Shown piece after piece: positions 1 through 64,000 of a stretch of DNA of 64,000 bases; position 1 is the first letter of the stretch; the number at the start of each line of letters is the position of its first letter. A program made the translations under genes and the position numbers. The stretch is from the IMG/VR virus record IMGVR_UViG_3300003322_000571, positions 1 through 64,000 of that record; one strand, given 5' to 3'. The notes below the pieces were generated by a model. That model saw nothing but the letters and a program-made list of their open reading frames with translations, did not search any database and was not told where the DNA came from.

Positions 1-36
1 AGCAGTGGGTCGGGGGTTCGAATCCCTCCACTCCGA
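1..36 (+). tRNA. 3' half of a tRNA truncated by the window edge (anticodon not visible)
   Basis: T-arm GGGGG-TTCGAAT-CCCTC followed by an acceptor 3' strand. Confidence 0.8.
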
Positions 37-88
37 CAAACTTTCTGGTGATTGAGTGGGTAATCAACTTTTAACCAAGGAGATTACT

Positions 89-307
89 ATGAAAGTGTTT
101 GTATGGAATCGTTTGTCTAACGTGTCTGATAATTACCATTCCGGTGGTGGATTAGTAGTATTCGCGGATAACGAGGAACGTGCATGTCAACTGGCAACAG
201 AACATGGTGTTGTATTCAGTGAAGGTGAAACTGTGGCAGATGACGTTCGCGTCGTCGACGGTGGATTCGAAGCTGTCTACATCATGCCAGACGCTGGCTG
301 TTGTTGA
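89..307 (+). CDS. hypothetical phage protein
   Basis: AAGGAG RBS before ATG at 89; ORF MKVFVWNRLS. Confidence 0.7.
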   Translation: MKVFVWNRLSNVSDNYHSGGGLVVFADNEERACQLATEHGVVFSEGETVADDVRVVDGGFEAVYIMPDAGCC

Positions 308-425
308 TCTAAAGGCGTCTGAAGGTGTGGCCACGCCGGATGACGTATCGTGGGTGTAAGGCGAGGGGCTTTACATTCAAGCACACAGGGCTGTAGGCAT
401 ATGGTCCGGGAAAGTGTGCACCCTT

Positions 426-496
426 CAGGATATAGTGTAGTGGTAACATACAACCTTCGGAGCGTTGTGTTGCTGGTTCGATTCCAGCTATCCTGA
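426..496 (+). tRNA. tRNA-Pro(CGG)
   Basis: CAGGATA/TATCCTG acceptor, loop TT-CGG-AG, GGTTCGATTCC T-arm. Confidence 0.85.
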
Positions 497-498
497 CT

Positions 499-743
499 AA
501 GTTGTTGCGTGGGTAGAGACGTTCATCATTTGTTCGACTCAAATATTTCCCGCAATGTACATTTAAGAGACCATCTTGCATGGTGCTGCGATAATCGCCT
601 AAGTGGCTTGGGATGTTGGTTAGTACTCCCTTGAACGACGATCTTGCAGTTAGGACTAATCTGCACGTGTACATTGCGGGAAATCGGGCCTGGTGGCCCA
701 TGGCGGTGTGAAAACCGTAGTTTCTCCGACTTTAACTCAACTT
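499..743 (+). ncRNA. Y RNA-like (YrlA-type) RNA 1: permuted tRNA-like domain with a large insert
   Basis: Shared terminal motif GTTGTTGCGTGG...GTTCATC / TTTAACTCAAC; T-arm ATTTG-TTCGACT-CAAAT, 17-bp stem ATTTCCCGCAATGTACA/TGTACATTGCGGGAAAT, then D-like arm GGGC-CTGGTG-GCCC. Confidence 0.65.
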
Positions 744-747
744 AAAT

Positions 748-856
748 GCGGGCGCTGGTAGCCTCGCTTGGCGACGGCCATAGTAACCAGAAGAGACTCC
801 GGATCTCTATTGTCTGGCGAATGCGAGTATTGGTTCGATTCCAATAAACCTGCACA
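748..856 (+). ncRNA. tRNA-like RNA with an elongated anticodon arm (CCG loop)
   Basis: GCGGG/CCTGC ends, T-arm ATTGG-TTCGATT-CCAAT, distal hairpin AGAGA-CTCCGGA-TCTCT. Confidence 0.55.
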
Positions 857-931
857 GAATTTAGTAAAGCCCTCTGCGAAAGCATTGACACTAAGTTCTG
901 CTACAAGGTTACTTGTAGCAACCAACTGATT

Positions 932-1081
932 ACTGTTGCGAAGTGCAGAATTCCTTCAGAAACTGTCGAGTGTAAACTCTTGGAGGTTCGAATCCTCCCC
1001 AATGGCCATATCGAAAGTGCTGGCAGGTGGCGAAACTGGTAGACGCGAAAGTCCAAAAAGTCTGTACAACTTAATCTCAGT
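932..1081 (+). ncRNA. Y RNA-like RNA 2: circularly permuted tRNA-Leu(CAG)-like domain
   Basis: CTGTTGCGAAG-TGCAGA-ATTCCTTC ... TCTGTAC-AAC-TTAATCTCAG; inside, the variable arm and T-arm come before the D-arm (GGCGAAACTGGTAGACGC). Confidence 0.75.
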
Positions 1082-1089
1082 GTCAAATT

Positions 1090-1174
1090 GGATGACTTAC
1101 TTCCTAGGTGGAAGCACAGCCTCGAAAGCTGATGATCTCGGAAACGGGATGGGGGTCGGTACCTCAGTCATCCG
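1090..1174 (+). tRNA. tRNA-Ser(CGA), non-canonical (probable 8/4 fold)
   Basis: GGATGACT/AGTCATCC acceptor, CAGC-CTCGAAA-GCTG, long variable arm, G73. Confidence 0.75.
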
Positions 1175-1177
1175 CAA

Positions 1178-1320
1178 ATGTGTTGTTGCGTAGTGTAGGA
1201 TTTCTTCATATCCCACGCCGTGTACGTAGGTTCGATTCCTACCTGCCGAGATTCTTGGCAGTCGTCTAGTGGTAGGACAATGGCTTCAAAAAGTGCCTGT
1301 ACGAATTTGACTCAACATAT
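1178..1320 (+). ncRNA. Y RNA-like RNA 3: circularly permuted tRNA domain
   Basis: TGTTGTTGCGTAG-TGTAGG-ATTTCTTC ... CCTGTAC-GAA-TTTGACTCAACA; T-arm GTAGG-TTCGATT-CCTAC, acceptor closed by a loop, then D-arm GTCTAGTGGTAGGAC. Confidence 0.8.
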
Positions 1321-1323
1321 CTT

Positions 1324-1413
1324 GGAACGTAGCGTGCTGAGGATGCACAACGAGCTTTGAACACTCGGGCTGTCGGTGAAGAGCCGGCAATGGTTCGACT
1401 CCATTACGTTCCT
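1324..1413 (+). tRNA. tRNA-Ser(TGA), divergent
   Basis: GGAACGT/ACGTTCC, loop TT-TGA-AC, long variable arm, T-arm. Confidence 0.75.
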
Positions 1414-1427
1414 CTTATAGGTGACAT

Positions 1428-1580
1428 ATGAAATTGATTGAATTGATTGTTACATTGCTTGGTGGACTAATCTCCACAGCACTTTGGATTATCCTTTGGT
1501 TTAACCCGTTGTGGTTCAGAGAGGATTTGCTTAATAAGTACTATCGATCGAACTTTTCATATTTCAACCCGTTCCGATAA
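1428..1580 (+). CDS. small membrane protein (50 aa)
   Basis: AGGTGA RBS; hydrophobic N-terminus MKLIELIVTLLGGLISTALWIILW. Confidence 0.55.
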   Translation: MKLIELIVTLLGGLISTALWIILWFNPLWFREDLLNKYYRSNFSYFNPFR

Positions 1581-1585
1581 TTTTT

Positions 1586-1716
1586 GGTAGATTGGTGTAA
1601 CGGTAGCACGCGTAAACTACCACTAATCGATCTTGTCTCGTCTAGCGACGTTGCGTAGAAAAGTGTTACTTCGCTTTCATTCGCGCGCGGTGGGGGTTCG
1701 AATCCCTCGTCTACCT
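1586..1716 (+). ncRNA. Y RNA-like RNA 4: normally ordered tRNA body with the shared stem in place of the anticodon loop
   Basis: GGTAGAT/GTCTACC acceptor with D- and T-arms; insert TTGTCTCGTC-TAGC-GACGTTGCGTAG...TTACTTC. Confidence 0.7.
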
Positions 1717-1722
1717 CAAATT

Positions 1723-1748
1723 AAAGTCGCTTCGGCGACTTTTCCTTT
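1723..1748 (+). terminator. intrinsic terminator
   Basis: AAAGTCGC-TTCG-GCGACTTTT. Confidence 0.7.
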
Positions 1749-1845
1749 TCCGGGCATGGTGCCCAAACTACAGGAAGACAGATATGGCTGTCGATTGGGA
1801 GTTCGAATCCCCCAATTCCTGCAAACTCAAAACTTACCAATAAAA

Positions 1846-2085
1846 ATGAGTTACAATCTGAAAGAAATGGTCCAAGGTGACCGAAAAGTCCACTTCAACT
1901 TCTACCGTAAGGGCGAACTTTGGTATAAGACAGAGTGTGGATTTGAGTTTCCCGTTCCAGTTGCTGATACAGGTGATGGAACGTTCTTGGCATCCGATCG
2001 AGCGATGCTTTTCATGCGGTACATCCGCAAACAGATTGACTCTATCAAGGAAGGAATGAGCGATGTCTCTTCTGCAACGAATTAA
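1846..2085 (+). CDS. conserved-type hypothetical phage protein
   Basis: ORF MSYNLKEMVQGD...LWYKTECGFEFPVP. Confidence 0.7.
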   Translation: MSYNLKEMVQGDRKVHFNFYRKGELWYKTECGFEFPVPVADTGDGTFLASDRAMLFMRYIRKQIDSIKEGMSDVSSATN

Positions 2086-2506
2086 AGATGACCAACTTGC
2101 TGCTCGTAAAGCACGCGACACGCTGAAAGCGACGTTGCTGACGACGTTGATCGGTGAAGCCACTACTGTCAAGCCTGACGGATCCCGTGGTGGCTCGGAT
2201 GCAGAAGTAACTGCACTGATTAAGAAGTTCATCAAAAACACGAATGAAGTACTGAAGGCGCTAGGTTCGATTGAAGGTGGTGCTGCAATGCAACCGCTTG
2301 CTGAACTGGCAATTCTGGAAACGTACCTTCCGAAGCAACTGTCAGAAGCTGAATTGACCGCAGCAGTTGCCGAAATCGTTGGCCATTTCCGCGAAAAGAC
2401 GAATCCTGTCACGATGGGAATGGTGATGGGTGCACTGAAGGCTGGGTTCGAAGGCCAGTATGACGGTAAGATGGCGAGTGCAGTTGTAAAGGCAGCTGTG
2501 GCGTGA
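2063..2506 (+). CDS. GatB/YqeY domain protein
   Basis: MSLLQRIKDDQLAARKARD; ELAILETYLPKQLSEAEL; MGMVMGALK; DGK motifs. Confidence 0.9.
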   Translation: MSLLQRIKDDQLAARKARDTLKATLLTTLIGEATTVKPDGSRGGSDAEVTALIKKFIKNTNEVLKALGSIEGGAAMQPLAELAILETYLPKQLSEAELTAAVAEIVGHFREKTNPVTMGMVMGALKAGFEGQYDGKMASAVVKAAVA

Positions 2507-2538
2507 CATTTCACGAGACCTAAAGTTGGACAGACCTT

Positions 2539-2916
2539 ATGATTGTTGAACAAATCTTCCTGTTCCTGACGCTGATTACGATTAAGCACTTCATTGCTGA
2601 CTTCCTCTATCAGCCACCGTATCAGTGGATGAACAAAGGTACGTACGGTCACTGGGGTGGAATTGTCCACTCAGGACAACACGCTGTACTGACTGCGATC
2701 ATTCTTGCATTCTTCGTAGATAGTCCTGTTGACATTGGCTTGATTGCACTTCTTGAGTTTGTCATCCACTATCATACTGACTGGGCGAAGATGAACCTGA
2801 ACAAGAAGATGGGATGGGGTGCTACGACGCACAACGAGTTTTGGATCTTGCTTGGTGTTGACCAATTGATTCATTCGTTGACTTATCTTCTGATCGGGTA
2901 TATCGTATTCATGTAA
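2539..2916 (+). CDS. DUF3307-type membrane protein
   Basis: HFIADFLYQ, HYHTD, GVDQLIH motifs. Confidence 0.8.
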   Translation: MIVEQIFLFLTLITIKHFIADFLYQPPYQWMNKGTYGHWGGIVHSGQHAVLTAIILAFFVDSPVDIGLIALLEFVIHYHTDWAKMNLNKKMGWGATTHNEFWILLGVDQLIHSLTYLLIGYIVFM

Positions 2917-2923
2917 ATACAAA

Positions 2924-2997
2924 TGCGGGGTGGTGTAGCCCGGTAGCACACCAGGCTCATAACCTGGAGGTCAGACGTTCAAATCGTCTCCCCGCAT
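2924..2997 (+). tRNA. tRNA-Met(CAT), initiator-like T-loop
   Basis: CCAGG-CTCATAA-CCTGG; TTCAAAT loop. Confidence 0.9.
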
Positions 2998-3286
2998 CAA
3001 AGTGAGCTTTGAAGGTTAGTAACCGAGACACCCTTCTTTATGACACTTAAACTGCTGACAAAGTCGATAAATTCCTTCTCAGGATGTGCAGTTGTCAAGG
3101 TTCACCCCCAAACAGTCTCAGTCCTGCTAATGACTGAGTGGTGGAGGCCGTAACTGTGAAATCAGTTTGCGCCCTACGGTTGCAGAGGACGTCTTTCTCT
3201 GAAAGTCACTGGAAAGAGCTTGCTCGCCGGTTAAAGTGACATACGTCGTGATAACCTATTCGACGAACAATTTAAAGGGGTTTGAT

Positions 3287-3535
3287 ATGTGGAATTTGTA
3301 CTTGTGGATCTGTGGACTGATCGCGTTGTGGGCTTTTGGCTCAGGGATCGTTCAAGACGTCCGTCAAGTATTCCATACGCCAGACCTTGATTTCGATGAG
3401 GACGACGAGACGTACTACAATACGACCGATCCGTTCTTCTGGATGTTTGGTTTTCTGGTCAGTTTCCCCGTCGTAAACTTGATCATCTTGGGATTGATTA
3501 TTTTGTCGGTCGTGTTCAGAAAAGAGACGGTGTAA
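3287..3535 (+). CDS. hypothetical membrane protein
   Basis: Two hydrophobic segments; RBS. Confidence 0.6.
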   Translation: MWNLYLWICGLIALWAFGSGIVQDVRQVFHTPDLDFDEDDETYYNTTDPFFWMFGFLVSFPVVNLIILGLIILSVVFRKETV

Positions 3536-3719
3536 TACAAATGAAAAATCTAGCAGAAATACAACAGATGTTTGAACAACTGGTGCCGTCAGCGCCGTTT
3601 AAACTAGACCTGTCGAAGACAGACGATAAGTATACAGATCCTCAGACACAACGTTGCTTTCAGCAATTTGCTGAAGGTTACTTTGATGGATACGTTGAAG
3701 CTGATCTGGTGTAATGTAA

Positions 3720-3790
3720 GCGGGCATGGTATAGTGGTTGTGCCTCAGCCTTCCAAGCTGATGAGACCGGTTCGATCCCGGTTGCCCGCT
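3720..3790 (+). tRNA. tRNA-Gly(TCC)
   Basis: GCGGGCA/TGCCCGC, TCAGC-CTTCCAA-GCTGA. Confidence 0.95.
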
Positions 3791-3814
3791 CAAATATAAC
3801 ATAAGGTTGCATAT

Positions 3815-4081
3815 ATGATCGGTGACAATTTTGTCCAGCACAAAGATGGTGGTTTGTATTCGATTCTCGCTGTAGGGAAAAGTACTGTTGATCAATCGGA
3901 ACACATCATTTACGTTCACTTGTATCCATTTGAACGTCAAGTGTGGATTCGTCCGATCGAAGAATTCACCGAAGAACGTTTTACGGTTCTAACGCAGGAG
4001 CAAGGCGTTGCGGTGTTGAACCGCGACCGAGAACAGTTCCAAGCAGAAATTACTGCGAACAAGAAAGCTCGTAAGGGCTAA
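3815..4081 (+). CDS. DUF1653-like protein
   Basis: HKDGGLY...IIYVHL...VWIRPIEEF. Confidence 0.65.
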   Translation: MIGDNFVQHKDGGLYSILAVGKSTVDQSEHIIYVHLYPFERQVWIRPIEEFTEERFTVLTQEQGVAVLNRDREQFQAEITANKKARKG

Positions 4082-4093
4082 ATAGGTTTAATT

Positions 4094-4176
4094 GCGGGTA
4101 TAGCTCAGTTGGTAGAGCACCGGTCTTCCAAACCGGAGGCGAATAGTTAACGCAGGTTCGAATCCTGTTGCCCGCT
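4094..4176 (+). tRNA. tRNA-Gly(TCC) with an enlarged variable loop
   Basis: CCGGT-CTTCCAA-ACCGG; variable region of about 15 nt. Confidence 0.85.
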
Positions 4177-4191
4177 CAAATGGAGAAATCC

Positions 4192-4620
4192 ATGATGGAA
4201 TTTGCGCATAACGGTACTGGCATTGTTCGGTACGATCCTCATCGCGGCACGATGAAGTCTAACACGAAGAATTGGTGCGTAATTGACGTTGATCGCGAGA
4301 TCACTCGGTACAACCGGTTCTGGCTTCAACGTGAGAAGCACATCATTCTGCAGCAGCCTGCTTGGGACGCTCACATCTCGGTTGTTCGAGGTGAAAGGCT
4401 TAGCCCCAAAGCACAAAAGCTGTGGAAGAAGTACGAAGGGAAGCGTGTTCCTATTCGGTATGAGCATGGTGATATCCAAATGTCCAAGGACCAAGATCAG
4501 CCTGGTTGGTTCTATTGGATTCGTGTTGACTGCCCGTTCGTGGACGAAATTCGTCAAGAGTTGGGGTTGATCACGAGTTGGAAGTATCATCATATTACGA
4601 TCGGTAGAACTTACTACTGA
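4192..4620 (+). CDS. putative 2H phosphoesterase
   Basis: Two Hx(S/T) motifs: AHISVV and HHITIG. Confidence 0.5.
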   Translation: MMEFAHNGTGIVRYDPHRGTMKSNTKNWCVIDVDREITRYNRFWLQREKHIILQQPAWDAHISVVRGERLSPKAQKLWKKYEGKRVPIRYEHGDIQMSKDQDQPGWFYWIRVDCPFVDEIRQELGLITSWKYHHITIGRTYY

Positions 4621-4631
4621 AGGAGTGGTTC

Positions 4632-4835
4632 ATGAAAGTGGTCACAGATCCTAAAACAGGGAAGCTGCATACTGTTGATAGTCCGTCCGAAGAAAGTATC
4701 AGGCGGAAATTGGCAGAACAGCGTCGTGAACTGCGGGAAATGCTCGCAGGTAACGTTCCTTTTCATGAAGATCAGTGGTCAAAGAAAGAACCACCTGAGT
4801 CTCCTCCCGAAGATCGTTGGGAAGATGACGAATAA
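4632..4835 (+). CDS. hypothetical protein
   Basis: AGGAG RBS; ORF. Confidence 0.6.
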   Translation: MKVVTDPKTGKLHTVDSPSEESIRRKLAEQRRELREMLAGNVPFHEDQWSKKEPPESPPEDRWEDDE

Positions 4836-4836
4836 A

Positions 4837-4938
4837 AGGTCCATGGTGTAACGGCAGCATTCCGGTCTCCTAAGTGCTTGCTCTAATGAGCATTTAGGAA
4901 AACCGTCGGTCGCGGTTCGAATCCGTGTGGACCTGCCA
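4837..4938 (+). tRNA. tRNA-Trp(CCA) with a 28-nt hairpin insertion in the anticodon (4871-4898)
   Basis: AGGTCCA/TGGACCT-G-CCA; removing the insert restores CGGT-CT-CCA-AA-ACCG. Confidence 0.8.
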
Positions 4939-4963
4939 TAACTATAACTATAACAAGGCTCTA

Positions 4964-5206
4964 ATGACAGCTACTGCCAAGAAGATTGTGTTCGCTCCAG
5001 GCGTCCTCGAACAACTCGAATCTGATTTCCAAGGTGAGGAACTCCAACAAGTCCTCGATGAAATTGCACAACTTGCAAATGACCCAACGCAGGGTAAAGC
5101 TGTTAACATGACACAGCTAATGCAAGAAGATCCAGCTTTGTATGCACAGCTGATTACGCAGCTGGAAAGCATTGAAGATAACACTGTAGCACCAACTATT
5201 CAATAA
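4964..5206 (+). CDS. hypothetical protein
   Basis: ORF in operon context. Confidence 0.6.
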   Translation: MTATAKKIVFAPGVLEQLESDFQGEELQQVLDEIAQLANDPTQGKAVNMTQLMQEDPALYAQLITQLESIEDNTVAPTIQ

Positions 5207-5214
5207 GGTGGTAT

Positions 5215-5469
5215 ATGGAAGGCCGTGAACTCGTCAAACTAGCTGCAGACTTTTCTGCAGGTACCGTGACTGCTGCTTATATCAAGCAAACGTTCGGTGA
5301 AGGTGTGTTCTCAACTGTCGCAGCACTAGCAGCTGGTGGAGTTGCCGGCCTTGTTACTGATGCTTTGGTTGAAACTGTGGACCAACACACGGGTGTTGTT
5401 TCTGCAGCGGGTAAAGTAGTAGACTCCGGGATCGGAGCTGTAACTTCTCTGTGGAATGATTGGTTCTGA
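5215..5469 (+). CDS. hypothetical Ala/Gly-rich protein
   Basis: AGGTGG RBS; ORF. Confidence 0.65.
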   Translation: MEGRELVKLAADFSAGTVTAAYIKQTFGEGVFSTVAALAAGGVAGLVTDALVETVDQHTGVVSAAGKVVDSGIGAVTSLWNDWF

Positions 5470-5470
5470 T

Positions 5471-5638
5471 ATGTGGTACGAACAAGAAGATGCAATCTTT
5501 CCACCACGTGTGGCAATTCTACTAGAAGGTAGTATTGTCCAAGTTGGCAATCGTTGTTACGTTAAAAACGATCGTTGGTCAAACGCCCGTGCGGTAACAA
5601 ATTCGCTTGAACAAGCGTTTTTGATTGCTGGATTTTAA
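5471..5638 (+). CDS. hypothetical protein
   Basis: Abuts the upstream gene. Confidence 0.5.
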   Translation: MWYEQEDAIFPPRVAILLEGSIVQVGNRCYVKNDRWSNARAVTNSLEQAFLIAGF

Positions 5639-5658
5639 TTAGACTAAATAGAAAGTAT

Positions 5659-5733
5659 GCCTCGTTAGCTCAGCGGTAGAGCGGCGTCTTTACACGGCGC
5701 GGGTCGGCGGTTCGAACCCGTCACGAGGTACCA
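5659..5733 (+). tRNA. tRNA-Val(TAC)
   Basis: Canonical cloverleaf; encoded CCA. Confidence 0.95.
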
Positions 5734-5740
5734 TATTCAC

Positions 5741-6268
5741 ATGCAACATAACATTGACACGATTGCGTACGACGCAATCAAGAAGATTGGCGAAGAGGAC
5801 CTTCGCATCATTTCTGGTCAAGACCAAACCAGTAATCGTGTCTGGTTTGACATTGCTGTGACGCGCTGGATCCGCAACGAATACGGTCTGTGGCATGATA
5901 GTCCTCTGACTGCTGTTTGGCGCGATAATCCAGACACCCGACGCATTATCGATGGTGTGGATCATAGTTACTGGCATCCAGACGCAGTATCCAACCGCAT
6001 CTACAAGTTCATGCAACAATACTTGAGCTACTACCCTGGACGTAAAGTTCATGTGTATACGTACGGAGTATTTGGACGTCAAGTTGAAGGCGAATACGAA
6101 GTCGTCAAGCGTACAAAGAGTGGTTTGATTGAAGTTTGTCACCCCGTGTACAAGAAAGTACGGCAAACAGTTCACCCTGATCGTATTGCTTTTGTTGATC
6201 AGCCTGTTGAACAACAATACAATAGCAACATTGAAATCATTACTCATGTATGGAAGTATCCTGAGTAA
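5741..6268 (+). CDS. hypothetical protein (N-terminus DUF6794-like)
   Basis: WIRNEYGLW...HPDAVS motif. Confidence 0.65.
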   Translation: MQHNIDTIAYDAIKKIGEEDLRIISGQDQTSNRVWFDIAVTRWIRNEYGLWHDSPLTAVWRDNPDTRRIIDGVDHSYWHPDAVSNRIYKFMQQYLSYYPGRKVHVYTYGVFGRQVEGEYEVVKRTKSGLIEVCHPVYKKVRQTVHPDRIAFVDQPVEQQYNSNIEIITHVWKYPE

Positions 6269-6276
6269 GTGAGTTT

Positions 6277-6366
6277 GGAAGCGTGGTAGAGCGGTTTATT
6301 GCAGAAGTCTTGAAAACTTCCGGTCCTTAACCGGGCCCGTGGGTTCGAATCCCACCGCTTCCTCCA
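6277..6366 (+). tRNA. tRNA-Ser(TGA)
   Basis: GAAGT-CTTGAAA-ACTTC, long variable arm, CCA. Confidence 0.95.
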
Positions 6367-6383
6367 AATACAAACGAGAATAT

Positions 6384-6590
6384 ATGTCAAAGTACGGACA
6401 ACTAGCGAAACAGCTGTGTGGTGGTGTTCGACTAGAGAATCAAATTCTGCAAAGTGCAGCTGGATACTACATCGGAACTTACGATGCAGAAGGTCCTGTT
6501 AGTCGCGAATCTCTAGAATACTGGCCAACACGTAAACTTGCTGAAGAAGCATATGTGACAGGTAACTGGACACAACGAGATCACCCATAA
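6384..6590 (+). CDS. conserved-type hypothetical protein
   Basis: LQSAAGYYIGT...GPVSRESLEYW. Confidence 0.7.
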   Translation: MSKYGQLAKQLCGGVRLENQILQSAAGYYIGTYDAEGPVSRESLEYWPTRKLAEEAYVTGNWTQRDHP

Positions 6591-6601
6591 CTACAACGAA
6601 T

Positions 6602-6805
6602 ATGCCAATCTACGGATACACATGCCAGGAGTGCAATCACTCCGAAGACTATCTTGTCAAATCTTCTGAATCTGCCGTTCCAGCCTGCAAAAGCTGCGGA
6701 AGTGTCAACCAAGAAAAGCAATTGAACACTGGAACAGCGTTCTTGCTGATGGGATACGGATGGTCGAAGAACGGAATGAATTCGAGGAAAGTTGGTAACA
6801 ACTAA
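6602..6805 (+). CDS. FmdB-family zinc-ribbon protein
   Basis: MPIYGYTCQEC...CKSCGS...GYGW. Confidence 0.85.
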   Translation: MPIYGYTCQECNHSEDYLVKSSESAVPACKSCGSVNQEKQLNTGTAFLLMGYGWSKNGMNSRKVGNN

Positions 6806-6811
6806 CACCCT

Positions 6812-6896
6812 GCCCGGGTGGCGGAATTGGTAGTCGCAGCAGGTTTAGGTCCTGCCGCTCATTGCGAGCGTAGGGGTTCGAGTCCCCTCCCGGGTA
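6812..6896 (+). tRNA. tRNA-Leu(TAG)
   Basis: GCAGG-TTTAGGT-CCTGC; long variable arm. Confidence 0.95.
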
Positions 6897-7014
6897 CATA
6901 TGATTCAATTTGAAAGTCCACTTCCATATCCAGTAATTTGGACACCGGAAGATGAAGCGCGACTCGACGCAGCGATCGCCATGATCCGTGAAAAGCGTCA
7001 ACAGAAAGCCCAAC

Positions 7015-7341
7015 ATGACAAAGCCAACGTACTACAGCACAGAGAGGTGCCTCGACAACCTGTCGACGGGCAATCCTGAAACTGTCAAGAACTATGTGAT
7101 CTACGTTCTGTGGGAATGTTCTACGGAGTTCATGGTCAATAACGGAATGCCGACGGATCCTGAAGTCGAAAAGTGGATCGAAGTGCTTGAAAGTCGTGAA
7201 GACAAAAACAATCAGTATATTCAGTCTGCAATTGGTGCTTGCCGCGAGTACATCAAACCTACTCCAACGCCAATGCCACCGTACTCTGGTGAACCGACAA
7301 TTGTCAGTGTTAAGCAAGTCAAGTTGAAACTGAAGAAGTGA
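7015..7341 (+). CDS. hypothetical protein
   Basis: ORF. Confidence 0.55.
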   Translation: MTKPTYYSTERCLDNLSTGNPETVKNYVIYVLWECSTEFMVNNGMPTDPEVEKWIEVLESREDKNNQYIQSAIGACREYIKPTPTPMPPYSGEPTIVSVKQVKLKLKK

Positions 7342-7390
7342 GTGTTATTCCCTGCAGTTGCACATAAATATGCGATTACAGGAGAATCTC

Positions 7391-7621
7391 ATGAAACTGA
7401 ATGAATTGTTTGACCGCGGCGATCACGAACTTCAACAAAGTGTTGCTAATCGCCAACGCGAACTGAACCAGAAAGATCAGGCCACGAAAGGTATTTGGTG
7501 GGTTGATGGAGCTGGAAAGAAACTAGCTGGTCCTTTTGCTGATCAAGAAAAGGCTGACAGCTTCAAGAAGAATCGTCCTGATCGTGTGCCGAAGGGTGCT
7601 AAGGCGATCACGATTCGTTAA
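7391..7621 (+). CDS. hypothetical late (possibly virion) protein
   Basis: TAAATA upstream; MKLNELF N-terminus. Confidence 0.6.
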   Translation: MKLNELFDRGDHELQQSVANRQRELNQKDQATKGIWWVDGAGKKLAGPFADQEKADSFKKNRPDRVPKGAKAITIR

Positions 7622-7626
7622 ACAAT

Positions 7627-7824
7627 GCGGGATGTAGCTCAGGGGTACTAACCTTGCTGTATTGTGAGTGATCATTAACTTGCAGTAAAGGCGTAGGTAG
7701 ACGTTGCATAGGGTGATGTAGAAATCGAAGTAGCTATCCGCTTTCTCGTCCAATACTTTCAATGTCTGCTTAGAGCGGCCGGTATCTAACCGGAGGGTCG
7801 GGGGTTCGATTCCCTCCAACCGTA
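7627..7824 (+). tRNA. tRNA-Arg(TCT)-like gene with a ~125-nt structured insertion in the D-loop
   Basis: TAGCTCAGGGGTA-[7648-7772]-GAGC; CCGG-TATCTAA-CCGG; T-arm; imperfect acceptor. Confidence 0.6.
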
Positions 7825-7830
7825 CTAACT

Positions 7831-7861
7831 GCCCACATGGCTTAGGTAAATCGGTACAGCC
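7831..7861 (+). pseudogene. remnant 5' end of a tRNA-Leu displaced by an HNH gene
   Basis: Starts GCCCACATGGCT with a D-arm-like segment; same first 6 nt as the tRNA at 8364. Confidence 0.5.
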
Positions 7862-7901
7862 ACCACCTAGTCATAAATATAGCTGTTCCGGGGAAAGCTA
7901 T

Positions 7902-8378
7902 ATGGCAGACAAAATTACCAAAGAGAAGATTGAAGCAGTTGTATCCGATTGCCAATCTTTTAGAGAGTTAACGATCAAACTTGGCCGAGCGCCGTTAGGC
8001 GGAAACATCTCAGAGATGAAACGCAGGTGTATCAAACTGGGAATCGACACGTCCCATATGCTTGGGAAATCTCATGCTAAGGGAAGTACATCTAACAAAA
8101 GACGAACACCCGCTGAGATATTGGTGGAACGTGATCGATTGCAAGGACGTGCACCTATTGAACAGTTACGTAGAGCACTAAAAGAAAGTGGTGTACAGTA
8201 TCAATGTCAAGTATGTTCGTTAAAAGATTGGAACGGTAAGCCGTTAACTTTACACATCGATCACATAGATGGCCAATACTGGAACTGTAGATTGACGAAT
8301 TTGAGGTACATTTGTCCTAATTGTCATTCGCAGACACCCACGTATTGTGGCAAAAACGTTAATGCCCACGTATGCTAA
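7902..8378 (+). CDS. HNH homing endonuclease
   Basis: CQVC...LHIDHIDG...NLRYICPNCHSQT. Confidence 0.9.
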   Translation: MADKITKEKIEAVVSDCQSFRELTIKLGRAPLGGNISEMKRRCIKLGIDTSHMLGKSHAKGSTSNKRRTPAEILVERDRLQGRAPIEQLRRALKESGVQYQCQVCSLKDWNGKPLTLHIDHIDGQYWNCRLTNLRYICPNCHSQTPTYCGKNVNAHVC

Positions 8379-8437
8379 TTGGTAACGCAGATGGATTTAA
8401 AATCCGTTGACTGTCGGTTCGAGTCCGACTGTGGGTA
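8364..8437 (+). tRNA. tRNA-Leu(TAA) with a short variable arm, overlapping the HNH 3' end
   Basis: GCCCACG/TGTGGGT; ATGGA-TTTAAAA-TCCGT. Confidence 0.85.
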
Positions 8438-8456
8438 CATATCATAGGAGACGTAC

Positions 8457-8780
8457 ATGATTAATGCAGATGTTGCAGCGTTTGATGCTGCAGTTGCGGC
8501 TGGGAAGCCGGTTGTTGTTGACTTTTGGGCACCTTGGTGCGGGCCTTGCAAGATGGTCGGTCCGGTGTTTGAAGAAATCGCTGGTGAGCGTTCTGAACAG
8601 GCAACGTTCTTGAAGGTCAACGTTGATGCTGAGCCTGAACTCGCTCAGAAGTTCAAGGTCCGTGGCATTCCGACGATTGTCGTTGCAAAGGACGGTGAGA
8701 CAGTTGCCTCGATTACTGGTGCACAGCCAAAGGCGAAGCTCGATCAGTTCATTGCTCAAAACCTTGGACCTGTTGCTTAA
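8457..8780 (+). CDS. trxA: thioredoxin
   Basis: VVVDFWAPWCGPCK. Confidence 0.95.
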   Translation: MINADVAAFDAAVAAGKPVVVDFWAPWCGPCKMVGPVFEEIAGERSEQATFLKVNVDAEPELAQKFKVRGIPTIVVAKDGETVASITGAQPKAKLDQFIAQNLGPVA

Positions 8781-8837
8781 CAGAATCGAAACAAGGTATA
8801 TTCCTAATTGATCTTAAGGTCATTTTGGGAAAAGCCT

Positions 8838-9011
8838 ATGAAATTCGATTTCGACGAATGGATGGAGCTTGCTCGGAAAAATCCAAATGAATTCGAAAGG
8901 CGGCGCCAAAGAATTCTGAAGGAAGAAGAGTTAGTTCCGTTTGAAGTGCAGTTTGTTGTAGCTGCCGAACAGAACGCTGTTCAACTTGAACTTGCCAAGA
9001 AAACCAAGTAA
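8838..9011 (+). CDS. hypothetical protein (DUF3135-like)
   Basis: FDEWMELARKNPNEFERRR. Confidence 0.55.
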   Translation: MKFDFDEWMELARKNPNEFERRRQRILKEEELVPFEVQFVVAAEQNAVQLELAKKTK

Positions 9012-9061
9012 GAAACGGACACTTCGTCCGTTTCTTTCATTAGACTCGGAGGAATACTTCG

Positions 9062-9883
9062 TTGCGTGCAGATTTGAATAAGCAGTTGTGTGAAGAAGAA
9101 CGACACAACTCAAGCGATTGCTACGGCAATTATCGCCATGATCGTCGGGCGAATGAAAAGTACGACGACATGTACGATCTCGACAACGAAGATCGTGAAG
9201 ACGCTTACCAGATGAGCGGTGCTCGTGAGAGCATGAAGCAGCGATACAAGATGCACTGGCATGAGAAGGAGTTCGGTGAACACTTGAACCCCTTGTACGG
9301 TCAGATCCGAAAGGCTGTTGGTCGCAAGTGGGATGACTTCTACAGTGAACTGTCGAAGGTATTCGATACTCGCTCTGTGATTAACCGTCACATTCTGCTT
9401 CACTTGTACGATCATATCGACGTTGACGGTGTATTCGTTGGTGACGACGGAGAACTGTATAGTCGCAATAAGTACAACCAACAGGCGTACCAGATCGGTG
9501 AAGATACGTCTCAGTACTACGTTGATCCTCGTGACGGAATCATCAAGATTAACCGTAAGTACAAACACTACCGTACACAACGTCGTCAGAGGGATGCTGA
9601 GTACGTCACTGAACAACAAAAAGTTCGACGTGTTGTTGACGATACGACAGAGCTTCACAACTTGAACGGCGTGTGGTTTGAAATCAAATTCCGCGTATTC
9701 AAGCCACAAATCAACGTCGTGTGGAAGAACATGACTGGTCCTGGCTATCGATATGCGTACAACGAATACGTGTATCCGTATTTGTACGATGTCCTCAAGA
9801 AGGAAACCGTGTCTTCCAATAAGGTTGCTGTTTCAAAACGTACCCTATCTCATAAAGAGTTGAAGAAACACGGTTTGGTTTGA
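9062..9883 (+). CDS. conserved-type hypothetical protein
   Basis: VGRKWDDFYSEL...YYVDPRDGII. Confidence 0.75.
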   Translation: MRADLNKQLCEEERHNSSDCYGNYRHDRRANEKYDDMYDLDNEDREDAYQMSGARESMKQRYKMHWHEKEFGEHLNPLYGQIRKAVGRKWDDFYSELSKVFDTRSVINRHILLHLYDHIDVDGVFVGDDGELYSRNKYNQQAYQIGEDTSQYYVDPRDGIIKINRKYKHYRTQRRQRDAEYVTEQQKVRRVVDDTTELHNLNGVWFEIKFRVFKPQINVVWKNMTGPGYRYAYNEYVYPYLYDVLKKETVSSNKVAVSKRTLSHKELKKHGLV

Positions 9884-9889
9884 TAAGAT

Positions 9890-9961
9890 ACCTCTTTAGT
9901 TCAGTGGAAAGAACGCGGTCTTCCGAAGTCCGAGGCACAAGTTCGATTCTTGTAAGAGGTA
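9890..9961 (+). tRNA. tRNA-Arg(CCG)
   Basis: ACCTCTT/AAGAGGT; loop TT-CCG-AA. Confidence 0.9.
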
Positions 9962-9965
9962 CAAA

Positions 9966-10196
9966 ATGGCATGTCAAAAATGTGGTAGTACTCGCGTCAT
10001 GAGCTTTAGTGGGAAGTGCAGTGACTGTTTTGGCGGGAGTATCGGATCGAAAGATTTCGATGGATATGTTCCCCATGACATGGGAATTGGTGGCGGTGAC
10101 TACGTCGAGGGCAAATTGTGCCTCGACTGTGGTCAGATGCAAGGTGAGTGGCCACTGCCGTTGTCGGAGATTGAATCCCCTGACGAAGACGAGTAA
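9966..10196 (+). CDS. small Cys-rich protein
   Basis: Three CxxC pairs. Confidence 0.7.
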   Translation: MACQKCGSTRVMSFSGKCSDCFGGSIGSKDFDGYVPHDMGIGGGDYVEGKLCLDCGQMQGEWPLPLSEIESPDEDE

Positions 10197-10203
10197 ATAA
10201 CAT

Positions 10204-10278
10204 ACCGCCTTAGTACAGTGGAAAGTACGAGGTCCTCCTAAGACTTAGACACAGGTTCGATTCCTGTAGGCGGTACCA
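10204..10278 (+). tRNA. tRNA-Arg(CCT)
   Basis: Loop CT-CCT-AA; CCA. Confidence 0.9.
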
Positions 10279-10280
10279 AG

Positions 10281-10310
10281 TTGACACACTAAGGGTAAGC
10301 GATATATACT
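10281..10310 (+). promoter_or_regulatory. sigma70-type promoter
   Basis: TTGACA-N18-TATACT. Confidence 0.65.
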
Positions 10311-10323
10311 TTGCTTATCAGTC

Positions 10324-10397
10324 GCCCCGTTAGCATGAAGGTCGTGCAGTTGCCTTGTAAGCATCAGGTGATGGTTCGATTCCGTCACGGGGCACCA
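10324..10397 (+). tRNA. tRNA-Thr(TGT)
   Basis: Loop CT-TGT-AA; CCA. Confidence 0.9.
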
Positions 10398-10416
10398 CTA
10401 TAATTCCAGGTGACAT

Positions 10417-11076
10417 ATGCCTGCACCCATCACAGACGTTATCTTCGTTGACGTCGACGGCCCAATGATTCCTCAACGGGCTGCATATCTCCCCTTCCAA
10501 TCCAAACGTTACGATGCATTCGATCCTTGTGCATCGTCGCTGCTGCTTCGTCTAATTGAAGACGCACAAGAAGCTGACCGTGTGATCAAGATCGTTGTGT
10601 CTAGCACGTGGCGAAAGCTTGGACGTGCTGCTTGCGATCAACTGTTTGAACAGAATGGAATTGATCCGTCGCATTTCCATGATGACTGGGCTACACCGAC
10701 AAAAATGTCGGCAACACGGACAGACGAAATTCTGTTGTGGCTGCGAGATCATCCAGAAGTGACAACATGGGTTGCACTCGATGATGAACACCTTAGCTGG
10801 GAACATCTGCCGAACGCAATTCAATGCGACTTGTATGATGGTTTCACGTGGCGAAACTACATCGAGTGTCGACTGCTTCTCAATCTTGATGACCCTTCAG
10901 CTCCGTTGAATCAACCATACAACCGTGAGAAATTGGCGTCTCAAGTTGATTTCTTCAAACGTCGTGAGATCACTAGGACGAAACGACGTAGTGAGCCAGG
11001 CTATTATCAGCTGTCTCAGTTTGCCGAACAAGTGTTTCCAATCGTGCGACCTGCACAAGATAAGGACGAGCAATGA
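10417..11076 (+). CDS. HAD-domain protein (Swiss-Army-knife RNA-repair type)
   Basis: IFVDVDG, IVVSSTWR, WVALDD. Confidence 0.8.
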   Translation: MPAPITDVIFVDVDGPMIPQRAAYLPFQSKRYDAFDPCASSLLLRLIEDAQEADRVIKIVVSSTWRKLGRAACDQLFEQNGIDPSHFHDDWATPTKMSATRTDEILLWLRDHPEVTTWVALDDEHLSWEHLPNAIQCDLYDGFTWRNYIECRLLLNLDDPSAPLNQPYNREKLASQVDFFKRREITRTKRRSEPGYYQLSQFAEQVFPIVRPAQDKDEQ

Positions 11077-11576
11077 TCAAGTATGTCGAGTGCCCTGAAT
11101 ACCATCTGGAATCGAAGATTTCGGAGTATACGGTGTTCCTGGCTGGTGGGATTTCGAACTGCCACAATTGGCAGGCTGACATCGTTGATATGTTCGAGGA
11201 CACGTACAAGCCTGAAGACTACGACCTCGATCTGATTCTGATCAATCCTCGTCGTGCCAACTTTGATATTGAAGATCCGGACATGAGCCGTGAACAGATC
11301 GAATGGGAGTTCGAGCATCTTCATGCTGTTGACCTGACACTGTTCTGGTTCCCTCCGGAGACGCTGTGCCCGATCACTCTGTTCGAGCTTGGAGCGGCTG
11401 CGTCTGATCCTAATCGTCAGATCGTCGTTGGTTGTCATCCTGACTATGCACGCAAGTTTGATGTTGAAGTCCAACTTGCGTTACAACGTCCTGGAGCGAA
11501 GGTTGTTGTCCATACCTCGCTTGATGGACTGGTCAAGGAAGTCAACGACACACTGCATCTGTTGAACAATTTTTGA
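11073..11576 (+). CDS. nucleoside 2-deoxyribosyltransferase-like protein
   Basis: VFLAGGI, NPRR, QIEWE, PITLFELG. Confidence 0.85.
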   Translation: MIKYVECPEYHLESKISEYTVFLAGGISNCHNWQADIVDMFEDTYKPEDYDLDLILINPRRANFDIEDPDMSREQIEWEFEHLHAVDLTLFWFPPETLCPITLFELGAAASDPNRQIVVGCHPDYARKFDVEVQLALQRPGAKVVVHTSLDGLVKEVNDTLHLLNNF

Positions 11577-11988
11577 GTAAGGTCTAGTCTACCGCTAGCG
11601 AAAGCTAGAGGAAGTTCGGGGCTGCAAAGAGCAAAGGGTGATCGCTCTGTGGGAGGTCTCGTGTGCGTTTAGGACGCCCTTGCGAGTATCGGACAACCGG
11701 GTTGGTGGGAAGACTTGATGGCGTTAGCCTTGGAAATCTCATCATTAGGCACGTATGACCGCTTGTACCACAACGATTCTGCAGCAAGCCAAACAGTTCT
11801 CGATGACTCTGCTCGACGAGGGAACGGGTTGGTGCACCTATGACCTGGTTTGAAAGCCAGCGAGGATAGGATGGTCATGATGGAAATATCCGCGTAACTG
11901 CAGTGAACACTCCGCATGATTGCCTATAGATGAATGGTAGACACAGTGATTTACGTCACTGCACATAACCCCGGCTATTGACCTTACT
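11576..11988 (+). ncRNA. rnpB: RNase P RNA
   Basis: P1 AGTAAGGTC/GACCTTACT; CR-I-like GAGGAAGTTCGGGGCT pairing with CR-V-like ACATAACCCCGGCTA; AGATGAATG. Confidence 0.85.
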
Positions 11989-12350
11989 CAACTTCTACTA
12001 GCCTTAAGATACTGGACAGCGTTCAACAAAATCTGTTCATTATCTTTGGCTAATCCAAGCAGCAGGTTGCATTCGCGGCAAAGGATACCACGAATGTTGC
12101 CCGTTGTATGGCAGTGATCAACTGCATACGTAGACGGATAGTTTGGATCAAGTGCCTTACAACAGATTCCGCACATGCACGACTGAGCAACAGTCATCTG
12201 TTGCTTCTCGTCCAGTGTGATTCCGTATGTTCGAACTAGATGGTCATTAGGTGAAACCTTGACCTTTGGCTTGAACTTGAGAGGTGCAGGTTCCCCGTCA
12301 AGCAGATGGTCTAGTTCTCGATCTTCCTTACGTCGCTTGTAAATACTCAT
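11988..12350 (-). CDS. endonuclease VII-family endonuclease
   Basis: CGIC...VDHCHTTGNIRGILCRECN. Confidence 0.9.
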   Translation of the reverse strand: MSIYKRRKEDRELDHLLDGEPAPLKFKPKVKVSPNDHLVRTYGITLDEKQQMTVAQSCMCGICCKALDPNYPSTYAVDHCHTTGNIRGILCRECNLLLGLAKDNEQILLNAVQYLKASRS

Positions 12351-12386
12351 GCACGTATTTAACGTAGCAATCTAAGGAGATACATT

Positions 12387-12503
12387 ATGGACTTTCTTAT
12401 TGGTGCTATTGCTGGTCTTGCTGTCGGCGCTTGGTTCTCAGAGCCAACGAAGAAGTATCTGACCAAAGCTTGGGATTGGATTAAGGGTTTCTTCACCCCC
12501 TAA
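12387..12503 (+). CDS. small membrane protein
   Basis: AAGGAG RBS; MDFLIGAIAGLAVGAWF. Confidence 0.6.
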   Translation: MDFLIGAIAGLAVGAWFSEPTKKYLTKAWDWIKGFFTP

Positions 12504-12682
12504 AGCAGACGAGTAATGTCTAAGTAACGACTAGCGTTACTAAATAACCATGTTGACAATGAGAGCGGGTTGCTCATATCATTGTCAACATGTAGTAAAC
12601 AGAGCTTAACTGTACAAAAAGCAATCAACTACAACCAACCAGATAGACTGGTTGCGTACTATTCGCAAAGGAGTTTTGCACC

Positions 12683-14170
12683 ATGAATATTCGTCAATCC
12701 GAAGACATCATCCGTCGCCGCGCTGAACTGTGGGCTGAGCTGGAAGCTCTGGAAGATCCCCGCACAATCACGTCGCTTGCCGACAACCCCATCCTCGATA
12801 CTGACAGCTACAAGCTGTGCCACCAGGCAATGTACAACATTCTTGGTGTGACCAAGTCGTTCTCGTACATCGAGCCTCGAATTCACGACAAGACGATGTT
12901 CTTCGCAGGCCTTCAGATGTATCTGAAGCGTATGAAGCCGATCACGCACAAGATGGTTGATCAGGCGAAGGAATTCTTCGGCAAGCACATCATCGGTGGT
13001 GCTGAGATGTTCCCGGAAGCTGACTGGCGCCGTGTCGTCGATGAATTCGGTGGTTATCCTCCGATCAAGATTCGTGCACTGCCGGAAGGTACTGTGATCA
13101 AGTCGCGTAACGCGCTGGTCACGATCGAATGTGACGTTCCTGGCCTCAGCTGGCTCGCTGCGTACTACGAAACTGCGATCCTTCGCGCTGTGTGGTATCC
13201 GACGACCGTCGCTTCGAAGAGCTACGACATTCGTCAAATGCTTCGCAAGTTCGCTGAACAGACGAGCGATCTGTCTGTCGAAGAAGTCGTCATGTTCATG
13301 TACCATGACTTCGGTGCGCGTGGTGTGTCGAGTTTCGAATCTGCCGGCCTCGGTGGCGCAGCCCACATTCTTGCAGGGTCGTGGGGTACTGACACGATCA
13401 CAGGTGCGATCTTCGCCAACGAACTGTACGGCTCTGACATGAGCGCGTTCAGTGTGTTTGCTACGGAACACAGCATCATGACGATGCGTGGCCGTGAAGG
13501 TGAACTGCAGACGGTTCGTGACATCATCAAGACGTACAACAAGGGTCCTGGGACGATCGTGTCGATCGTTTCTGACGGGTACGACATCTTCAATCTTGCT
13601 GACCATTACTGCACGACGCTGAAGCAGGAAATCATCGACGCAGGTATTCGCCTTGTTGTTCGTCCTGACTCTGGTGATGCTGTTGACGTAATCTGCAAGC
13701 TGCTGCTGAAGTTCGAAGCAGCTTACGGCGTGACGGTCAACAGCAAGGGATACAAGGTGTTGAACACCGTTCGTATCCTGCAAGGTGACGGCCTGTCGAC
13801 GGTCGAAGATTTCGCCAAGATCGTTGGTGCGGTCATCGCTCTGGGATTCGGCATTGAGAACCTCGTGTTCGGTATGGGTGGTGGTCTCTTGCAGATCGTC
13901 AACCGTGACCTGTACAAGTTTGCGATGAAGACTTGTGCTGCGGAAGTCAACGGTCAGTGGATCGATGTGTTCAAGGATCCTGTTACTGACCAAGGAAAGC
14001 GCTCGAAGAAGGGTCGTCTGACGGTCGTCAAGCGCAACGATGAAGCGATCACCGTTCGCTTGGAAGAAGTACTGCCGACTGATGTCGAACTGATGCAAGA
14101 CGTGTGGTATGCCGGTACTCTGTACAAGAGCTACAACGTCGAACAGGTTCGTGCAAACAGCCGTGCATAA
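12683..14170 (+). CDS. nadV: nicotinamide phosphoribosyltransferase
   Basis: DTDSYK, HDFGARG, ATEHS, RPDSGD, QGDG, FGMGG, FAMK motifs. Confidence 0.95.
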   Translation: MNIRQSEDIIRRRAELWAELEALEDPRTITSLADNPILDTDSYKLCHQAMYNILGVTKSFSYIEPRIHDKTMFFAGLQMYLKRMKPITHKMVDQAKEFFGKHIIGGAEMFPEADWRRVVDEFGGYPPIKIRALPEGTVIKSRNALVTIECDVPGLSWLAAYYETAILRAVWYPTTVASKSYDIRQMLRKFAEQTSDLSVEEVVMFMYHDFGARGVSSFESAGLGGAAHILAGSWGTDTITGAIFANELYGSDMSAFSVFATEHSIMTMRGREGELQTVRDIIKTYNKGPGTIVSIVSDGYDIFNLADHYCTTLKQEIIDAGIRLVVRPDSGDAVDVICKLLLKFEAAYGVTVNSKGYKVLNTVRILQGDGLSTVEDFAKIVGAVIALGFGIENLVFGMGGGLLQIVNRDLYKFAMKTCAAEVNGQWIDVFKDPVTDQGKRSKKGRLTVVKRNDEAITVRLEEVLPTDVELMQDVWYAGTLYKSYNVEQVRANSRA

Positions 14171-14241
14171 AGTTGCCCACTTCCAGGGTAACCTAGAATA
14201 TAGAGGGGTCAAAAGACCCCTCTTTTTATTTGGAGAATCAA

Positions 14242-14481
14242 ATGGATATTTTCAACAAGCTGACTGCTCACCTGGACGTTGAACAGCTCCGTGAATTGGT
14301 CAAAGCTGCTGCTGAGAAAGAGTCTGACCGTCCCGTCGAATCGATCACTTTTAATGTCGAGAGTCGCTGTGAGGGATACGGAATGAATGAACGAATGGTT
14401 CAAGTGTTCACCGGTGCAACGATCGTGTTTGGTAAACAAACAGAGCAGTCGGTCACTTTTACTCGTGTTCAGAAGAAATGA
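14242..14481 (+). CDS. hypothetical protein
   Basis: GGAG RBS. Confidence 0.6.
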   Translation: MDIFNKLTAHLDVEQLRELVKAAAEKESDRPVESITFNVESRCEGYGMNERMVQVFTGATIVFGKQTEQSVTFTRVQKK

Positions 14482-14563
14482 CCAAATAAATGAACTGTTG
14501 TTAACCTAATTATTTTAGGTTACTATGTTCTACCTTTAATTGCTCTTTAGGAGGAGGTTTTTT

Positions 14564-15220
14564 ATGAAGGCTTTGATTTCTCTTGCGCTCGCACTGGCGG
14601 CAAGCACAGCAGCTGTTGCTGCACCGGTCACTTCGAACGTGACCGTTGACGGTTTCGCGTACGGTTCTCGTTCTGTCGAATATGACACGAACAAGGCTGA
14701 CGGGCTTGCAGCGGCTGGTGGGTTCAACATCACGTCCGGCAACCAGTCGTTCCTGGCGTACTGCATCGAACTGACGCAAAATACGTACTTCGGTGCGATC
14801 AATACGTACACGTCGCTTTCGCCGTCGTCGTACTTCAGCAGCTCGAAGGTGTCGACTGATCTCGGTCGCCTGTTCGGTACGTTCGGCTCGTCGATTAACA
14901 CGACCGACGAGTCTGCTGCTTTCCAGATGGCAGTCTGGGAAATTGTGTACGAGAACGGCAATGGCAACAACAAGTACGATGTGACGAAGGGGTCTGCGCA
15001 GTTCAACAGCTTCTCCGCTGTTGAGACGCAAGCGAACTACTACCTGTCGCATCTCGGCAACACGTCGTCTTCGCTGACCGTGTTCTCGAACGGTAAATAC
15101 CAGGATCTGATCGCCGCCGTCGTGCCGACCAGCCCGGTTCCGGAACCTTCGTCGATCGCTTTGATCGGCGCTGGTCTCGCTGCTCTCGGCTTCGTTGCCC
15201 GCCGTAAGAAGGCAAACTAA
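14564..15220 (+). CDS. PEP-CTERM sorting-domain secreted protein
   Basis: Signal peptide; AYCIEL, AAFQMAVWEI; C-terminal VPEPSSIALIGAGLAALGFVARRK. Confidence 0.92.
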   Translation: MKALISLALALAASTAAVAAPVTSNVTVDGFAYGSRSVEYDTNKADGLAAAGGFNITSGNQSFLAYCIELTQNTYFGAINTYTSLSPSSYFSSSKVSTDLGRLFGTFGSSINTTDESAAFQMAVWEIVYENGNGNNKYDVTKGSAQFNSFSAVETQANYYLSHLGNTSSSLTVFSNGKYQDLIAAVVPTSPVPEPSSIALIGAGLAALGFVARRKKAN

Positions 15221-15247
15221 GTCTGACCTCAACAAGTAGGAGTGTAT

Positions 15248-16069
15248 ATGTACAAGTGCATGTTTGCGTTTGTCGCTCTGATCTTCAGTGCGTCGACGTT
15301 TGCTGCTGCACCGCAGGTCGTTCCTACTTGTTCGTGGGATCAACCTGGACAAAACCGCTTCACCGGTAACGTCATTGCAGCAGTCGACAACTACAAGGAC
15401 ATCCCTGTAGAGACGCGCGAAAAGCTCAAAAAGCGGCTCGCCAATCCAAAGAATTACGACGACAACGTCGTAATCAAGCGTAACGGAATCGTAGGCTCTA
15501 AGCAATACGATTCTGAACTGTCGCAGATGCATTTCGGTGCAAACAAAGTGTGCCAATCGGTCACACGTGACAAGTGGAAGGAAGACCAAGAAGAACGCGG
15601 TCTTGTGTTCTGTGAAGATGGTTACTGCGTCGTGTTGCCGACTGTATGTGGCAATTTGTCGCGTGTCAATCGTCGTGGATCACTTGGCGGTGGAGCTCCT
15701 GGTGAACACGGTGGTGCCCCGTACGAAGAACTTGCTTACATGCCAGCTCTTCCACCGGAATTGACAACGTTTGCAAATCCGCAAGATCCGTTCGAACCTT
15801 TGCCGGTGTTGAATCCACCACTCCTGCCAACTGATCCATTGTTTGGACCAGGACCTGGAGGTGGTTGGAATGGTGGCTGGTACAATCCACCGGCTGTTGT
15901 GTTCTTCCCGCCGGTCATCTTGCCGCCTGGTAAACCACCGTTCGTTGGACCACCAACTCCACCTGTGATCAATCCACCGACTACACCAGTTCCTGAGCCT
16001 GAAACCTGGGCACTGATGATTATCGGAATCGTAGCACTCGTAGCTGCGAAGAAACTGAAGGGCCGCTAA
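15248..16069 (+). CDS. MHFG-family PEP-CTERM protein
   Basis: CSWDQPG, MHFG, ERGLVFC, PTVCGNLSR; C-terminal VPEPETWALMIIG. Confidence 0.88.
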   Translation: MYKCMFAFVALIFSASTFAAAPQVVPTCSWDQPGQNRFTGNVIAAVDNYKDIPVETREKLKKRLANPKNYDDNVVIKRNGIVGSKQYDSELSQMHFGANKVCQSVTRDKWKEDQEERGLVFCEDGYCVVLPTVCGNLSRVNRRGSLGGGAPGEHGGAPYEELAYMPALPPELTTFANPQDPFEPLPVLNPPLLPTDPLFGPGPGGGWNGGWYNPPAVVFFPPVILPPGKPPFVGPPTPPVINPPTTPVPEPETWALMIIGIVALVAAKKLKGR

Positions 16070-16140
16070 GGCCCTTTTTCTTTGCTTGTTGAATTGAATT
16101 ACGGGTCATTCTATACTGGACGTTACTTTCTGGAGATTCC

Positions 16141-16983
16141 ATGTTTGCCAACATCGTCGCTGTTCCGAAGCTGAATGCACCCGATTCACGAGATGTGCTC
16201 GGATTGGTCAGCCATTCCAAACTAGCTGCACACGAACTGGGAATCAACTGCGAAGTATACGATCCGCAAAAGTCCTACGAAGGTACTACACTGTACCTGG
16301 CACTGGGCGGCGATGGCACAATGATCCATGCAATGAAGCTCGCGACCCAACATGGTGATGATGGATATGCGTACGGGATCAACCTTGGTAATGTTGGATT
16401 CTTGACGGAGCTCGGCTTGCGTGAGTTCCCGTACTTTGAACTGTACGACACGTTGATCGATCTGTTTAAGTTCGACAGTATGTACTACGAAGAGAGGATC
16501 GTCATTGAGACGACCGAACCGTATTCGTTGTCGGTCAACGAAGTTTCAATTTCTCAGCTGTATGCTGACGCAATGATTACGTACAGTCTTCGTGTTGATG
16601 GCCAAGATGCAGGCATTCACAAAGCGAACAGTCTTCTGATCGCTACTTCAACTGGTTCCACTGCCTATGCATTGTCGGCGGGTGGCGCTTTGATGACACC
16701 GACGCTGAAAGCGCTTCAGCTTGTTCCCGTCGCTCCAATTAAACTGACAGCTCGTCCGATCATTGTTCCGCACGATGCAAAGATTCAGGTTGAGGTGTGG
16801 GGCGAAGGTATTGCTGTCCGCACTGATGGCCAAGTGTTGATGCGGAGTTCTGATGTGTGGACAGAAAGCAATCCGTTCAAACTGACGCTGACGTCACACA
16901 ACAAGTTCGCCAAGGTTCTGCACAAGAATGGTTGGAATTTCTTTGATGTTCTCGCGGAGAAACTCGGATGGATGAAGAAGTGA
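16141..16983 (+). CDS. nadK: NAD+ kinase
   Basis: LGGDGT, GINLGNVGFL, NE, TSTGSTAYALSAGG. Confidence 0.92.
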   Translation: MFANIVAVPKLNAPDSRDVLGLVSHSKLAAHELGINCEVYDPQKSYEGTTLYLALGGDGTMIHAMKLATQHGDDGYAYGINLGNVGFLTELGLREFPYFELYDTLIDLFKFDSMYYEERIVIETTEPYSLSVNEVSISQLYADAMITYSLRVDGQDAGIHKANSLLIATSTGSTAYALSAGGALMTPTLKALQLVPVAPIKLTARPIIVPHDAKIQVEVWGEGIAVRTDGQVLMRSSDVWTESNPFKLTLTSHNKFAKVLHKNGWNFFDVLAEKLGWMKK

Positions 16984-17576
16984 AGTACGATTGGGAGAAA
17001 CTGCGGGACGAATTCAGTAAACACACAGTTAGGCATCCGACACTGATAGCAGTGATGCCACTTGTAGACCCACCTCGAGTGTTGAGTAGCCAAACTCCAG
17101 GCATTTATCCTGACAGAGACTACAGTCTCAAACGTATGTTGGACGCACCGATTATTGAGTTCAAGGACAAATACCATTTCCTGTCAAACTTCCACACTTC
17201 GGAGTTTGAATGGAGAGGAATTGTTTGGCCTAACGCAGAAGCTGCATACCAATCCGCGAAATCGGATAATCCGGCAGATTGGGAACGGTTCTCGAAGTTC
17301 ACCAATCCTGTTGTAGCAAAACGCGCCGGTAAGCAACTGAACCTTCGTTCAGATTGGGAGAAGGTCAAGATCCGGATTATGCTTGAAATTGTCCTGGCGA
17401 AATTCAGTCAGAACGATGAGTTGAAGCAACTATTGCTTGATACAGGTGACGCTCATCTTGAAGAAGGTAATTACTGGGGCGATAGGATTTGGGGTGTTAG
17501 CCCCGCGGGTTCAGGCCGAGGTCATAACTACCTCGGTCAAATTTTGATGCAAGTGAGGTCATATCTTCGTGGCTGA
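16968..17576 (+). CDS. NADAR (YbiA) family protein
   Basis: FLSNF, EAAYQSAK, KFSQN, WGDRIWG, NYLGQILM. Confidence 0.92.
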   Translation: MDEEVKYDWEKLRDEFSKHTVRHPTLIAVMPLVDPPRVLSSQTPGIYPDRDYSLKRMLDAPIIEFKDKYHFLSNFHTSEFEWRGIVWPNAEAAYQSAKSDNPADWERFSKFTNPVVAKRAGKQLNLRSDWEKVKIRIMLEIVLAKFSQNDELKQLLLDTGDAHLEEGNYWGDRIWGVSPAGSGRGHNYLGQILMQVRSYLRG

Positions 17577-17604
17577 TAAATGGTATGCTGGAATTGGCCG
17601 CTAA
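17569..17604 (+). pseudogene. orphaned original N-terminus of the SLOG/DprA-like gene (MADKWYAGIGR*)
   Basis: Matches WYAGVGS at the start of ORF 18170; has its own GAGGT RBS. Confidence 0.7.
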
Positions 17605-17624
17605 ATACCCGCATAGGAGGGTAT

Positions 17625-18209
17625 ATGGGACATACGCGATCTAGCACACCACGAGAACTCGAAATTCGTACAGAAAATAGGTACACTTTACATCCGCAGG
17701 ATAAGAAACGATGTACTAAGTGTGAGATGTTATATGTTGGTATAGCTGCTAACTTTGATATTCACCACAAGAAAGTTGATGGTACGGTAGTATACGCAGG
17801 TCAATGTAGAACCTGTTTAGCATCTGTAAGAGCAGAACGGACACATCGGTACAAGCAAGATATTAACTTGTACGTTCGGAGATTCCTACCAGCTGTTCGT
17901 TGCAGGGCGAAAGAAGAAGCATTACAATTTGATTTAGATGCAGAATGGTTAGTTGAGATATGGGCTCGTCAAGACGGAAGATGTTACTACACCAATGATC
18001 TGTTAGATCTATCAGCAACTACGGAAAAAGGTAGTCATCCACATCTCAATTTTCCTTCGTTGGACAGACGTATTCCCGCGGAAGGGTACGTTAAGGAAAA
18101 TGTAGTGTGGACGTCGTACGGTGTAAACCGCATGAAAAATAACTTGACTGACACACAGTTCATAGAATTATGCAAGACAGTAACGTTAAACGTTGGTACG
18201 CAGGAGTAG
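17625..18209 (+). CDS. putative homing endonuclease (zinc-finger plus HNH-like)
   Basis: CTKC, CRTC, QDGRCYYT, PSLDR, GYVKENVVW..VNRMK. Confidence 0.8.
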   Translation: MGHTRSSTPRELEIRTENRYTLHPQDKKRCTKCEMLYVGIAANFDIHHKKVDGTVVYAGQCRTCLASVRAERTHRYKQDINLYVRRFLPAVRCRAKEEALQFDLDAEWLVEIWARQDGRCYYTNDLLDLSATTEKGSHPHLNFPSLDRRIPAEGYVKENVVWTSYGVNRMKNNLTDTQFIELCKTVTLNVGTQE

Positions 18210-18721
18210 GAAGTAGGTCTACACCCGATTCCGTATTAGAATTGATGCGTGAGTTTGCCTTTCAAGCAGCTTACACATATGACTGGGGTCTTCGTTCGGG
18301 AGCAGCACCAGGCGCTGATAGCGCATTTGAAGTTGGTGCAGTTGATGCGGTCGGAGATTGTGAAATCTTCCTGCCGTGGAAAGGGTTTGCGGGACATACG
18401 TCGCAGCTGACCACGTCACTTCCGAATGCACACAAGATCGCTGCAGCAATCCATCCCGTGTGGTTCAAGCTAAAACCAGCTGCTCGTGAGCTGGTTGCTC
18501 GGAACATGCACCAGATTCTTGGTCCTAACCTCGATAACCCTGTCAAGTTTGTCGTTTGCTGGACCAAGGATGGTTGTGAAACAATCGAAGATTATTCGAT
18601 TACGACGGGTGGGACAGGAACAGCAATCGCTTGTGCTTCCGCACGAAACATCCCCGTTTTCAACTTGAAGAACCGCGGACGACTGGAAGCAGCGTACGCA
18701 TTTATGAAAGGATCGGTATGA
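18170..18721 (+). CDS. SLOG/DprA-like nucleotide-processing protein
   Basis: YAGVGSRSTP, LRSGAAPGADSAFE, ARN, GGTGTA. Confidence 0.8.
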   Translation: MQDSNVKRWYAGVGSRSTPDSVLELMREFAFQAAYTYDWGLRSGAAPGADSAFEVGAVDAVGDCEIFLPWKGFAGHTSQLTTSLPNAHKIAAAIHPVWFKLKPAARELVARNMHQILGPNLDNPVKFVVCWTKDGCETIEDYSITTGGTGTAIACASARNIPVFNLKNRGRLEAAYAFMKGSV

Positions 18722-19431
18722 TCATTATTGGTATTATTGCAGCGTTGTTGATCGTTGATTTGTTCTTGCTCGTGCGAGAACGGTTCTACTGGGCTCTCAC
18801 GTTGTACATTGCAGCAATTGCTGTTGCTGTTCACAAAATTGACGGCGTCCAGGAATTCATTCTCAGCAATGGTATCTGGGGTATTGTCAGCGCAGCTGGT
18901 GTATATCTGGCAATCGGTGGTCTCGTGTCAATTCTGAAGTGGTATCAACGTATTCGCAAGTACGGCGTCAAGCTGAAAGCAACAGTTGAGAAGTTCAATA
19001 CATCGTACAAGAATCCTGAACCAAAGCCCGGCGTTGAAAAGACTGTTGATGAGCCAGTTGCAGGTATTCCGATCAAGACGAAGCAGACGCAACCTAAGCA
19101 GTTTACTACCGAAGAATTGACGATCGCACGTCGCAAGGCATTGTATGACAAGCTGTATTCAGCTGGCCTATTGAAAGACGCAGACATTTCTCTTGCGCCG
19201 AGCGAAAAAGTTCTGCTCGACGAACAACTGTTCAAAGATGCAATCACTCCTCGTGCAAGCTGCAACAAGGAACGCATCACGATGTGGATTCTGTTGTGGC
19301 CGTTCGTCGCCGTTACATTCTTCGTGGAAGACTTCCTCGGCAACCTCGCTACATGGATGATGGAGCTGCTTAACGGCGTGTACAGCAAGATCGCCCGTAA
19401 CGCTGTCGACCAAAACATTGGAGAGATCTAA
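18718..19431 (+). CDS. membrane protein
   Basis: Several transmembrane segments. Confidence 0.7.
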   Translation: MIIIGIIAALLIVDLFLLVRERFYWALTLYIAAIAVAVHKIDGVQEFILSNGIWGIVSAAGVYLAIGGLVSILKWYQRIRKYGVKLKATVEKFNTSYKNPEPKPGVEKTVDEPVAGIPIKTKQTQPKQFTTEELTIARRKALYDKLYSAGLLKDADISLAPSEKVLLDEQLFKDAITPRASCNKERITMWILLWPFVAVTFFVEDFLGNLATWMMELLNGVYSKIARNAVDQNIGEI

Positions 19432-19943
19432 TGAGCACAGCACAAGAAGTTGTGCTGGTTGAACAAACAATTCCGGAGGCCGTCAAACAAGATACTGATG
19501 CTGCCCTCCGTGTAATTGACGAAGCCCGTGCACACGGTTTTGTTATCTACCTCGGTGGTTCACGCAGAATGGCCGAGCGTTCCCCTGAATTAGTTTTGAT
19601 CAATCAGGAAACTGATTATGATTTCTACGTTCAGAATAGCCCTGAAATCGAACACTTTTTGATCGACAAAGGGTTTCAGTATAGTGATCGTACGAGGAAG
19701 GTCCAGCAAGGACTACAATCGTATGATTTCGATACGAGCACGGTTCTTGTTTTGAAACAAGGTCGTGTAGAGATTTCACTCCGTAAGGACGTTAATCTGT
19801 ACAGGACAGTGTTTGAAAACATAGATCCGTATGTTTACCAAACGGTGTTGTGGAAATCCTCTCCGCACCAACCGAACCGTGAACTGATTCAACCCATCTT
19901 TAACACTTTTCTTTCTATCGCAAGCGCTGCGAAAGGTCTTTGA
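19431..19943 (+). CDS. putative nucleotidyltransferase-fold protein
   Basis: LGGSR...TDYDF. Confidence 0.5.
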   Translation: MSTAQEVVLVEQTIPEAVKQDTDAALRVIDEARAHGFVIYLGGSRRMAERSPELVLINQETDYDFYVQNSPEIEHFLIDKGFQYSDRTRKVQQGLQSYDFDTSTVLVLKQGRVEISLRKDVNLYRTVFENIDPYVYQTVLWKSSPHQPNRELIQPIFNTFLSIASAAKGL

Positions 19944-19945
19944 TT

Positions 19946-20221
19946 ATGCTGTACATTGCTGCCGACAAGCGCAACCTGTTTGATAATGCCATCCACACTA
20001 CTCTCCAAGCTCTTCGTGAGGCAGAGTGTGATTTCGATGACAAGGATTATGAATCAAACGTTGGTTATCTGATTCTCCACCTGCTGAAGACGACTCACTC
20101 TGCTGACAAGAGTTCTGACGATGTGATTCGTGCACTAGGTGTTCTCGAGACGGTCAAGATGGAATACATGCGCACAATCGGTATTCCAGTAGCAAAACAA
20201 CAACAGTACGACGTCGAATAA
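19946..20221 (+). CDS. hypothetical protein
   Basis: ORF. Confidence 0.65.
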   Translation: MLYIAADKRNLFDNAIHTTLQALREAECDFDDKDYESNVGYLILHLLKTTHSADKSSDDVIRALGVLETVKMEYMRTIGIPVAKQQQYDVE

Positions 20222-20301
20222 CTCGCTGAAGTTCTGTTAAGGAACCCCTTGTTGGTCGTTGCATATATAACGTATGTAACCATCAACAAGGGGTTTTTCT
20301 T

Positions 20302-20481
20302 ATGTTTACTGAAGTTCAACAGACGCTTTATTCGATTCGCGTTAATGGCCGCGTTGTTGCCAGCAATCTCCCTTCACGTCAACTTGCAGAAGCACAGCTG
20401 CTCACGTTGCCAGCAGAGCAACGTGCTCTCGCAGAAATCGTGCCTGTAACCGCTGACGGTCGTTCTCTCCTTCTCGGGTAA
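20302..20481 (+). CDS. hypothetical protein (59 aa, below the ORF-track cutoff)
   Basis: MFTEVQQTLYSIRVNG...DGRSLLLG. Confidence 0.6.
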   Translation: MFTEVQQTLYSIRVNGRVVASNLPSRQLAEAQLLTLPAEQRALAEIVPVTADGRSLLLG

Positions 20482-20549
20482 TTTTTGCCGAACATGGGGC
20501 ACTTTTTGTAAATAGGAACGGATTTTCTGACCTATAAAGAAAGTGCTCG

Positions 20550-20705
20550 ATGGACATCCTTACTACTACCGATCTACTCGAAACCATCAACGAAGTTATT
20601 CGTACGTTGGAGGCAGACGAGAGTGTGTTTTATATCGCTTTGGACGTCGCTCATCAACTGAGAGATGAGGTTCAACAAGCTTTGGCTGAATGCAGCGAAG
20701 ACTGA
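20550..20705 (+). CDS. small acidic hypothetical protein
   Basis: ORF MDILTTTDLLETINE. Confidence 0.45.
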   Translation: MDILTTTDLLETINEVIRTLEADESVFYIALDVAHQLRDEVQQALAECSED

Positions 20706-20729
20706 TAAATACTCCATACGGAGAAAATT

Positions 20730-20957
20730 ATGCGCTTCCTGCGAGAACTACTTCAAGAAATTCATGACAAGCGTGGCGACAATGCCGATAACGCTGTTGA
20801 GGACATCGTCTGCGTTCCAGACGATGAAGCTGTTCCTGCAAACGGCACAAAGACTACTGATGTGCAATCTAAGAGGAAGGTTACCACTCAAGTCGACAGG
20901 GCTACAGACTCGTTGATTAAGACGTTGTGGTACTACAACGATGCAGATGCGAGTTAA
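20730..20957 (+). CDS. hypothetical late protein
   Basis: TAAATA plus GGAG upstream. Confidence 0.6.
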   Translation: MRFLRELLQEIHDKRGDNADNAVEDIVCVPDDEAVPANGTKTTDVQSKRKVTTQVDRATDSLIKTLWYYNDADAS

Positions 20958-20962
20958 TCAAT

Positions 20963-21409
20963 ATGGACGAACTACGTAAACAACTAAAAGAAACACTGGC
21001 CTCGGTGTTTGCCTTCTATCTCAAAGTGCACAATTGTCACTGGAATGTCGAAGGTCCTGAATTCTATGAATATCACAAGATGTTCCAGAAGATTTACGAG
21101 GATGTTTATGATTCTGTCGATGCGCTAGCAGAACACATTCGTACTGTTGGCACGTATGCTCCAGGTGGCCTTAAGCGTTATCAAGAATTGTCGTTGATTG
21201 ACGATGCAACAGAAGTAATGACATCATCTCAGATGATCGAAGTACTGATGCAGGACAACGGTGTGATCATCCAGTCGCTGAATGACGCATTCAAACAGGC
21301 GCAAAAGCAAAATCTCCAAGGGCTAATGAACTATCTAGCGGATCGAATCGATCAACACCAGAAATGGGGCTGGTTCCTCCGCGCGTCATCAAAGAAACGA
21401 GGCGAATAA
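20963..21409 (+). CDS. dps: Dps / ferritin-like protein
   Basis: HWNVEGPEFYEYHKMF, DALAEHIR, HQKWGWFL. Confidence 0.93.
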   Translation: MDELRKQLKETLASVFAFYLKVHNCHWNVEGPEFYEYHKMFQKIYEDVYDSVDALAEHIRTVGTYAPGGLKRYQELSLIDDATEVMTSSQMIEVLMQDNGVIIQSLNDAFKQAQKQNLQGLMNYLADRIDQHQKWGWFLRASSKKRGE

Positions 21410-21410
21410 C

Positions 21411-21569
21411 ATGGAATTCCTAAAGCAATTGCTTGCCGAGAGCAAGGAAGAGAAAAAGAAGAAGGGCATCAAGTCTAAAGCAGCTGATGTCTATCACCGC
21501 GACTATATGAAGACGCGCAACAAGCCGTATCGTAAGTACGACGCTCAAGAGCGTTCAAAGGACGAATAA
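21411..21569 (+). CDS. small basic hypothetical protein
   Basis: ORF MEFLKQLLAES. Confidence 0.55.
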   Translation: MEFLKQLLAESKEEKKKKGIKSKAADVYHRDYMKTRNKPYRKYDAQERSKDE

Positions 21570-22363
21570 TGACATTCAAAAAAGTCTCTCGCCTCGATGA
21601 AGGTCCTCTTGACTTTGCTCGCGGATTCGGACGCGAAGGTGTTCGCCAAGTAAAGAATTCTGGAATTGGCCGTGCTGTAGGTAACATGGTTCAAGCGGGA
21701 CGTGATGCATCTGCAGAGGCTGATGCAAAGGCAGTCCAGACGCAATTGATTCAGTCTGTTCAACAGCTTGGTCAGCTCGTTGCAAAGTACAATCAGCTGA
21801 CAGGTCAAGTTCCCGACGAAGTACCGCAGGGTGATGATCTTCCTGACAACCCACGTCCTGCTGATAATGGTCAACAGCCACATCAGCAACAGAAAGACAA
21901 TGTCAAGATGGGTGTTCCAGATGCTTTCCGCACCACGCAGAAGCCTAAAGGTCGTATCGGTCAGCACGGATTTGAATACACGTTTGACTCATACCTTCGT
22001 CAAGTGTATGGCACAGAAGAACAACTCGACGAAGGATTCTGGGATTTCTTGAAGGGTGCAGGTAAAGAAGGTGCTCGCGCAGGTGTTGAAAAGATTAAGA
22101 CGGCGTTGAACCCTGAGAAGTCAACTCTTGCTAAGATGTACCGTGCTGGCCGTCAAGCATCACATGATGGAAATGTCCGTAACATTCAAGCAAAGATGCA
22201 GCAGGTCGCGGCACAGATTGCTGCACTAGCAGAGAAGGTTCCTCAGAAGGAAGCTGCGATCCGTAGTGCAATTGCACAAGTGCCACAACCCCTACAACGT
22301 GCTACGATGTACTTTATTCGTCAAGCGATTGAAAGCAATGGACGTCAAGATCCAACTGTGTAA
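21569..22363 (+). CDS. hypothetical (possible internal virion) protein
   Basis: Two LDEG motifs, resembling prohead-protease cleavage sites. Confidence 0.65.
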   Translation: MTFKKVSRLDEGPLDFARGFGREGVRQVKNSGIGRAVGNMVQAGRDASAEADAKAVQTQLIQSVQQLGQLVAKYNQLTGQVPDEVPQGDDLPDNPRPADNGQQPHQQQKDNVKMGVPDAFRTTQKPKGRIGQHGFEYTFDSYLRQVYGTEEQLDEGFWDFLKGAGKEGARAGVEKIKTALNPEKSTLAKMYRAGRQASHDGNVRNIQAKMQQVAAQIAALAEKVPQKEAAIRSAIAQVPQPLQRATMYFIRQAIESNGRQDPTV

Positions 22364-22427
22364 TTGTTGACTTATTTCTCTTACCTAATTAAGCTCCAGT
22401 ACCTAAAAATACTGGAGCTTTTTTATT

Positions 22428-22736
22428 ATGGTCTGGAAGCTGTTCCTCGACGACGAGCGTTACCCATCTCAAGAAGGTTGGTTCATTGCACGGAGTTCAC
22501 AAGAAGCAATTGAACTGGTTGAGAAAATTGGAATGCCGTGCGAGATCGCTTTCGATCATGACCTTGGCGGTGACGATACGTCGATCAAGTTTATCTGGTG
22601 GGTAATTGATCAACATTACGACAACGGATTGGAGATTGGTGATCTCCAATATTCGATTCATTCACAGAATCCGATCGGCGCTGCCAACATCAAAGGTTTG
22701 ATGGAGGGGTTCCTCAACGATATCCGGAGTAACTAA
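22428..22736 (+). CDS. cyclic-phosphate-processing receiver domain protein
   Basis: LFLDDER, FDHDLG, HSQNPIG. Confidence 0.85.
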   Translation: MVWKLFLDDERYPSQEGWFIARSSQEAIELVEKIGMPCEIAFDHDLGGDDTSIKFIWWVIDQHYDNGLEIGDLQYSIHSQNPIGAANIKGLMEGFLNDIRSN

Positions 22737-22951
22737 TGGAACTAAAGGTACGAGCAATTGTCCGTGTTAAGCGAGCAAACGTCGAGTTTGCTCCAGGACT
22801 TGGAATTGGTGTCCTTGCAACACAAGAGTTCAAAGTTCAAGTGCCGTTGGGTCGAACTGTGACCGATCACAGAGTTTCAGCTTGCATTCATGATGTTGGA
22901 CAAGCATTGCTTGACGATAGTGTAGAAGTAATCTACGAGGAAGTGAAATGA
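22736..22951 (+). CDS. hypothetical protein
   Basis: Translationally coupled ORF. Confidence 0.6.
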
Positions 22952-24021
22952 AAATCTACCTTGTCGGCGGTGCAGTTCGCGATATCCTTCTTGGTCTTGA
23001 GCCGAAGGATCGTGACTACGTCGTTGTTGGTGCAACTCCTGAAGATATGCTCGCTAAGGGCTTTTCGAAAGTTGGTGCATCGTTTCCTGTGTTCCTTCAT
23101 CCTGAAACTGGTGAAGAGTACGCTCTTGCACGTACCGAACGGAAGACGGGCGTTGGTTACAACGGGTTTGACGTGACGTTCGATACGTCTATCACTCTGG
23201 AAGATGACCTTCGTCGTCGTGATCTGACGATCAATTCAATGGCAATGGACCTCGAAACGAACGAGATCATTGATCCGTTCGGTGGTCAAAGTGATCTCAA
23301 GCGAAAGATCCTCCGTCATACAAGTGAAGCGTTTGCTGAGGATCCGGTTCGTGTTCTTCGTACTGCTCGGTTCGCAGCTCGGTACGGGTTTGATGTGTCA
23401 GAAACGACACTGGAGCTGATGGAACAGGTCGCTCCAGAACTTGACCATGTTCCTGCGGAACGAATCTTCGCCGAGTTCCAGAAGGGCTTGATGGAGAAAG
23501 CTCCGTACAGGATGCTTGGTGTACTGGTACAGTGCTACGCTGACAACGTTAAGTCGGTTGAACCATTTCTTCGTGGTGATCATGATCTGTGGCAACGTCT
23601 GCACCTTGTTCGAGATGATACGCCGTTGCATGTTCGGTTTGCTCTGATCGCTCGTCGCTTCCACCCGGAAGATTACGAAGCGTGCAAGATTCCTACAGAC
23701 CTTGCACGAGTGGCGAAAGCAGTTCAGTCGCACTTCTATCAATGGAAGGGACTTCGTACTTGCTCTGATGAACGGTTCGTTAAGATGTGTGACAGATACC
23801 GTGCTTTCAGCAACCCGGACTTCTTCCAGCAAGTGCTCGATGTATTTGAATTCATTGAACATCCGTACGCGATCAAAGGTGTATGGCGTGAACCTATCAA
23901 CGAACGTCTGGCGTTGGCAACGAGCATCGATGCTGCAACAATTGTTGCTAGTCTGCCGATTAAAGACGGCAAGTTGATTCAGGCGAAGATTCACGAAGCA
24001 CGTCTTGCCGCAATGAAGTAA
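22948..24021 (+). CDS. cca: tRNA nucleotidyltransferase (CCA-adding enzyme)
   Basis: [40 protein letters not shown]. Confidence 0.95.
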
Positions 24022-24084
24022 CAGACTATTCTGGTCTGACATAAAGGGCGCAGGTAAATACTGCGCCCTTTTCTTTTGCTCAAA

Positions 24085-24405
24085 ATGATCAACGTAACAC
24101 AACCAGCTCGCCAACAAATCTTGAAATCCTTAGCTAAGCGTGGCAAAGGACTTGGAATTCGTATTGGAATCAAAACGACGGGATGTTCAGGCTTGTCATA
24201 CGTGCTTGAATACGCAGATCAAATCAACGATGACGACTACATCGTCATGTATGACGGTTTTGGGATTTTTGTAGATCGAAAACACACGGTGTACGTCAAA
24301 GAAATGACGATTGACTATGTTTGTAAGGGATTGAATGAAGGGTTTGAGTTCATTAATCCTTTAGAGAAAAGTCGCTGCGGTTGTGGAGAGTCTTTCCGCG
24401 TGTGA
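24085..24405 (+). CDS. iscA: Fe-S cluster assembly protein, IscA/HesB family
   Basis: TTGCSGLSY, CGCGESF. Confidence 0.93.
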   Translation: MINVTQPARQQILKSLAKRGKGLGIRIGIKTTGCSGLSYVLEYADQINDDDYIVMYDGFGIFVDRKHTVYVKEMTIDYVCKGLNEGFEFINPLEKSRCGCGESFRV

Positions 24406-24468
24406 CGTCAGTGTAAACCAGTGCAGTTCCATAAATATGTACACTAATGTTTGTACAAAGGAATTGCG

Positions 24469-24714
24469 ATGCCTACACTGGATTATCAATTTGACACGGG
24501 CCAAACGGTCTACAACATCGACCCGGATGACGGCATTCGTGATGCTGTTGTGAAGAAGATCGAGGCGACGATTCAGTACGGGAGTACTGCGTTGCAATAC
24601 ACGATTGCGTTCAAAAAGACTGCAGAAGGATTTGCTACAGTCGACGAATCGACACTATTCCCAACTGCTGAATCTGCTTGGGAAGCATACAGGGCCAAGT
24701 ACTTGGATAACTAA
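24469..24714 (+). CDS. hypothetical late protein
   Basis: TAAATA upstream. Confidence 0.6.
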   Translation: MPTLDYQFDTGQTVYNIDPDDGIRDAVVKKIEATIQYGSTALQYTIAFKKTAEGFATVDESTLFPTAESAWEAYRAKYLDN

Positions 24715-24716
24715 TC

Positions 24717-25226
24717 ATGGCAGCAGCTAATCAAGTCATTCGCGTAAAGCGTTCGACGGTACCTGGTCGTGTACCGTCTGTAGGTGACTTGCTGACCGGT
24801 GAAATTGCTATCAACCTTCCTGATGGAAAGATGTATTTCCTGAAGGACAACGGTACACCTCAAGTAGTTGAAGTATCAACATCGGGTGGTTCCGGGGGTT
24901 CGTCTGTTTATACAGAGTTCCAACAGAACTTTGCTTTTTCTTCTGCTGGCATCATTTCACTTGCCGCAATCCCTGCGAACAAAGTTGTAGTTGAAGTGAC
25001 CGTAACGGTGTTAACACCGTTTGATGGTACACCAACTTTGTCTGTAGGCGATAGCGTAAATCAATCATCACTCGTAGCAACCAACGAAAATAATCTAGCT
25101 GTTGCTGCAACATTCGCATTGCATCCGAACGTTTCATACTCGTCTGCTGACGTAGCTAACATCTACTTTACACAAGGTGGAGCTACGCAAGGAACGGGAT
25201 TTGTGACGATCAAAATGCAACAGTAA
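24717..25226 (+). CDS. virion/tail-fibre-associated protein
   Basis: IRVKRSTVPGRVP...GEIAIN..DGK fibre N-terminal motif. Confidence 0.75.
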   Translation: MAAANQVIRVKRSTVPGRVPSVGDLLTGEIAINLPDGKMYFLKDNGTPQVVEVSTSGGSGGSSVYTEFQQNFAFSSAGIISLAAIPANKVVVEVTVTVLTPFDGTPTLSVGDSVNQSSLVATNENNLAVAATFALHPNVSYSSADVANIYFTQGGATQGTGFVTIKMQQ

Positions 25227-25259
25227 CCTAAATATCTTGGGTAAAAAATTGGAGGCCTT

Positions 25260-26189
25260 ATGAGCATGTTTTCCGATCTGTTGGGTACAATTAAGCAGTC
25301 GTTTGCGGTCGGTATCCGCGGCGTGCTGCTTAAGAACAAGAGTGGTACTTCTGCTGGCAGTGAAGTATTGCAAGTCCGTAATGCAACTGATGCAGCATTT
25401 GCTGCTGTTGAAGTTGGTGACGTAACTGCAAATGCGGTTGGCGCTGCTTCTGTTAGCACAACCGGTGGTGTTACCGTTGGCAACGCCCTGACCGTTTCTG
25501 CTGGCGGTGCTAACGTCACCGGTGCTGGTACGTTCTCTGGCGCATTGCAGGGTACAGGTGTAACTGCTACAACTGGTAACATCACAGCAACTGCAGGTAA
25601 CATTTCAGCGACAGCTGGTTCCGTTGCTGCAGGTACGACTGTTACAGCTGGTACTAACCTCGTTGCTACAAGCAGCGTTGTTGTTGGTTCAGGTGCTAAC
25701 CAAGCGACTTTGTCTGCTCCAGCTTCGGGCGGTGCAACAACGTTGACGTTGCCAGTTGGTGGTGGTGCGAGCGGTTATGTTTTGTCGACAAACGGCGCTG
25801 GTGTATTGTCTTGGGTTGACCCAGGTTCTCCTACAACGAATGCAGCACGTTGGACGGCAGCTTCAACGACAATTGCTTTCAACAGTGGTGCTACGGTTGC
25901 AGGTGACGCAATTCCTTCCGGCTCTGTGATCGACAACGTTCAAGTGATTATTGATACACCGTTTGATGCAACAGGTGCAGCTTTGTCGGTAGGTATTACA
26001 GGTACACCTACAAAGTATATGGCTACGACAGACAGTGCTTTGAACTTTGCCGCAGCAACGGTGTTTGCAGTTCATCCAGGACTGCCGGCTGAAGGTTCTG
26101 CAACAGCAGTATCGATCGCCTTCACGGCAGGTACAGGTGGTACAGCAGGTTCTGCGCGAGTAATTGTAACGTACGCAGCTCCTCTCTAA
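25260..26189 (+). CDS. Gly/Ala/Thr-rich virion fibre protein
   Basis: Composition; late promoter; C-terminus similar to the preceding gene. Confidence 0.7.
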   Translation: MSMFSDLLGTIKQSFAVGIRGVLLKNKSGTSAGSEVLQVRNATDAAFAAVEVGDVTANAVGAASVSTTGGVTVGNALTVSAGGANVTGAGTFSGALQGTGVTATTGNITATAGNISATAGSVAAGTTVTAGTNLVATSSVVVGSGANQATLSAPASGGATTLTLPVGGGASGYVLSTNGAGVLSWVDPGSPTTNAARWTAASTTIAFNSGATVAGDAIPSGSVIDNVQVIIDTPFDATGAALSVGITGTPTKYMATTDSALNFAAATVFAVHPGLPAEGSATAVSIAFTAGTGGTAGSARVIVTYAAPL

Positions 26190-26209
26190 TCGTTATTCGC
26201 TTAGATAAC

Positions 26210-26234
26210 AAACCTCGCTTCGGCGAGGTTTTTC
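26210..26234 (+). terminator. intrinsic terminator
   Basis: AAACCTCGC-TTCG-GCGAGGTTTTT. Confidence 0.8.
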
Positions 26235-26279
26235 GTTTGGTCGATAAATATTGCCATCACCTTAAATGGAGTTAAAACA

Positions 26280-26750
26280 ATGGCTGTTCCAGCATACATT
26301 ACTAATGAACACGTTTTCTACAGTGACGTGACAACTGAGGCAGCATTGCTTCTCGATGGTTCACCGCAGTGGCTGTTGCCATGGCAATCTCTCGTCGATC
26401 AGCGCTCTCAAGACGACCTCGATGTACTTGTTCAAGCAAACGGTGGTTCTCTCCCTTTGTCGGATGTCAATATTGCTAAGACGACGATCCTTGATAATGG
26501 CCAATCGTGGTACGATACATATATCGGCGCTACGAAGTATGTTGTATTGGCTGACCTATTCACATACGCCGTATTCCACAACCCATATTCAAGCGGCGGT
26601 GGAGGCGGGGGTGGTAGTTATGTATTGCCACCAGCGACACAATCAGTACTCGGCGGTGTAAGTGTTCCAGCTGATGGTGGGCTTGTTGTCGACGGATCCG
26701 GCGCAATTGCGGTAGATCCAAACGGTAGTGTGGACGGCGGCGACTTCTGA
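26280..26750 (+). CDS. virion protein with a head-fibre-like motif
   Basis: YVLPPATQSVLGGV; terminal DGGDF. Confidence 0.65.
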   Translation: MAVPAYITNEHVFYSDVTTEAALLLDGSPQWLLPWQSLVDQRSQDDLDVLVQANGGSLPLSDVNIAKTTILDNGQSWYDTYIGATKYVVLADLFTYAVFHNPYSSGGGGGGGSYVLPPATQSVLGGVSVPADGGLVVDGSGAIAVDPNGSVDGGDF

Positions 26751-26893
26751 AATTTGTGACTTGAGATAACGAAAAGTTATCAACCTACAAAAGGCCCTGG
26801 AAAATCTTCAGGGCCTTTGTTTTTAGCATTGTTTGTCAAGGGAAAGACAGTAAATATAGACATGTAACGTCTGACGACAAAGGTACACGAATT

Positions 26894-29800
26894 ATGTCAC
26901 AAACAATCAAGATCAAGCGTTCCTCTGACCCAGGTAAGGTTCCTGCTTCATCGGAACTCGAACTTGGCGAATTGGCCATTAACACTTATGACGGTAAAAT
27001 CTTCTTCAAGAGGGATGATGGCACTGAAAGTATCGTCAACGTAACTGGCGAAACAGGCAATACTGGTCAACCAGCTGGTTCCTTGTACAACATTCAGATG
27101 AATGGTGGTGGTAATTCCTTCGCTGCTATTCCTAACGGCACTGACGGTTATATCCTGACGGCTCATGGCAATGCTACTCCAACATGGGAACCAGCACCTG
27201 CCACGGGCGTTACATCGGTTGCTGTTTCCGGTGGTACAACAGGTCTGACAACATCTGGTGGTCCAATTACTGGCGCTGGTACAATCACACTTGGTGGCAC
27301 ACTTGCTATTGCTAACGGTGGTACAGGTGCTACAACGGCAGGTGCTGCTCTGACAGCATTGTTGCCTTCACAAACGGGTAACAACGGTCGTGTCCTCTCC
27401 ACGGACGGCACAACGGCTTCTTGGATTGCTCCTCCTGCAGCAGGCGTGACATCTGTGCAGGCTTCGGGCGGTACGACCGGCATGACATTCTCAGGCGGTC
27501 CAATCACGTCGTCAGGTACATTGACGATGGCTGGTACTTTGGCAATCGCTAATGGTGGTACAGGTGCAACGACAGCTGCTAACGCCATCAATGCTCTCGT
27601 CCCTTCACAGACAGGTAACAGTGGTCGTTATTTGACGACAAACGGTACAGTTGTTTCGTGGTCGGCAGCTGCTCCTGGTACAGTTACATCGGTTCAAGGT
27701 TCAGGTGGCACAACAGGTCTGACGTTCTCCGGCGGTCCAATTACTACTACCGGTACGTTGACACTTGGTGGCACGTTGGCTGTTGCTAACGGTGGTACTG
27801 GTTCGACAACGCAATCGGGTGCTATTAACAATCTGTTGCCAGCACAATCTGGTCAAGGTGGTAAGGTTCTTACGACTGATGGTTCTGCTGTATCATGGAC
27901 GACTGCATCTGCTGGAACGGTCACGTCTGTTGCTATTGATCCAAGCACAACGGGTCTGACTTTTGCTGGTGGCCCAATTACTTCGTCTGGTACATTCACA
28001 GTTGGTGGTACGCTTGCTGTTGCTAACGGCGGTACAGGTGCTACAACTGCCAACAGTGCTTTGAATGCCCTCTTGCCTTCGCAGACGGGTAACTCTGGCC
28101 GCGTGTTGTCTACAAACGGTACTGACGCTTCTTGGATTGCTGCAGCTACGGGTACAGTTACATCGGTCGCTGTTTCCGGTGGTACAACTGGTTTGACGAC
28201 TTCCGGTGGTCCAGTCACAACTTCCGGTACAATCACTCTTGCAGGTACTCTTGCCTTGGCAAACGGTGGTACAGGTGCAACGACACAAGCTGGCGCTGCT
28301 AACGCTGTATTGCCATCACAGACGGGTAACTCCGGTCGCTACTTGACAACAAACGGCACGAACGTTTCTTGGTCAGCTGCTGCACCAGGCACTGTTACGT
28401 CTGTTCAGGCATCTGGCGGTACGACGGGATTGACATTTAGCGGTGGTCCAGTTACGACATCTGGTACGTTGACGCTGTCGGGTACATTGGCACTCGCTAA
28501 TGGTGGTACAGGTGCTACAACGCAAGCTGGTGCAGCTAACGCTGTTCTGCCATCTCAATCGACTTTCGCTGGTCAATTCTTGACGACTGACGGCACGAAC
28601 GTGTCGTGGGCAATGCCTTCGGCATCTGCCACATCGTTGAATGGTATCGGTACGACACCACGTAGTGCTACAACGGCTGGTGTATATGCTGGTATTGATG
28701 GCGGTTCCGATCCGATCGTTACATTGTCTAACCCTGCTGCAGGTGTTGACGGCGGCGTGTTCCAGATGTATGTTATCGATAACGGTTCGTTGAACCTCGG
28801 TTTCTCGAACGATGCATACAACCAAACGAACTTCTTGACGGTTACGCGTCCTGCAGCAAGCAGCACTGCATCGAACATCACGTTCGCAGCAACTGCAATG
28901 CAGATCAACGCTCCTGTAACTGCAACGTCGTTCTCTGGTGTTGGCACGAACTTGACAGCGTTGAACGCTTCGAACGTCAGCTCCGGTACGCTCGCTATCG
29001 CCAACGGCGGTACAGGTCAGACGACGGCATCTGGTGCAATCAACGCTCTGGTTCCATCGCAAACGGGTAACTCTGGTCGTGTTCTCGGTACGAACGGTAC
29101 AGCAGTATCTTGGGTTGCTGCATCGGCAGGTACGGTAACTTCGGTTGCAGCATCTGGCGGTACAACTGGTTTGACGTTCAGCGGTTCGCCAATCACAACG
29201 TCGGGTACTTTGACATTGTCGGGTACTTTGGCTTTGGCAAATGGTGGTACAGGTGCTACAACGCAGGCGGGTGCAGCTAACGCTGTATTGCCATCGCAGA
29301 CAAGCGCTGCTGGTCAGTTCTTGACAACGAACGGTACAAACGTATCGTGGGCAACTGTTTCTGCTACAACGTTGGGCGCGACAGGTATTTCGCCACGCGC
29401 TGCTAGCGGTTCGACGTCTGGTATCTACGCTGGTATTGACACGGCTCCTAACAACGACCCAACGTTCACGATGGTGAGCGGTGATGCTACAACTGGTAAC
29501 AAGGTTTCTCAGTTGTATATCGTTGACAGCGGTCAAATCAACTGGGGCTTCTGCGCTGATAACTTCAGCGGTCAAACAAACTTCTTGACGGTTGGCCGTT
29601 CGTCGGGTACGAACAACGCAAGCACGATCACGTTGACAAGCACAGCGTTCCAAGTTAACGCTGCGTTGACAGCAACGTCGTTGGCTGGTTCTGGTACAGG
29701 TATCACGGCACTGAGTGCTTCGAACATCTCTACTGGTGTTATCCAGGATCCATTGCGATTGGCAACGACGGGTACACCAAGCTCGTCGACGTATCTGCGT

Positions 29801-30358
29801 GGTGACTTGTCTTGGCAGCCAATTTCGTCTGCTGGTACTGTTACTTCGGTACAGGTTGCTGGTGGTACGACTGGTTTGACGTTCTCAGGTGGTCCTATCA
29901 CTACGAGCGGTACGATCACGATGGCTGGTACGCTTGCTATCGCCAACGGCGGTACAGGTCAGACGACAGCTTCTGGTGCAATTAACGCATTGGTTCCGTC
30001 TCAGACTGGTAACGCTGGTTTGTACTTGACAACGAACGGTACTTCTGTCTCTTGGGCTGCTGCATCTGCTACTGCTTCTAATATCCCACGTGTAACAACG
30101 TTCGATATTAACGCTCGTGGTGCTCGTGTTGCATTGACAGCTGACGTCACGGTTAACAGTGGCGTGTTTGCAGTTGGTGATGTTATCAGCTTCTACAACA
30201 CAACAGCTTCTACGCTCCAGTTGATCCAAGGTTCAGGTATGACGGGACGTTTGGATGGTACAGCTAACACAGGTACACGTACAATTCAGCCTTTCGGTGT
30301 GTGCTACATCTGGTTCAACACAACAACGGAATACATCGTTTCCGGTAGCGTTTTGTAA
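26894..30358 (+). CDS. long tail fibre with ~80-aa tandem repeats
   Basis: IKIKRSS...GELAINTYDGK; repeated GTVTSV..SGGTTGLT.SGGPITTSGT...ANGGTG...LPSQTGN. Confidence 0.85.
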   Translation: MSQTIKIKRSSDPGKVPASSELELGELAINTYDGKIFFKRDDGTESIVNVTGETGNTGQPAGSLYNIQMNGGGNSFAAIPNGTDGYILTAHGNATPTWEPAPATGVTSVAVSGGTTGLTTSGGPITGAGTITLGGTLAIANGGTGATTAGAALTALLPSQTGNNGRVLSTDGTTASWIAPPAAGVTSVQASGGTTGMTFSGGPITSSGTLTMAGTLAIANGGTGATTAANAINALVPSQTGNSGRYLTTNGTVVSWSAAAPGTVTSVQGSGGTTGLTFSGGPITTTGTLTLGGTLAVANGGTGSTTQSGAINNLLPAQSGQGGKVLTTDGSAVSWTTASAGTVTSVAIDPSTTGLTFAGGPITSSGTFTVGGTLAVANGGTGATTANSALNALLPSQTGNSGRVLSTNGTDASWIAAATGTVTSVAVSGGTTGLTTSGGPVTTSGTITLAGTLALANGGTGATTQAGAANAVLPSQTGNSGRYLTTNGTNVSWSAAAPGTVTSVQASGGTTGLTFSGGPVTTSGTLTLSGTLALANGGTGATTQAGAANAVLPSQSTFAGQFLTTDGTNVSWAMPSASATSLNGIGTTPRSATTAGVYAGIDGGSDPIVTLSNPAAGVDGGVFQMYVIDNGSLNLGFSNDAYNQTNFLTVTRPAASSTASNITFAATAMQINAPVTATSFSGVGTNLTALNASNVSSGTLAIANGGTGQTTASGAINALVPSQTGNSGRVLGTNGTAVSWVAASAGTVTSVAASGGTTGLTFSGSPITTSGTLTLSGTLALANGGTGATTQAGAANAVLPSQTSAAGQFLTTNGTNVSWATVSATTLGATGISPRAASGSTSGIYAGIDTAPNNDPTFTMVSGDATTGNKVSQLYIVDSGQINWGFCADNFSGQTNFLTVGRSSGTNNASTITLTSTAFQVNAALTATSLAGSGTGITALSASNISTGVIQDPLRLATTGTPSSSTYLRGDLSWQPISSAGTVTSVQVAGGTTGLTFSGGPITTSGTITMAGTLAIANGGTGQTTASGAINALVPSQTGNAGLYLTTNGTSVSWAAASATASNIPRVTTFDINARGARVALTADVTVNSGVFAVGDVISFYNTTASTLQLIQGSGMTGRLDGTANTGTRTIQPFGVCYIWFNTTTEYIVSGSVL

Positions 30359-30367
30359 GGATAACTA

Positions 30368-32458
30368 ATGAGCTTTCTTGCTGGTATGGTTAACGGAACA
30401 ACAGGCCGCTCAGGCCTTGTTGTTCCAACGACCTTTACGTTGAAAACTTCGTCGACTAATAACCAAACGTCGACGAGTAGTATTACTGCCGTTGACAATA
30501 ACTCAGGAACTAACACAGTTCCTGTGACAGTAGTCAACCCAACTCTTGGTTCTGTTTCTTCATTCACACCGTTCTGCAGTCCTCAGGGGTATTGGAGTTA
30601 TTCAGCCAACGCAACAATTGGTGATGGATCAACGATTTATCCTACTAATGCTGCATTGGTGACAAGCACAGGTGACTTTACGTGGGAAGCATATATCACA
30701 CGTAACACGACATCGTCTGCTGTTATGTGCTTGGCTAACACGAGCACAGCTGGACAGGCTATTCTTCGTGTTACAGGTGACACTGCAGCCAACATTCTTG
30801 GTTTGTTCTCGTACACAGGATCTGCTTTTGCAACAGCACTTAAGGGTGGTCAGTGGGCTCACTTTGCTATCGTCCGTGCTTCTAGTACAATCTCTGTTTA
30901 CTTGAACGGTAGGTTGTTGATGCCGCCTGTAACAGGTAACAATACGTCGTTCTCGTTTACAGGATCTGGAGCTTTGATTGGTGGTGCTAACAACAGCGTT
31001 ACAAACCAAGAATGGATTGGTAACATTAGCAACCTCCGTATCACGATCGGTACTGCTGTATACACAGGTCAATTCATTCCATCGAACGCACCACTAACAA
31101 CATTGGCTAACACAAAGCTATTGATGTTCTGCGGTCCATCACACCTTGACTACTCTGGTTCTGGTACGACGTTCACATATTCGACGACTGCGACGTACTC
31201 TGCACGCATCAGCCAAGCTAATCCATTCACAACAACGCAAAGTTTTGTGCCTGCAAGTGATATTGGATCTTTAGCAAACATTAGTCGAGCGGGTGCTGCT
31301 ACGACTATGACTTACATTACGTTGAATTCTGCACCTGCAGCTATCGGAGCTTCTGATTGGACGGCAGAAGGTTGGTTTTACTTTACGTCAAACGTCGCGG
31401 CAGCATCATTTATGAGTTGCTGGATCAACGGAAATAACGGTGCTTCGTCATGGGCTCTTAGTCAAGGTGGAGGCGGTGCCGGTTCAAGTGCGGGCGATCA
31501 GACAAAGCTTCGTATTGTTACGAACGCTGGTGGTGTTAGTGACGTCAACTTCGGTGCACAAGGCACGCTACCTTTAAACAGTTGGGTTCACGTTGCTGTA
31601 TGTCGTTCTGGTGGTACTCTCCGTTTGTACTCTAACGGGGTACAGGTGTTTACCACATCAGGAGGTCCAGGAACTGGAACGTATGCAAACAACCCAACAT
31701 TGACGCTGTTTAACTACAGTAACGCTGGAAGTAACCAATGTAACGGCTATGCGTATAACGTCCGCTATATGATTGGTACAGCTGCTTATACAGGTACAAC
31801 ATACACGATCCCGACGGGGCCACTGGCTGCTACAGGATCAACTGCTATGTTCAACTTCCGCAACCCGGGATTGTATGACGGCACAGGAAATGCGGGAATT
31901 ATTACAGCTGGTGATACTACCCGTTTGACTACAGCTACAGCTGCTTACGGAACGACTTCTGTTAGTTTGCCTAACGCTGGTGACTATCTGTTGCTGACAA
32001 ATCCCCGTGCAGCTTTCCAATTTGGCAACGGTGACTTCACTGTTGAAGGTTGGATTAACTGGACGAATGCTGATTCAACATTGTTCTACATTATCGACGG
32101 TCGCAACCCTTCACAGACGTCGGGTTGGAACTTGTCGCGTAGTGCAGCCAACAAACTGGTATGGTCAAACGGTACTGGTACAGCAGGAGCAATCCTAACG
32201 TCCACAGCAAACCTTGATGTCATGAACACATGGACTCACGTTGCGTACTGCCGTACAGCTGGTGTCGGTCGTTTGTTCATTAACGGTGTTCTCGATTCGT
32301 CGGTTACTGATACGACGGTATATGACATCTCTTCGTACTACGCATACATCGGTGCTGGATCGAACGCTGTGTCTCAAATGAACGGTAACGTTCAAGGTTT
32401 CCGCGTATCAAAGTTTGGTAGGTACACAGCAAACTTCACGCCACCAACAAACATCTAA
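30368..32458 (+). CDS. LamG/concanavalin-like triple-domain adhesin
   Basis: Three D(F/W)TxE(G/A) ... WxH(V/F)A..R ... NG repeats. Confidence 0.85.
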   Translation: MSFLAGMVNGTTGRSGLVVPTTFTLKTSSTNNQTSTSSITAVDNNSGTNTVPVTVVNPTLGSVSSFTPFCSPQGYWSYSANATIGDGSTIYPTNAALVTSTGDFTWEAYITRNTTSSAVMCLANTSTAGQAILRVTGDTAANILGLFSYTGSAFATALKGGQWAHFAIVRASSTISVYLNGRLLMPPVTGNNTSFSFTGSGALIGGANNSVTNQEWIGNISNLRITIGTAVYTGQFIPSNAPLTTLANTKLLMFCGPSHLDYSGSGTTFTYSTTATYSARISQANPFTTTQSFVPASDIGSLANISRAGAATTMTYITLNSAPAAIGASDWTAEGWFYFTSNVAAASFMSCWINGNNGASSWALSQGGGGAGSSAGDQTKLRIVTNAGGVSDVNFGAQGTLPLNSWVHVAVCRSGGTLRLYSNGVQVFTTSGGPGTGTYANNPTLTLFNYSNAGSNQCNGYAYNVRYMIGTAAYTGTTYTIPTGPLAATGSTAMFNFRNPGLYDGTGNAGIITAGDTTRLTTATAAYGTTSVSLPNAGDYLLLTNPRAAFQFGNGDFTVEGWINWTNADSTLFYIIDGRNPSQTSGWNLSRSAANKLVWSNGTGTAGAILTSTANLDVMNTWTHVAYCRTAGVGRLFINGVLDSSVTDTTVYDISSYYAYIGAGSNAVSQMNGNVQGFRVSKFGRYTANFTPPTNI

Positions 32459-32461
32459 CAC

Positions 32462-32485
32462 AGGACCCTTCGGGGTCCTTTTTTA
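32462..32485 (+). terminator. intrinsic terminator
   Basis: AGGACCC-TTCG-GGGTCCTTTTTT. Confidence 0.85.
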
Positions 32486-32616
32486 TACCCTGTTGACTTG
32501 GTCTAAATATTGAGAGAAAGTTTACTTCATCGATTGATTGCTTAGGTAGCTTTTGCTGCACTAAGCATAAATAAAAGGACACGCCACTCTTGGCACAATT
32601 TTTGGAAGCAAACGAA

Positions 32617-32758
32617 ATGTTCAACCACAATGTGATTACCGTCAAGGCAGCCACAAATGCGATTAAAAATTCGCAGGGGGTTCTTCGTAGCTAAAGAAAA
32701 TGCGCAAGCACAGCTAACACAAGAGCCCTGGCAGATGAAAATCACCAGGGCTTTTTTG
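32617..32758 (+). promoter_or_regulatory. putative leader-peptide attenuator upstream of tRNA array 2
   Basis: 25-aa ORF 32617-32694; terminator AAGAGCCCTGG...CCAGGGCTTTTTT; GGGGTTCTT in the ORF can pair with the terminator 5' arm. Confidence 0.65.
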
Positions 32759-32854
32759 TTAACTGTTGTTCTGAGAGTACCGCGAGACCATGCATGAAAA
32801 CTGCTGGCCGGCCTTAGTAGCAACAATCGTTCTTTCACAATTTAGATGTACTTT

Positions 32855-32927
32855 CTTCCGTTGGTGTAATTGGCAGCACACCAGACTTTTAATCTGGCAG
32901 GTCCGGGATCGTTGCCCGGGCGGAGGA
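32855..32927 (+). tRNA. tRNA-Lys(TTT)
   Basis: CCAGA-CTTTTAA-TCTGG. Confidence 0.85.
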
Positions 32928-32944
32928 CAATATGTGTACAAAGC

Positions 32945-33027
32945 TCCACAGTAAGCATAATTGGTACTGCAACGCACTGTTAATGCGTCTTCCTTGAGTC
33001 TTGCTGGTTCGAGTCCAGCCTGTGGAG
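32945..33027 (+). tRNA. tRNA-Asn(GTT) with an enlarged variable loop, nested in an inverted repeat
   Basis: ACGCA-CTGTTAA-TGCGT. Confidence 0.85.
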
Positions 33028-33041
33028 CTTTGTACACATAT

Positions 33042-33119
33042 TCCGGGAGAGGCGCCGTGGTGGCAACCGCTTGACTGTTAATCAAGATTAGACTGGTTCG
33101 ACTCCAGTTCCCGGAGCCA
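33042..33119 (+). tRNA. tRNA-Asn(GTT)
   Basis: CTTGA-CTGTTAA-TCAAG; GCCA end. Confidence 0.9.
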
Positions 33120-33129
33120 AAATAAGGAG

Positions 33130-33516
33130 ATGCATATGAAGCACGTTGCAATTATCGTTGGGGGTTACCATGATTTCGATTATAATGACTACAATTCTGT
33201 TACTAAGCTGATCGCTTCTTCGATCACTGAATGGACAGAAGTGTCCGATGAACAGTTCGAACTGTTGAAGCGTGCTCAATCATATGATTATCACAATCGT
33301 TTTACCTTGATTGAACGTCCTGTTGACGAACCAGCATATGTTCGTAAGACAGTTGACGATTATGTCAAGTGGGCTAAGGCTGAAGAAGACAAGAAAGCTA
33401 AAGAAAAGCAAAAGGCCGCTGAGGCAGCCCTAGCTAAGAAGCTCAAGCGTGAAGCGAAGACGCTTGCTGATAAGCGAAAGCTACTCGACAAGCTAAAGGA
33501 AGAGCTTGGCGAATAA
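33130..33516 (+). CDS. hypothetical protein with a Lys-rich coiled coil
   Basis: AAGGAG RBS. Confidence 0.7.
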   Translation: MHMKHVAIIVGGYHDFDYNDYNSVTKLIASSITEWTEVSDEQFELLKRAQSYDYHNRFTLIERPVDEPAYVRKTVDDYVKWAKAEEDKKAKEKQKAAEAALAKKLKREAKTLADKRKLLDKLKEELGE

Positions 33517-33520
33517 ACAA

Positions 33521-33599
33521 GGGTTCTGTGTTGATGCTGGTTGACTGCTTGCCTTCGGGGGCAGTCAACGCCCGGGTACAAGTCCTGGAGAATCCACCA
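33521..33599 (+). ncRNA. tmRNA tRNA-like-domain mimic (G3:U70, A73, UUCG-capped stem)
   Basis: GGGTTCT/AGAATCC-ACCA; no D-stem; long GTTGACTGC/GCAGTCAAC helix; T-arm CCGGG-TACAAGT-CCTGG. Confidence 0.7.
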
Positions 33600-33603
33600 A
33601 ATT

Positions 33604-33675
33604 GGGACGTTGGCAGAATGGTTATGCACCGGACTCTTAATCCGACTTATCCGAGTTCGATCCTCGGGCGTCCTA
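33604..33675 (+). tRNA. tRNA-Lys(CTT)
   Basis: CGGA-CTCTTAA-TCCG. Confidence 0.9.
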
Positions 33676-33699
33676 CAGTTTAAGGTAATATTGTTTTAT

Positions 33700-33774
33700 G
33701 GGAGTATGGCGTAGCTGGAAACGTACTAGGCTCTTACCCTTGTGTCCACGGTTCGAATCCGTGTGCTCCCACCA
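33700..33774 (+). tRNA. tRNA-Lys(CTT), variant
   Basis: AGG-CTCTTAC-CCT; CCA. Confidence 0.85.
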
Positions 33775-33790
33775 ACTTTGAAAGGATTAG

Positions 33791-34024
33791 ATGACTCTAC
33801 CTTCAACATATCAGATCGGTGACGTAGTACTATACCTTCCGTACGAGATGCGTGAGGATGATCACGTGATTCATATTCGCGCTACGATCGTTGCTGTAAC
33901 GTTTACAAAAGCGAAAGTGTTCTATGACATTGTATTTGAGTTGGAAGGTACAGAGTATCTGAAGCAACGAGTAGATTCAGCTTTTGTGCTGAATGACAGC
34001 ACAAATGTTCGTGTGGTTCATTAA
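33791..34024 (+). CDS. hypothetical protein
   Basis: AAGGA RBS. Confidence 0.65.
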   Translation: MTLPSTYQIGDVVLYLPYEMREDDHVIHIRATIVAVTFTKAKVFYDIVFELEGTEYLKQRVDSAFVLNDSTNVRVVH

Positions 34025-34127
34025 CCTAATCGGTTGACGATAAGTTGTGTGCTGAACTGAATAAATGCGTTGTTGTAAGGTACACGATCGACTACTATCA
34101 ACGGTAGTATACTCTAGAGATTAAATT

Positions 34128-34200
34128 GCCCAGCGGTGTGGCTGGTGAAACTACCTCTCTTACAAAGAGGATTTGCGGGGTTCGAAACCCTGGCTGGGCA
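34128..34200 (+). tRNA. tRNA-Val(TAC), divergent D-arm
   Basis: CCTCT-CTTACAA-AGAGG. Confidence 0.8.
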
Positions 34201-34256
34201 CAGTAACCTAATACGTTGTGAAACAATTAGGTTAACATTAAAATACTTCAAACAAT

Positions 34257-34330
34257 TCCCGGTTAGTTCAATGGCAGAACATCGTGCTGATAACGCGGAG
34301 ACACAGGATCGTAACCTGTACTGGGAACCA
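34257..34330 (+). tRNA. tRNA-Ile(GAT)
   Basis: Loop CT-GAT-AA; CCA. Confidence 0.85.
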
Positions 34331-34343
34331 ATAGGAGACTGAT

Positions 34344-34820
34344 ATGCCTTGGCCTGATGCAATGGATGGCGACATGGACGATTACTATTATGGTCCTATT
34401 GGGCCTGCTGGTCGAATCGGAGGTGGCGCAGATCAACAGTATGCGGAACGATATTCGCATGACAATTCTGCACGTTCATCGCCTTTGTATCAGTTCAATA
34501 GCTTAGAAGAGCTTGTCACTTCTGAAGTGTTCCAGCAACAGCTAGGAATGGCGCTTGAATGCAAGAACAAGCAAATTGCTGAGCTTCGCCAAGAATTGAT
34601 CGACAAACACCCAGGACATCCTAGTACTGAAGCGGTGTTTGATCAGTGGGAATGGATTCAGCAAAACCAGTCGAAGTCGTTCTGGTCGTTTGGATACAAC
34701 ATGATTCGTAAGAATTATTGTTATAGTGGGTTTGGTACGTACGGATTTGGATTTCCATCGTATTACCACGCATATGCTGCAGCAAACAGGTACGAAGCAC
34801 CTGAAAGTGCTGCAGATTGA
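34344..34820 (+). CDS. hypothetical protein
   Basis: AGGAG RBS. Confidence 0.65.
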   Translation: MPWPDAMDGDMDDYYYGPIGPAGRIGGGADQQYAERYSHDNSARSSPLYQFNSLEELVTSEVFQQQLGMALECKNKQIAELRQELIDKHPGHPSTEAVFDQWEWIQQNQSKSFWSFGYNMIRKNYCYSGFGTYGFGFPSYYHAYAAANRYEAPESAAD

Positions 34821-34826
34821 TAGTCT

Positions 34827-34901
34827 GGTGGGGTAGCTCAGAGGCAGAGCAATCGGTCGATAACCGATAGGTCGAGATTTCGAAATTCTCTCTCACCACC
34901 A
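34827..34901 (+). tRNA. tRNA-Ile(GAT), with an unusual C33
   Basis: ATCGG-TCGATAA-CCGAT; CCA. Confidence 0.85.
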
Positions 34902-34911
34902 AATAGTCACT

Positions 34912-34986
34912 GCTCCGTAAACATTGACGGTGATGCCTGGTTTTGTAGTCCAGTTGAAGGCGGTTCGAATCCGTCACGGAGCACCA
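34912..34986 (+). tRNA. tRNA-Thr(TGT)
   Basis: GCTCCGT/ACGGAGC; loop TT-TGT-AG. Confidence 0.8.
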
Positions 34987-34988
34987 AT

Positions 34989-35067
34989 CCTCGTGTTAAG
35001 CGCCCTTGTGCACAGGGTAGCCAATAGGTATGGACAATGTTACTTTCGACGGTAACCACGGGGGCCA
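34989..35067 (+). ncRNA. D-arm-less tRNA-like RNA
   Basis: CCTCGTG/CACGGGG-GCCA; three internal hairpins including a TTCGA loop. Confidence 0.5.
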
Positions 35068-35085
35068 AATAACAAGGGAGCAACC

Positions 35086-35283
35086 ATGATCACATTTAGC
35101 GAACTGCGTAAATCGTACAAGTATTTCAAGAACGAGCTTCAGACGAACGACAAGGCAAAGATTTTCAATGCGATGGTGACAGATTTCACCGCCAGTGATC
35201 AAATCAACCCGTTCGACTATGCTGAAGTTGGTCACTTCTATGTGCGTGTTTCGCTGTACCGCCTGATCGCCTGGTTGTACTAA
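35086..35283 (+). CDS. hypothetical protein
   Basis: GGAG RBS. Confidence 0.6.
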   Translation: MITFSELRKSYKYFKNELQTNDKAKIFNAMVTDFTASDQINPFDYAEVGHFYVRVSLYRLIAWLY

Positions 35284-35290
35284 CAAGAAT

Positions 35291-35369
35291 TTGCGGCTGC
35301 GTAGCAACACGGTTACTTCTTTGACTCTTAATCAAAACCATAACACCGTTAGCGATTTTATCTCCGCAA
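35291..35369 (+). ncRNA. Y RNA-like RNA 5: minimal, displaying a tRNA-Lys(CTT) anticodon arm
   Basis: GCGGCTGCGTAG...GGTTACTTC-[TTTGA-CTCTTAA-TCAAA]...TTTATCTCCGC. Confidence 0.72.
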
Positions 35370-35388
35370 CTTAATTTCTGGACTGACA

Positions 35389-35856
35389 ATGAATCAGTAT
35401 GTCACTGGCGTTCTTGATAACGACGCTAAAGGAACCACAGGTGTCGGCACTATCTTCTTCGTCGATGTAACACTCGACGGAATTAAGACAAGGCATACGT
35501 GGGGACTGGTTGAACAAATTCAAGGGAAGTTCGATCTAGACGCTGTCGTCGCTCCTGTTCGCGAACGTTTGAAAGCAGCTGCTTCTGCACAGAAGGCAGC
35601 TGAAGAACAAGCGAAGAAGGAAAAGATGGAGCAGCGTGAAGCAAGCGTTGTAGTTGATGACGTACTGGCTTCACTTGTCAAGACAGTACTGAACGATTCG
35701 GGAAGCGCAAAAGCGATTTCTGAGTACAAGTCGGGCAAGGAAAAAGCACTGAATGCACTCGTCGGATCTGTGATCAAGCAGATCAGGACCCAGAAGTTGA
35801 ATGTCAGCTTCGATGCATTCACAATCAACAGAGCTCTGCAAGCACAACTTGCATGA
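35389..35856 (+). CDS. protein with a C-terminal GatB/YqeY tail domain
   Basis: EYKSGKEKALNALVGSVIK. Confidence 0.65.
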   Translation: MNQYVTGVLDNDAKGTTGVGTIFFVDVTLDGIKTRHTWGLVEQIQGKFDLDAVVAPVRERLKAAASAQKAAEEQAKKEKMEQREASVVVDDVLASLVKTVLNDSGSAKAISEYKSGKEKALNALVGSVIKQIRTQKLNVSFDAFTINRALQAQLA

Positions 35857-35862
35857 GTCAAT

Positions 35863-35935
35863 TCCGGTGTAGCTCAGAGGTAGTAGCAACTGACTGTTAA
35901 TCAGTGGGTCGGAGGTTCGATCCCTTCCACCGGAG
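35863..35935 (+). tRNA. tRNA-Asn(GTT)
   Basis: ACTGA-CTGTTAA-TCAGT. Confidence 0.92.
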
Positions 35936-35953
35936 CAAATTTAGGAGTGTCAG

Positions 35954-36145
35954 ATGTTCGCATTGACCAAAGAACAGAGTGAAAAGCTGAACGAATGGGC
36001 CAAGGCCCTGAAGAACGGGCCTACAGGTGCTATCGGTGGTCGCTTCACATACAGTTTCACGCCAACGAGTCTTGGTACAATCGTCAAAGTCAAATGTGGC
36101 TTGACGAATGAAGAAGTTGATCTGACGGATTATCAGGACTGGTAA
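35954..36145 (+). CDS. conserved-type phage hypothetical protein
   Basis: GAIGGRFTYSFTPTSLG. Confidence 0.7.
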   Translation: MFALTKEQSEKLNEWAKALKNGPTGAIGGRFTYSFTPTSLGTIVKVKCGLTNEEVDLTDYQDW

Positions 36146-36146
36146 T

Positions 36147-36644
36147 ATGCTAGACTATCTGTACGACGTTGAAGACCGCATTCACGAACTGTTATCGCAT
36201 CCCGAACTATGGAATGATCTTCTCGTTACTTACGAGAAGCCGACCGTAGAACGTCTGTGGATGCAAGACGGCGAGAACCGAATTTACCTGCACAGGATTC
36301 ACACGTGCAATCCAGGTGAAGCGTACTATCACAAGCATCCGTGGCCTTCCGCAATGCGTGTTGTTTCAGGAACGTACGAGATGCAAGTTGGGCTAATGAT
36401 GCCTGGCAATACGGAGCCAACAACGGCTGCAAAGCTTCGTTTGGATCATGGATCTACATACGAGATGACCAACTCTGAAGCAATGCATTCTGTGCGACCT
36501 CTTGCATACGAAACTTTGTCGCTGATGGTAACTGGTCCTCGCTGGACTATTAGTGATTCAGCCGCAAAGCTTGATAACGGTCGACTGACACAGGATCAAC
36601 GAGATAGGTTGTTTGCAGATTTTCTGGACTACTATCTTTGGTAA
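36147..36644 (+). CDS. cupin-like protein
   Basis: HKHPW, GTYE, HSV. Confidence 0.6.
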   Translation: MLDYLYDVEDRIHELLSHPELWNDLLVTYEKPTVERLWMQDGENRIYLHRIHTCNPGEAYYHKHPWPSAMRVVSGTYEMQVGLMMPGNTEPTTAAKLRLDHGSTYEMTNSEAMHSVRPLAYETLSLMVTGPRWTISDSAAKLDNGRLTQDQRDRLFADFLDYYLW

Positions 36645-36649
36645 AAATT

Positions 36650-36718
36650 GGGCTGCCCGCTGGGGCGGAGGGATCCCTTGCAAGGATCTCGGGACGGGTT
36701 CGATCCCCGTGCGGTCCA
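36650..36718 (+). tRNA. tRNA-Ala(TGC), short D-arm
   Basis: G3:U70; GATCC-CTTGCAA-GGATC. Confidence 0.8.
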
Positions 36719-36723
36719 CATAT

Positions 36724-36783
36724 GAGCTTGATGTTGATGCAACCTGCATGCGGAGAGCGGTACGAGTCCGCATAGGTTCACCA
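36724..36783 (+). ncRNA. mini tRNA-like RNA (G3:U70, ACCA end) related to 33521-33599
   Basis: GAGCTTG/TAGGTTC-ACCA; shared TGTTGATGC and TAC(A/G)AGT T-loop. Confidence 0.55.
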
Positions 36784-36804
36784 CAAACATAGACAGGAAT
36801 TAGA

Positions 36805-37086
36805 ATGTACACAGAAATTGTTGTAGATCATACGCACTATTTCGTCGCTACAAAAGTGATGGAAGGACGAGTATTTGATGTATCAACGCACGCAGGACTA
36901 CACAACCTGTTGGCGATGAGTGATTTTGTAGTTCGAAACCAACAGTTCATCAAATGTCGCCATGATTTGGCGTTTATTGTAAGGACATTCTGTGAAAACC
37001 AACAATCAGAAAGTGCCAAGCGCGCAGACGAAATCTTCGAAGTCGCCAAGTACGGACCAGGATTCTTCGACCTCCATCGATATTGA
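36805..37086 (+). CDS. hypothetical protein
   Basis: ORF with RBS. Confidence 0.5.
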   Translation: MYTEIVVDHTHYFVATKVMEGRVFDVSTHAGLHNLLAMSDFVVRNQQFIKCRHDLAFIVRTFCENQQSESAKRADEIFEVAKYGPGFFDLHRY

Positions 37087-37360
37087 ATCGTCTCCCGATG
37101 AGAAGTTCAAGAAGCAGTGGAAAGAGACGGCAGCGCGTCTTGCTGACTTGCAGAAGTTGATTTACGACTTCTATGAGCTTCACGATACGGACGTAATTGA
37201 CGGCAGCAAGAAAAAGAAGATTCCGCCGAGGAGAGACCTTCAATTGCAACGTCAACTGTACCGTCAAGAAGCTACCAGGTTGCATAACTTGAGGGTCAAG
37301 CTGATCATGTCAGCTTACGATGAAAATCGTCGTCTCCGTACAGAACTGTTTGAGGATTAA
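36992..37360 (+). CDS. hypothetical protein
   Basis: ORF; start uncertain. Confidence 0.5.
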   Translation: MKTNNQKVPSAQTKSSKSPSTDQDSSTSIDIESSPDEKFKKQWKETAARLADLQKLIYDFYELHDTDVIDGSKKKKIPPRRDLQLQRQLYRQEATRLHNLRVKLIMSAYDENRRLRTELFED

Positions 37361-37362
37361 TT

Positions 37363-37608
37363 ATGTACGATGCGCTCGAGCGATACATGCGAGCTTGCGA
37401 GGTAGTATTCAACATCATCTCAGCGCCGTTCAAGTTGAGTAAGGATGGCACGCTGGTGTATTACTTCCTGTTTACGTTTGTCGGCGTGCCGTCACTAGCA
37501 GTATCTTTGGTACTTGCTGTATTTGGTTGGTTGACTTGGTGGACAACAGTTGGTGTTATTGTTGTTAACTTGGCTGTAGTTTGGTATTGGTTCATTTACA
37601 AGAAGTGA
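37363..37608 (+). CDS. membrane protein
   Basis: Two transmembrane segments; GAGG RBS. Confidence 0.65.
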   Translation: MYDALERYMRACEVVFNIISAPFKLSKDGTLVYYFLFTFVGVPSLAVSLVLAVFGWLTWWTTVGVIVVNLAVVWYWFIYKK

Positions 37609-37613
37609 ACGCT

Positions 37614-37684
37614 GGGATGCAAACTTTAAGGTGAAGTACCTGGCTTTTAACCAGGAAAACAGGGGTCAGTACCCTGGCGTCCTA
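37614..37684 (+). tRNA. tRNA-Lys(TTT), atypical T-loop
   Basis: CCTGG-CTTTTAA-CCAGG. Confidence 0.8.
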
Positions 37685-37701
37685 CTAACGGGAAGACAGA
37701 C

Positions 37702-38118
37702 ATGACTGAAGACGAAGTAACAGTGATGAAGCAGATCTGGTCGTTGATGATCCATGAAGGTCGTCCGACAGATCCTAATGCTGACTGGTCAATCTACTGC
37801 GGTGATTTTAATGATTACTGGCAGCTTACCAGCACAGGCTGGGATGGATTGAAGAAGCAAAAGGATGCGTTCATCGAACAAATCAAAGAGGTAGGTGTTA
37901 ACATCTACCGCTGCGACGTTCCTGAGTACAATTGTTATGGTCACTTCTGTGATTCCAACTCACCATGCGATCAAGTCCATGTGTGGACAGGGAACATGCT
38001 GTTGAATGATGGGACAAAGATTTTTGTGTCCGCAAAGGATATTGATCTTCGTCCGCTTGTTAATCGATTGACAAGCAAACAAGACCAAGTAGACTTGGTC
38101 AAACTATATTTTGGTTGA
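37702..38118 (+). CDS. hypothetical protein
   Basis: ORF. Confidence 0.65.
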   Translation: MTEDEVTVMKQIWSLMIHEGRPTDPNADWSIYCGDFNDYWQLTSTGWDGLKKQKDAFIEQIKEVGVNIYRCDVPEYNCYGHFCDSNSPCDQVHVWTGNMLLNDGTKIFVSAKDIDLRPLVNRLTSKQDQVDLVKLYFG

Positions 38119-38222
38119 TTTAGCACATACAAGGAGGATGCTATGACACCGCTAAACGCATCGAGCGAACCAATGGAGTTCCGCGTAACAGTGTAAACGG
38201 AATATCGAACAAGTTCAAGAGG

Positions 38223-38513
38223 ATGGCCGAGATCTACAGGATCTTTGCTAAAGACTGGGAACACGTACTCGACTTTTCCGATGACGCTTTATTGCAGTTG
38301 TATAACCACGAATCGTACGGTGGGCGTATTGATTCGAACAATGGTTATGCGCACGGCAAAAAGTATCTTAATTTGCACGTTACGATGTGGAAAGAAGATA
38401 TCGCAAAGGGCTTGCTTTTCAAGCATGAGCTATACGAAGACAACGTCTTCCCTCACTGGTGGCTAGACAACATCTTGAAAGATGTGTACAACAACTATGC
38501 TACCTGGAAATAA
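38223..38513 (+). CDS. hypothetical protein
   Basis: ORF. Confidence 0.65.
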   Translation: MAEIYRIFAKDWEHVLDFSDDALLQLYNHESYGGRIDSNNGYAHGKKYLNLHVTMWKEDIAKGLLFKHELYEDNVFPHWWLDNILKDVYNNYATWK

Positions 38514-38530
38514 TCACAAGAACACATCCT

Positions 38531-38872
38531 ATGAACACGCATTCTGTCCCTCAAGACGTCCTACAAAAATTCTTCACGAACACAGACGACACAGGTCGCT
38601 TTGTGTATACGTCGAAGCGAACAGGCCGCACATACTTTGTCGAGCCTATTGAAACCGCTCACACACCTAAATGGGGTTCTGTTGATCCTGCGACAGGCAA
38701 CCTCATGCATAAGAAGGGCGACGGTAAGTACCGTGGTGGTATCTCTCCTAGCGAATCGTTGATCACGCCGGAGAATGGTTTCAAGAATATTCAGGTGCTA
38801 GACCGCGGTACAAGTCCTTTGCTTGCAATCGACTATATCGATTCAAAGTACCCTGATAAAGTTGACACTTAA
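38531..38872 (+). CDS. conserved-type hypothetical protein
   Basis: TGRF..S.RTGRTYFVEPI, WGSVDPATG, ESLITPENGF. Confidence 0.75.
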   Translation: MNTHSVPQDVLQKFFTNTDDTGRFVYTSKRTGRTYFVEPIETAHTPKWGSVDPATGNLMHKKGDGKYRGGISPSESLITPENGFKNIQVLDRGTSPLLAIDYIDSKYPDKVDT

Positions 38873-39005
38873 ACGGGTTAACTTGACACTGAGCGCGATT
38901 GAGTCTCCTCGCTCATAAAACATACGAAGAGATCCGCGTAGCGCGATCCAGCGCCATCCTGTAAAGGGCAAGTACTGGAAGGTCAGGCAGCGGCTGACCA
39001 ATCAT

Positions 39006-39079
39006 GGGGGCGGAGTGTTTACGGGATAGCACGTTACTCTTGCACGGTTTCAGATCGAGTTCAAGCCTCGACGCCTCCA
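39006..39079 (+). tRNA. tRNA-Ala(TGC), divergent
   Basis: GGGGGCG/CGCCTCC with G3:U70; loop CT-TGC-AC. Confidence 0.75.
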
Positions 39080-39102
39080 CAAACTTCTAGACGAGAATAG
39101 AC

Positions 39103-39543
39103 ATGAAAGTCCGCAAGATCGCTAAGGCGAAACTCTTCACTTATGCACAACGCCAAGCGTTTTACACCGCGCGTTGGTTCAGTCTGCGATTCAGTGCATG
39201 GGGGAGCGACGTACGTCGTGCAGCTCGCCATTTGAAGGTCGGTACAATCATTGAGACGTGTGGCCTTGACGTTGCTGAAATCGTTAACGTTGATTGGCAA
39301 GATGACAGTATCAAATACAAGTCACTGACACGTCCTGACCAAGGGTTTGGATACTGCAGTATTCGTAATTGTGGACCTCTGCCTCTTCGTCCTTACGCTG
39401 TTGAGCGCCGTCTTGACCTGTTTAACAAGTACGGAAAAGACGGTCTGTCTCTGCGTTATTACGTCGAAGATTGCCGGATGCCAATCGAAGAAGCTAAGAA
39501 GCAGCTTGACGCTTTTAAGGCGGAGTGGAATGCGAAAGAATGA
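39103..39543 (+). CDS. hypothetical protein
   Basis: ORF. Confidence 0.65.
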   Translation: MKVRKIAKAKLFTYAQRQAFYTARWFSLRFSAWGSDVRRAARHLKVGTIIETCGLDVAEIVNVDWQDDSIKYKSLTRPDQGFGYCSIRNCGPLPLRPYAVERRLDLFNKYGKDGLSLRYYVEDCRMPIEEAKKQLDAFKAEWNAKE

Positions 39544-39892
39544 TCTGATCAAGATGCTACAGGACCTACCTGGTAATCCTGAAGTTGTGTTCTGGAACGG
39601 ATTTGTCAATGACTACCATCATATTGATCGTAACGTTGAGACGGTGACACTGGTCAAAGAAACACGAGAGTTTGTTCGTCATTGCTTGACGCTTGCTTCG
39701 GGTGGGGTTCCTCCTACGGAGCAAACGTTGGATGCTGCAATGAAACGTCGTGAATGGGAACGTCCGAACGAATTTGTTGATCCTAATGAACATCAACAGT
39801 GGTACGGCACGAAGAAGAAAAAGTTGTACGTGCTACAAGGATTGCCGCGCGGTAAGACTATGTGGGATCGTATGGGTGACATGGAATACTAA
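39530..39892 (+). CDS. hypothetical protein
   Basis: GGAG RBS; MRKNDLIKMLQDLPGNPEV. Confidence 0.7.
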   Translation: MRKNDLIKMLQDLPGNPEVVFWNGFVNDYHHIDRNVETVTLVKETREFVRHCLTLASGGVPPTEQTLDAAMKRREWERPNEFVDPNEHQQWYGTKKKKLYVLQGLPRGKTMWDRMGDMEY

Positions 39893-40075
39893 ATGGCAAC
39901 AACCACAAATCAAAAGGCGATGGCACTGCTTGATTTATGTGAGAAGTTCGTTAACGACCAAAGGATTTCTTGCCCCGAAGCTGTTTACCAAACAGATAGG
40001 GTCATTGAAAATGCATATGACTTCATTACAGAAGTGTGTGAAATCGTAGGCTATTACGAATACCCGGAGGAATGA
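39893..40075 (+). CDS. hypothetical protein
   Basis: Coupled ORF. Confidence 0.65.
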   Translation: MATTTNQKAMALLDLCEKFVNDQRISCPEAVYQTDRVIENAYDFITEVCEIVGYYEYPEE

Positions 40076-40269
40076 TGGGAACTTTGATTTGGTTGGTGTT
40101 CACGACCGTCGTTGGCGGTCTGATCGGCAAGTATGTCCCTGCTGAATCGCAAGCGTTCATCGGTGCTGTGATCGGCTTTGTTGTCGGTCTGGTTCTTCGA
40201 CTGATTGTTGCGGGCGGTGGCGAAGGTCTCGATGATCTTGCTGACGGTATCGGCGACATGATCGACTGA
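40072..40269 (+). CDS. small membrane protein
   Basis: Two transmembrane segments. Confidence 0.65.
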   Translation: MMGTLIWLVFTTVVGGLIGKYVPAESQAFIGAVIGFVVGLVLRLIVAGGGEGLDDLADGIGDMID

Positions 40270-40276
40270 TGGTATT

Positions 40277-40349
40277 GGGGGATTAGCTCAGCTGGGAGAG
40301 CGACGGATTTGCAATTCGTAGGTCAGGAGTTCGATCCTCCTATCCTCCA
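40277..40349 (+). tRNA. tRNA-Ala(TGC)
   Basis: Canonical; G3:U70. Confidence 0.93.
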
Positions 40350-40541
40350 CAAAGAAAGTAACGTATGGTACTGACATTTACATTGGCGTGGTGGATGATT
40401 CCACTAGCGGTTGCAGTAATCGGAACGTTGTTCATGCCAACAGGTTCAGGTGGCTTTGTAGTAGGGCTACTGTGCTGGTTTGCAGCGATTTGTATCGTAT
40501 TAGGTCGTTATGTCGGCCTGTGGTTCGGTTGAACATTTTAT

Positions 40542-40612
40542 ACCTCGTTAGCTCAAAGGTAGAGCGCTGCATTGACATTGCAGATACGGCGGATCGTTAC
40601 CGTCACGAGGTA
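40542..40612 (+). tRNA. tRNA-Val(GAC)
   Basis: CTGCA-TTGACAT-TGCAG. Confidence 0.88.
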
Positions 40613-40633
40613 CAAAGATACGTTATAACGTTT

Positions 40634-40704
40634 GCTCTCATAGTACAGTGGCAGTACACGACCTTGGTACGGTTGAGACATGGGTTCAATTCCCGTTGAG
40701 AGCA
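40634..40704 (+). tRNA. tRNA-Thr(GGT)
   Basis: Loop TT-GGT-AC. Confidence 0.88.
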
Positions 40705-40708
40705 CAAA

Positions 40709-40906
40709 ATGATTGTTTGTATTTGTCATTTTGTCCGTTCCCAAGACATTGAAAAATGTATTGAAGACGGATGTGATTTGGAAGGCATCCAAAAGCGAAC
40801 ACGTGCATGTACATCATGTATGCGCTGCAGAGATGTCATTGAAGACTTGTTACAGAAGGGAACTAGTGATGCTAGGCTATCCAGTGAGGATGACGGGACG
40901 AGATAG
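40709..40906 (+). CDS. Bfd-like (2Fe-2S) protein
   Basis: MIVCIC...CTSC. Confidence 0.75.
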   Translation: MIVCICHFVRSQDIEKCIEDGCDLEGIQKRTRACTSCMRCRDVIEDLLQKGTSDARLSSEDDGTR

Positions 40907-41138
40907 TTGGTCCGGTCCTGAAGATAACGGTTACTACGTGTTCAACAGCGATGCTGCACGTAAGGCGTATATCAACGACCAGATGAAGGATCGACGTGGT
41001 GCTGCTCCGGAATACTACGTTGAGTACACTTCCGAACAACCGTTCGAGCTGTTGCCTGAAAGCGTCAACAAGTTCGACGAAGATGGCAAGTTCTTTGCTG
41101 AAAAGATCAGCAAGACTGTCAAAATCAACTTGGTGTGA
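40869..41138 (+). CDS. hypothetical protein
   Basis: ORF. Confidence 0.6.
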   Translation: MLGYPVRMTGRDSWSGPEDNGYYVFNSDAARKAYINDQMKDRRGAAPEYYVEYTSEQPFELLPESVNKFDEDGKFFAEKISKTVKINLV

Positions 41139-41350
41139 ACATGAAACTGGTTGAAGTCACCGGAACTATCCCTGCAGGCTCGTATCCAGCTGTATGCAGC
41201 GGATACGTGTCTGAGTTCAAAGTGAACGGTCAAACATACCGTGCGAAATTCAAGATTGGAGTTCGCGGTATCAACATTCAAGACACCGTGACGGTTACCC
41301 CTGAAGGGATTACGTCGCAGCATCTTGGCGCCAACGGTATTATCGTTTAA
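41135..41350 (+). CDS. hypothetical protein
   Basis: Coupled ORF. Confidence 0.6.
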   Translation: MNMKLVEVTGTIPAGSYPAVCSGYVSEFKVNGQTYRAKFKIGVRGINIQDTVTVTPEGITSQHLGANGIIV

Positions 41351-41763
41351 TGTCGTACGCAAAAAAGACGATCACTTGTATCTATTGCGGTTGTACCAAA
41401 GATCAAAGCCGGCATTCTGCCAAAGGTAAGTACTGTTCCAATAAATGTCAACAGGACTTCCAATATCAACAATACGTCACTCAATGGAAATCAGGCGAGG
41501 TGACTGGTCTCGTTGGTAAGACAGGTATTAGTTACCATGTTCGCAGATATGTGTTTGCGAAATATAACAACAAGTGCTGTATTTGTGGCTGGCGTGAACA
41601 GCATCCCACAGATGGTTCAATCCCTCTAGAAATTGATCATATTGATGGCGATTGGACTAACACCATTGAGAGTAATCTTCGGTTGCTATGTCCCAACTGT
41701 CATAGTTTGACCCCTACATATAAAAGTAGGAATCGTGGTAAGAGTTCACGAACGTATAAATAA
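41350..41763 (+). CDS. HNH endonuclease
   Basis: YCSNKC, LEIDHIDG, NLRLLCPNCH. Confidence 0.9.
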   Translation: MSYAKKTITCIYCGCTKDQSRHSAKGKYCSNKCQQDFQYQQYVTQWKSGEVTGLVGKTGISYHVRRYVFAKYNNKCCICGWREQHPTDGSIPLEIDHIDGDWTNTIESNLRLLCPNCHSLTPTYKSRNRGKSSRTYK

Positions 41764-41770
41764 CTCCATT

Positions 41771-41841
41771 GCCCTTGTAGTATATTGGTATTACAATTGC
41801 CTTGTAAGCATTAGAAGACGGTTCGATTCCGTACTGGGGCA
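41771..41841 (+). tRNA. tRNA-Thr(TGT)
   Basis: Loop CT-TGT-AA. Confidence 0.85.
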
Positions 41842-42041
41842 CAGTCCGAATGTGGTAGCACGGCCGTAAAGGTATAGTCGACCAGCATTTCCGCAGTCGT
41901 AAGCGGATTCATCGAAGCTAGAAAGGCGTACTAGCGCTCGAAAGAGAGATGAGGAAAAAGAAGGCCTTGCAGGTTCTTACCTGGACAAGGGGACTGACCG
42001 TAGGTCAGAAGCCGGTTCTTCTGCCGTCCTTCGATGTTTTT

Positions 42042-42112
42042 GCTCTGTTAGTATAGTGGTATTATGCGACACTCGTAACGTTGAGACTGCAGTTCGATTC
42101 TGCAACGGAGCA
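42042..42112 (+). tRNA. tRNA-Thr(CGT)
   Basis: Loop CT-CGT-AA. Confidence 0.85.
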
Positions 42113-42304
42113 CAAAGCAAGTAGCATTAAGGTCGGTTGTTACAGTTCAGCCCGAATAGATGCGCATCAAGTGACAAACAAGCAACTGTATGCTGTCGCA
42201 TGAGCTTGCCTCCCCTTAAACAAGTACATCTAAATTGGTCTTTTGACCCGTTTTCTTTAATTGCGAACCCTCCTATAGTTGCTGAAACTTAGGAGGGTTT
42301 CCCT

Positions 42305-42706
42305 ATGCAATACAGGATCACCGTGACGGCTGTTCCGTCCGATCTTGCACGCGGTAACAATAAGCCGTACATTGACTGGATTCGTCAGCTGACCGGTGAT
42401 GCACTTGCTGATGGCCATCGCAAGTTCTGTGCGATCCGTGATGGCATGCCGTTGTCATACGTGACGTGGTATCGTCCGACCAAGCCTGCTCCTCTTGGAT
42501 TGTCAGTCGAAGTTGAGGAAATCCTGACGGAGCAGGAACTGAAAGACCGTGAAGCTGCGCAGCTCCGTGAGTTCATGGTCGAAAAGTTCCAAAACCTGCT
42601 CAAAGAGGGCGCTGAGGGATTCAGCGGCTCCGCTGTCGAAGCATGCCGCATGCTGATCAAAGATCCGACACTGATCGGTCACAAGTACATCGCAGCGGGT
42701 GGTTGA
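42305..42706 (+). CDS. hypothetical protein
   Basis: AGGAGG RBS. Confidence 0.65.
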   Translation: MQYRITVTAVPSDLARGNNKPYIDWIRQLTGDALADGHRKFCAIRDGMPLSYVTWYRPTKPAPLGLSVEVEEILTEQELKDREAAQLREFMVEKFQNLLKEGAEGFSGSAVEACRMLIKDPTLIGHKYIAAGG

Positions 42707-43205
42707 TATGGATCGATATACACCATTCGTCATTGCTGGCGTTCTTGCGTTTGGATCGGTCGCTGTACTACGCACCTGTTCCCCGAGTTACCGTGAGGTG
42801 GTTGACAAGCCTGCGGTTTCGATCACCGTCAATCACACGAAGGCTCCGTACCAATGGAAAGTGATCCGTGTGCTCGACGGTGATACCGTTGAAGTCGATG
42901 CAAAGTTCTTCCCCGAAGAGCTCGGCAACATCCGCGTGCGGATTGAAGGAATCGATACACCCGAATCAGGTGGCCGAGCAAAATGTGACGACGAACGTGA
43001 CCGTGCGAAAGTCGCAAAGAAGTTCGCCAAGGACACTCTGGAAGGCAAAGTGATCGAAGTCCGTCAAGTGAAGACAGACAAGTACGGTGGTCGTATCGTC
43101 GGTGACATCTACATCGATGGCAAACCCTATCGCCAGCTGTTGCTTGAAAAGGGACTTGCGAAGTCGTATGATGGTGGTACAAAATCATCATGGTGTCGCC
43201 TATGA
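42699..43205 (+). CDS. thermonuclease (SNase) family protein
   Basis: RVLDGDT, RIEGIDTPE, DKYGGR, GLAKSY. Confidence 0.9.
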   Translation: MVDMDRYTPFVIAGVLAFGSVAVLRTCSPSYREVVDKPAVSITVNHTKAPYQWKVIRVLDGDTVEVDAKFFPEELGNIRVRIEGIDTPESGGRAKCDDERDRAKVAKKFAKDTLEGKVIEVRQVKTDKYGGRIVGDIYIDGKPYRQLLLEKGLAKSYDGGTKSSWCRL

Positions 43206-43362
43206 AAAAGCTATTCACTTACGTCCCTCAGAAACTAAGCAAATTCTTCGGTCAAGACCGGTACACACTGTTTGCGTTGTACGGGTTCTGGTGGACATTC
43301 TTGTCTGAAATTGTCCTCTTGATTTTGATCTCCGGCTTGGCGCTGTTCTACTGGCTGTTCGA

Positions 43363-43563
43363 ATGAAAGTCAATGTAGGCCATAAGCCATACTCTGCAGG
43401 GATGCGTCTGATGCTGTCTCATGCAGTACGGCAGCATTTTCAGGACTGGACTTCTGTTGTTGTCGTGCATCATTACACTGATAATAGCGATAAACTTCAA
43501 CTTGAAGTAGAGCGCCGTCATCAAGACGGGACAATCACATTTGAACGGTTGATTTTCAAATGA
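43363..43563 (+). CDS. hypothetical protein
   Basis: Coupled ORF. Confidence 0.5.
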   Translation: MKVNVGHKPYSAGMRLMLSHAVRQHFQDWTSVVVVHHYTDNSDKLQLEVERRHQDGTITFERLIFK

Positions 43564-43940
43564 AAACGCGAATCACGAAACAACATGAGCTGATGTCCGA
43601 AGAACGTTTCGACGACATCAAGAACAAGCTTCGCCATCTGTTGATTGACGGCGTGATCCTGTATTTCGACGACAGCACGCAAGTGCGTTGGCTCGACGCC
43701 GGCCAAACGTACGAAGCAGGCGACTACATTTACAAGGCGATGGAAAGTGGTGTGTTCATCCTGTGGCCTGGAAATGATGAACACCACTGGATGTATCACG
43801 GTTCGTTCAAGATGTACGAATCTGCTCTGTTCGACGGAATCCTCGAGAGCGCCGAAAAGGCATATGAACTCGAAGGATGGTTCACTGGCGTTCTTGCCAG
43901 TAAGGTGCTGACTGACATGCGCCGCGAAAGGAAAATCTAA
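43560..43940 (+). CDS. hypothetical protein
   Basis: Coupled ORF. Confidence 0.65.
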   Translation: MKTRITKQHELMSEERFDDIKNKLRHLLIDGVILYFDDSTQVRWLDAGQTYEAGDYIYKAMESGVFILWPGNDEHHWMYHGSFKMYESALFDGILESAEKAYELEGWFTGVLASKVLTDMRRERKI

Positions 43941-44797
43941 TGCTGCCCCATCGCCTTAACAAGGATGCTGAATCGTATGAAGATGTTTTTCAGTACTTTC
44001 AGACACGTGCTCTCCAACTGACGCCGTACGGCGTACGGTGGAATCGACGTCTCGAAAAAGTCGATGGCGGCTATACGACTGTGCTGACTTACCTCGGACG
44101 GAACTATAGCTCGTTCTATACTGTTCTGTCTGAACGTGGTAAGGGCAAGACTGAAAAGATGGCAAGGGCACTGCCGTACGAAGTGTTGACTGTTCCTGAC
44201 TGTCATATCGCAGGATTCCTTGACTACCACAAGATTCCGTACGACATGTTCTCGGGAATTATTTCGAATACTGTTGAGTACGAAAAGATCGAGCAGTACT
44301 ACGGTACACGTCAGCCGAATCGCGCTCCTGTTTACTTCATGAATCACGTCGACGAAGGGATGTATATCCTCGACAAGATTGGTGCTAGTGATGCGGCAAT
44401 GCGGGCATTTGCGCTCCATCCGATCATCCAAGATGACAAGGACATGCCTGTCAACTACAAGTCGTTGCTTGATTGCAACCCTGAAGCGTTGATTTTGGCT
44501 GTAGAATATCGGAATATTGCCAATCAGTACCTGTCCAATAAGGTAACTGTGTCTGGTGATACGTTCGATTACCACGGAGGTCCGGTGCTCGGTCCTGTCA
44601 AGGCTGTCAACGACATGTTGATTGCTGACAAGATTCAGAACTACAAGGACTTCCTGCTGTATCACCACAAGACGCACCCCCGGTCCCGGGAACTGGAAGC
44701 GTATTTCAAGGTCTGGCTTGAAGCGCTTGGGATCACGAACTTCAAGGATTGGTTCGATGAATTGAACGAACTCAATCCGCCACACAATATGCGATGA
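43940..44797 (+). CDS. conserved-type hypothetical protein (possible HD-like)
   Basis: MNHVDEG, LHPIIQ, MLIADKIQN. Confidence 0.7.
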   Translation: MLPHRLNKDAESYEDVFQYFQTRALQLTPYGVRWNRRLEKVDGGYTTVLTYLGRNYSSFYTVLSERGKGKTEKMARALPYEVLTVPDCHIAGFLDYHKIPYDMFSGIISNTVEYEKIEQYYGTRQPNRAPVYFMNHVDEGMYILDKIGASDAAMRAFALHPIIQDDKDMPVNYKSLLDCNPEALILAVEYRNIANQYLSNKVTVSGDTFDYHGGPVLGPVKAVNDMLIADKIQNYKDFLLYHHKTHPRSRELEAYFKVWLEALGITNFKDWFDELNELNPPHNMR

Positions 44798-45393
44798 CAT
44801 CAATTAAACACTTTGGGATTCCTGGATTTGGCTCAGGAATTCTCCAACCGAAACTCTCGCGGAACTTCCGCGTTCGATTCCTTGACACGGACGGTAATCC
44901 ACTACCGTACTCTGAACACCTGTCAAAGCAGGTAACAACGACTGATCCAATTCCGGTGTGGACCTTGCGTAGTCGCACATCTCAGTGGGGAACTCTCGTT
45001 GGTCAAGAGGAGTTCACGATCGTCTTCGAAGACGACGTCCAGGACCTCGTTGCTAGTAGCTTGCTGAAACTGCAGCAGGAGCTGACGTTCACTGTAGCGA
45101 TCGACTACCTCGACGGGAATGACACTGTCATTCGAACAATCAGTTTGACGACCGCAAACGTGGAGAAGCTGTTGTTTGACAGCTTGAGCTACGCGAGTAA
45201 GAGTGCGGTAAGTACGTTCGACGCTAAGTACAGTACAGATATCAGTGATAATGAGTCTGACATTGCGTTGGCCTTGAACGACCTCAAGTCGACGACTACG
45301 ATGTACAATTGCCGTGAATCAGACGTACTGTCGATCTTTGTGACGATCAACTACACTGACGTCAAATTTCAATTCAACAATCCAAACCTCTAA
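44794..45393 (+). CDS. tail-tube (gp19-like) paralog
   Basis: ILQPKL...FRVRF, TIVFEDD, LDGN, LSYAS pattern. Confidence 0.55.
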   Translation: MTSIKHFGIPGFGSGILQPKLSRNFRVRFLDTDGNPLPYSEHLSKQVTTTDPIPVWTLRSRTSQWGTLVGQEEFTIVFEDDVQDLVASSLLKLQQELTFTVAIDYLDGNDTVIRTISLTTANVEKLLFDSLSYASKSAVSTFDAKYSTDISDNESDIALALNDLKSTTTMYNCRESDVLSIFVTINYTDVKFQFNNPNL

Positions 45394-45403
45394 AGGACGA
45401 ATC

Positions 45404-45661
45404 ATGCAATAGGTTTTCGAAAACACCGCTATCGTTTTTCACTTCAACAAGGGACACCTCGCTGACCCTACGATCCCTATGTGGGTGTTGAAGATTAAGG
45501 GTGAGTCACATTACGTCACTCATGTTACCGTCAAACCTGGTATTGGCTTTAGTACTAAGGAAACGCCTGATAATGCTCACACCAAAGGTGCGATCAAGTT
45601 CAAAGGCAGTGCACGGATCTTTACTAACGATGCGGGAGAACCTGAAGCAGAGATTTACTGA
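45404..45661 (+). CDS. hypothetical protein with an in-frame TAG at codon 3 (read-through or pseudogene)
   Basis: AAGGA-N6-ATG CAA TAG GTT... is in frame with ORF 45479. Confidence 0.5.
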
Positions 45662-45662
45662 T

Positions 45663-45869
45663 ATGACTAACCCACTGTTCCCTGTGCCTGATCCTTCTGA
45701 ATTGAAATCGTTCATGATCAACGTCAAGATTCCTGGGTCGACGCGCCTTGTTCCATACAAGGCGAAGCAATACCTCGTCGACCAAGGAACACTGCTCGTA
45801 GAGCTAGCGACTGGTAAGCGTGTTGTTTACGCACAAGGACAGTGGCTGATGGTTACGGAACCGGAGTAA
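45663..45869 (+). CDS. hypothetical protein
   Basis: ORF. Confidence 0.6.
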   Translation: MTNPLFPVPDPSELKSFMINVKIPGSTRLVPYKAKQYLVDQGTLLVELATGKRVVYAQGQWLMVTEPE

Positions 45870-45871
45870 GT

Positions 45872-46456
45872 ATGCCAATTAAGTTCGTTGAACGCGACGA
45901 TAAGGTTGAAGAGATTTACGGTGGTGATCTGTTCCTTGGTGAAGTGGGCGGATACGTCCGCTCTTTGCCCGACAACCCTTTTGAAGTGTATAACCTCGAA
46001 CAAGAGTACAAGTATCATTTCAACCTTGCGTGGGTGGATCAAAATACTTGGTGGGCTCTTGCAGCGTTGCCTGGGCTGAGTAACGATGCCGTCCGTTATC
46101 TTAACATGGCGGCGCGGTACAAATGCCCGTACACAGACAACTGGTTCACTGTGATCGTCCCGCATACGATTATGTCAAAGCATAATCTGTTTGGCGAAAC
46201 ATACCTTGAAGGAAAAGAACCTTGGTATCTTGAGTACGCTGTCAGAGACGTTAGCGATACCGATGATGAGGAAGAGGAAGAAGAGGATGTGGACTACGAA
46301 GACAATGTCCCTACAATTCAACAGTTCCTTCTCGGCCCTGGGTACTCTCAAATGACTTTGATGTCTGACGGATCGACTTACGTTCGAGAAGTGCTGATTG
46401 ACTTGGATAACGGTGACTTGCTTCGTGCTTGGGTCCACGTTTGGTATAACAAATGA
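45872..46456 (+). CDS. hypothetical acidic protein
   Basis: GGAG RBS. Confidence 0.65.
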   Translation: MPIKFVERDDKVEEIYGGDLFLGEVGGYVRSLPDNPFEVYNLEQEYKYHFNLAWVDQNTWWALAALPGLSNDAVRYLNMAARYKCPYTDNWFTVIVPHTIMSKHNLFGETYLEGKEPWYLEYAVRDVSDTDDEEEEEEDVDYEDNVPTIQQFLLGPGYSQMTLMSDGSTYVREVLIDLDNGDLLRAWVHVWYNK

Positions 46457-46559
46457 AAGCACTGAAATCACCTCTTGCGAGACGAATCCTAGCCAGAGCA
46501 TTTTACGATCGAGTATTCGCTAGGCAGTTTCGCAGTGGATTGTTTCTGTTTGAAGGTAT

Positions 46560-46925
46560 ATGGTACAAACAAAAGAAGAACGACTAATTGATGTACTGCG
46601 GTCGTACGGTTGGAATACAACGATTCCTCTAGTGTTTGATGTTGTTTATGGACCAGTGTTCCTTCATAGTCGTCCTGACGGTAGCAAACAAGCGTGTGAA
46701 GTTCGGTCACGAATGCTAGCTCCTCACCGGTCGAAGACAGAACAGGTGATCGAAGAGATTGAGAACGATATCAGTTGGATGACTGAGCACCAGCTGAAAC
46801 CACACGCGTATACGTTCAATGTATATGTGTTTGGTGACTACAACCTGCTACGGTACAACAAAATTGTCGATGGTAACTTCTCTATGTCACCAATCTGGAC
46901 GTATTACTCGTCTTTAGGACAATAA
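46560..46925 (+). CDS. hypothetical protein
   Basis: AAGGT RBS. Confidence 0.6.
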   Translation: MVQTKEERLIDVLRSYGWNTTIPLVFDVVYGPVFLHSRPDGSKQACEVRSRMLAPHRSKTEQVIEEIENDISWMTEHQLKPHAYTFNVYVFGDYNLLRYNKIVDGNFSMSPIWTYYSSLGQ

Positions 46926-46936
46926 ATAACGTACAT

Positions 46937-47007
46937 GCCTCAGCCGATGGAGCGGCGGGACGCCTTCTAAGCGACCTTTGATGGGGGTTCGAATCCCTCC
47001 TGAGGCA
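46937..47007 (+). tRNA. tRNA-Arg(TCT), short D-arm
   Basis: GCCTCAG/CTGAGGC; loop CT-TCT-AA. Confidence 0.8.
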
Positions 47008-47022
47008 CATAAGGAGATAAAT

Positions 47023-47223
47023 ATGATCAATGAAGTATGGCACATCAAAGTGCCGGGCAAGGCAAAGCTTGTCACAAAACGCGTTGTGGAACAAACAGAA
47101 CTTACTACTGTGCTTGAGGATACGGAAAGTCCTTTGGAACAGTTTGGACTCAATGTATTCGCACGAGAACGTAGTCGTTACTTAACCGATGATCTCAAGT
47201 TTGTTGAACAGGTGTCAGAATAA
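47023..47223 (+). CDS. hypothetical protein
   Basis: AAGGAG RBS. Confidence 0.65.
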   Translation: MINEVWHIKVPGKAKLVTKRVVEQTELTTVLEDTESPLEQFGLNVFARERSRYLTDDLKFVEQVSE

Positions 47224-47238
47224 CCTAGGAGAAGTACG

Positions 47239-47919
47239 ATGAAGTACATCGTTGAAGTTCATGCCGCTGAGGGCGGTGACGATAGCAAGTTGTTCGTGAA
47301 GGACCTTGCGCAAGCATACACGAAGTTGTTCCAGCGTTTTGGCTGAAAGCACCGGGTTGTTGTAGAGAAGGACGGCGAAATTCACATTGAAGTGAGTGGC
47401 TCTGATCTATCACAGCTCAACAATGAACCCGGTGGCCATAGGCTTCAACGAATTCCTCCCACGGAAAAACGTGGAAGAGTTCATACGTCCACTGTTACTG
47501 TCGCTGTAATCGATACAGATAGCTATGCGACACCTGATTTTACTCAGATTGATCCTAGTGATTTCAAGATTGAGTGGTACTCAGGAACAGGTGCAGGTGG
47601 ACAGCACCGTAATAAACATCAGAACAGTATCCGACTTACACACGTACCTACGGGGTTAGTTGAGACGTCTCAGTGCCGGAGCCGGGAGGCTTCTCACAAA
47701 GAGGCGATGAGTCAGATGGTGAAGCGGTTGCAGAGCAATGCAAGTTACCAGCGTGTAGTAGCTCAATCAATTGAGCGTAAGCGTCAAATGGGAACAGGTA
47801 TGCGAGGTGACAAAATTCGTACATATCGCTTCCAAGATGATGTTGCCACAGACAACCGTACAGGTAAGAAGGTCAACCTTTCAAAAGTAATGAACGGACA
47901 ATTCGACCTTCTTTGGTAA
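47239..47919 (+). CDS. class-I release factor (RF1-like PxT motif, lacking domain 1) with an in-frame TGA at codon 36
   Basis: EVHAAEGGDDSKLF...FG*K; EPGGHRLQRIPPTEKRGRVHTS; GAGGQHRNK; KIRTY. Confidence 0.9.
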
Positions 47920-48456
47920 TCATTTGTTCAGTGTTTGTAGAATAGCCTTGACTTTGGCGGAGTTGATCTCTTTCGGATCCTCCGCCTTTTCCTTTGCTGG
48001 ATGCAGAACACTATGAATGATCGATTCAGCGATCTTCTTAGCACCCGATACTGGCTTGACTTCCTCTTCTACGACTGGTTGTTCCGTTTCCTCTTCTGGT
48101 TCAGTTTCACTTTCCGTAATCATCTCTGGCAATGATTCAGAATGGACTTCAACGATTGGTTTACTGTCGTAGCTAATGTCACCCTTTGCAGCTTCGAAGA
48201 AATATCCGTCAACAATCACTTCAATGCGGAATTCGGTCGGCTTGTCTTCCATCTCCTTCAATGCTGCAACATCAACTGTCCATCCCGTTTTTGATGTTGG
48301 TACGCGTTTTGCATGGAACAACGTTTCTGTAAACGTATCACCAACACACAGACGAACTTTCGGAACTTCGAATCCATCGATGTTCATGATGTTGACATCG
48401 AACTCAACCTCTGTCGTTTCGTTCAGATTTAGATTGATTGTCGTTGAATCAGCCAT
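47920..48456 (-). CDS. hypothetical (late/virion) protein
   Basis: Minus-strand operon. Confidence 0.7.
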   Translation of the reverse strand: MADSTTINLNLNETTEVEFDVNIMNIDGFEVPKVRLCVGDTFTETLFHAKRVPTSKTGWTVDVAALKEMEDKPTEFRIEVIVDGYFFEAAKGDISYDSKPIVEVHSESLPEMITESETEPEEETEQPVVEEEVKPVSGAKKIAESIIHSVLHPAKEKAEDPKEINSAKVKAILQTLNK

Positions 48457-48463
48457 ATGCTAC

Positions 48464-48853
48464 TCACTTACGTTTGAAGGTGACGCTCAATGATTCAGCA
48501 ATCTGCGACATCTTGCGTTTGAAACTGTTACCGTACTTCAGCATTTTGACAATGATGTTCGCCTTCTTCTGATCGACAACGAACATCTTACGCCAAGTGC
48601 TGTTTTTTGCCTTAACAGTGATCATTACGACCTTTTGGTTCGGCAACATCATCTTATTCGATACCGGGGTATATGCTTGGTTGACGAACACAGGCGTAAC
48701 AGCATATCCACCAGTTGCTTGACGAGGTGGTTGAGGAGGAACGTAGATTGTGCACTTGAACAAACCAAACCCCATCGTCAACATGCCGCAGCATGCATCC
48801 ATTCCGAGGCCTTTCGTGATCAAGCCACTATACGTGTTCTTAAACAGTGCCAT
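48464..48853 (-). CDS. hypothetical (late/virion) protein
   Basis: Coupled to the upstream gene. Confidence 0.65.
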   Translation of the reverse strand: MALFKNTYSGLITKGLGMDACCGMLTMGFGLFKCTIYVPPQPPRQATGGYAVTPVFVNQAYTPVSNKMMLPNQKVVMITVKAKNSTWRKMFVVDQKKANIIVKMLKYGNSFKRKMSQIAESLSVTFKRK

Positions 48854-49434
48854 CAGCAATTACCACCACGTGGAACGCGTTCACACACTTCCTGAACGCT
48901 TGGCATACCGTGGAAGTCTTTAAGATCAAACACCGTCAGAGGCGTTGTGCAGTCATCATCGTAGATTGTCAACGTCGCATTTGCTACGTCAATTTCTGTA
49001 CGGTTGCGTTCGTACTTAAGCAATGTCTCTAGTAACGTTACGATCATTACTTCTGTAATCATCATTGAAGCGACATTAGCACTAATTTGATTCAACTCGA
49101 GACCTGCTGATCCTGGTATAGTATGTTCGACAGCTTGTTCATCCCACACAGCTGGAGCAATGTCCTCTACGTAACTATCATTCCCGCCGTATTTGTACCT
49201 GTCATTCTCGTCGAGTGTGACTCCACCATCAAACGTAAACACGTAACTGGTCAGTGGATTATACGTAGAGAAGTTATAGCGATACCAACCATTACCAATT
49301 TCAGCTACCGGAGCATCTACGACAATTGGGTCATTACTGTTGGTGTTCAACTGATAAATGGTGATCGTTGGAGTCAAACCAGGTTGCGGGACTCCGTCGT
49401 TGGTGAAGAACGCTGTGATGATTTTGGTAGCCAT
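48853..49434 (-). CDS. putative virion protein
   Basis: TAAATA upstream on the minus strand; EIGNGWYRY, TIYDDD.TTPL..FDL. Confidence 0.7.
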   Translation of the reverse strand: MATKIITAFFTNDGVPQPGLTPTITIYQLNTNSNDPIVVDAPVAEIGNGWYRYNFSTYNPLTSYVFTFDGGVTLDENDRYKYGGNDSYVEDIAPAVWDEQAVEHTIPGSAGLELNQISANVASMMITEVMIVTLLETLLKYERNRTEIDVANATLTIYDDDCTTPLTVFDLKDFHGMPSVQEVCERVPRGGNC

Positions 49435-49516
49435 TGAAAGACCCTCATGAGCATCGTATTTATTTTCAGCTGGTTAGCAGGAAGGAAATAAATACCGTTA
49501 CAATTAGGAGTCATCG

Positions 49517-50587
49517 ATGAGCGTCATTGTAGCGAAGTCGAACAGAAAGGTTTGCTCAACACCAACGTACAATTGTTTTCCAGCTGTCACAGAACAAGTA
49601 ATTGTTCCTGCCGGCGCAACTGTATTCATTGATGGTTTGTTGACAGACAAGTTCGCCGCTGGCAAATGGTTCATCACATTAGCTACTTCTGATGATCGTC
49701 TTCAAGGGTATGAGCTCTACGCTACCCACCGTAATGGTACTTCACCAACACACGTAATCTACGGTGAAGTTGGCTCACTGATCAATCACACAACGAATGT
49801 TGTGATCAATGCGTCACGTTTGACGTTGACTATCGAAAACAACGAATCGATTGATTTGCTTGTTTGTTTCACACGCGTTGCTGTTCCAAAGGTTCTCAAT
49901 TACGTTGAGACACTCGATGTTGTTGAAGTTGGTAATTTGAACGGCTTTGTTCCAGCAAACACTTCAGGTTCTGTTGATTTCATCGGCAACCAACAAGCAA
50001 TCGGTGTTAAATGGGTTGTTGCTGTTACAACGTCTACAGGTGAGCGTAGTTCTGCTCAAGTGTATGCATCGCTCGGTACAACTGTCCAGGCAGTAACGTA
50101 CGGATTCATTGGTGATCAACTAGCGTATTCAATTGACGTCGAACAGGTAGCCGGCTTTGGATATAATCTCGTTGTGTCGAATCTGACGAGTAATCCGATC
50201 CGCGTAGATATCACACGTGTTCCTATTCAGTTGACCACAGGCGTGTCATATTGTGGTCCTAGCGCAGGTCTTGACCTGTGGATTCCACAACCTGTCACGG
50301 TTCAGCCAACACAGACGACAACTGTCGACACATTGTCAACGACGCAGGCATATGCTGCTGCGAAATGGCTTGCGGTGTTGTCAAATACGACAAATCAAAC
50401 AATGGCTTTTGAAGTTGCATCTGTTGAATCGGGTGTTACTTCAGACACTATGTACGCAATTATCTCCGACTACTTTGATGTAGACGTAGAGACCGTTGTA
50501 TCAGGTCAGACCGTACAACTTAACGTCACTAATAATCAACCTGATGCAATTACTGTTCGAATGCTGCGCATTCCGGTAGCCTTGTAA
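49517..50587 (+). CDS. virion protein with three internal repeats
   Basis: Three (A/V/G)KW...Y(G/A) beta-rich repeats. Confidence 0.7.
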   Translation: MSVIVAKSNRKVCSTPTYNCFPAVTEQVIVPAGATVFIDGLLTDKFAAGKWFITLATSDDRLQGYELYATHRNGTSPTHVIYGEVGSLINHTTNVVINASRLTLTIENNESIDLLVCFTRVAVPKVLNYVETLDVVEVGNLNGFVPANTSGSVDFIGNQQAIGVKWVVAVTTSTGERSSAQVYASLGTTVQAVTYGFIGDQLAYSIDVEQVAGFGYNLVVSNLTSNPIRVDITRVPIQLTTGVSYCGPSAGLDLWIPQPVTVQPTQTTTVDTLSTTQAYAAAKWLAVLSNTTNQTMAFEVASVESGVTSDTMYAIISDYFDVDVETVVSGQTVQLNVTNNQPDAITVRMLRIPVAL

Positions 50588-50607
50588 GCATCGAAGTGTG
50601 AGTTAAT

Positions 50608-51396
50608 ATGGCAATTGAACTATTCAGGATCAGGAAAGGTATTGAGATTGACAACTCCGTGTGTATTCTGTACGGAGATGGTCCACCCGGCTCTTCACAA
50701 GATACTGATGATGCAGGCGTAGGTTCGATGTACCTTGACGCTACGAATGGTGATTCGTACTCAAAGATCAATCCAAGCGCAGGATCGAACTCTTGGCAGC
50801 GCATCGCTGCTGAAGGTCAAAACTTATACCGTGAGCATCCTGTTACACCAGCACCTGGTCTGGCAGCTGGTCCTAATTCGATGGCTTTCGGTCAAGCTGC
50901 TCAAACAGCTCCTGAGGCGCACGATGCTGTAGCTATTGGTCCTCAGTCGTATGCACGTCTTCCAGGTTTGGTTCAAGCGTCGGGTCGTTTTGGAAGTTCG
51001 GGCGATGCACAAGCTGGTCGTTACATTTTGCGAACAGTTTCCGTTAATCAGTTTGCAACAACGATGTTCTTCGACGGAACCAACGGAACAGAACGGTTGA
51101 CATTGCCTGATGACTGCACATGGAGGTTCAAAGCGACAATCGTAGGACACCGTATTGATGCAGAAGGCCACGCAGGTTATACGATTGAAGGTTTAGCATA
51201 TCGATTGGCAGGCCCTGGTACGACAAGTATCTTGGGATCGACAATCAAAAATATCATAGCAGAGAGCGATCCAGCATGGGATGTTGAAGTAGTCGCTGAT
51301 ACAGTTAATGGTAGTTTGAACATTAACGTCACAGGTGAGTCTGGAAAGACGATTCGTTGGGTCGCCATCGTTGAAACGGTAGAAGTGACCAACTGA
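50608..51396 (+). CDS. fibre-associated virion protein
   Basis: YadA-like A(I/F)G motifs; C-terminal domain shared with 51453. Confidence 0.7.
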   Translation: MAIELFRIRKGIEIDNSVCILYGDGPPGSSQDTDDAGVGSMYLDATNGDSYSKINPSAGSNSWQRIAAEGQNLYREHPVTPAPGLAAGPNSMAFGQAAQTAPEAHDAVAIGPQSYARLPGLVQASGRFGSSGDAQAGRYILRTVSVNQFATTMFFDGTNGTERLTLPDDCTWRFKATIVGHRIDAEGHAGYTIEGLAYRLAGPGTTSILGSTIKNIIAESDPAWDVEVVADTVNGSLNINVTGESGKTIRWVAIVETVEVTN

Positions 51397-51452
51397 AAGG
51401 AATAATGCATTTAGGGTAAATACACCTACACGTCCAACATTGGAGAAATTCT

Positions 51453-54173
51453 GTGAATTTTAACCACGACACTGGCTTAGTCGATAGCCTTCTTACAATC
51501 GACACAACAGTTGCGCCACCACTTGGTGGTTTGACGAACACTCTTGCTATCACAGGCACAGGTTCGCTGGTTCTTCCTCATGGTTCAACAGCTGAGCGTC
51601 CGGGTACGCCTGTTGAGGCTATGATTCGCTACAACAACAGCACACAGGATCTTGAATTCTACGACGGCACAAGTTGGGTTGAAGTTTCTTCTTCCGTAGG
51701 TACTGTGACATCTGTGACTGTGACAACATCAACAGGTATGACAGTATCTGGTGGTGTTACACAAACAGTTACTGACAACGGAACGTTCGCTCTTGTATTG
51801 TCACCAGAACTGCAAGGATTGTCGGCACTTGCTGTAACTGGTATTGTTACACGTACAGCAGCTGGTACATATGTATCACGCACGATCGCTGGTACAGCTG
51901 GTGATATCGTTGTTGCGAACGGTGATGGCGTATCTGGGAATCCAACATTGTCGCTTGCTACAGTCGGTACTCCTGTATCGAATGGCTTCCTTAAAATCAC
52001 TACAGATACGAAGGGTCGTGTAACAGGTACAACAGCAGTTACAACTGCGGATGTTACGACACTTGTTGATGGAACATACGTCAACATTTCTGGTGATACA
52101 ATGGCGTCAGGTGCAAACTTGACGTTTACGGGCGGTGGTGAAATTCTAGGTTTGCCTGCGATGCCGTCAGATCCAACATCTGCCGCTTCAAAGGCGTACG
52201 TTGATGCTACTGCTCAAGGTTTGGCGACTAAAGATTCCGTCCGTGTTGCTACAACAGGCCCGGGTACACTTTCTTCGTCGTTTGCAAACGGTCAAACAGT
52301 TGACGGTATTGTTCTTGTAACAGGCGACCGTATCCTGATCAAAAACCAGACGAGCCAAGCCGAAAACGGTATCTATGTTGTACAAGCAGCAGGTACGCCT
52401 GTCCGTGCTGTCGACATGGACATTTGGGCGGAAGTTCCTGGCGCTTACTGCTTTGTAAGCGGAGGTACATTAAATCACGATACTGGTTGGGTGTGTACAT
52501 CTCAACCTGGCGGTACAATCAACGTTAACCCAATCACGTTCACGCAGTTCTTTGGTGCTGGTGCTTACACAGCTGGCGTTGGTTTGACGCTGAACGGTAC
52601 TGAATTCTCGTTAACGTCTCCTGTTGCAACAACGCTTGGTGGTACTGGTTTGACGACTGTAGGTGGTGCTAACACTGTTCTTGGTGTCAATGCTGCTGGT
52701 ACAGCTTATCAAGCTAAGACTATTGCTGCTGGTACGGGTGTTTCTGTAACGCACAGCACAGGTACGATTACGCTCGCTAACACAGGTGTTACTTCCGTCG
52801 CTGGTACAGCTGGTCGTGTTACGGTTTCTGGTTCGACAGGTGATGTTACAATCAGCTTGCCTAACGATGTTTCCGTCGCTTCTGTTACTGCTACAGGTTT
52901 GACACCGAACGGTGCTTTGTTTGCAAGTGCTGGTGGTCTCGTAAGCTCAACAACAGCAATGACGAACGGTCAGTTGTTGATCGGTAATACAGGCACAACA
53001 CCATCAGTTGCTACACTTGCCACAGGTACGGGTATTTCTGTAACAAACGGTGCTGGTACAATCACGCTTGCTAACACGGGCGTTACATCCCTGACTGCTG
53101 GTACAGGTATCAGCTTGTCTGGTGCAACAGGTGCGATCACTGTTACGAACACAGGTGTGACATCAGTTAACGCTTCAGGCGGTACAACAGGTTTGTCGTT
53201 CAGTGGTGGTCCAGTTACAACGACAGGTACGTTGACGCTCGGTGGTACTCTTGCTCCATCGAACGGTGGTACGGGGTTGACAGCACTTGGTGTTGCTAAC
53301 TCTGTTCTAGGTGTCAACGCTGCTGCGTCGTCAGCAGAATACAAGACTGTTGAAGCTGGCACAGGTATTTCCGTAACACACAGCGCAGGTCAAATTACAG
53401 TTGCTAACACAGGTGTAACATCGGTTGGTCTTGCTGCGCCAAGCATCTTTACGGTTGCCGGCACGCCTGTTACAACAACAGGTACGTTGACACTCAGTCT
53501 TGCAACACAAACTGCAAATACAGTATTTGCAGGTCCTACTTCAGGCGGTTCTGCAGCACCAACGTTCCGTTCGCTGGTATACAACGACTTGCCAATCGCA
53601 TTGTACAAGGAAAATCCATCGACGCCTACAGCGCCTGTAGCTTCTGGTACAAACGCAATTGCTATTGGTAGCGGCTCGTCAGCTACTGCACAAGGTGGTT
53701 TGGCTCTCGGTATTGGTTCTGCAGCTCGTGTATACGGTCAAGTTGCTGTTGCTAACGGTCAATTCACTTCTGTCGGTGATGCACAACAAGGTACATACAT
53801 CTTCCGCAACATCACCACTAACGCAACGCAAACGGAATTGTTCCTTGATGGTGTCACAGGTACACAGCGTCTTGTAATGCCTAACAACAGTGCAATGACG
53901 TTCTCGATCCTGGTAACAGGTCGTCGTACCGATGCTGTAGGTGGTGGCGCTGGTTACCGTATCGACGGCGTTGCTCGTAAGGATGCAACAGCTGCTTCTG
54001 CAACAATCATTGGTGCTGTTGTTAAGTCGGTCCTTGGTGAAACAAATGCGGCATGGGATGTAACGGTTGACGCTGACACAACAAACGGTTCGCTCCGTGT
54101 TCGTGTAACAGGTGAAGCTGCTAAAACAATTCGTTGGGTTGCTGTTGCAACGACTGCGGAAGTAACAAACTAA
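51453..54173 (+). CDS. tail fibre protein
   Basis: GSTAERP..MIRYN, SVRVATT, GDRILIKNQT..ENGIY, NTGVTS repeats. Confidence 0.85.
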   Translation: MNFNHDTGLVDSLLTIDTTVAPPLGGLTNTLAITGTGSLVLPHGSTAERPGTPVEAMIRYNNSTQDLEFYDGTSWVEVSSSVGTVTSVTVTTSTGMTVSGGVTQTVTDNGTFALVLSPELQGLSALAVTGIVTRTAAGTYVSRTIAGTAGDIVVANGDGVSGNPTLSLATVGTPVSNGFLKITTDTKGRVTGTTAVTTADVTTLVDGTYVNISGDTMASGANLTFTGGGEILGLPAMPSDPTSAASKAYVDATAQGLATKDSVRVATTGPGTLSSSFANGQTVDGIVLVTGDRILIKNQTSQAENGIYVVQAAGTPVRAVDMDIWAEVPGAYCFVSGGTLNHDTGWVCTSQPGGTINVNPITFTQFFGAGAYTAGVGLTLNGTEFSLTSPVATTLGGTGLTTVGGANTVLGVNAAGTAYQAKTIAAGTGVSVTHSTGTITLANTGVTSVAGTAGRVTVSGSTGDVTISLPNDVSVASVTATGLTPNGALFASAGGLVSSTTAMTNGQLLIGNTGTTPSVATLATGTGISVTNGAGTITLANTGVTSLTAGTGISLSGATGAITVTNTGVTSVNASGGTTGLSFSGGPVTTTGTLTLGGTLAPSNGGTGLTALGVANSVLGVNAAASSAEYKTVEAGTGISVTHSAGQITVANTGVTSVGLAAPSIFTVAGTPVTTTGTLTLSLATQTANTVFAGPTSGGSAAPTFRSLVYNDLPIALYKENPSTPTAPVASGTNAIAIGSGSSATAQGGLALGIGSAARVYGQVAVANGQFTSVGDAQQGTYIFRNITTNATQTELFLDGVTGTQRLVMPNNSAMTFSILVTGRRTDAVGGGAGYRIDGVARKDATAASATIIGAVVKSVLGETNAAWDVTVDADTTNGSLRVRVTGEAAKTIRWVAVATTAEVTN

Positions 54174-54189
54174 AACTATAAGGTGATAT

Positions 54190-56289
54190 ATGGAGTTTGA
54201 CTACAGCTTAGAGACGATTAGTCCTACGCTAACTCCTACTCTCACGATTGGTGGTACAGGCAGTCTGACGATTCCAGTAGGAACGTCAGCTGCTGAACCA
54301 ACTGGTGTGACGGGTACGATGCGATACGATACGGATCTCAACAAGTTCCGTTTCTACACAACTAGTTGGAATAACATTGCGACAGAAGGATACGTTGCGT
54401 CAAACTTCCAACCACTTGATTCCGACTTGACAGCACTGGCTAATACGTCAACAACAGGATTGTATGTTGTGACAGGTGCTGGTACATCTACCACCCGAAC
54501 ACTGACAGCACCTGCAGCTGGTATTACCGTTTCAAACGGTAACGGTGTTGCGGGTAACCCCACTCTGTCTCTTGCTAATGACTTGAGTGCTCTTGAAGCT
54601 CTCGCAAGTACAGGATATGCGGTACGTACAGCAACTGATACATGGGCACAACGTTCAATCGTTGCCGGTTCCTCTAAGTTGTCCGTAACAAATGGTGACG
54701 GCGTTGCGGGTAATACATCTGTCGACGTAGTTGAAGCAAACCTGACGTTAAACAACATTGGCGGTACTCTTAGCATTGCCAAAGGCGGCACGGGATTGAC
54801 TGGTGCAGGTACAGCAAACCAGATGTTTGGCATGAATGCTGCAGCAACAGCTCCCGAATACAAAACGCTTGTTGCTGGTACAGGGTTGTCTATTCTTCAT
54901 GCACCTGGACAAATTACATTTGCAAATACTGGTGTAACATCAGTCGCTGCAACAGTTCCCGCTGCAGGTATTACTGTTAGCGGAAGTCCGATCACAACAA
55001 CTGGTACACTTGCATTCAATCTTGCCAACGATCTCGCTGCTTTGGAAGGTCTTGCAAGCACGGGATTTGCAACTCGTACTGCAACTGATATCTGGGCGCA
55101 ACGTACTCTGACATCTGGCTCTTCCAAGTTGTCGTTGACGAATGGTGACGGTGTTGCTGGCAATCCTACATTCGATGTTGTTGAAGGAAACTTGACACTA
55201 AACAATATCGGCGGGACGCTTGGTATTGCTAAAGGCGGTACAAACTTGACGACACTTGGAACAGCGAACCAAGTACTTGGTGTCAATGCAGCTGCTACAT
55301 CACTTGAATACAAATCGCTTGTTGCGGGTACGGGCATTAGTATTGGACAAGGTGCTGGTGCGGTGACGATCAACAACACAGGTGTAACGTCAGTAGCAGC
55401 TTCTGCACCAAGCGCTGGTTTTACGATTACGGGTAGTCCGATCACAACGACAGGTACGTTGACGTTTACATTGGCAAATGACTTGGCAGCTGTTGAAGGA
55501 TTGGCAGGAACAGGATATGCGGTACGTACTGCAGCTGATACATGGGCTCAACGTTCGTTTGCAGCTGCCTCTTCCAAAGTTGCTATCACGAATGGCGATG
55601 GCGTTTCGGGAAACACTACGGTTGATGTAGTTGAAGCGAACCTATCATTGAACAACATTGGCGGCACGCTCAGTGTTGCAAAGGGCGGTACAAACCTGAC
55701 AGCGGTTGGATCTGCAAATCAGGTGATGGGTGTTAATGCTGCTGGTACAGCTCTTGAATACAAAACGATTGCAGCTGGTACAGGTATTACTGTAGCACAC
55801 ACAGCAAATACGGTAACGATCACAAACAACTCGAAGTCGATTGCGCAGTTGATTCCAAGTGCAATTACAGCAGCAACTGGCTCAACAACAATCCCCGTAG
55901 ACAACACTCCTCCGTTGAATACGGAAGGTACGCAAGTGTGGTCAGGTACTATTACACCAACAGCAACAACTTCGACGGTACGAATTGAAGTTTGTACTAA
56001 CGTAGGTGTTGACGCAAACCAAGCATTTGTTACAGTTGCATTGTTCCGTGGTACGACTTGTATTGCTGTTAAATCTGCCGCGGCTATTGGTGCTGGACTA
56101 GCGTCAGCTGTTCAACAAGCTGCTTCGTTGAACCTGTGTTTCTATGATACCCCTGCTACTACATCAGCTGTGACATACTCTGTACGTGTGGGTTCTAGTA
56201 CAGGCAACTGGTATTTTGGACGAAGTGCTGTTGCTACATATAACGGATTAGCATCAGGACAAGTAGTATTAACAGAGTTCCGCGCATAA
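54190..56289 (+). CDS. tail fibre protein with three ~150-aa repeats
   Basis: Three copies of LANDL.A.E.LA.TG.A.RTA.D.WAQR. Confidence 0.85.
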   Translation: MEFDYSLETISPTLTPTLTIGGTGSLTIPVGTSAAEPTGVTGTMRYDTDLNKFRFYTTSWNNIATEGYVASNFQPLDSDLTALANTSTTGLYVVTGAGTSTTRTLTAPAAGITVSNGNGVAGNPTLSLANDLSALEALASTGYAVRTATDTWAQRSIVAGSSKLSVTNGDGVAGNTSVDVVEANLTLNNIGGTLSIAKGGTGLTGAGTANQMFGMNAAATAPEYKTLVAGTGLSILHAPGQITFANTGVTSVAATVPAAGITVSGSPITTTGTLAFNLANDLAALEGLASTGFATRTATDIWAQRTLTSGSSKLSLTNGDGVAGNPTFDVVEGNLTLNNIGGTLGIAKGGTNLTTLGTANQVLGVNAAATSLEYKSLVAGTGISIGQGAGAVTINNTGVTSVAASAPSAGFTITGSPITTTGTLTFTLANDLAAVEGLAGTGYAVRTAADTWAQRSFAAASSKVAITNGDGVSGNTTVDVVEANLSLNNIGGTLSVAKGGTNLTAVGSANQVMGVNAAGTALEYKTIAAGTGITVAHTANTVTITNNSKSIAQLIPSAITAATGSTTIPVDNTPPLNTEGTQVWSGTITPTATTSTVRIEVCTNVGVDANQAFVTVALFRGTTCIAVKSAAAIGAGLASAVQQAASLNLCFYDTPATTSAVTYSVRVGSSTGNWYFGRSAVATYNGLASGQVVLTEFRA

Positions 56290-56291
56290 AG

Positions 56292-56318
56292 AAAAAGCCC
56301 ACCTAGGTGGGCTTTTTT
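56292..56318. terminator. bidirectional intrinsic terminator
   Basis: AAAAGCCCACC-TA-GGTGGGCTTTTT between convergent genes. Confidence 0.8.
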
Positions 56319-56319
56319 A

Positions 56320-56688
56320 TTAGTGAATCGACTGAGCGTCCTGTTGTCCCATTCCGCCTGGTTGACCCTGCGGAGCTGTTTGACGTACAGGAGGTGTTGC
56401 TTTTTGCTGACCACCTTGGCCGCCTTCTTCTGCAGCGATACGGCGTTGTAGAGCGCCGCGAATCTTGTTCAAGTTAACGAATACTGCAGAACGCCAGCGC
56501 TTACGGAGAGCTGGATTAGGTTCTTTGTTTACGAGCTTGAGAGCGCGGCTGCATGCAGCAAGACGTTCGCTCAAGTCCTCATCAGACATGTCGTCAGACA
56601 ATTGAACTACCTCCTGGAGATAAGCGAGATTTTTGTCAGCTTCATTGAGCTTCATACCTGCGAGCTGTTTGATACGTGTGGAATCCAT
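56320..56688 (-). CDS. hypothetical late protein
   Basis: RIKQLAG N-terminus; TAAATA upstream. Confidence 0.7.
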   Translation of the reverse strand: MDSTRIKQLAGMKLNEADKNLAYLQEVVQLSDDMSDEDLSERLAACSRALKLVNKEPNPALRKRWRSAVFVNLNKIRGALQRRIAAEEGGQGGQQKATPPVRQTAPQGQPGGMGQQDAQSIH

Positions 56689-56863
56689 AAATTACCCCTG
56701 TTTTAAGGTTGTTGTGTATTTATGTACGTCATGTGATAGTGCACATAACTATTACCGGAGATCTGAAATGCTGTTCAAGTTCGTTTTCAAGTGACGTTGA
56801 TCTACTCGATCGAAATCTCAGTGCTGTGAGAGCACTAACTACGTCTATTTGAAAAGGAACTAT

Positions 56864-57472
56864 ATGTTGCAGTATCCCTCTATTGTCGGCTGGAAAAAAG
56901 CACCTATTGGCAAACCGTGTATCGCATTTAACAAGTACGATGGATCAAACCTTCGTTGGGAGTATTCACCCAAACGTGGTTGGAATAAAATGGGTACACG
57001 TCGTTGCATGTTTGATGCAAACACTCCCCTGTATAACCAAGCAATCGAACTGTTTCACGACAGTGGAATGGCTCAGACGATCGTTGATACGACGAATCAT
57101 GCGTTCGGTCGTAAAGTTGAACGTATCACAGCGTTCACGGAGTTCTTCGGTCCGTCGAGTTTTGCAGGTTATCACAAACACGATGAAGCAAAGCAATTGA
57201 AGCTGTTTGATGTGTTTGTGTTCAAGAAGGGGTTCATTCCACCTAAGCAATTTGTCAAGTTGTTCGGTAAACAAGAATGGGCTGCGGAAGTTGTTTACCA
57301 AGGCAATATGAACCAAGAGTTCATTGAAGATGTCCGTAACGGGAAGTATCCTGTGTATGAAGGCGTCATCTGCAAAGGTGAGGACTGGAATGCAAAAATC
57401 AAGACGATTCAATTCCTTGAACGTCTGAAGAACACTCATGCAGATTTGTATGAGGAGGAAAAGAACGAATGA
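56864..57472 (+). CDS. putative ATP-dependent RNA ligase-family protein
   Basis: KYDGSN (motif I), EFFG, LFDV, EGVICK, KIK. Confidence 0.7.
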   Translation: MLQYPSIVGWKKAPIGKPCIAFNKYDGSNLRWEYSPKRGWNKMGTRRCMFDANTPLYNQAIELFHDSGMAQTIVDTTNHAFGRKVERITAFTEFFGPSSFAGYHKHDEAKQLKLFDVFVFKKGFIPPKQFVKLFGKQEWAAEVVYQGNMNQEFIEDVRNGKYPVYEGVICKGEDWNAKIKTIQFLERLKNTHADLYEEEKNE

Positions 57473-57669
57473 CAGCGAACGAAGTCGCAGCAAGGTTCGG
57501 AGAGGACCTTGTTGAATTGAATGCACGCATTGCAATTACCCACGCGAAGTATTTGTTTGACAGTTACTCTGAACGTGGGTATCACAGTCATGCGGAACAT
57601 GCTCAAATGATTGTTCAATCCCTCGAACAACTACTCGAATTCTACCTAAACCATAAGGAAAACAAATGA
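57469..57669 (+). CDS. hypothetical protein
   Basis: Coupled ORF. Confidence 0.6.
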   Translation: MTANEVAARFGEDLVELNARIAITHAKYLFDSYSERGYHSHAEHAQMIVQSLEQLLEFYLNHKENK

Positions 57670-57962
57670 CCGAAACACAAATTGAATGGTTCTCCCAACA
57701 ATTCAGCGCAATCTTGGTGACGTTCGCCTTCGACCCGAATGACAACGACACGCGACAGAATGTTCACAATGCCTTCTTCAACTTTCTGAGTGAACAACCA
57801 GAGGTGTATGATTTTGCCGTCGTTTGTAATGAAACCAACAACGCTGGAGACCGACCTACAAAGTTGCGTGCTGACATCTGCTTGAAGGTTGAAGAAGACG
57901 GTCCGTTTTTCTATTTCCCGTTGACACTCGATTTAGTGGAGACGACAGATGTGGTCGCTTGA
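57666..57962 (+). CDS. stand-alone tail-sheath C-terminal-like domain
   Basis: FAFDPNDNDTR, YDFAVVCNETNN, LRADI.LK. Confidence 0.7.
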   Translation: MTETQIEWFSQQFSAILVTFAFDPNDNDTRQNVHNAFFNFLSEQPEVYDFAVVCNETNNAGDRPTKLRADICLKVEEDGPFFYFPLTLDLVETTDVVA

Positions 57963-58275
57963 GTTCTGGGGCATTACATGCTTCGTGTTTGTCGCTCTGT
58001 TTACTTTCAGAGCGTACAAACTTGAACCAGGCAAAGGACAATCACCGCGTAGCTCGATCATTGAAGCTTGGGTCAACATCGTCATTGGTTTCACTATCAG
58101 TTACGGTGCGAACTTCCTAATTTTCCCTCTAATTGGCTCGCATCTAACCGCTGGACAGAACTTTTGGATTGGCTGGATTTACACAGCAATTTCAATTGTT
58201 CGTCAGTATACAATTAGGCGTTGGTTCAACGACCACGTCCACAATATGGCACTGCGCTTGGCAGGAGACAAATGA
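57949..58275 (+). CDS. membrane protein
   Basis: QSPRSSIIEAWVN...SIVRQYTIRRWFN. Confidence 0.7.
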   Translation: MWSLEFWGITCFVFVALFTFRAYKLEPGKGQSPRSSIIEAWVNIVIGFTISYGANFLIFPLIGSHLTAGQNFWIGWIYTAISIVRQYTIRRWFNDHVHNMALRLAGDK

Positions 58276-58823
58276 TTTACTTGTTTTTAGATACGGAGTT
58301 CACCTCGTTTGAACAACCAGAGCTGATCTCCATTGGCATCGTTTCGGAAGACGGTCAACATGAATTCTACCGTGAAGTGTCCGACCACAATGCGTATAAA
58401 CGTAGCCAGTTCGTCAAGGACGTCGTCATCCCGTTGTTGTTCAACGACTACGCAACAAGCATGATTCGTGAGTACGTTGCTATGGATCTCAACAAGTGGA
58501 TCGATAGCCTCCCAACCGATCAAGTGACAATTGTTGTTGATTATCCTGGTGACTGGCATCTCGTTAAGCCATTGCTTGATAAGGTGTCTGAGCGACGCGT
58601 TAAGATCAATGCTGAGATGCGTAATCACTCGTTCCTTGCTGCTGCACGGTACCGAGCTGTTGATGTCTCGCCTGAAAAGACATTGGAAGCAATGTTCGTG
58701 ATGGAGGAGTCTGAAGAGGCTTACTTCAAGACAGATCCTCGTCAACATCACGCTTTGGTCGATGCACGAGCAATGCGTGCTGGATGGATTGCAGCTTTGG
58801 AGGTTCTCAATGGACAGCAATAA
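58272..58823 (+). CDS. DEDDh 3'-5' exonuclease
   Basis: FLDTEF, LISIGIV, HHALVDA. Confidence 0.88.
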   Translation: MIYLFLDTEFTSFEQPELISIGIVSEDGQHEFYREVSDHNAYKRSQFVKDVVIPLLFNDYATSMIREYVAMDLNKWIDSLPTDQVTIVVDYPGDWHLVKPLLDKVSERRVKINAEMRNHSFLAAARYRAVDVSPEKTLEAMFVMEESEEAYFKTDPRQHHALVDARAMRAGWIAALEVLNGQQ

Positions 58824-59766
58824 ACTACTAGGAGGCTTTTATGGCCTCGTTCTTGGTGATGCTGTTGGTGTTCCGTTTGAATTTCAACAGCCGCGCCAAC
58901 TACCGCCGCTGTCAAAAATCGACATTGTGATGGCTGATGTTCCCAAGTTCACCAAAACATATCCGCAAGTCCCGTACGGTACCTGGTCCGATGACACAGC
59001 ATTGTCATTGTGTCTTCTTGATGCGTTGCTTGATTTTACCGAGCCGGAGATGTGGCACGGCGACTTTGTCGAGAATATGCAAAATTGGCGATTCCATGGC
59101 AAATTTACTCCGTATAACGAGAAGAAATTTGACATTGGGTTGCAGACTGCCATGGCATTGACTGAACTGGAAGACGGATTGAGTATTCAGGCGCGTGTGG
59201 ACGGCCCAGATCGTTGTGGAAACGGTGCTTTGATGCGTAGCCTTCCAGTTGCCCTCGTGTATGCTTACGTACCAGACCACGACGTTCGTGCAAACTTAAT
59301 TGCCAATGTTACACTCGATCACGTCAATGCTACCCACGCGAACATGATGAGCAAGATTGTCAGTTTGGCGTATACGTTGCTGGCATCATATCTTCTCGAT
59401 GGAGTGTATTGGTTCGATGCCATTGATCTGGCGCTTGATAAGACCGAACAACTTCTTGGTGAAGCTTATAAGGATGACATGTTGAAGTTCCGAGCTTATG
59501 AGCATCGTGAACCAACAGGAACAGGCTACTCTGTTGATACATTCTGGTCTGCGATTTATGCATTGAAGGCTGGTTCAGACTTCCGTACAACGATTCAGCA
59601 TGCTATTTCACTTGGCAACGATACAGACACAACTGCATGCGTTGCTGGTGGACTCGCGGGGATTATCTACGGGTTTGATCGTCTTCCTGTTGATTGGCTT
59701 GCACATCTTCGCGATAAGCAACAAATTGATCAATATGCTCAGCGACTACTAATTATCTCACTATGA
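58810..59766 (+). CDS. ADP-ribosylglycohydrolase
   Basis: GDAVGVPFEF, WSDDT, GNGALMR, GNDTDT. Confidence 0.93.
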   Translation: MDSNKLLGGFYGLVLGDAVGVPFEFQQPRQLPPLSKIDIVMADVPKFTKTYPQVPYGTWSDDTALSLCLLDALLDFTEPEMWHGDFVENMQNWRFHGKFTPYNEKKFDIGLQTAMALTELEDGLSIQARVDGPDRCGNGALMRSLPVALVYAYVPDHDVRANLIANVTLDHVNATHANMMSKIVSLAYTLLASYLLDGVYWFDAIDLALDKTEQLLGEAYKDDMLKFRAYEHREPTGTGYSVDTFWSAIYALKAGSDFRTTIQHAISLGNDTDTTACVAGGLAGIIYGFDRLPVDWLAHLRDKQQIDQYAQRLLIISL

Positions 59767-59957
59767 AAGACAAAATAGGTCAGAAACTAGCTGTACATGA
59801 CCGCGTAGCGACGACGTTGTATGGTGCTTTGTGCGTTGGAGTTATTACAAAGTTGACAAAGGCGTATGTCTACGTACTAGCCCTTGACGAGACGGCGATG
59901 TTAGCGACCTTTAAGACGACTTCCAGCAACGTGATTAAGATTGGAAACACAGAATGA
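59763..59957 (+). CDS. hypothetical protein
   Basis: Coupled ORF. Confidence 0.55.
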   Translation: MKDKIGQKLAVHDRVATTLYGALCVGVITKLTKAYVYVLALDETAMLATFKTTSSNVIKIGNTE

Positions 59958-60382
59958 TTCTAAAAGAAAAGACACTAATGAGGGTAGATGCCCCTAATCG
60001 TAATATGCGTCAATATCCACGCGAGGTCGTTGAAGCTGCTCTTGCAACGAAAACGACGATGTACGGATTGCTAGGCGAACCGGCAATTGTTGGTGATGAC
60101 GAGGGAACGTTTAAAATTGATGTCCCAACTGCCGAGAACGCTGCTTTTGTTGCTTCCAACTTCAAGTTTGATGGTGACTACGTTGTCTGCGATGTTGAAA
60201 CACTTGATACTCATACAGGACGAATTTTCGAGCAATTGACAACTTTGCCTAAAGGTTGTGGATTCTATCCAGTTCTGACCGTCGGTGGCTATATTGGATC
60301 AACGATGAGTGATGGTGTTCAATTAGTCACGGAGTGGGATTTTATCGTTCCGTACGCAACTGTTATTCCTATGTGGGATTAA
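59954..60382 (+). CDS. degenerate prohead protease (T4 gp21-like) paralog
   Basis: PNRNMRQYPREV, LLGE, LDT.TGR; catalytic His not evident. Confidence 0.55.
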   Translation: MILKEKTLMRVDAPNRNMRQYPREVVEAALATKTTMYGLLGEPAIVGDDEGTFKIDVPTAENAAFVASNFKFDGDYVVCDVETLDTHTGRIFEQLTTLPKGCGFYPVLTVGGYIGSTMSDGVQLVTEWDFIVPYATVIPMWD

Positions 60383-60383
60383 A

Positions 60384-60425
60384 ATGAGTCATCCTAAACA
60401 AGTTATTGTGATGCGCAAAGCATAA
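60384..60425 (+). pseudogene. orphaned original N-terminus of Pth2 (MSHPKQVIVMRKA*)
   Basis: Duplicates PKQVIVMR of ORF 61142. Confidence 0.85.
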
Positions 60426-60449
60426 ATACCTTCCAAAGAAGGTATTTGA

Positions 60450-61172
60450 ATGTACATCATCTACAAACACACTTGTACTGCCACTGGTAAAAGTTATGTT
60501 GGACAAACCAAAGAACTAACTAAGCGTACAAACGCACACAAGAGTTCAAGGTCGGGGTGCGTTGCGTTCAGGAACGCCATTAGCTGCTACGGGTGGGAGT
60601 CATTTGTCACGGTTGAGTTGGCTTGTTGCACGACGGTTGGAGACGCCAACGTTGTAGAGAGCTTGTTGATATCCGAATACAACACCATAGCACCCAGTGG
60701 ATATAACTTAACAAGTGGTGGCAAAGCATGTCAGATCAGCGAATTGACCAAGCGGAAAATTTCTGAGTCACTGAAAGGTAGGCCGAAGCCTCCCCGGACA
60801 TCATCTCACATAGAAAATCTGGCTGCACGGCGTCGAGGAAAGTCGTATGAGGAGTTATACGGCGTTGAACGAGCCAAAGAGTTAAAGAAAAACAAAGGGC
60901 ACGCGTTTGATGAGTACCATTCACAGCGACGAGGAAAAGGGTTTAACGACTTGTTTGGTGAAGACAAAGCCGCAGAGATACGCGCAAAGATGTCGAGGAC
61001 TAGGTTGACCAAAATTCCCGAATCAACCCAAGTGTTGATAGAAACAACATACGATCGTGACAAGTGTGTGACAAAAACGTTTGCGGAATCAATCGGGTTG
61101 ACAGTATACATTGTAGTTAGATATTTGAAGGACATCGGTAAATGGAATCCAAAGCAGCTCCCAAGCAGGTAA
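60450..61172 (+). CDS. GIY-YIG homing endonuclease
   Basis: IIY..T...GKSYVGQT, GYNLTSGG, NUMOD3-like repeat. Confidence 0.9.
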   Translation: MYIIYKHTCTATGKSYVGQTKELTKRTNAHKSSRSGCVAFRNAISCYGWESFVTVELACCTTVGDANVVESLLISEYNTIAPSGYNLTSGGKACQISELTKRKISESLKGRPKPPRTSSHIENLAARRRGKSYEELYGVERAKELKKNKGHAFDEYHSQRRGKGFNDLFGEDKAAEIRAKMSRTRLTKIPESTQVLIETTYDRDKCVTKTFAESIGLTVYIVVRYLKDIGKWNPKQLPSR

Positions 61173-61558
61173 TCGTAATGAGACGCGATCTGAAGATGCC
61201 GCGAGGAAAGATTGCGGCACAGGCAGCACATGCTTCAATGGCAGGCCTTCTCAACCATGTTACCTTCCGTCTTGAGGAAGACACGATGGAGGGATGGGCG
61301 TTGTCGATGCCGAAGAATGGTGCGATGTCACAGTGGTTGCGTGGCGCTTTCACCAAGGTTTGCGTTTGCGTTGAGAGTGAAGCTGAACTTGAGGCTGTGT
61401 ACAAGCAAGCTCAATTGGCTGGCCTCAACGTGTCAAAGATTGTCGATAACGGTTTGACTGTATTCGACAACGTTCCCACTTGGACGTGCATCGGTGTGGG
61501 GCCGGACTTCCCTGAGCGAATTGATCCAATCACTGGCCATTTGAAACTATACAATTGA
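61142..61558 (+). CDS. pth2: peptidyl-tRNA hydrolase Pth2
   Basis: KQVIVMRRDLKM..GKIAAQAAHA, IVDNGLT, IGVGP, ITGHLKLY. Confidence 0.93.
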   Translation: MESKAAPKQVIVMRRDLKMPRGKIAAQAAHASMAGLLNHVTFRLEEDTMEGWALSMPKNGAMSQWLRGAFTKVCVCVESEAELEAVYKQAQLAGLNVSKIVDNGLTVFDNVPTWTCIGVGPDFPERIDPITGHLKLYN

Positions 61559-62183
61559 CATAATACCAGTCTGTAACAGTTGGACTGTTGAGTTTAGCCA
61601 TTATTGACGAACGATGCATGTTGAGCGTACGAATAGCATCTCCTATTGAGTTGTACTTAACGCCAGCACATACCACTGGTTTTAATCGAGCTTGATTAGA
61701 AGAACGAAGTTTCACCTTTTGCTCTTCTGTCATTGGCACTCCTTTGTTGGATGCTGTTCTTCCGGTAAGCTTTTCGCGTTGTTCCAATGTCCATGGCTTT
61801 CCTTTGTTGGGCGCAGGTCGTCCCTTCAAAGATTCGGAGATCATCCGCTTGGAAAGTTCCGTGTGTGTTTTTCCGATGAATGTGCCGGATGTATTTCCGT
61901 TAGGATTTCCCTTTCCACCAACAGTTATATTCAAGCATAGTGGATCTCGTAACAACTCAGTGGTAACCAGTTCACTCTCAATCACCAACGCTTCTGCGCG
62001 TGTAGAGCAGATGCGAAGAACTTCACGCTTGAACAGCGATCGTCCGTATTTCCTGACGCTAGCTCTGATACGATTACCCGAACCTAAATAGTCATCTGTG
62101 CTCGCATTCTCCCCTGAATGTACGCCAATGTAAAATTGGTTTGTGTCAATGTTGACGGTCTTGTAAACAATGTGCTCTCTCAT
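61530..62183 (-). CDS. GIY-YIG (Seg-like) homing endonuclease
   Basis: IVYKTVN...FYIGVH, YLGSG, NUMOD3/NUMOD1 repeats. Confidence 0.9.
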   Translation of the reverse strand: MREHIVYKTVNIDTNQFYIGVHSGENASTDDYLGSGNRIRASVRKYGRSLFKREVLRICSTRAEALVIESELVTTELLRDPLCLNITVGGKGNPNGNTSGTFIGKTHTELSKRMISESLKGRPAPNKGKPWTLEQREKLTGRTASNKGVPMTEEQKVKLRSSNQARLKPVVCAGVKYNSIGDAIRTLNMHRSSIMAKLNSPTVTDWYYVNCIVSNGQ

Positions 62184-62206
62184 GATACCCCTCCAACGCT
62201 TATTTA

Positions 62207-62284
62207 TGGACTTGCATTGCGATTGGTCCAGACTTCCCTGAGAAGATCGATCCGATCACTCGTCAACTCAAGTTGTACAACTAA
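62207..62284 (+). pseudogene. orphaned original C-terminus of Pth2
   Basis: WTCIAIGPDFPEKIDPITRQLKLYN* versus WTCIGVGPDFPERIDPITGHLKLYN*. Confidence 0.9.
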
Positions 62285-62292
62285 GTACACCT

Positions 62293-62390
62293 GCCAGCGT
62301 TTCTAATATTGGCCTTAGGGGTGCCCTTATAAAGCACTAAGACCCGTCTAGATCAGGCGGTTAATGTGGGTTCGATTCCCATCGCTGGTA
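62293..62390 (+). tRNA. tRNA-Ile(TAT)-like with a long variable arm
   Basis: GCCAGCG/CGCTGGT; loop CT-TAT-AA; extra arm of about 28 nt. Confidence 0.7.
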
Positions 62391-62446
62391 CACACAACCC
62401 TAATATTTCTGTTGGGGTAACGTACTCAACCATATATACTTTCTTC

Positions 62447-62513
62447 AGCTGTTGCGTAGTTCAAGGGTTACTTCTTTTGGTGAAACTATCCCCTTGACGT
62501 TTTAATCTCAGCT
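62447..62513 (+). ncRNA. Y RNA-like RNA 6: minimal
   Basis: AGCTGTTGCGTAG-TTCAAGGG-TTACTTC...CCCTTGAC-GTT-TTAATCTCAGCT; TATACT -10 box just upstream. Confidence 0.75.
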
Positions 62514-62526
62514 TTAACATATGTAC

Positions 62527-62588
62527 GCACGTGGGTGCAAGGTTAACTGTTCCCGTCTCATGACCGGACGTTAGTCTCCACGCTGCCA
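62527..62588 (+). ncRNA. CCA-ended hairpin displaying a Met(CAT)-like anticodon loop
   Basis: Paired ends GCA-CGTGG/CCACG-C-TGC-CA; apical loop CTCATGA. Confidence 0.4.
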
Positions 62589-62600
62589 ACTTTTGGTTGA

Positions 62601-62635
62601 AGCCCTGGTATGCAACACTGCTACCAGGGCTTTTC
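62601..62635 (+). terminator. intrinsic terminator
   Basis: AGCCCTGGTA...TACCAGGGCTTTT. Confidence 0.7.
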
Positions 62636-62652
62636 CTTTTTGGAGAAAATAA

Positions 62653-63057
62653 ATGTCGCTAGGTACAATTAAAGATGTCGTAATTGCTACGGTGGATGTC
62701 GCTAATCTCAACAATCGCGTTTACCCAAAGAACGTGATTGAAGAAGCTGTTCGTCAGCGTGTTCATCCGATTTTCGGCCGAGTCGGTATGCCGGAAGCAG
62801 GATCGTCTTGTGAGGTCGACCTTCGTGATGTATCACATCAAGTTACCGATCTCCGAATCACCGAAGATGGTAACTTGACTGGCACAGTTGTCGTCCTTGA
62901 CACGCCTCCCGGTAGGTTGCTGACATCATTGTTGACAGAGAACCTCGACATCACCTTCCGCATGGCAGGATATGGTGATCTAATTGATAAGGATGGATAC
63001 ACAGAAGTGACCAACTTTCGTCTATCATCGATCAATGCTGTCGCAGACGGTGCTTGA
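62653..63057 (+). CDS. degenerate prohead protease (gp21-like) paralog
   Basis: NLNNRVYP, VSHQVT, VLDTPPGR. Confidence 0.65.
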   Translation: MSLGTIKDVVIATVDVANLNNRVYPKNVIEEAVRQRVHPIFGRVGMPEAGSSCEVDLRDVSHQVTDLRITEDGNLTGTVVVLDTPPGRLLTSLLTENLDITFRMAGYGDLIDKDGYTEVTNFRLSSINAVADGA

Positions 63058-63075
63058 TCTCATTAAGGGTCAACC

Positions 63076-63375
63076 ATGAAACTCCTCGAAGAACTTGAAG
63101 CACAGTTTACTGATGGTCGTCAACTGTCTTCTGAACTGTTTGGTTACATCTTGCGTTGGTATCAAACAGGTGAGATCGACAAAGTTGATGAGCTGCTGAA
63201 GTCGATCGAGTTCAAGCCCACGATGCTGCATGTTGCTGCTGGCGTGATCCGTATCACAGCAGGCTGGCGACACCTTCTTCCGTCTTGGGAAGAAGCAAAG
63301 GATCGGGCGGTGTTGGCGATCACGGAAAGTGGTCATGATCCTCACAAGCTGTTAATGGGAGTTCGTCCGTTATGA
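63076..63375 (+). CDS. hypothetical protein
   Basis: ORF. Confidence 0.6.
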   Translation: MKLLEELEAQFTDGRQLSSELFGYILRWYQTGEIDKVDELLKSIEFKPTMLHVAAGVIRITAGWRHLLPSWEEAKDRAVLAITESGHDPHKLLMGVRPL

Positions 63376-63560
63376 AACGTGACATCAAAGATCATCCGTT
63401 ATTGAAAACGATGACGGCTGAGCAACTGTTGCAAATGCTCGTTGATGTTCGAGAAGTTGCATGGGTCGAAGGCCAAGATGGACGAACGAAAGAAGATTTT
63501 TACAACGCTTTAACGCAAATTTGTCGCATCACACGTGATGTTGACAACTACCATTTTTAA
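63372..63560 (+). CDS. hypothetical protein
   Basis: Coupled ORF. Confidence 0.55.
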   Translation: MKRDIKDHPLLKTMTAEQLLQMLVDVREVAWVEGQDGRTKEDFYNALTQICRITRDVDNYHF

Positions 63561-63573
63561 CTGGAGAAACGAT

Positions 63574-64000
63574 ATGTCAAAACTCAATCCAACTGGTCGT
63601 AACGTTACGACAAACATTGTTGCGGTTGCTGCGAACCGTGGTGAACAGCTTGCTGTTTCTGCGAATGGCAACTTGCAATTCAAGAAGGACTCCTACCAGA
63701 CGTTGTACGAAACAACTGTTTCGACGATGCTTGGCAAGGGCAACCAACTGAATTCTGCTGATGCGCTTGTGCAAAAGCTGAAGGCGTCCGTTCGTTCTGT
63801 TGTTGCTGATGGCGCCAGCTCATTCGACTTCATTGCGAACCTCGCAATCCACGCACGTACGGAGATGAACGTCCGTACGATCCCAATCGTTCTTGTGGTT
63901 GAATTTGCGAAGGCGCTCGCCGATCAGCGTCAACCGTTGGTTGCACGTGTTGATGCGATTGAACAAGAACTGACTACAGCTCGTAAGGCTAAGCGTGCGA
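63574..64000 (+). CDS. Ro60/Rsr-like TROVE-domain protein (N-terminal part; runs off the window)
   Basis: GGAG RBS; open to the window end; DFIANLAIHARTEMNVRTIPIVLVVE resembles the TROVE F.A.LA.YAR..M.LR..P helix. Confidence 0.72.
   Translation, partial: MSKLNPTGRNVTTNIVAVAANRGEQLAVSANGNLQFKKDSYQTLYETTVSTMLGKGNQLNSADALVQKLKASVRSVVADGASSFDFIANLAIHARTEMNVRTIPIVLVVEFAKALADQRQPLVARVDAIEQELTTARKAKRA

What the first reader, a model, noticed from the sequence alone, without database searches (positions are those of the whole stretch)
499..743. Large Y-like RNA with a ~110-nt structured domain hung on a 17-bp acceptor-like helix
Seen: the T-arm and D-like arm flank the perfect helix ATTTCCCGCAATGTACA/TGTACATTGCGGGAAAT. 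It encloses several small hairpins (ACCAT/ATGGT, GCGAT/ATCGC, CCTAAG/CTTGGG, TGCAG-TTAG/CTAA-T-CTGCA). Inference: an extra effector domain of unknown function attached to a Ro-binding scaffold.
Basis: partly seen in the sequence, partly recalled or inferred. Interest (0 to 1): 0.7.

Follow-up and report, generated by a model that had tools for sequence, protein, structure and literature searches.

The report
Phage Y RNA with oversized loop
This is a tRNA-mimicking "Y RNA" gene (the RNA partner of the Ro60/Rsr protein) of a 350-kb soil phage, a known kind of RNA. Its unusual 106-base extra piece is a lineage-specific, apparently unstructured loop expansion rather than a demonstrable new functional domain.

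Summary
Window 498-744 (+) folds as a closing stem, a T arm (528-544), a perfect 17-bp helix (545-561/668-684) and a D-like arm (686-699).

It belongs to the YrlA class of Ro60/Rsr-associated, tRNA-like Y RNAs. It carries both strands of a conserved internal loop (UUGCGUG and GACUUUAACU) between two covarying stems. I modelled the phage family from IMG/VR loci found by RNA motif alone. The model shows very strong covariation, and in 12 of those loci an rsr gene lies directly downstream. This phage encodes Rsr at 63.5 kb and six other family members.

Two orthologs in other phage contigs score 63 and 42 bits against the model. They support every helix with compensatory changes. At the tip of the long helix they have loops of only 8 and 15 nt.

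The 106-nt insert (562-667) is therefore lineage-specific. It folds no better than shuffled sequence (z = +0.68) and has no copy or homolog anywhere I searched. It is real DNA, because two independent assemblies contain it.

The "Y-like RNA on a Ro-binding scaffold" reading is supported. The "structured effector domain" reading is not. No transcript data exist. This is a new variant of a known kind, of moderate interest.

The parts
498..504 (+). P1, 5' strand (UAAGUUG). It pairs with 738-744 and starts 1 nt after tRNA-Pro (426-497).
   Evidence: The family P1 helix covaries, with 7 of 8 pairs changed on both sides.
505..511 (+). 5' strand of the conserved internal loop (UUGCGUG; family consensus UUGCGUA). 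It is related to the YrlA motif GNCGAAN0-1G and is the putative Rsr contact.
   Evidence: PMC4201824.
512..520 (+). P2, 5' strand (GGUAGAGAC, with U514 bulged). It pairs with 720-727 and is the equivalent of the anticodon stem.
   Evidence: 8/8 pairs in all three orthologs, with compensatory changes. helix 2.
521..527 (+). 7-nt linker (GUUCAUC) in the place of the variable loop. This subfamily has no V hairpin.
528..544 (+). T arm: 5-bp stem AUUUG/CAAAU with loop UUCGACU.
   Evidence: (D2).
545..561 (+). Acceptor-like stem (AS), first strand. The first 7 nt (AUUUCCC), then G and CAA, mirror a tRNA 3' end of the form ...AUUCCCC-R-CCA.
   Evidence: I1; tRNA genes with the same T arm and 3' end.
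562..667 (+). 106-nt lineage-specific insert at the tip of the AS. It shows no significant structure, no homolog and no second copy.
668..684 (+). AS, second strand (17/17 pairs with 545-561).
686..699 (+). D-like arm: GGGCC/GGCCC with a 4-nt loop UGGU. The GG is kept in both orthologs.
703..718 (+). Extra 5-bp hairpin with loop GUGAAA, between the D arm and P2. It is shared with the G002 ortholog (one compensatory pair) and absent in L055b.
720..727 (+). P2, 3' strand (GUUUCUCC).
728..737 (+). 3' strand of the conserved internal loop (GACUUUAACU). The same sequence occurs in several other phage members.
738..744 (+). P1, 3' strand (CAACUUA). A tRNA-like gene starts about 4 nt downstream.

Best explanation
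Window 498-744 is a gene for a YrlA-class Y RNA, a non-coding RNA that mimics tRNA and partners with the ring protein Ro60/Rsr. The same 350-kb phage encodes that protein.

Anatomy, which is shown:
- The 5' and 3' ends pair (P1).
- A conserved asymmetric internal loop follows (UUGCGUG opposite GACUUUAACU), then a second stem (P2).
- From P2 spring a T arm, a closed acceptor-like stem and a D arm. This is a tRNA elbow without an anticodon.

How it most likely works, which is inferred from studied Y RNAs:
- The RNA is made as part of a tRNA/Y-RNA array transcript.
- It is freed by the tRNA-processing enzymes that cut its neighbours: tRNA-Pro ends 1 nt upstream and a tRNA-like gene starts about 4 nt downstream.
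- P1, the loop and P2 bind phage Rsr.
- The tRNA-like module tethers or gates a host partner such as PNPase.

The special feature is a 17-bp acceptor-like stem whose tip carries 106 extra nucleotides. I read these as a lineage-specific expansion at a structurally permissive tip, far from both the Rsr module and the elbow. I do not read them as a folded domain. The expansion may be tolerated as it is, or it may be trimmed out.
For: 1. Family motifs and architecture.
- GTTGCGWAG lies upstream of a T arm in 6 places of this genome and in dozens of IMG/VR phage contigs.
- The order T arm, closed stem, D arm is the YrlA order (PMC4201824).

2. The family model.
- Model R1 was built from 16 phage sequences.
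- It finds about 50 full-length members in the loci.
- 89.0% of cells are paired, against 55.8% in shuffles.
- The covariation score is 0.422, against 0.076 or less when partners are slid.
- 30 of 32 pairs change on both sides.

3. Link to Rsr.
- In 12 loci found through the RNA motif alone, a TROVE/Rsr homolog lies directly downstream on the same strand.
- Rfam YrlA (RF02553) aligns full-length to member L016 at 38.9 bits, E 4.9e-6.
- This genome has a TROVE ORF at 63535-65250.
- The two complete related jumbo phages also have a TROVE ORF and 5 model hits each, four of them full-length.

4. Orthologs.
- L055:363-498 scores 63.3 bits and L067:1421-1566 scores 42.3 bits, both full-length against R1.
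- blastn ties the window element to the latter at E 1.5e-10.
- All helices keep pairing through compensatory changes.

5. The insert.
- The orthologs' tip loops are 8 and 15 nt.
- Beyond the first 7 bp of the stem, the family median is 8 nt and the two orthologs have at most 28 nt. Here the count is 126 nt.
- The insert has z = +0.68, no copies and no homologs.
Against: - No expression data exist. No RNA run holds the element.
- Model R1 cannot span the window element itself because of the insert. Membership therefore rests on module-by-module mapping and on the scored orthologs.
- Rfam YrlA gives no hit at E <= 10 anywhere in 1-2200.
- The literal YrlA motif GNCGAA is not matched. The sequence here is UGCGUG.
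- The element lies 63 kb from rsr, not within 4 kb.
- The D loop has only 4 nt.
- The 17/17 perfect helix around an apparently neutral insert is not explained by neutrality alone.
Confidence: 0.75

Rival explanations
1. The insert is an intervening sequence that is cut out, giving a two-piece Y RNA held together by the acceptor-like stem. The cut could come from RNase III on the 17-bp duplex. It could also come from RNase P plus 3' trimming and CCA addition, as for M. smegmatis YrlA. This rival is compatible with the main identification and differs only in the fate of the insert.
For: - M. smegmatis YrlA is cleaved by RNase P in this very loop. Its 5' half gains CCA, and both halves stay bound to Rsr (PMC4201824).
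- Here the inner 7 bp (GGGAAAU/AUUUCCC) followed by G-CAA copy a tRNA end. Real tRNA genes with the same T arm end in AUUCCCC-R-CCA.
- Several family members carry N-CCA right after a 7-bp stem.
- The phage encodes a CCA-adding-type nucleotidyltransferase at 22948-24021.
- The helix is perfect over 17 bp.
Against: - Nothing was tested, because there are no reads.
- The RNase P site is buried in a continuous helix. The 5' 'leader' is fully paired, which normally disfavours RNase P.
- The sequence is CAA, not CCA.
- The orthologs also have long stems (12 and 15 of 17 pairs) without any insert. The long stem therefore did not arise to excise one.
Confidence: 0.25
2. The 106 nt form an extra, selected effector domain, such as a protein- or RNA-binding platform, that gives this Ro60 RNP a new partner.
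For: - The insert sits at the distal tip, where an added module would not disturb the Rsr module or the elbow.
- It is retained in a near-identical phage from another study.
- The enclosing helix is perfect.
- Poorly structured loops of other Y RNAs do tether PNPase. This rests on established knowledge of the D. radiodurans complex, summarised in PMC4201824 and PMC12135203.
Against: - It has no excess stability.
- It is absent in both orthologs.
- It has no homolog and no second copy.
- It shows no similarity to other Y RNA units.
- The relative that retains it is only about 1% diverged, so its retention says nothing about selection.
Confidence: 0.12
3. It is a decaying paralog, a Y RNA pseudogene disrupted by an insertion within a multi-copy array.
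For: - The 5' motif departs from the family consensus (UGCGUGG instead of UGCGUAG).
- The conserved UUAC is missing.
- The D loop is minimal.
- Six other family copies exist in the genome, so one could be lost.
Against: - The same peculiarities (short V, long stem, small D loop) are shared by orthologs in two other phage contigs.
- Those orthologs show compensatory changes in every helix and score significantly against the model.
- All helices in the window copy are intact: 17/17, 8/8, 5/5, 5/5 and 7/8 pairs.
Confidence: 0.1
4. It is a circularly permuted or intron-containing tRNA gene that yields a decoding tRNA after processing.
For: - The T arm, 7-bp acceptor and D arm lie in permuted order.
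- The element sits in a tRNA array.
- The T arm and acceptor strand closely match real tRNA genes.
Against: - There is no anticodon arm. The only hairpin there has a 6-nt loop GUGAAA.
- The position is occupied by the conserved Y-RNA internal loop and by P1/P2.
- ARAGORN and the Rfam tRNA model find nothing at 498-744.
Confidence: 0.02

Closest known systems
YrlA (Y RNA-like A) of bacteria and mycobacteriophages; Rfam RF02553; Chen et al. 2014, PMC4201824
   Same: - The ends pair into a stem that carries a conserved purine-rich 5' motif: GNCGAAN0-1G there, UGCGUAG/UGCGUGG here.
- The order is T arm, closed acceptor-like stem-loop, D arm.
- The RNA is associated with an rsr gene in the same genome.
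- tRNA-like T-loop and D-loop GG nucleotides are present.
- Several Y RNAs occur per genome.
   Different: - It scores below Rfam's gathering threshold. The best family member reaches 38.9 bits against 69, and the window copies give no hit at E <= 10.
- It lies 63 kb from rsr inside a tRNA array, not within 4 kb.
- It has no V hairpin.
- Its acceptor-like stem has 17 bp plus a 106-nt tip, where the family median tip is 8 nt.
- Its D loop has 4 nt.
- It has an extra hairpin between the D arm and P2.
M. smegmatis YrlA, processed form (PMC4201824, section read)
   Same: - A 7-bp acceptor-like stem is followed by a tRNA-like 3' end inside the loop.
- It sets a precedent that this loop can be opened by RNase P and given CCA while both halves stay on Rsr.
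   Different: Here the stem continues for 10 more base pairs and the loop is 106 nt. Cleavage has not been observed.
Yrl1/Yrl2 of Thermus phage phiLo (PMC12135203)
   Same: - They are phage-encoded Y-like RNAs with a 5'-3' stem flanking an internal bulge that carries a CGAA-type motif.
- They bind the phage's Ro60 and, with it, host PNPase.
   Different: - Those are short stem-bulge-stem RNAs next to the Ro60 gene. They resemble window 62444-62516 and 35289-35371.
- The element studied here carries a full tRNA-like module and the insert.
rRNA intervening sequences / expansion segments (established knowledge, resemblance only)
   Same: Extra, poorly conserved sequence sits at the tip of a conserved helix of a structured RNA, enclosed by a perfect duplex.
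   Different: It is a different RNA class, and excision by RNase III has not been shown here.

Membership tests
YrlA-class Y RNA (Chen et al. 2014; Rfam RF02553) | Conserved 5' motif GNCGAAN0-1G in the stem formed by the 5' and 3' ends | tested here: inconclusive
   The literal pattern is absent. The related UGCGUGG is present (504-512). The phage-family consensus is UGCGUAG/UGCGAAG. A conserved opposite strand GACUUUAACU lies at 728-737.
YrlA-class Y RNA (Chen et al. 2014; Rfam RF02553) | T arm with a tRNA-type T loop | tested here: met
   528-544: 5-bp stem with loop UUCGACU and closing pair G-C. The family T helix is 98% paired.
YrlA-class Y RNA (Chen et al. 2014; Rfam RF02553) | Closed acceptor-like stem-loop lying between the T arm and the D arm | tested here: met
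   545-561/668-684, 17/17 pairs. The orthologs have 12/12 and 15/17 pairs, with compensatory changes. All 7 pairs of the family AS helix covary.
YrlA-class Y RNA (Chen et al. 2014; Rfam RF02553) | D arm with conserved GG in the loop | tested here: met
   686-699, loop UGGU. The ortholog loops are AAGGU and CUGG. The loop is much shorter than the family's 7-9 nt.
YrlA-class Y RNA (Chen et al. 2014; Rfam RF02553) | Conserved YUAY that begins the V loop | tested here: not met
   The family has UUAC-UUC. The window element and its G002 ortholog have ACGUUC and no V hairpin.
YrlA-class Y RNA (Chen et al. 2014; Rfam RF02553) | Encoded within about 4 kb of rsr on the same strand | tested here: not met
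   rsr lies at 63535-65250 (+), which is 63 kb away on the same strand. A short family member at 62444-62516 is 1 kb upstream of rsr. The contig holding ortholog L055b shows the same split layout.
YrlA-class Y RNA (Chen et al. 2014; Rfam RF02553) | Score at or above the Rfam gathering threshold (69 bits) | tested here: not met
   No YrlA hit at E <= 10 in window 1-2200. The best phage-family member, L016, reaches 38.9 bits.
YrlA-class Y RNA (Chen et al. 2014; Rfam RF02553) | Bound by Ro60/Rsr in vivo or in vitro | not testable with these tools
No RNA reads exist.
Phage Y-RNA family defined here (model R1) | P1, internal loop, P2, T, AS and D modules in register with the model | tested here: inconclusive
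   All modules map by hand and both orthologs score full-length at 63.3 and 42.3 bits. cmsearch cannot span the 247-nt element because of the 126-nt stretch beyond the first 7 bp of the stem.
tRNA | Cloverleaf with an anticodon arm and free acceptor ends | tested here: not met
   ARAGORN and Rfam RF00005 give no hit at 498-744. The acceptor-like stem is closed and there is no 7-nt anticodon loop.

The most novel reading that the evidence does not exclude
The 106-nt tip is a selected add-on. It could be a tether for an extra partner. It could also be a piece that is excised to leave a split Y RNA with tRNA-like ends that the phage's own CCA-adding enzyme can extend. Either way it would be the first Y RNA known to carry a modular extension on its tRNA-like acceptor arm.
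Probability: 0.12. Interest if true: 0.6.

Novelty: new variant of a known kind. Interest (0 to 1): 0.4.

Why it matters
Y RNAs and Ro60 are conserved from bacteria to humans, yet what their variable "effector" modules do is still largely open.

- This phage lineage carries seven Y-like RNAs, most of them embedded in tRNA arrays far from rsr.
- They belong to a divergent clade that Rfam's YrlA model does not reach.
- That widens the known repertoire of phage Y RNAs and offers many natural variants, including a long-stem subfamily and this insert-bearing copy, for testing which parts matter.
- The insert marks the acceptor-like tip as a place where the scaffold tolerates a large addition. That is useful to know for engineering or for mapping partners.
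- By itself the insert gives no sign of being a new functional domain.

Tried and rejected
- Transcript evidence. Public runs holding the sequence are DNA metagenomes at low depth. The single 'RNA?' run holds only 1320-1456, a tRNA-Ser region.
- Rfam at E <= 10 over 1-2200 gave nothing at 498-744 and no ribozyme or intron family.
- Close relatives by exact patterns. Three patterns in IMG/VR, two in metagenomes and one in GTDB genomes gave only two orthologs, L021/L067 and L055. Most hits of the T-arm pattern were ordinary tRNA genes.
- Insert as a mobile or repeated element. It has no other copy in the genome and no relative in phage records or IMG/VR.
- TGTACA...TGTACA as a target-site duplication. 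I rejected this because ortholog L055b has an equally long 17-position stem without any insert.
- Insert as an internal duplication or as a captured Y-RNA unit. There is only a 12-nt repeat (30 of 2000 shuffles score as well) and no similarity to other units. A faint echo of the loop motifs (GUUGGUUAG, CGACGAUCUUGC) scored 7.2 bits, E 0.014, and I take it as chance.
- Antisense ORF 309-701 (130 aa). It has no Pfam or PHROG match and overlaps tRNA-Pro.
- Reading the array in 'tRNA order', with halves of neighbouring units pairing (GGCAGGU at 1024 with ACCUGCC at 1241). I rejected this for the element studied because orthologs conserve the closed acceptor-like hairpins.
- Rsr-RNA complex prediction. 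The tool did not fold it, so it gives no evidence either way.
- RtcB. None is present in this genome.
- Sigma-70 promoter and terminator scan. Nothing informative lies near the element. The array's likely terminator is at 1723-1742.

Full report
CONTEXT. The window is the first 64 kb of a 350,089-bp IMG/VR phage record with direct terminal repeats. Its G+C content is 48%. ARAGORN predicts 56 tRNA genes and one questionable permuted tmRNA. No isolated phage is a close relative. The genome encodes a TROVE-domain (Ro60/Rsr) protein of 571 aa at 63535-65250. It also encodes a CCA-adding-type nucleotidyltransferase, a NAMPT-type nicotinamide phosphoribosyltransferase and an ADP-ribosylglycohydrolase. 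The finding lies in a non-coding stretch (about 310-1420) packed with tRNA and tRNA-like genes.

THE OBSERVATION.
- The T arm is at 528-544.
- A perfect 17-nt inverted repeat lies at 545-561/668-684, with 106 nt between the arms.
- A D-like arm is at 686-699.
- An outer closing helix completes the fold (coordinates verified).

The helix is far beyond chance. Only three perfect inverted repeats of 17 nt or more within 150 nt exist in the whole genome, and none of 15 nt or more appears in five shuffled genomes. The 245-nt element folds at z = -3.52. The DNA is real. A Logan contig of the probable source run spans 300-1000 without a difference. A contig from a soil metagenome of a different study covers 623-828, including the junction of insert and helix, with two substitutions.

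WHAT IT IS. The sequence GTTGCGWRG recurs upstream of T arms at 504, 935, 1185 and 1650 and at genome position 349909. It also occurs at 62451, in a short member that has no T arm. A pattern built from this motif plus a T loop recovered 64 IMG/VR loci. Many of them share GTTGCGTAG, then 7 nt, then TTACTTC, about 20 nt, a T arm, a 7-8-bp hairpin and a tRNA-type D arm.

This is the architecture of YrlA, the tRNA-like Y RNA of bacteria and mycobacteriophages. YrlA has a 5' motif GNCGAAN0-1G, a conserved YUAY, a T arm, a closed 'acceptor' stem-loop and a D arm, with the ends paired (PMC4201824).

Aligning 16 members showed five helices:
- P1, 8 bp, formed by the two ends;
- P2, 8 bp;
- T, 5 bp;
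- AS, 7 bp;
- D, 4 bp.

Between P1 and P2 lies a highly conserved asymmetric internal loop, UUGCGUA opposite GACUUUAUCU. The covariance model R1 found 136 hits in 0.6 Mb of loci, about 50 of them full-length. On that alignment 89.0% of cells pair, against 55.8% in shuffles. The covariation score is 0.422, against at most 0.076 with slid partners. Thirty of 32 pairs show changes on both sides. The alignment was fitted to the model, which flatters the numbers, but the margin is very large.

THE LINK TO Ro60/Rsr. The loci were found through the RNA motif alone. In 12 of them tblastn with this phage's Rsr finds a homolog directly downstream on the same strand. Examples are L066, with RNAs at 2133-2700 and rsr from 2742, and L016, with RNAs at 733-961 and rsr from 537 on the minus strand. 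Rfam's YrlA model aligns full-length to the L016 member at 38.9 bits (E 4.9e-6), below its gathering score of 69. The family is therefore a divergent phage branch of YrlA/YrlB-type Y RNAs. Phage Y-like RNAs are already known in mycobacteriophages, CcrColossus, Bacillus phage G and Thermus phage phiLo. In phiLo they bind the phage Ro60 and host PNPase (PMC12135203).

THE ELEMENT ITSELF. It maps onto the family module by module:

| Coordinates | Module |
|---|---|
| 498-504 / 738-744 | P1 |
| 505-511 (UUGCGUG) and 728-737 (GACUUUAACU) | internal loop strands |
| 512-520 / 720-727 | P2, with U514 bulged |
| 521-527 | 7-nt linker |
| 528-544 | T arm |
| 545-561 / 668-684 | AS |
| 686-699 | D arm |
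| 703-718 | extra hairpin |

The sequence GACUUUAACU is identical to the 3' loop strand of several other phages. R1 cannot span the element, because the stretch beyond the first 7 bp of the AS is 126 nt. Two orthologs can be scored.
- G002 is the 183-kb contig of L021. blastn matches both halves of the element there, about 10 nt apart (E 1.5e-10 for the 5' half). The ortholog, L067:1421-1566, scores 42.3 bits.
- L055:363-498 scores 63.3 bits.

Among the three sequences every helix keeps pairing through compensatory changes:
- P2 is 8/8 in all three, with three pairs changed on both sides between the window and G002.
- AS is 17/17, 12/12 and 15/17.
- The D stem sequences are entirely different but paired.
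- The extra hairpin is shared with G002 and has one compensatory pair.

The subfamily is marked by no V hairpin, a long AS and a 4-5-nt D loop that keeps GG.

The T arm plus the first AS strand (AUUUG-UUCGACU-CAAAU-AUUUCCC-G-CAA) closely resembles the 3' end of real tRNA genes that end in AUUCCCC-R-CCA. This fits the tRNA ancestry proposed for YrlA.

THE INSERT. The orthologs close the AS with loops of 8 nt (L055b) and 15 nt (G002). Across full-length family members the stretch beyond the first 7 bp has a median of 8 nt, and the two orthologs have at most 28 nt. Here it is 126 nt. L055b has the same 17-position stem without an insert. The long stem is therefore ancestral to the subfamily, and the 106 nt expand its apical loop.
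- The insert alone folds no better than shuffles (z = +0.68).
- It has no second copy in the genome.
- It has no Rfam match at E <= 10.
- It has no relative in 50,697 phage records or in IMG/VR by exact word.
- It has no similarity to other Y RNA units.
- It has no supported ORF on either strand.

Two of them would need impossible 1-2-nt loops as written, and together they are at chance level. I conclude that the 'structured effector domain' is not supported. The simplest reading is a lineage-specific expansion at a permissive tip. The perfect 17/17 stem around it is not explained by this reading.

HOW IT LIKELY WORKS.
- Shown: family membership by anatomy and orthology, covariation of the scaffold, and co-occurrence with rsr.
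- Inferred: the RNA is released from an array transcript by processing of its neighbours, since tRNA-Pro ends at 497 and a tRNA-like gene starts near 749. P1, the loop and P2 bind the phage Rsr, because in studied Y RNAs Ro60 contacts mainly the conserved 5' strand (PMC4201824). The tRNA-like elbow engages a host factor such as PNPase or a tRNA-binding enzyme.

A live alternative for the insert is excision. M. smegmatis YrlA is cleaved by RNase P in exactly this loop and receives CCA, and both halves remain on Rsr. This phage has its own CCA-adding-type enzyme. However, the site here is buried in a continuous duplex and reads CAA, not CCA. RNase III cutting of the 17-bp duplex is another untested route.

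WIDER PICTURE. Model R1 finds six further members in this genome:

| Position | Score (bits) | Note |
|---|---|---|
| 928-1084 | 62.9 | |
| 1178-1320 | 118.5 | used in model training |
| 349902-350023 | 56.5 | |
| 1643-1754 | 31.3 | |
| 62444-62516 | 42.7 | short form without tRNA module, 1 kb upstream of rsr |
| 35289-35371 | 40.1 | short form without tRNA module |

The contig holding ortholog L055b shows the same layout. Short Y RNAs lie just upstream of rsr, and the tRNA-like copies sit in a tRNA array 26 kb away. Both complete related jumbo phages have a TROVE gene and five model hits each, four of them full-length.

VERDICT. The Y-RNA reading is supported and can be made precise: a YrlA-class RNA of a divergent phage clade and a long-stem subfamily. 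The extra-domain reading is unsupported. I rate it a new variant of a known kind, with interest of about 0.4. The main uncertainties are the absence of any expression or binding data and the fate of the insert.

Noticed in passing
window 1584-1716 (+), terminator-like hairpin 1723-1742: This looks like a circularly permuted member of the same Y-RNA family in tRNA order.
- The acceptor is GGUAGAU/GUCUACC, and a D arm is present.
- Next comes the 3'-type loop motif CGAUCUUGUCUC.
- P1 is closed as a small hairpin (GUC-UAGC-GAC).
- Then follow the 5' motif GUUGCGUAG, UUACUUC and the T arm.

It would be a tRNA-shaped RNA whose anticodon arm is replaced by the Rsr-binding module. G002 has an ortholog with compensatory changes in the acceptor and P2, and with P1 closed by GUAA. 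Only these two were found.
   Followed up: partly
window 62444-62516 and 35289-35371 (+): Two short Y RNAs of YrlB/Yrl type have P1, the conserved loop and P2 but no tRNA-like module. They score 42.7 and 40.1 bits with R1. The first lies 1 kb upstream of rsr, separated from it by two small ORFs.
   Followed up: partly
window 928-1084, 1178-1320; genome 349902-350023: Three further YrlA-like paralogs are interleaved with tRNA genes. In 928-1084 the acceptor-like hairpin is degenerate. Its second strand GGCAGGU (1024-1030) is perfectly complementary to ACCUGCC (1241-1247) of the next unit, so two adjacent units could also pair with each other.
   Followed up: partly
window 749-855 (+): An odd tRNA-like gene has a good T arm (829-845), an anticodon-like stem-loop with loop CUCCGGA, an aberrant D region and a long variable region. 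ARAGORN does not call it. It gives only a weak tRNA-Sec match of 18.5 bits.
   Followed up: no
window 32929-33042: A perfect 23-nt inverted repeat, the longest in the genome, has arms flanking and overlapping tRNA-Asn 32945-33028. It lies between tRNA-Lys and a second tRNA-Asn.
   Followed up: no
window 310-425 (+): Three consecutive stable hairpins lie between a small ORF and tRNA-Pro (MFE -44.4 kcal/mol, z = -2.42). Their function is unknown.
   Followed up: no
window 1320-1456: A run labelled as RNA from 'organism A' holds one adapter-flanked 137-nt fragment covering tRNA-Ser (1324-1414) plus 42 nt downstream, with 1 mismatch. It hints that a relative of this phage was present in that sample. 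It says nothing about the element studied.
   Followed up: no
L018, L015, L033, L066, L008 (IMG/VR loci): Many phage contigs carry tandem arrays of 3-6 Y-like RNAs directly upstream of rsr. In several members the acceptor-like loop begins with N-CCA right after a 7-bp stem, for example L018 and L042.
   Followed up: partly

What the first reader, a model, noticed from the sequence alone, without database searches (positions are those of the whole stretch)
499..64000. Phage-encoded modular Ro60-Y RNA repertoire: six RNAs share one stem but carry different tRNA-derived cargo, and a TROVE gene is present
Seen: six intergenic elements (499-743, 932-1081, 1178-1320, 1586-1716, 35291-35369, 62447-62513) share the same architecture. 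A closing helix is followed by G-(T/C)TGCG-(A/T)(A/G)G, a 6-8-bp helix whose sequence differs but whose pairing is kept (TGCAGA/TCTGTA, TGTAGG/CCTGTA, TCAAGGG/CCCTTGA), then TT-N-C(T/A)TC; the opposite strand reads TT-N(3)-CT-C. What lies between the strands differs in every copy. An ORF missing from the ORF track starts at 63574, 1 kb after copy 6, and looks like a TROVE N-terminus. Established: bacterial Ro60 (Rsr) binds the bulged terminal stem of Y RNAs, YrlA RNAs carry a tRNA-mimic domain, and rsr-yrl loci are linked to RNA repair. Inference: this phage uses a single Ro60 with interchangeable RNA adaptors or decoys. I am not aware of a description of such an expanded set with this range of cargo.
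Basis: partly seen in the sequence, partly recalled or inferred. Interest (0 to 1): 0.95.

Follow-up and report, generated by a model that had tools for sequence, protein, structure and literature searches.

The report
Phage Ro60 gene with Y-like RNAs
An uncultivated 350-kb phage carries a Ro60 (TROVE) gene and six small RNA genes sharing the Ro60-linked "Y RNA-like" module already known from bacteria and phages, so the finding is real but belongs to a known kind, with one unusual tRNA-shaped variant.

Summary
Five elements (498-744, 931-1082, 1178-1320, 35291-35369, 62447-62513) share one architecture: a closing helix, YUGCG(U/A)RG, a covarying second helix, a UUNCUUC junction, then a CG..UU..CU motif on the return strand. 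The sixth (1586-1716) holds the same parts in circularly permuted order inside a tRNA-shaped RNA.

The ORF at 63574 runs off the window. On the parent contig it is a 558-aa TROVE + vWA protein, a Ro60.

A covariance model of the module gave 105 hits in about 80 Ro60-encoding phage loci. All were on the Ro60 strand, most just upstream of the gene, with compensatory changes at all 13 pairs. These are therefore Y RNA-like (Yrl) genes.

The novelty claim fails. Phage YrlA RNAs were reported in 2014 and phiLo Yrl1/2 in 2025. Caulobacter phage CcrColossus carries eight tandem copies, more than this window.

Three things may be new:
- The genes are scattered in tRNA arrays up to 63 kb from Ro60.
- They directly abut tRNA genes.
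- One variant has normal tRNA topology, and it recurs in six other phage loci.

Binding, expression and function are untested.

The parts
498..744 (+). E1: long (247 nt) Y-like RNA. P1 498-504/738-744. 5' motif UUGCGUGG 505-512. Second helix about 513-520/720-727 with one bulged U. Junction GUUCAUC 521-527. T-arm-like hairpin 528-544 with loop UUCGACU. 16-bp hairpin 546-561/669-684 enclosing about 107 nt. Return motif CGACUUUAACU 727-737. It starts 1 nt after tRNA-Pro (426-497).
   Evidence: Composite scans (P1 7 bp, second helix 6 bp; shuffles 0.047 per window). Fold z = -4.0. Not recovered full-length by models R1 or R2, because the insert is too long.
931..1082 (+). E2: YrlA-type RNA. 5' motif UUGCGAAG 936-943. 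Anticodon-stem-like helix UGCAGA 944-949 / UCUGUA 1061-1066. T arm 982-998. Degenerate closed acceptor hairpin. D arm 1030-1046, closest to the phage tRNA-Leu D arm. Return motif 1067-1077.
   Evidence: R2 gives 19.3 bits, E 0.007, full length. R2 was built without this copy. Also.
1178..1320 (+). E3: YrlA-type RNA. P1 1178-1185/1313-1320. 5' motif UUGCGUAG 1186-1193. Helix UGUAGG 1194-1199 / CCUGUA 1296-1301. T arm 1226-1242. 7-bp closed acceptor hairpin 1243-1249/1255-1261. D arm 1264-1278. Return motif 1302-1312. It ends 3 nt before tRNA-Ser (1324-1414).
   Evidence: R2 gives 26.8 bits, E 5e-5, full length. Also.
1586..1716 (+). E4: tRNA-topology Y-like RNA. Acceptor stem 1586-1592/1709-1715. 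D arm 1595-1598/1606-1609. Anticodon-stem equivalent 1621-1628/1658-1665. Return motif 1628-1639. Capped P1 hairpin CGUC-UAGC-GACG 1639-1650. 5' motif UUGCGUAG 1651-1658. Junction UUACUUC. T arm 1692-1708. No anticodon loop.
   Evidence: Homologues with the same layout occur in six other loci, and alignment A7 is 96.4% paired. ARAGORN and Rfam tRNA do not call it.
1723..1751 (+). Intrinsic terminator directly after E4.
35291..35369 (+). E5: short Y-like RNA. P1 35291-35296/35364-35369. Motif CUGCGUAG 35297-35304. Junction UUACUUC. Small hairpin UUGA-CUCUUAA-UCAA. No T or D arm.
   Evidence: R1 58.1 bits and R2 47.1 bits. This copy was part of the seed alignments.
62447..62513 (+). E6: short Y-like RNA 1.06 kb upstream of Ro60. 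P1 62447-62451/62509-62513. Motif 62452-62459. Helix 62461-62467/62491-62497. Pyrimidine-rich loop. Return motif 62498-62508.
   Evidence: R1 64.7 bits and R2 55 bits. This copy was part of the seed alignments. The closest relative, L120, has a module about 600 nt upstream of its Ro60.
62601..62642 (+). Terminator-like hairpin (10-bp stem, 11-nt loop, T-rich tail) downstream of E6.
   Evidence: Read directly. The scan missed it because its loop limit is 8 nt.
63574..64000 (+). First 142 codons of the Ro60 (TROVE + vWA) gene. The ORF continues to contig position 65250 (558 aa).
61142..61558 (+). PTH2 peptidyl-tRNA hydrolase gene. It is part of the gene neighbourhood conserved around Ro60 in related jumbo phages.

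Best explanation
The window is the first 64 kb of a 350-kb uncultivated T4-like jumbo phage. This phage encodes a Ro60 orthologue and at least six Y RNA-like (Yrl) genes.

Each RNA carries the same Ro60-linked module. A helix (P1) is followed by an asymmetric internal loop, with a conserved 5' strand (Y)UGCG(U/A)RG and a return strand CG-N-UU-NNN-CU. A second helix follows, equivalent to a tRNA anticodon stem, and then a conserved UUNCUUC junction in the position of the variable loop. The 5' strand corresponds to the GNCGAA(N)G motif of bacterial YrlA and to the GGUCCGA contacted by Xenopus Ro60.

The distal part differs between copies:
- E2 and E3 carry a circularly permuted tRNA-like domain (YrlA type).
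- E1 carries a T-arm-like hairpin plus a long extra arm.
- E5 and E6 carry only a small hairpin or a pyrimidine-rich loop (YrlB-like).
- E4 has normal tRNA topology, with the module capped by a loop where the anticodon loop would be.

Inferred mechanism, not shown:
- The genes lie inside tRNA arrays and abut tRNA genes. They are therefore probably made from the same precursors and released by tRNA-processing enzymes such as RNase P.
- Ro60 binds the module.
- The variable domain tethers or gates Ro60 towards partners such as host PNPase or tRNA-recognising enzymes. This would serve RNA quality control or repair during infection, alongside the neighbouring RNA ligase, PTH2 and exoribonuclease genes.
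For: Ro60 gene:
- TROVE 7e-21 plus VWA_2 on the full ORF.
- Best solved relative is Thermus phage phiLo Ro60, 9L5Y/9KOP, E 3.7e-14.
- 2247 homologues, many on contigs of 320-340 kb.
- An invariant DxSGSM (MIDAS-like) stretch in the alignment.

Module linked to Ro60:
- Model R1, built from 12 short copies, found 105 matches at E <= 0.01 in 1.0 Mb of Ro60-encoding viral loci. All were on the Ro60 strand, none on the other, and most lay within about 700 nt upstream of the gene.
- A strict regex gave 58 hits on + against 10 on -.
- A blind pattern scan of viral contigs returned loci that turned out to encode Ro60 beside the modules.
- In 862 kb of loci holding the bare pattern, R2 hit only five loci, all with real copies.

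Structure:
- 92.4% of cells are paired, against 57% after shuffling and 42-50% after sliding.
- All 13 pairs show compensatory changes.

Window copies: R2 scores are E6 55, E5 47, E3 26.8 and E2 19.3 bits, each at the correct full length. E1 is supported by the composite scans.

Link to known YrlA: Rfam YrlA (RF02553) hits the region upstream of CcrColossus Ro60. That region holds eight copies of the same GGCGUAG-helix-UACUUC module.

E4 type: seven members from six contigs, 96.4% paired, with all 7 acceptor pairs covarying. Two of them lie directly upstream of a Ro60 gene in L114.

tRNA-array embedding also occurs in L022, L102, L123 and L087.
Against: - There are no expression or binding data of any kind.
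- Rfam YrlA gives no hit in the window even at E <= 10.
- The 5' motif differs from the published GNCGAAN0-1G, mostly UGCGUAG.
- Five of the six copies are 28-63 kb from Ro60, whereas published YrlAs lie within 4 kb.
- E1 is not recovered by any covariance model.
- E4's proposed fold is 5 kcal/mol above its unconstrained minimum.
- Single-sequence folds of E2, E5 and E4 are no better than shuffles.
- Alignments A5 and A7 were fitted to the model structure, which inflates pairing counts.
- E5 and E6 were in the seed alignments, so their scores are not independent.
Confidence: 0.85

Rival explanations
1. The elements are structured RNAs or decayed tRNA genes of the phage tRNA arrays. Their conserved motif would serve tRNA-precursor processing or some other Ro60-independent role, and the link to Ro60 would be incidental.
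For: Five of the six copies sit in tRNA clusters far from Ro60. The same embedding is seen in L022, L102, L087 and L123. Other degenerate tRNA-like RNAs without the motif lie nearby.
Against: The same module is found immediately upstream of Ro60 on the same strand in more than 50 independent phage loci, many of them without tRNA arrays. No hits occur on the opposite strand or in 95 control loci. The 345-kb contig with array-embedded copies (L087) also encodes Ro60 (L134).
Confidence: 0.06
2. Only some of the six are functional Y-like RNAs. E1 (very long insert, G instead of A in the motif) and/or E4 (permuted) would be degenerate or non-binding relics, so the working repertoire is smaller, about four.
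For: E1 is not detected by R1 or R2. E4 scores only 14.7 bits with R2 and with wrong pairing. E2's acceptor-like hairpin is degenerate.
Against: E1 keeps a 7-bp P1, a 6-bp second helix and both loop motifs, against 0.047 expected by chance. The E4 layout recurs with covariation in six other loci, two of them in the YrlA position directly upstream of Ro60.
Confidence: 0.25
3. The elements are cis-acting leaders, attenuators or terminators that control neighbouring genes, including Ro60, rather than stand-alone RNAs.
For: E6 lies upstream of Ro60 on the same strand and is followed by a terminator-like hairpin. E5 sits in a 106-nt gap between two ORFs.
Against: Tandem arrays of up to eight copies occur. 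Copies are flanked on both sides by tRNA genes. tRNA-like domains are present. Homologous YrlA RNAs are known to be stable Ro60-bound RNAs (PMC4201824).
Confidence: 0.03

Closest known systems
YrlA RNAs of bacteria and phages (Rfam RF02553; Chen et al. 2014, PMC4201824; structure in bioRxiv 10.1101/312249)
   Same: A Ro60-binding stem with a conserved purine-rich 5' strand is followed by a tRNA-like domain in permuted order: anticodon-stem equivalent, variable region, T arm, closed acceptor hairpin, D arm. They are encoded on the Ro60 strand. E3 even has the 7-bp acceptor hairpin that makes M. smegmatis YrlA an RNase P substrate.
   Different: The motif is UGCG(U/A)RG rather than GNCGAAN0-1G. 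There is no Rfam hit. The copies lie 62-63 kb from Ro60 inside a tRNA array instead of within 4 kb.
Y RNA-like arrays of Caulobacter phage CcrColossus and other Ro60-encoding phages
   Same: The module is identical in architecture (GGCGUAG, helix, UACUUC, then GUUCCCC plus a closing helix). Several paralogues carry different distal domains.
   Different: In CcrColossus the eight copies are tandem and directly upstream of Ro60. Here they are dispersed over 62 kb. The two Ro60 proteins are only about 28% identical.
Thermus phage phiLo Ro60 with Yrl1 and Yrl2 (PMC12135203)
   Same: A phage Ro60 with more than one short stem-bulge-stem RNA encoded upstream. The protein is the closest solved structure.
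   Different: The phiLo Yrls were defined by a CGAA motif and have no reported tRNA-like domain. Binding and PNPase recruitment were shown there and not here.
YrlB / Yrn2-type short Y RNAs
   Same: [quoted passage not shown]
   Different: No sequence model exists to test membership. E5 and E6 share the junction UUACUUC with the YrlA-type copies.
Canonical tRNAs and circularly permuted tRNA genes
   Same: E4 has a 7-bp acceptor stem, D arm and T arm in the normal tRNA order. E2 and E3 have the permuted order.
   Different: E4 has no anticodon loop. That arm is extended into the Ro60-type bulged helix. E4 is not called by ARAGORN or by the Rfam tRNA model.

Membership tests
Ro60 / Rsr (TROVE family) | TROVE (HEAT-repeat ring) domain | tested here: met
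   PF05731 at E 7.1e-21, 75.3 bits against a cut-off of 23, on the full ORF L001:10001-11674. The in-window fragment alone gives no hit.
Ro60 / Rsr (TROVE family) | C-terminal von Willebrand factor A domain with a MIDAS motif | tested here: met
   PF13519 VWA_2 at 28.3 bits against a cut-off of 27. D379, S381, G382, S383 and M384 are invariant in 12 homologues.
Ro60 / Rsr (TROVE family) | Similarity to a solved Ro60 | tested here: met
   phmmer hit to 9L5Y/9KOP (phiLo Ro60), E 3.7e-14, residues 172-534.
Ro60 / Rsr (TROVE family) | Closed ring fold and binding of Y RNA | not tested
   No structure prediction was run. Binding needs biochemistry.
YrlA (Rfam RF02553) | Score at or above the family gathering threshold (69 bits) | tested here: not met
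   No YrlA match in window 1-2000 even at E <= 10 or at gathering in the whole window. The accepted phage examples in CcrColossus also reach only 42, 30 and 30 bits.
YrlA (Rfam RF02553) | 5' motif GNCGAAN0-1G | tested here: inconclusive
   E2 reads UGCGAAG and matches NCGAAG. E3, E4, E5 and E6 read UGCGUAG, and E1 reads UGCGUGG. The variant GCGUAG is the rule in phage copies next to Ro60.
YrlA (Rfam RF02553) | T arm, closed acceptor-like hairpin and D arm in that order between the two strands of the stem | tested here: met
   Met for E2 and E3 by direct reading. E1 has only a T-arm-like hairpin. E5 and E6 lack them. E4 has them in normal tRNA order.
YrlA (Rfam RF02553) | Encoded within about 4 kb of Ro60 on the same strand | tested here: not met
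   Only E6 meets it, at 1.06 kb. E1-E4 lie 62-63 kb away and E5 28 kb away. All are on the Ro60 strand.
YrlA (Rfam RF02553) | Bound by Ro60; modified by TruB and DusA | not testable with these tools
   Needs RIP, EMSA or modification mapping.
   E6 55 bits, E5 47.1, E3 26.8 (E 5e-5) and E2 19.3 (E 0.007). E1 is not matched. E4 scores 14.7 bits, E 0.13, with this linear model. E5 and E6 were in the seed.
   E4 plus L102, L114 (two copies), L150, L188 and L179. 96.4% of cells are paired and 13 of 21 pairs show compensatory change. E4 was in the seed. L150, L188 and L179 were not.
Canonical tRNA | Cloverleaf with a 7-nt anticodon loop recognised by tRNA finders | tested here: not met
   None of E1-E6 is called by ARAGORN or by Rfam tRNA at gathering.

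The most novel reading that the evidence does not exclude
Ro60-encoding phages carry two circularly permuted forms of the same tRNA-like Y RNA. Besides the known YrlA form, whose ends lie in the Ro60-binding stem, there is a genomically encoded form with normal tRNA topology (E4, and six more in other phage loci). It has a 7-bp acceptor stem, and the anticodon loop is replaced by a capped Ro60-binding module.

Embedded in tRNA arrays, such RNAs would be matured by RNase P and 3'-end enzymes and could receive CCA. They would then present Ro60 with a true tRNA end. This may be the ancestral state of YrlA, or a bait that couples Ro60 to tRNA-directed host factors.
Probability: 0.4. Interest if true: 0.65.

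Novelty: new variant of a known kind. Interest (0 to 1): 0.45.

Why it matters
Ro60 and Y RNA particles are conserved from bacteria to humans, where Ro60 is a lupus and Sjogren autoantigen. What the variable half of a Y RNA recruits is still largely unknown.

Phages with five to eight differently equipped Y-like RNAs for one Ro60 offer a natural series for asking what each distal module does.

The tRNA-topology form bears on the proposed origin of YrlA from tRNA genes.

The covariance models made here also recover phage Yrl genes that the Rfam YrlA model misses. That would improve annotation of jumbo-phage RNA-repair islands.

Tried and rejected
- Rfam at gathering and at E <= 10 found only tRNAs and noise in the window.
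- Pfam on the in-window ORF fragment found nothing. A first attempt used a wrong frame.
- blastn of both regions against 50,697 phage records gave no match. There is no cultured close relative, and the best Ro60 identity in isolates is below 32%.
Only about eight of 118 loci held real copies.
- MAFFT could not align the 3' ends when loop lengths differed. Trimming to 5-bp closing helices gave a usable seed.
- R1 cannot span long inserts and produced wrong truncated alignments for E1-E3. R2 fixed E2 and E3 but not E1.
- I first judged E4 incomplete, with no return motif and no closing helix. I rejected that view after finding the permuted order.
- R3 below about 50 bits matches plain tRNAs and the junctions of tandem YrlA arrays. 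It cannot be used alone to count tRNA-topology copies.
- Neighbours of the YqeY-like gene at 2063-2506 in three related contigs have no modules.
- Single-sequence fold z-scores are uninformative for E2, E4 and E5.
- The supplementary tables of Chen et al. 2014 and the 2020 Annual Review are not held. I could not check how many copies per phage were already listed.

Full report
WHAT THE WINDOW IS. The window equals positions 1-64000 of IMG/VR contig IMGVR_UViG_3300003322_000571, which is 350,089 bp. It carries 30 ARAGORN tRNA genes in clusters at 0.4-10.4 kb and 32.8-47 kb, all on the + strand. No cultured phage is similar at the DNA level. A Gp23-type capsid gene lies just past the window, so this is an uncultivated T4-like jumbo phage.

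THE ORF AT 63574. The ATG is at 63574 and the frame is open to the window end. The 142 in-window residues give no Pfam hit. On the parent contig the ORF is 558 aa (L001:10001-11674). It matches TROVE (7e-21) and VWA_2, and its closest solved structure is Thermus phage phiLo Ro60 (9L5Y/9KOP, 3.7e-14). It has 2247 homologues, with the top ones (45-73% identity) on contigs up to 341 kb. A DxSGSM stretch is invariant.

The gene neighbourhood runs in this order:
- Rv2179c-like exoribonuclease
- ADP-ribosylglycohydrolase
- PTH2
- Ro60
- a Gp23-like paralogue
- a CYTH protein
- an ATP-dependent RNA ligase
- TelA and TerF

PTH2 upstream and the ligase downstream of Ro60 are kept in all three related jumbo-phage contigs that I fetched, and most of the remaining genes in two of them.

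THE SIX ELEMENTS. The 8-nt motif alone occurs at chance frequency. The composite does not: five elements (E1, E2, E3, E5, E6) have the following layout.
- A closing helix P1 of 5-8 bp.
- YUGCG(U/A)RG.
- A second helix of 6-7 bp.
- A junction UUNCUUC (GUUCAUC in E1).
- Variable contents.
- The return strand of the second helix.
- CG-N-UU-NNN-CU.
- The return strand of P1.

Shuffled windows give 0.61 loose hits and 0.047 strict hits. P1 and the second helix differ in sequence in every copy but keep pairing.

WHAT THEY ARE. Rfam finds nothing in the window. As a positive control I fetched the Ro60 locus of Caulobacter phage CcrColossus, a phage with published Y-like RNAs (PMC12135203, citing Chen et al. 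2014). Rfam YrlA hits it below threshold, at 42, 30 and 30 bits. The sequence there shows tandem units reading GGCGUAG, helix, (U)UACUUC, then GUUCCCC and a closing helix. This is the same architecture as in the window.

I then collected 78 Ro60-encoding viral loci and built a covariance model from 12 short copies.
- It gave 105 matches at E <= 0.01 in 1.0 Mb.
- Every match was on the Ro60 strand.
- Most lay within about 700 nt upstream of the gene.
- The matches fell in about 51 of 77 loci, and also in the closest relative L120, about 600 nt upstream of its Ro60.

On the resulting alignment 92.4% of cells pair, against 57% after shuffling and 42-50% after sliding. All 13 pairs show compensatory changes. 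The caveat is that this alignment is fitted to the model.

A second model built from that alignment finds E6 (55 bits), E5 (47), E3 (26.8, E 5e-5) and E2 (19.3, E 0.007) at the correct full lengths, and nothing else in the 64 kb. In 862 kb of viral loci that merely contain the primary-sequence pattern, it hits only five loci, all with genuine copies. Going the other way, the blind pattern search had pulled in loci where Ro60 sits next to the copies: L071, L079, L096, L100 and L114.

The elements are therefore members of the Ro60-linked Y RNA-like family.

ANATOMY OF THE COPIES. In YrlA terms (PMC4201824; bioRxiv 10.1101/312249) the second helix is the anticodon-stem equivalent. The UUACUUC junction lies in the variable-loop position and includes the conserved UA.
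- E3 is a textbook YrlA. It has a T arm (GUAGG-UUCGAUU-CCUAC), a 7-bp acceptor hairpin closed by a loop, and a D arm (GUCU-AGUGGUA-GGAC).
- E2 has the same order, with a decayed acceptor hairpin and a D arm closest to the phage's tRNA-Leu.
- E1 (247 nt) has a T-arm-like hairpin, a 16-bp arm enclosing about 107 nt, and two small hairpins. No model spans it, so it rests on the composite scan.
- E5 has only a 4-bp hairpin with a 7-nt loop.
- E6 has only a pyrimidine-rich loop. Both resemble the short YrlB/Yrn2 class.

E4 IS A PERMUTED FORM. I first thought E4 lacked the return motif. In fact the order is: acceptor stem, D arm, return strand of the anticodon-stem equivalent, return motif CGAUCUUGUCUC, a 4-bp P1 capped by UAGC, UUGCGUAG, the forward strand, UUACUUC, T arm, acceptor stem. 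This is the YrlA fold with its ends moved to the acceptor stem, which is normal tRNA topology.

The same layout occurs in six other places:
- L102
- L114, twice, where the two units sit directly upstream of Ro60 between two short copies
- L150
- L188
- L179

Across the seven members, 96.4% of cells pair and all seven acceptor pairs covary. The YrlA literature describes the family as circularly permuted tRNAs with a closed acceptor loop, and speculates about processing towards a tRNA-like form. I found no description of a genomically non-permuted form, but my literature access is partial.

GENOMIC SETTING. E1 begins 1 nt after tRNA-Pro, E3 ends 3 nt before tRNA-Ser, and E4 is followed by a terminator. 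The same tight embedding between tRNA genes is seen in L022, L102, L123 and L087. L087 lies on the same 345-kb contig as the Ro60 locus L134, about 90 kb away. Dispersal away from Ro60 is therefore not unique to this phage. Release by tRNA-processing enzymes is the obvious inference but is not shown.

NOVELTY. Phage Ro60 and Y-like RNAs are published: 22 phages in 2014, and phiLo with binding and PNPase recruitment in 2025. TROVE in jumbo phages was noted in PMC7824862. Multiplicity is not new in sequence terms. CcrColossus has eight tandem copies, L071 and L087 have four each, and L114 has four. What may be new is the systematic placement in tRNA arrays, the GCGUAG...UACUUC consensus that Rfam misses, and the tRNA-topology variant.

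MECHANISM. Shown by computation: a conserved, covarying, Ro60-linked RNA module with variable distal domains, and a Ro60 gene. Inferred from the family:
- Ro60 binds the bulged stem through its 5' strand.
- The distal domain tethers or gates Ro60 towards partners such as PNPase in the RYPER complex, or tRNA-recognising enzymes.
- This serves RNA surveillance or repair next to the ligase, PTH2 and exoribonuclease genes.

Decoy roles against host tRNA-directed defences are possible but have no specific support.

Noticed in passing
window 1-39: The contig starts inside the 3' end of a tRNA- or tmRNA-like gene (T arm plus acceptor strand). Rfam tmRNA gives 11.3 bits, E 0.067, and R3 also matches it.
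   Followed up: no
window 749-853: An odd tRNA-like gene between E1 and E2. It has an anticodon arm AGAGA-CUCCGGA-UCUCU (CCG), a good T arm, a large insertion in the D-arm region, only a 5-bp acceptor, and GGCGAAUG (the canonical GNCGAA-N-G motif) in the variable region. Rfam tRNA-Sec gives 18.5 bits. ARAGORN does not call it.
   Followed up: partly
window 1090-1177: A structured element of about 88 nt between E2 and E3. It has an 8-bp terminal stem GGAUGACU/AGUCAUCC followed by UACUUCC, and no GCGUAG motif. Its identity is unknown.
   Followed up: no
window 1754-1826: A mini tRNA-like RNA after the E4 terminator: acceptor-like stem CAGGAA/UUCCUG, one hairpin, and a canonical T arm (UGGGAGUUCGAAUCCCCCA). 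It has no D arm.
   Followed up: no
window 62293-62390; also 4837-4935 and 37615-37683: tRNA-like genes found by Rfam (32.4, 41.4 and 29.7 bits) but not by ARAGORN, with long insertions. The first lies 57 nt upstream of E6.
   Followed up: no
window 62514-62600: 87 nt of unassigned sequence between E6 and the terminator-like hairpin at 62601-62642. It contains small hairpins and a GUUCCCG stretch, and may belong to the same transcript.
   Followed up: no
window 58221-62183 and L001 11684-18314: A gene island around Ro60: Rv2179c-like 3'-5' exoribonuclease, ADP-ribosylglycohydrolase, PTH2, Ro60, a Gp23-like capsid paralogue, CYTH, an RNA ligase (PHA02142 OB plus RNA_ligase), TelA and TerF-vWA. 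PTH2 and the ligase flank Ro60 in all of L120, L121 and L123; the rest is only partly shared, and L123 lacks the Gp23-like, TelA and TerF genes. An RF-1/ArfB-like gene is present in L120 and L121.
   Followed up: partly
window 60450-61172 (+) and 61530-62183 (-): Two GIY-YIG/SegE-type homing-endonuclease genes flank the PTH2 gene just upstream of the E6-Ro60 region.
   Followed up: no
L125 2568-3759 (Caulobacter phage CcrColossus, NC_019406.1): Eight tandem Y-like modules upstream of Ro60 (gp139). The record annotates one stretch as tRNA-Gln and others as terminators.
   Followed up: partly
L128 2229-2701: Tandem YrlA-type units with very long P1 helices (18-24 bp). The 3' strand of one P1 overlaps the 5' strand of the next, so the pairings are mutually exclusive or a processing site is shared.
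   Followed up: no
L022 1325-1399 and 6082-6154: ARAGORN calls two tRNAs with anticodon CUA (amber-reading, labelled Pyl) in a dense phage tRNA array that also holds a Y-like module. This may indicate stop-codon recoding in that phage.
   Followed up: no
L102 and L127: A contig with array-embedded modules (L102, 150 kb) and a Ro60-bearing contig (L127, 80 kb, Ro60 52% identical to the window's) come from the same metagenome, 3300036715. They could be pieces of one jumbo-phage genome.
   Followed up: no

What the first reader, a model, noticed from the sequence alone, without database searches (positions are those of the whole stretch)
932..1320. Two circularly permuted tRNA domains that still show their parent tRNA
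Seen: in 932-1081 the order is anticodon remnant (TT-CAG-AA-ACTGT), long variable arm, T-arm, loop-closed acceptor, then a Leu-type D-arm. In 1178-1320 it is T-CCC-AC-GCCGT, T-arm, acceptor closed by a short loop, D-arm, ATGGC. Inference: these derive independently from a tRNA-Leu(CAG) and a Gly/Glu-type tRNA opened at the anticodon loop. YrlA-like RNAs may therefore arise repeatedly by capturing tRNAs. Alternatively they are permuted tRNA precursors that need cleavage and ligation.
Basis: partly seen in the sequence, partly recalled or inferred. Interest (0 to 1): 0.8.

Follow-up and report, generated by a model that had tools for sequence, protein, structure and literature searches.

The report
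Phage Y RNAs with tRNA-type cores
The two elements are small non-coding "Y RNAs" of a giant uncultured phage that also encodes the Ro60 protein such RNAs bind; their middle parts are tRNAs in rearranged order, a known design, but here one copies a leucine tRNA and the other a glutamate/glycine-type tRNA, which bears on how such RNAs evolve from tRNA genes.

Summary
Window 929-1084 (M1) and 1179-1319 (M2) each run: anticodon-stem 3' strand, variable region, T arm, loop-closed acceptor arm, D arm, anticodon-stem 5' strand. Re-permuted in silico, M2 is a perfect cloverleaf. M1 fails ARAGORN's default threshold only because its acceptor arm is interrupted, and its orthologues pass.

They are not a new kind of element. 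They are YrlA-class Y RNAs, which the literature already describes as circularly permuted tRNA mimics.
- A covariance model built only from 21 Ro60-adjacent YrlA RNAs of other genomes hits M2 (E 3e-18) and M1 (E 2e-8).
- The 350-kb circular phage contig encodes Ro60 (starts at 63574) and at least four more Y RNAs.

What seems new:
- M1's core is specifically tRNA-Leu-like and M2's D arm specifically tRNA-Glu-like, whereas canonical YrlA D arms are generic.
- Both types recur, with compensatory changes, in related jumbo-phage contigs.
- Leu-type and Glu-type copies share near-identical flanks, and the similarity ends inside the anticodon-loop-like element. This points to core replacement on a common Y RNA scaffold, not independent births.

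The reading as permuted pre-tRNAs is not supported. No transcript data exist. Verdict: a new variant of a known kind, of moderate interest.

The parts
929..1084 (+). M1: complete YrlA-class Y RNA with a Leu-type permuted tRNA core
   Evidence: Full-length match to covariance model R1, which was built from 21 Ro60-adjacent YrlA RNAs of other genomes: 38.0 bits, E 1.9e-8. Orthologues at L090:1051-1219 and L023:2340-2487(-).
932..948 (+). M1 5' strand of the Ro60-binding helix: outer stem ACTG, motif TTGCGAAG, stem GTGCAG
   Evidence: Pairs with 1062-1081 (CTGTAC ... CAGT). The motif matches the family-invariant GTTGCG.AG.
951..961 (+).
   Evidence: TT.CTTC is invariant in 21/21 Ro60-adjacent YrlA RNAs. 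The 7-mers in front of the stem in the orthologues read TACAGGA and TTCAAAA.
962..981 (+). M1 anticodon-like stem 3' strand (962-966) and long variable arm (967-981)
   Evidence: ACTGT pairs with AAAGT at 1048-1052 (4 of 5 pairs). There are compensatory changes in the orthologues at pair 1 of the stem and pair 1 of the variable arm.
982..998 (+). M1 T arm: GGAGG, TTCGAAT, CCTCC
   Evidence: Sequence. Two compensatory pairs among the orthologues.
999..1027 (+). M1 acceptor-like arm, interrupted: CC/GG, internal loop, GCCA/TGGC, GAAA-capped tip
   Evidence: L090 has the same layout, with a G-C to A-U exchange. L023 has a clean 7 bp plus GCAA.
1028..1052 (+). M1 U8 G9, Leu-type D arm (1030-1046), G26, anticodon-like stem 5' strand (1048-1052)
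   Evidence: Of the 15 nearest tRNA D arms, 14 are Leu (P 2.6e-13). It is 20/22 identical to the phage's own tRNA-Leu(gag).
1053..1081 (+). M1 linker CCAAAAAGT and 3' strand of the Ro60-binding helix
   Evidence: Matches the family 3' strand pattern ..CG/CA.CTT.A.CTC plus outer stem.
1179..1319 (+). M2: complete YrlA-class Y RNA with a Glu/Gly-type permuted tRNA core
   Evidence: R1 full-length match, 72.8 bits, E 3.2e-18. Rfam RF02553 gives only a local 20-bit match to 1225-1278. Orthologues at L023:2569-2716(-), L053:9852-9974(-), L058:583-708(-) and L063:3427-3569(-).
1180..1216 (+). M2 5' strand (outer stem GTGTTG, TTGCGTAG, stem GTGTAGG), motif ATTTCTTCA, and loop-like ATCCCAC
   Evidence: Pairs with 1296-1318. 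The 7-mer sits exactly where canonical YrlA RNAs have a 7-nt C-U-NNN-A-A loop.
1217..1242 (+). M2 anticodon-like stem 3' strand GCCGT, variable loop GTAC, T arm
   Evidence: GCCGT pairs with ATGGC at 1280-1284 (5/5). Four of the 5 pairs show compensatory changes in the orthologues.
1243..1261 (+). M2 7-bp acceptor stem closed by the 5-nt loop GATTC
   Evidence: The only difference from a soil-metagenome variant within M1 and M2 is in this loop, at 1251.
1262..1319 (+). M2 TC, D arm (1264-1278), A26, ATGGC, linker TTCAAAAAGTG, and 3' strand of the Ro60-binding helix
   Evidence: For the D arm, 11 of the 15 nearest tRNAs are Glu (P 1.2e-13). All the usual tertiary-pair bases are present.
62445..62515 (+). 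M4: minimal Y RNA (helix plus pyrimidine-rich loop, no tRNA module), 1.06 kb upstream of Ro60
   Evidence: R1 37.4 bits, E 2.9e-8. Sequence.
63574..64000 (+). Start of the phage Ro60 gene (558 aa; runs to contig position 65250, beyond the window)
   Evidence: L075:10499-12175. Pfam TROVE E 7e-21, VWA_2 E 3e-6.
498..745 (+). M0: Y RNA-like element with the same helix strands, a weak T-arm-like hairpin and a long 18-bp hairpin with a large insert
   Evidence: Fold z -3.4. Motif at 505. Shorter orthologue at L090:903-1045. Not picked up full-length by R1.
1586..1716 (+). M3: non-permuted counterpart. A tRNA frame with an open 7-bp acceptor stem, in which the anticodon loop is replaced by the Y helix in reversed connectivity, closed by a tetraloop
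   Evidence: Orthologues at L090:1666-1797 and L023 have different acceptor stems and different closing loops (TAGC, GAAA, GTAA).

Best explanation
M1 and M2 are two of at least six Y RNAs of a roughly 350-kb uncultured jumbo phage that encodes its own Ro60.

How each RNA is built:
- The 5' and 3' ends pair into the conserved Ro60-binding helix: GUUGCG(A/U)AG opposite ..CUU.A.CUC.
- The interior folds as a tRNA-shaped module with T arm before D arm and a closed acceptor arm, as in YrlA.

Likely action, inferred from the family: Ro60 holds the helix. The tRNA mimic serves as the effector or gating module, recognised by tRNA-handling enzymes. This would couple Ro60 to RNA decay or repair during infection, alongside the phage's tRNA array, CCA-adding enzyme, 2H phosphoesterase and RNA ligase.

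Processing (inferred): the RNAs sit inside tRNA arrays and are probably cut out of a polycistronic precursor by tRNA-processing enzymes. M2 ends 4 nt before tRNA-Ser.

History (about 55% likely): M1-type and M2-type copies share one Y RNA scaffold. Their cores were replaced by, or gene-converted from, tRNA-Leu and tRNA-Glu/Gly-type genes, with one breakpoint in the anticodon-loop-like element. This happened in an ancestor of a clade of jumbo phages.

Shown: sequence anatomy, family membership, Ro60 gene, orthologues with covariation, isotype likeness, flank/core mosaic.
Inferred: Ro60 binding, processing, function, direction of exchange.

The confidence of 0.8 is for the identity as YrlA-class Y RNAs of a Ro60-encoding phage.
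For: Family membership:
- Model R1, built only from Ro60-adjacent RNAs of other genomes, hits M2 at 72.8 bits and M1 at 38 bits, both full length.
- Its consensus has 30 pairs, 25 of them with compensatory changes.

Link to Ro60:
- Six of 10 ORFs tested next to pattern hits are TROVE proteins.
- 45 of 215 pattern hits have TROVE within 4 kb on the same strand.
- The phage Ro60 is at contig position 63574-65250.

Fold:
- ARAGORN calls cloverleaves for re-permuted M2 and for four orthologues.
- Compensatory changes occur in all helices.

Isotype likeness.

Census:
- Of 162 unique family hits, only 4 have Leu-like and 8 Glu-like D arms.
- The Leu-like ones all lie in one phage clade.

Mosaic:
- Flanks of M1 and M2 are 79% identical, cores 54%.
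- The 5' flank of L090's Leu-type copy and L023's Glu-type copy is 26/27 identical. That is in the top 10 of 5,937 inter-locus pairs.
- The similarity stops at CAUAC| inside the loop-like 7-mer.

Conservation: a soil variant has 1 change in 912-1320 (in M2's acceptor loop) against at least 7 in 1321-1557.

Literature for the mechanism: PMC4201824, bioRxiv 10.1101/312249, PMC12135203, PMC7824862.
Against: - There is no transcript evidence. The only RNA-labelled run holds a single insert at 1320-1456, outside both elements.
- M1 and M2 lie 62 kb from Ro60, not within the 4 kb typical of YrlA.
- The curated Rfam YrlA model does not reach its threshold: 20 bits local for M2, nothing for M1.
- Their D and T stem sequences differ from the 'extremely conserved' YrlA ones, so the effector could differ.
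- The flank similarity could come from gene conversion of flanks between paralogues rather than replacement of cores. The flanks are short.
- The flanks show no significant likeness to the halves of their own cores, so a dimeric-tRNA relic is not demonstrated.
Confidence: 0.8

Rival explanations
1. Permuted tRNA precursors. The RNAs would be cut and religated at the anticodon loop and opened at the acceptor loop, giving working tRNA-Leu(CAG) and tRNA-Gly(CCC).
For: - Re-permuted M2 and four orthologues pass ARAGORN as Gly(ccc/tcc) and Leu(cag/caa).
- Leu(CAG) and Gly(CCC) are absent from the 52 tRNAs found in the 75 kb examined.
- The phage encodes an RNA ligase and a CCA-adding enzyme.
- M. 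smegmatis YrlA, which has a 7-bp acceptor stem, is cut by RNase P and receives CCA (bioRxiv 10.1101/312249).
Against: - The Glu-type orthologues in L053 and L058 have no acceptor stem at all, and M1 and L090 have interrupted ones.
- U33 and the register of the loop-like 7-mer are not conserved.
- The flanks are not a splice motif. They are the conserved Ro60-binding helix shared with Ro60-adjacent YrlA RNAs.
- No bacterial splicing endonuclease for such junctions is known (bioRxiv 10.1101/312249).
- Many other C34 isoacceptors are also missing, so the gap in the tRNA set is weak evidence.
Confidence: 0.03
2. Independent births. Each whole RNA arose separately from a tandem pair of like tRNA genes (Leu-Leu, Glu-Glu), and the Ro60-binding helix evolved convergently from the leftover halves.
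For: - The dimeric-tRNA model, possibly acting several times, is published (bioRxiv 10.1101/312249).
- Tandem like tRNAs with 4-24-nt spacers are common in this genome: Arg-Arg, Lys-Lys, Asn-Asn, Gln-Gln.
- M2's acceptor loop of 5 nt fits a discriminator base plus a 4-nt spacer.
- In L090, two tandem tRNA-Glu genes directly follow the Leu-type Y RNA, where M2 follows M1 here.
Against: - Flanks of Leu-type and Glu-type copies are as alike as those of true orthologues (26/27, 24/27). This includes helix positions that vary freely in the family.
- The flanks show no significant likeness to their own core halves: 30 of 32 tests have p above 0.05.
- M2 aligned to L090's tandem tRNA-Glu pair matches only at universally conserved tRNA positions.
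Confidence: 0.1
3. No tRNA gene input. The cores diverged in place from a canonical YrlA core and came to look like tRNA-Leu and tRNA-Glu through selection for binding isotype-specific partners (for example synthetases), or by chance.
For: - Long variable arms are already known in many YrlA RNAs (bioRxiv 10.1101/312249).
- M2's D arm is only 26/36 in score to the best real tRNA, and its T half has no isotype signal.
- Nocardia YrlA paralogues next to rsr also carry Glu-like D arms, so this type is old.
Against: - M1's D arm is 20/22 identical to the phage's own tRNA-Leu(gag) and scores 38/42 against the best tRNA-Leu D arms of other loci. It has the 3-bp stem, the loop length and the A15-U48 pair of tRNA-Leu.
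- It would need eight or more coordinated changes from the generic GCUC...GAGC arm.
- The Nocardia Glu-type copies carry the local style of tRNA-Glu D loop, and one has the loop CUUUCAC.
- The abrupt end of flank identity suggests a breakpoint.
Confidence: 0.15

Closest known systems
YrlA of Salmonella Typhimurium and other bacteria (Rfam RF02553; tRNA-like module solved, PDB 6CU1 per bioRxiv 10.1101/312249)
   Same: - Ends pair into a Ro60-binding helix with a GCG.AG / CGAA-type motif.
- The interior has the T arm 5' of the D arm, with a closed acceptor-like stem-loop between them.
- All tRNA elbow and Levitt-pair bases are present.
- The literature describes it as a circularly permuted tRNA.
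   Different: - The D stems here are Leu-type (GCG/CGC, 3 bp) and Glu-type (GUCU/GGAC), not the near-invariant GCUC/GAGC.
- The anticodon-like stem is a clean 5-bp helix made in trans, in place of the hairpin with a 7-nt C-U-NNN-A-A loop seen in 40 of 91 family members.
- They lie 62 kb from Ro60, inside tRNA arrays.
- They score far below the Rfam threshold.
Mycobacterium smegmatis YrlA (PMC4201824; bioRxiv 10.1101/312249)
   Same: It has a 7-bp acceptor stem like M2. It is cut by RNase P, and CCA is then added. The same fate is plausible for M2, since the phage has a CCA-adding enzyme.
   Different: Processing of M2 is untested. M1's acceptor arm is interrupted and would be a poor substrate.
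Phage Y RNAs: mycobacteriophages, Caulobacter phage CcrColossus, Bacillus phage G (PMC4201824); Thermus phage phiLo Yrl1/Yrl2 with phage Ro60 (PMC12135203)
   Same: The RNAs are encoded by a phage together with a phage Ro60. In phiLo they were shown to bind Ro60 and the host PNPase.
   Different: - Those are one or two RNAs next to the Ro60 gene.
- Here there are at least six paralogues with five different interiors, mostly embedded in tRNA arrays.
- The Ro60 is at most 28% identical to any cultured-phage Ro60.
Circularly permuted tRNA genes of Cyanidioschyzon merolae and some other algae and archaea (as cited in bioRxiv 10.1101/312249)
   Same: The 3' half of the tRNA lies upstream of the 5' half, the acceptor ends are joined by a short linker, and the anticodon stem forms from the transcript's ends.
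   Different: - Those mature into working tRNAs through a splicing endonuclease and a circular intermediate.
- Here the ends are a conserved Ro60-binding helix.
- Some orthologues lack the acceptor stem, and the loop register is not kept.
Deinococcus radiodurans Yrn1 (PMC4201824)
   Same: A Ro60-bound Y RNA with a T-arm-like element. It is thought to derive from tRNA.
   Different: Yrn1 has the opposite order of D-like and T-like arms, with an anticodon-arm-like hairpin between them. Its tRNA likeness is partial.

Membership tests
YrlA-class Y RNA | Helix formed by the 5' and 3' ends, carrying the conserved 5' motif (GNCGAAN0-1G / CGAA region) taken to be the Ro60 site | tested here: met
   M1 has UGCGAAG and M2 UGCGUAG, within GUUGCG.AG. 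That motif is invariant in 21/21 Ro60-adjacent RNAs, where the variable base is U, C or A. The outer stem and second stem pair, and they covary in the orthologues.
YrlA-class Y RNA | T arm 5' of D arm, with a closed acceptor-like stem-loop between them, and the tRNA tertiary-pair bases | tested here: met
   U8, A14, the R15-Y48 pair, G18 G19, and the T loop UUCGAUU / UUCGAAU are present in both. M1's acceptor arm is interrupted.
YrlA-class Y RNA | Significant match to a covariance model of Ro60-adjacent members | tested here: met
   Model R1, which contains no sequence from this phage or its relatives: M2 72.8 bits, E 3e-18; M1 38.0 bits, E 2e-8; both full length.
YrlA-class Y RNA | Reaches the curated Rfam RF02553 gathering score (69 bits) | tested here: not met
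   M2 gets a local 20 bits (E 0.1) over T arm, acceptor arm and D arm; M1 gets no match. A Nocardia RNA next to rsr also falls short, at 48 bits, so the curated model is narrow.
YrlA-class Y RNA | Encoded near Ro60 on the same strand (within about 4 kb in PMC4201824) | tested here: not met
   Ro60 is in the same genome and on the same strand, but 62 kb downstream (63574). Only M4 (62445-62515) is within 4 kb.
YrlA-class Y RNA | Near-invariant T and D stem sequences | tested here: not met
   The D stems are GCG/CGC (M1) and GUCU/GGAC (M2), against GCUC/GAGC or GUGU/GCAC in 21/21 training RNAs.
YrlA-class Y RNA | Bound by Ro60 in vivo or in vitro; carries tRNA modifications | not testable with these tools
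   This needs RNA immunoprecipitation or gel-shift assays, and modification mapping.
Permuted tRNA gene (matures to a working tRNA) | After re-permutation, a full cloverleaf with a 7-bp acceptor stem, conserved across orthologues | tested here: not met
   M2, L023 (both types), L090 and L063 pass ARAGORN. M1 fails at default settings, and the Glu-type copies in L053 and L058 have only a 4-nt linker in place of the acceptor stem.
Permuted tRNA gene (matures to a working tRNA) | Conserved anticodon loop (U33, 7 nt, fixed register) and a processing motif at the transcript ends | tested here: not met
   The 7-mers are UUCAGAA, UACAGGA and UUCAAAA for the Leu type, and AUCCCAC, UACCCAA, GCCCAAA, ACGUCCC and ACUCCAA for the Glu type. 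The ends are the Ro60-binding helix.
Canonical tRNA gene | Detected by ARAGORN or the Rfam tRNA model in native order | tested here: not met
   No tRNA call overlaps 929-1084 or 1179-1319. There are only weak tRNA-Sec chance-level matches.

The most novel reading that the evidence does not exclude
These jumbo-phage tRNA arrays may show Y RNAs and tRNAs being interconverted.

Observations behind this reading:
- The same Ro60-binding scaffold carries interchangeable, isotype-specific tRNA bodies: Leu, Glu/Gly, generic, T-arm-only.
- It exists in both circular permutations. M1 and M2 have a closed acceptor arm and an open helix. M3 has an open acceptor stem and a helix closed by a tetraloop.
- Many canonical YrlA RNAs still carry a complete anticodon-arm-like hairpin: C32 in 34/40, U33 in 39/40, R37 in 39/40.

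If real, Y RNAs would be generated and reshuffled by tandem duplication and recombination among tRNA genes. The different bodies would then direct phage Ro60 to different tRNA-specific partners, such as synthetases, modification or repair enzymes, or host anticodon nucleases that they could decoy.
Probability: 0.2. Interest if true: 0.8.

Novelty: new variant of a known kind. Interest (0 to 1): 0.5.

Why it matters
The origin of Y RNAs from tRNA has been argued only from general shape. Here the tRNA-like modules keep enough identity to name the type of tRNA they resemble. The same scaffold is seen with different modules, and in both topologies, in related genomes. That turns the origin question into a comparative problem that can be tested. 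It also suggests that a phage may use a set of Ro60-Y RNA particles with different tRNA-like faces as part of its tRNA maintenance or counter-defence toolkit. In practice, the curated Rfam model misses these RNAs, so Y RNAs in phage tRNA arrays are probably under-annotated.

Tried and rejected
- **Rfam scans**: no family reached threshold over M1 or M2. Only a local 20-bit YrlA match for M2.
- **Single-sequence folding**: the MFE structures do not recover the tRNA-like fold, and the energies are not better than shuffles. The fold rests on comparative evidence instead.
- **First collection pattern**: it mostly returned ordinary initiator-type tRNA-Met genes, whose 5' end happens to match TTGCGGAGTGGAG. 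I replaced it with a pattern that includes the TT.CTTC motif.
- **Leu-type pattern**: two of the four hits were ordinary tandem tRNA-Leu genes, the false-positive class already warned of in PMC4201824.
- **Test for relics of a tRNA dimer**. This asked whether the 5' flank resembles the RNA's own D half and the 3' flank its own T half. It was not significant overall. The isolated hits were an 11-nt repeat in L023 and GCC(G)TGTACG in M2. They could equally reflect alternative pairing.
- **M2 aligned to the tandem tRNA-Glu pair that occupies the matching place in L090**: matches fall only at universal tRNA positions.
- **Nearest own-phage tRNA for re-permuted M2**: no Gly or Glu preference over the whole length. 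The isotype signal is in the D arm only.
- **Transcript evidence**: DNA contigs only, plus one RNA-labelled insert outside the elements.
- **Cultured relatives**: none close.
- **M3-type pattern in viral contigs**: only this contig. Orthologues were found by eye in L090 and L023.
- **Promoter scan**: nothing above chance. One clear terminator at 1723-1742, after M3.
Full report
**Context.** The window is the first 64 kb of a 350,089-bp metagenome contig from a root sample.
- The contig's end overlaps its start by 25 bases, and an independent Logan contig bridges the junction, so the record is circular or complete.
- ARAGORN finds 52 tRNAs in the 75 kb examined.
- There is no close phage in the reference collection.
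- The capsid is distantly like those of the SCTP-2 / XacN1 / PA5oct jumbo myoviruses.
- The genome carries an RNA-maintenance toolkit:
  - CCA-adding enzyme, 22948-24021
  - 2H phosphoesterase, 4195-4617
  - YqeY, 2063-2506
  - PTH2, 61142-61558
  - an RNA ligase just beyond the window

**Observation.**
- Re-permuted with its own flanking bases as the loop, M2 is called a perfect cloverleaf at ARAGORN's default threshold.
- M1 is called only at a relaxed threshold and in a shifted register. Its acceptor arm is 2 bp, a 4x1 internal loop, 4 bp and a GAAA-capped tip.
- Thermodynamic folding of the single sequences is uninformative.

**What they are.** M1 and M2 share flanks: a 5' strand TGTTGCG(A/T)AGTG.AG followed by ATT.CTTCA, and a 3' strand CAAAAAGT..CTGTAC..A.TT.A.CTC.
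- The same strands occur at four other places in this genome.
- A pattern built from them finds about 30 viral contigs, more than 120 metagenome contigs and 84 bacterial species genomes.
- Six of ten ORFs tested next to such hits are Ro60 (TROVE) proteins.
- An HMM search finds TROVE on the same strand within 4 kb of 45 of 215 hits.
- The 21 cleanest Ro60-adjacent RNAs, none from this phage or its relatives, align well. RNAalifold predicts an outer stem, a second stem, a T arm, a 7-bp acceptor-like stem and a D arm, and 25 of the 30 pairs show compensatory changes.
- The covariance model built from them matches five elements:

| Element | Bits | E-value |
|---|---|---|
| M2 | 72.8 | 3e-18 |
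| M1 | 38.0 | 2e-8 |
| Minimal element, 62445-62515 | 37.4 | 2.9e-8 |
| Element just upstream of the window (L003:10772-10891) | 52.3 | 1.8e-12 |
| Part of M3 (1644-1763) | 26.8 | 2.7e-5 |

- Walking the contig showed a 558-aa TROVE+vWA protein starting at 63574, 1.06 kb downstream of the minimal element.

So M1 and M2 are YrlA-class Y RNAs of a phage that has its own Ro60. The curated Rfam YrlA model gives M2 only a local 20-bit match and M1 none. It also under-scores a Nocardia RNA next to rsr.

**What is already known.**
- YrlA RNAs were described as tRNA mimics with the T arm before the D arm (PMC4201824).
- That paper's Discussion sets out three ideas: the origin from dimeric tRNA transcripts, the possibility of several origins, and the parallel with algal permuted pre-tRNAs.
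- Phage Ro60 and Y RNAs are known from mycobacteriophages, CcrColossus, Bacillus phage G and Thermus phage phiLo (PMC4201824, PMC12135203). TROVE proteins have been noted in a few jumbo phages (PMC7824862).

**What seems new: the identity of the cores.** I compared each D arm with 831 unique tRNAs called in all fetched loci.
- M1's D arm has 14 Leu among its 15 nearest (P 3e-13). It is 20/22 identical to the phage's own tRNA-Leu(gag).
- M2's D arm has 11 Glu among its 15 nearest (P 1e-13).
- The canonical YrlA D arm is generic: Thr, Phe, Gly, Asn.
- Among 162 unique family hits with E below 1e-6, 74 have no D arm, 76 a generic one, 8 a Glu-like one and 4 a Leu-like one.
- The Leu-like ones come only from this contig and three related ones (L023, L058, L090).
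- The Glu-like ones come from that clade and from two Nocardia genomes, where they sit beside a generic paralogue and rsr. The Nocardia copies carry the local style of tRNA-Glu D loop, and one has a hairpin loop CUUUCAC, the tRNA-Glu anticodon loop.

**Orthologues and covariation.**
- M1-type copies in L090 (syntenic, on a 252-kb contig) and L023, and M2-type copies in L023, L053, L058 and L063, keep every helix through compensatory changes.
- Acceptor arms vary. L023's Leu-type has a clean 7 bp plus GCAA. M1 and L090 have an interrupted arm. The Glu-types in L053 and L058 have none.
- Re-permuted orthologues pass ARAGORN at default settings as Leu(caa), Leu(cag), Gly(ccc) and Gly(tcc).

**The 'anticodon remnant'.**
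- In 40 of 91 family members, the stretch between the TT.CTTC motif and the T arm is a perfect 4-5-bp stem with a 7-nt loop, followed by a 3-6-nt variable loop. The loop has C32 in 34/40, U33 in 39/40, R37 in 39/40 and A38 in 36/40. That is an anticodon-arm signature.
- M1 and M2 lack this hairpin. The strand that would be its 3' side instead pairs with a strand after the D arm, giving the true permuted tRNA.
- M2's ATCCCAC sits exactly where the 7-nt loop lies.
- In the Leu type the 7-mers read UUCAGAA, UACAGGA and UUCAAAA. All are Leu anticodons in register. But in M1 and L023 the first bases belong to the family motif, and U33 is lost in L090.
- In the Glu type, NCC followed by A recurs, but the register shifts.
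- I rate a true remnant as plausible, not shown.

**History.**
- Flanks of M1 and M2 are 79% identical, while the cores are 54% identical.
- The 27-base 5' flank of L090's Leu-type copy and L023's Glu-type copy differs at one base. That is in the top 10 of 5,937 inter-locus pairs, and the other top pairs are same-type orthologues.
- The identity includes helix positions that vary freely in the family. It stops inside the loop-like 7-mer: CAUAC|AGGA against CAUAC|CCAA.
- This mosaic argues for one scaffold with exchanged cores (or exchanged flanks), not independent births of whole RNAs.
- A test for leftovers of a tRNA dimer in the flanks was negative overall.

**A related element.** M3 (1586-1716) has an open 7-bp acceptor stem, a D arm and a T arm in normal tRNA order.
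- Its anticodon loop is replaced by the same Y helix in reversed connectivity, closed by a tetraloop.
- Orthologues in L090 and L023 have different acceptor stems (all fully paired) and different closing loops.
- It is the circular permutation of M1 and M2. Together they suggest that tandem duplication in these arrays can shift the unit's frame.

**Function.** Nothing here tests it.
- By membership, the helix should bind the phage Ro60, and the tRNA-like module should serve as the effector or gating part. The setting is a genome heavily invested in tRNA supply and RNA repair.
- M2's clean acceptor stem makes RNase P cleavage and CCA addition plausible, by analogy with M. smegmatis YrlA.
- The only expression-type datum is a single adapter-flanked insert at 1320-1456 in an RNA-labelled run, outside both elements.
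- A near-identical soil variant differs from the window at one base in 912-1320 (in M2's acceptor loop) and at seven or more in 1321-1557.

**Verdict.**
- The pre-tRNA alternative is very unlikely.
- Novelty lies in the isotype-specific cores, the flank/core mosaic and the paralogue array.

Noticed in passing
window 1586-1716; L090:1666-1797; L023 about 1600-1740 (- strand): A tRNA-framed Y RNA. It has an open 7-bp acceptor stem, a D arm and a T arm in normal order. The anticodon loop is replaced by the Ro60-binding helix in reversed connectivity, closed by a tetraloop (TAGC, GAAA, GTAA). Acceptor stems differ but stay fully paired in the three phages. A terminator follows at 1723-1742.
   Followed up: partly
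window 498-745: Y RNA-like element with the family's helix strands (GCGTGG variant), an A/T-rich T-arm-like hairpin, and an 18-bp perfect hairpin enclosing about 100 nt. Fold z is -3.4. The L090 orthologue (903-1045) has the hairpin without the insert.
   Followed up: partly
window 62445-62515 and 63574-64000: Minimal Y RNA (helix plus a UUACUUCUUUU loop, no tRNA module), 1.06 kb upstream of the phage Ro60 gene, which runs off the window end. A terminator-like hairpin follows the RNA at about 62600-62640.
   Followed up: yes
L003:10772-10891 (contig end, just upstream of window position 1): Another Y RNA paralogue with only a T arm and a conserved CTGGGTGC.AC element, wedged between tRNA-Ser(gga) and tRNA-Pro(tgg). 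The same type occurs in L023, L050, L055, L060, L069, L070 and L090.
   Followed up: partly
alignments A3 and A4 (family-wide): In 40 of 91 YrlA-family RNAs, the so-called variable stem-loop is a perfect 4-5-bp stem with a 7-nt loop of the form C-U-NNN-R-A, followed by a normal short variable loop and the T arm. In effect this is a complete anticodon arm. I could not find this stated in the papers I could read.
   Followed up: partly
L255:1117-1252 and L233:546-681 (Nocardia genomes): Each of the two Nocardia genomes has a Glu-type YrlA paralogue beside a generic one, and a TROVE (Ro60) gene lies on the same strand in the fetched stretch. The D loop is the actinobacterial tRNA-Glu style, and one copy has the hairpin loop CUUUCAC.
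   Followed up: partly
window 746-853: tRNA-like element with a good T arm (832-846) and an anticodon-arm-like hairpin, but an oversized D region and only a 5-bp acceptor pairing. ARAGORN does not call it, and it gives a weak tRNA-Sec match only.
   Followed up: no
window 1085-1177 and 855-931: The spacers around M1 are themselves structured. 1090-1172 is closed by an 8-bp stem (GGATGACT/AGTCATCC) and contains a TTACTTCC motif. 855-931 has an 8-bp hairpin, GCTACAAG/CTTGTAGC.
   Followed up: no
window 4094-4177, 4837-4935, 62293-62390; L003:5083-5155: Several tRNA calls are unusual: inserts in the variable region (84-99 nt long), and a CTA-anticodon (amber-reading) tRNA.
   Followed up: no
window 1320-1456: One run labelled RNA holds a single adapter-flanked insert that starts exactly one base after M2's 3' end and covers tRNA-Ser plus 42 nt. 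It cannot be told from contaminating DNA.
   Followed up: no
window 12683-14170, 58762-59766, 60450-61172: NAMPT/NAPRTase-family enzyme, ADP-ribosylglycohydrolase and a GIY-YIG nuclease. These are NAD-salvage and ADP-ribose genes typical of jumbo-phage counter-defence sets.
   Followed up: no
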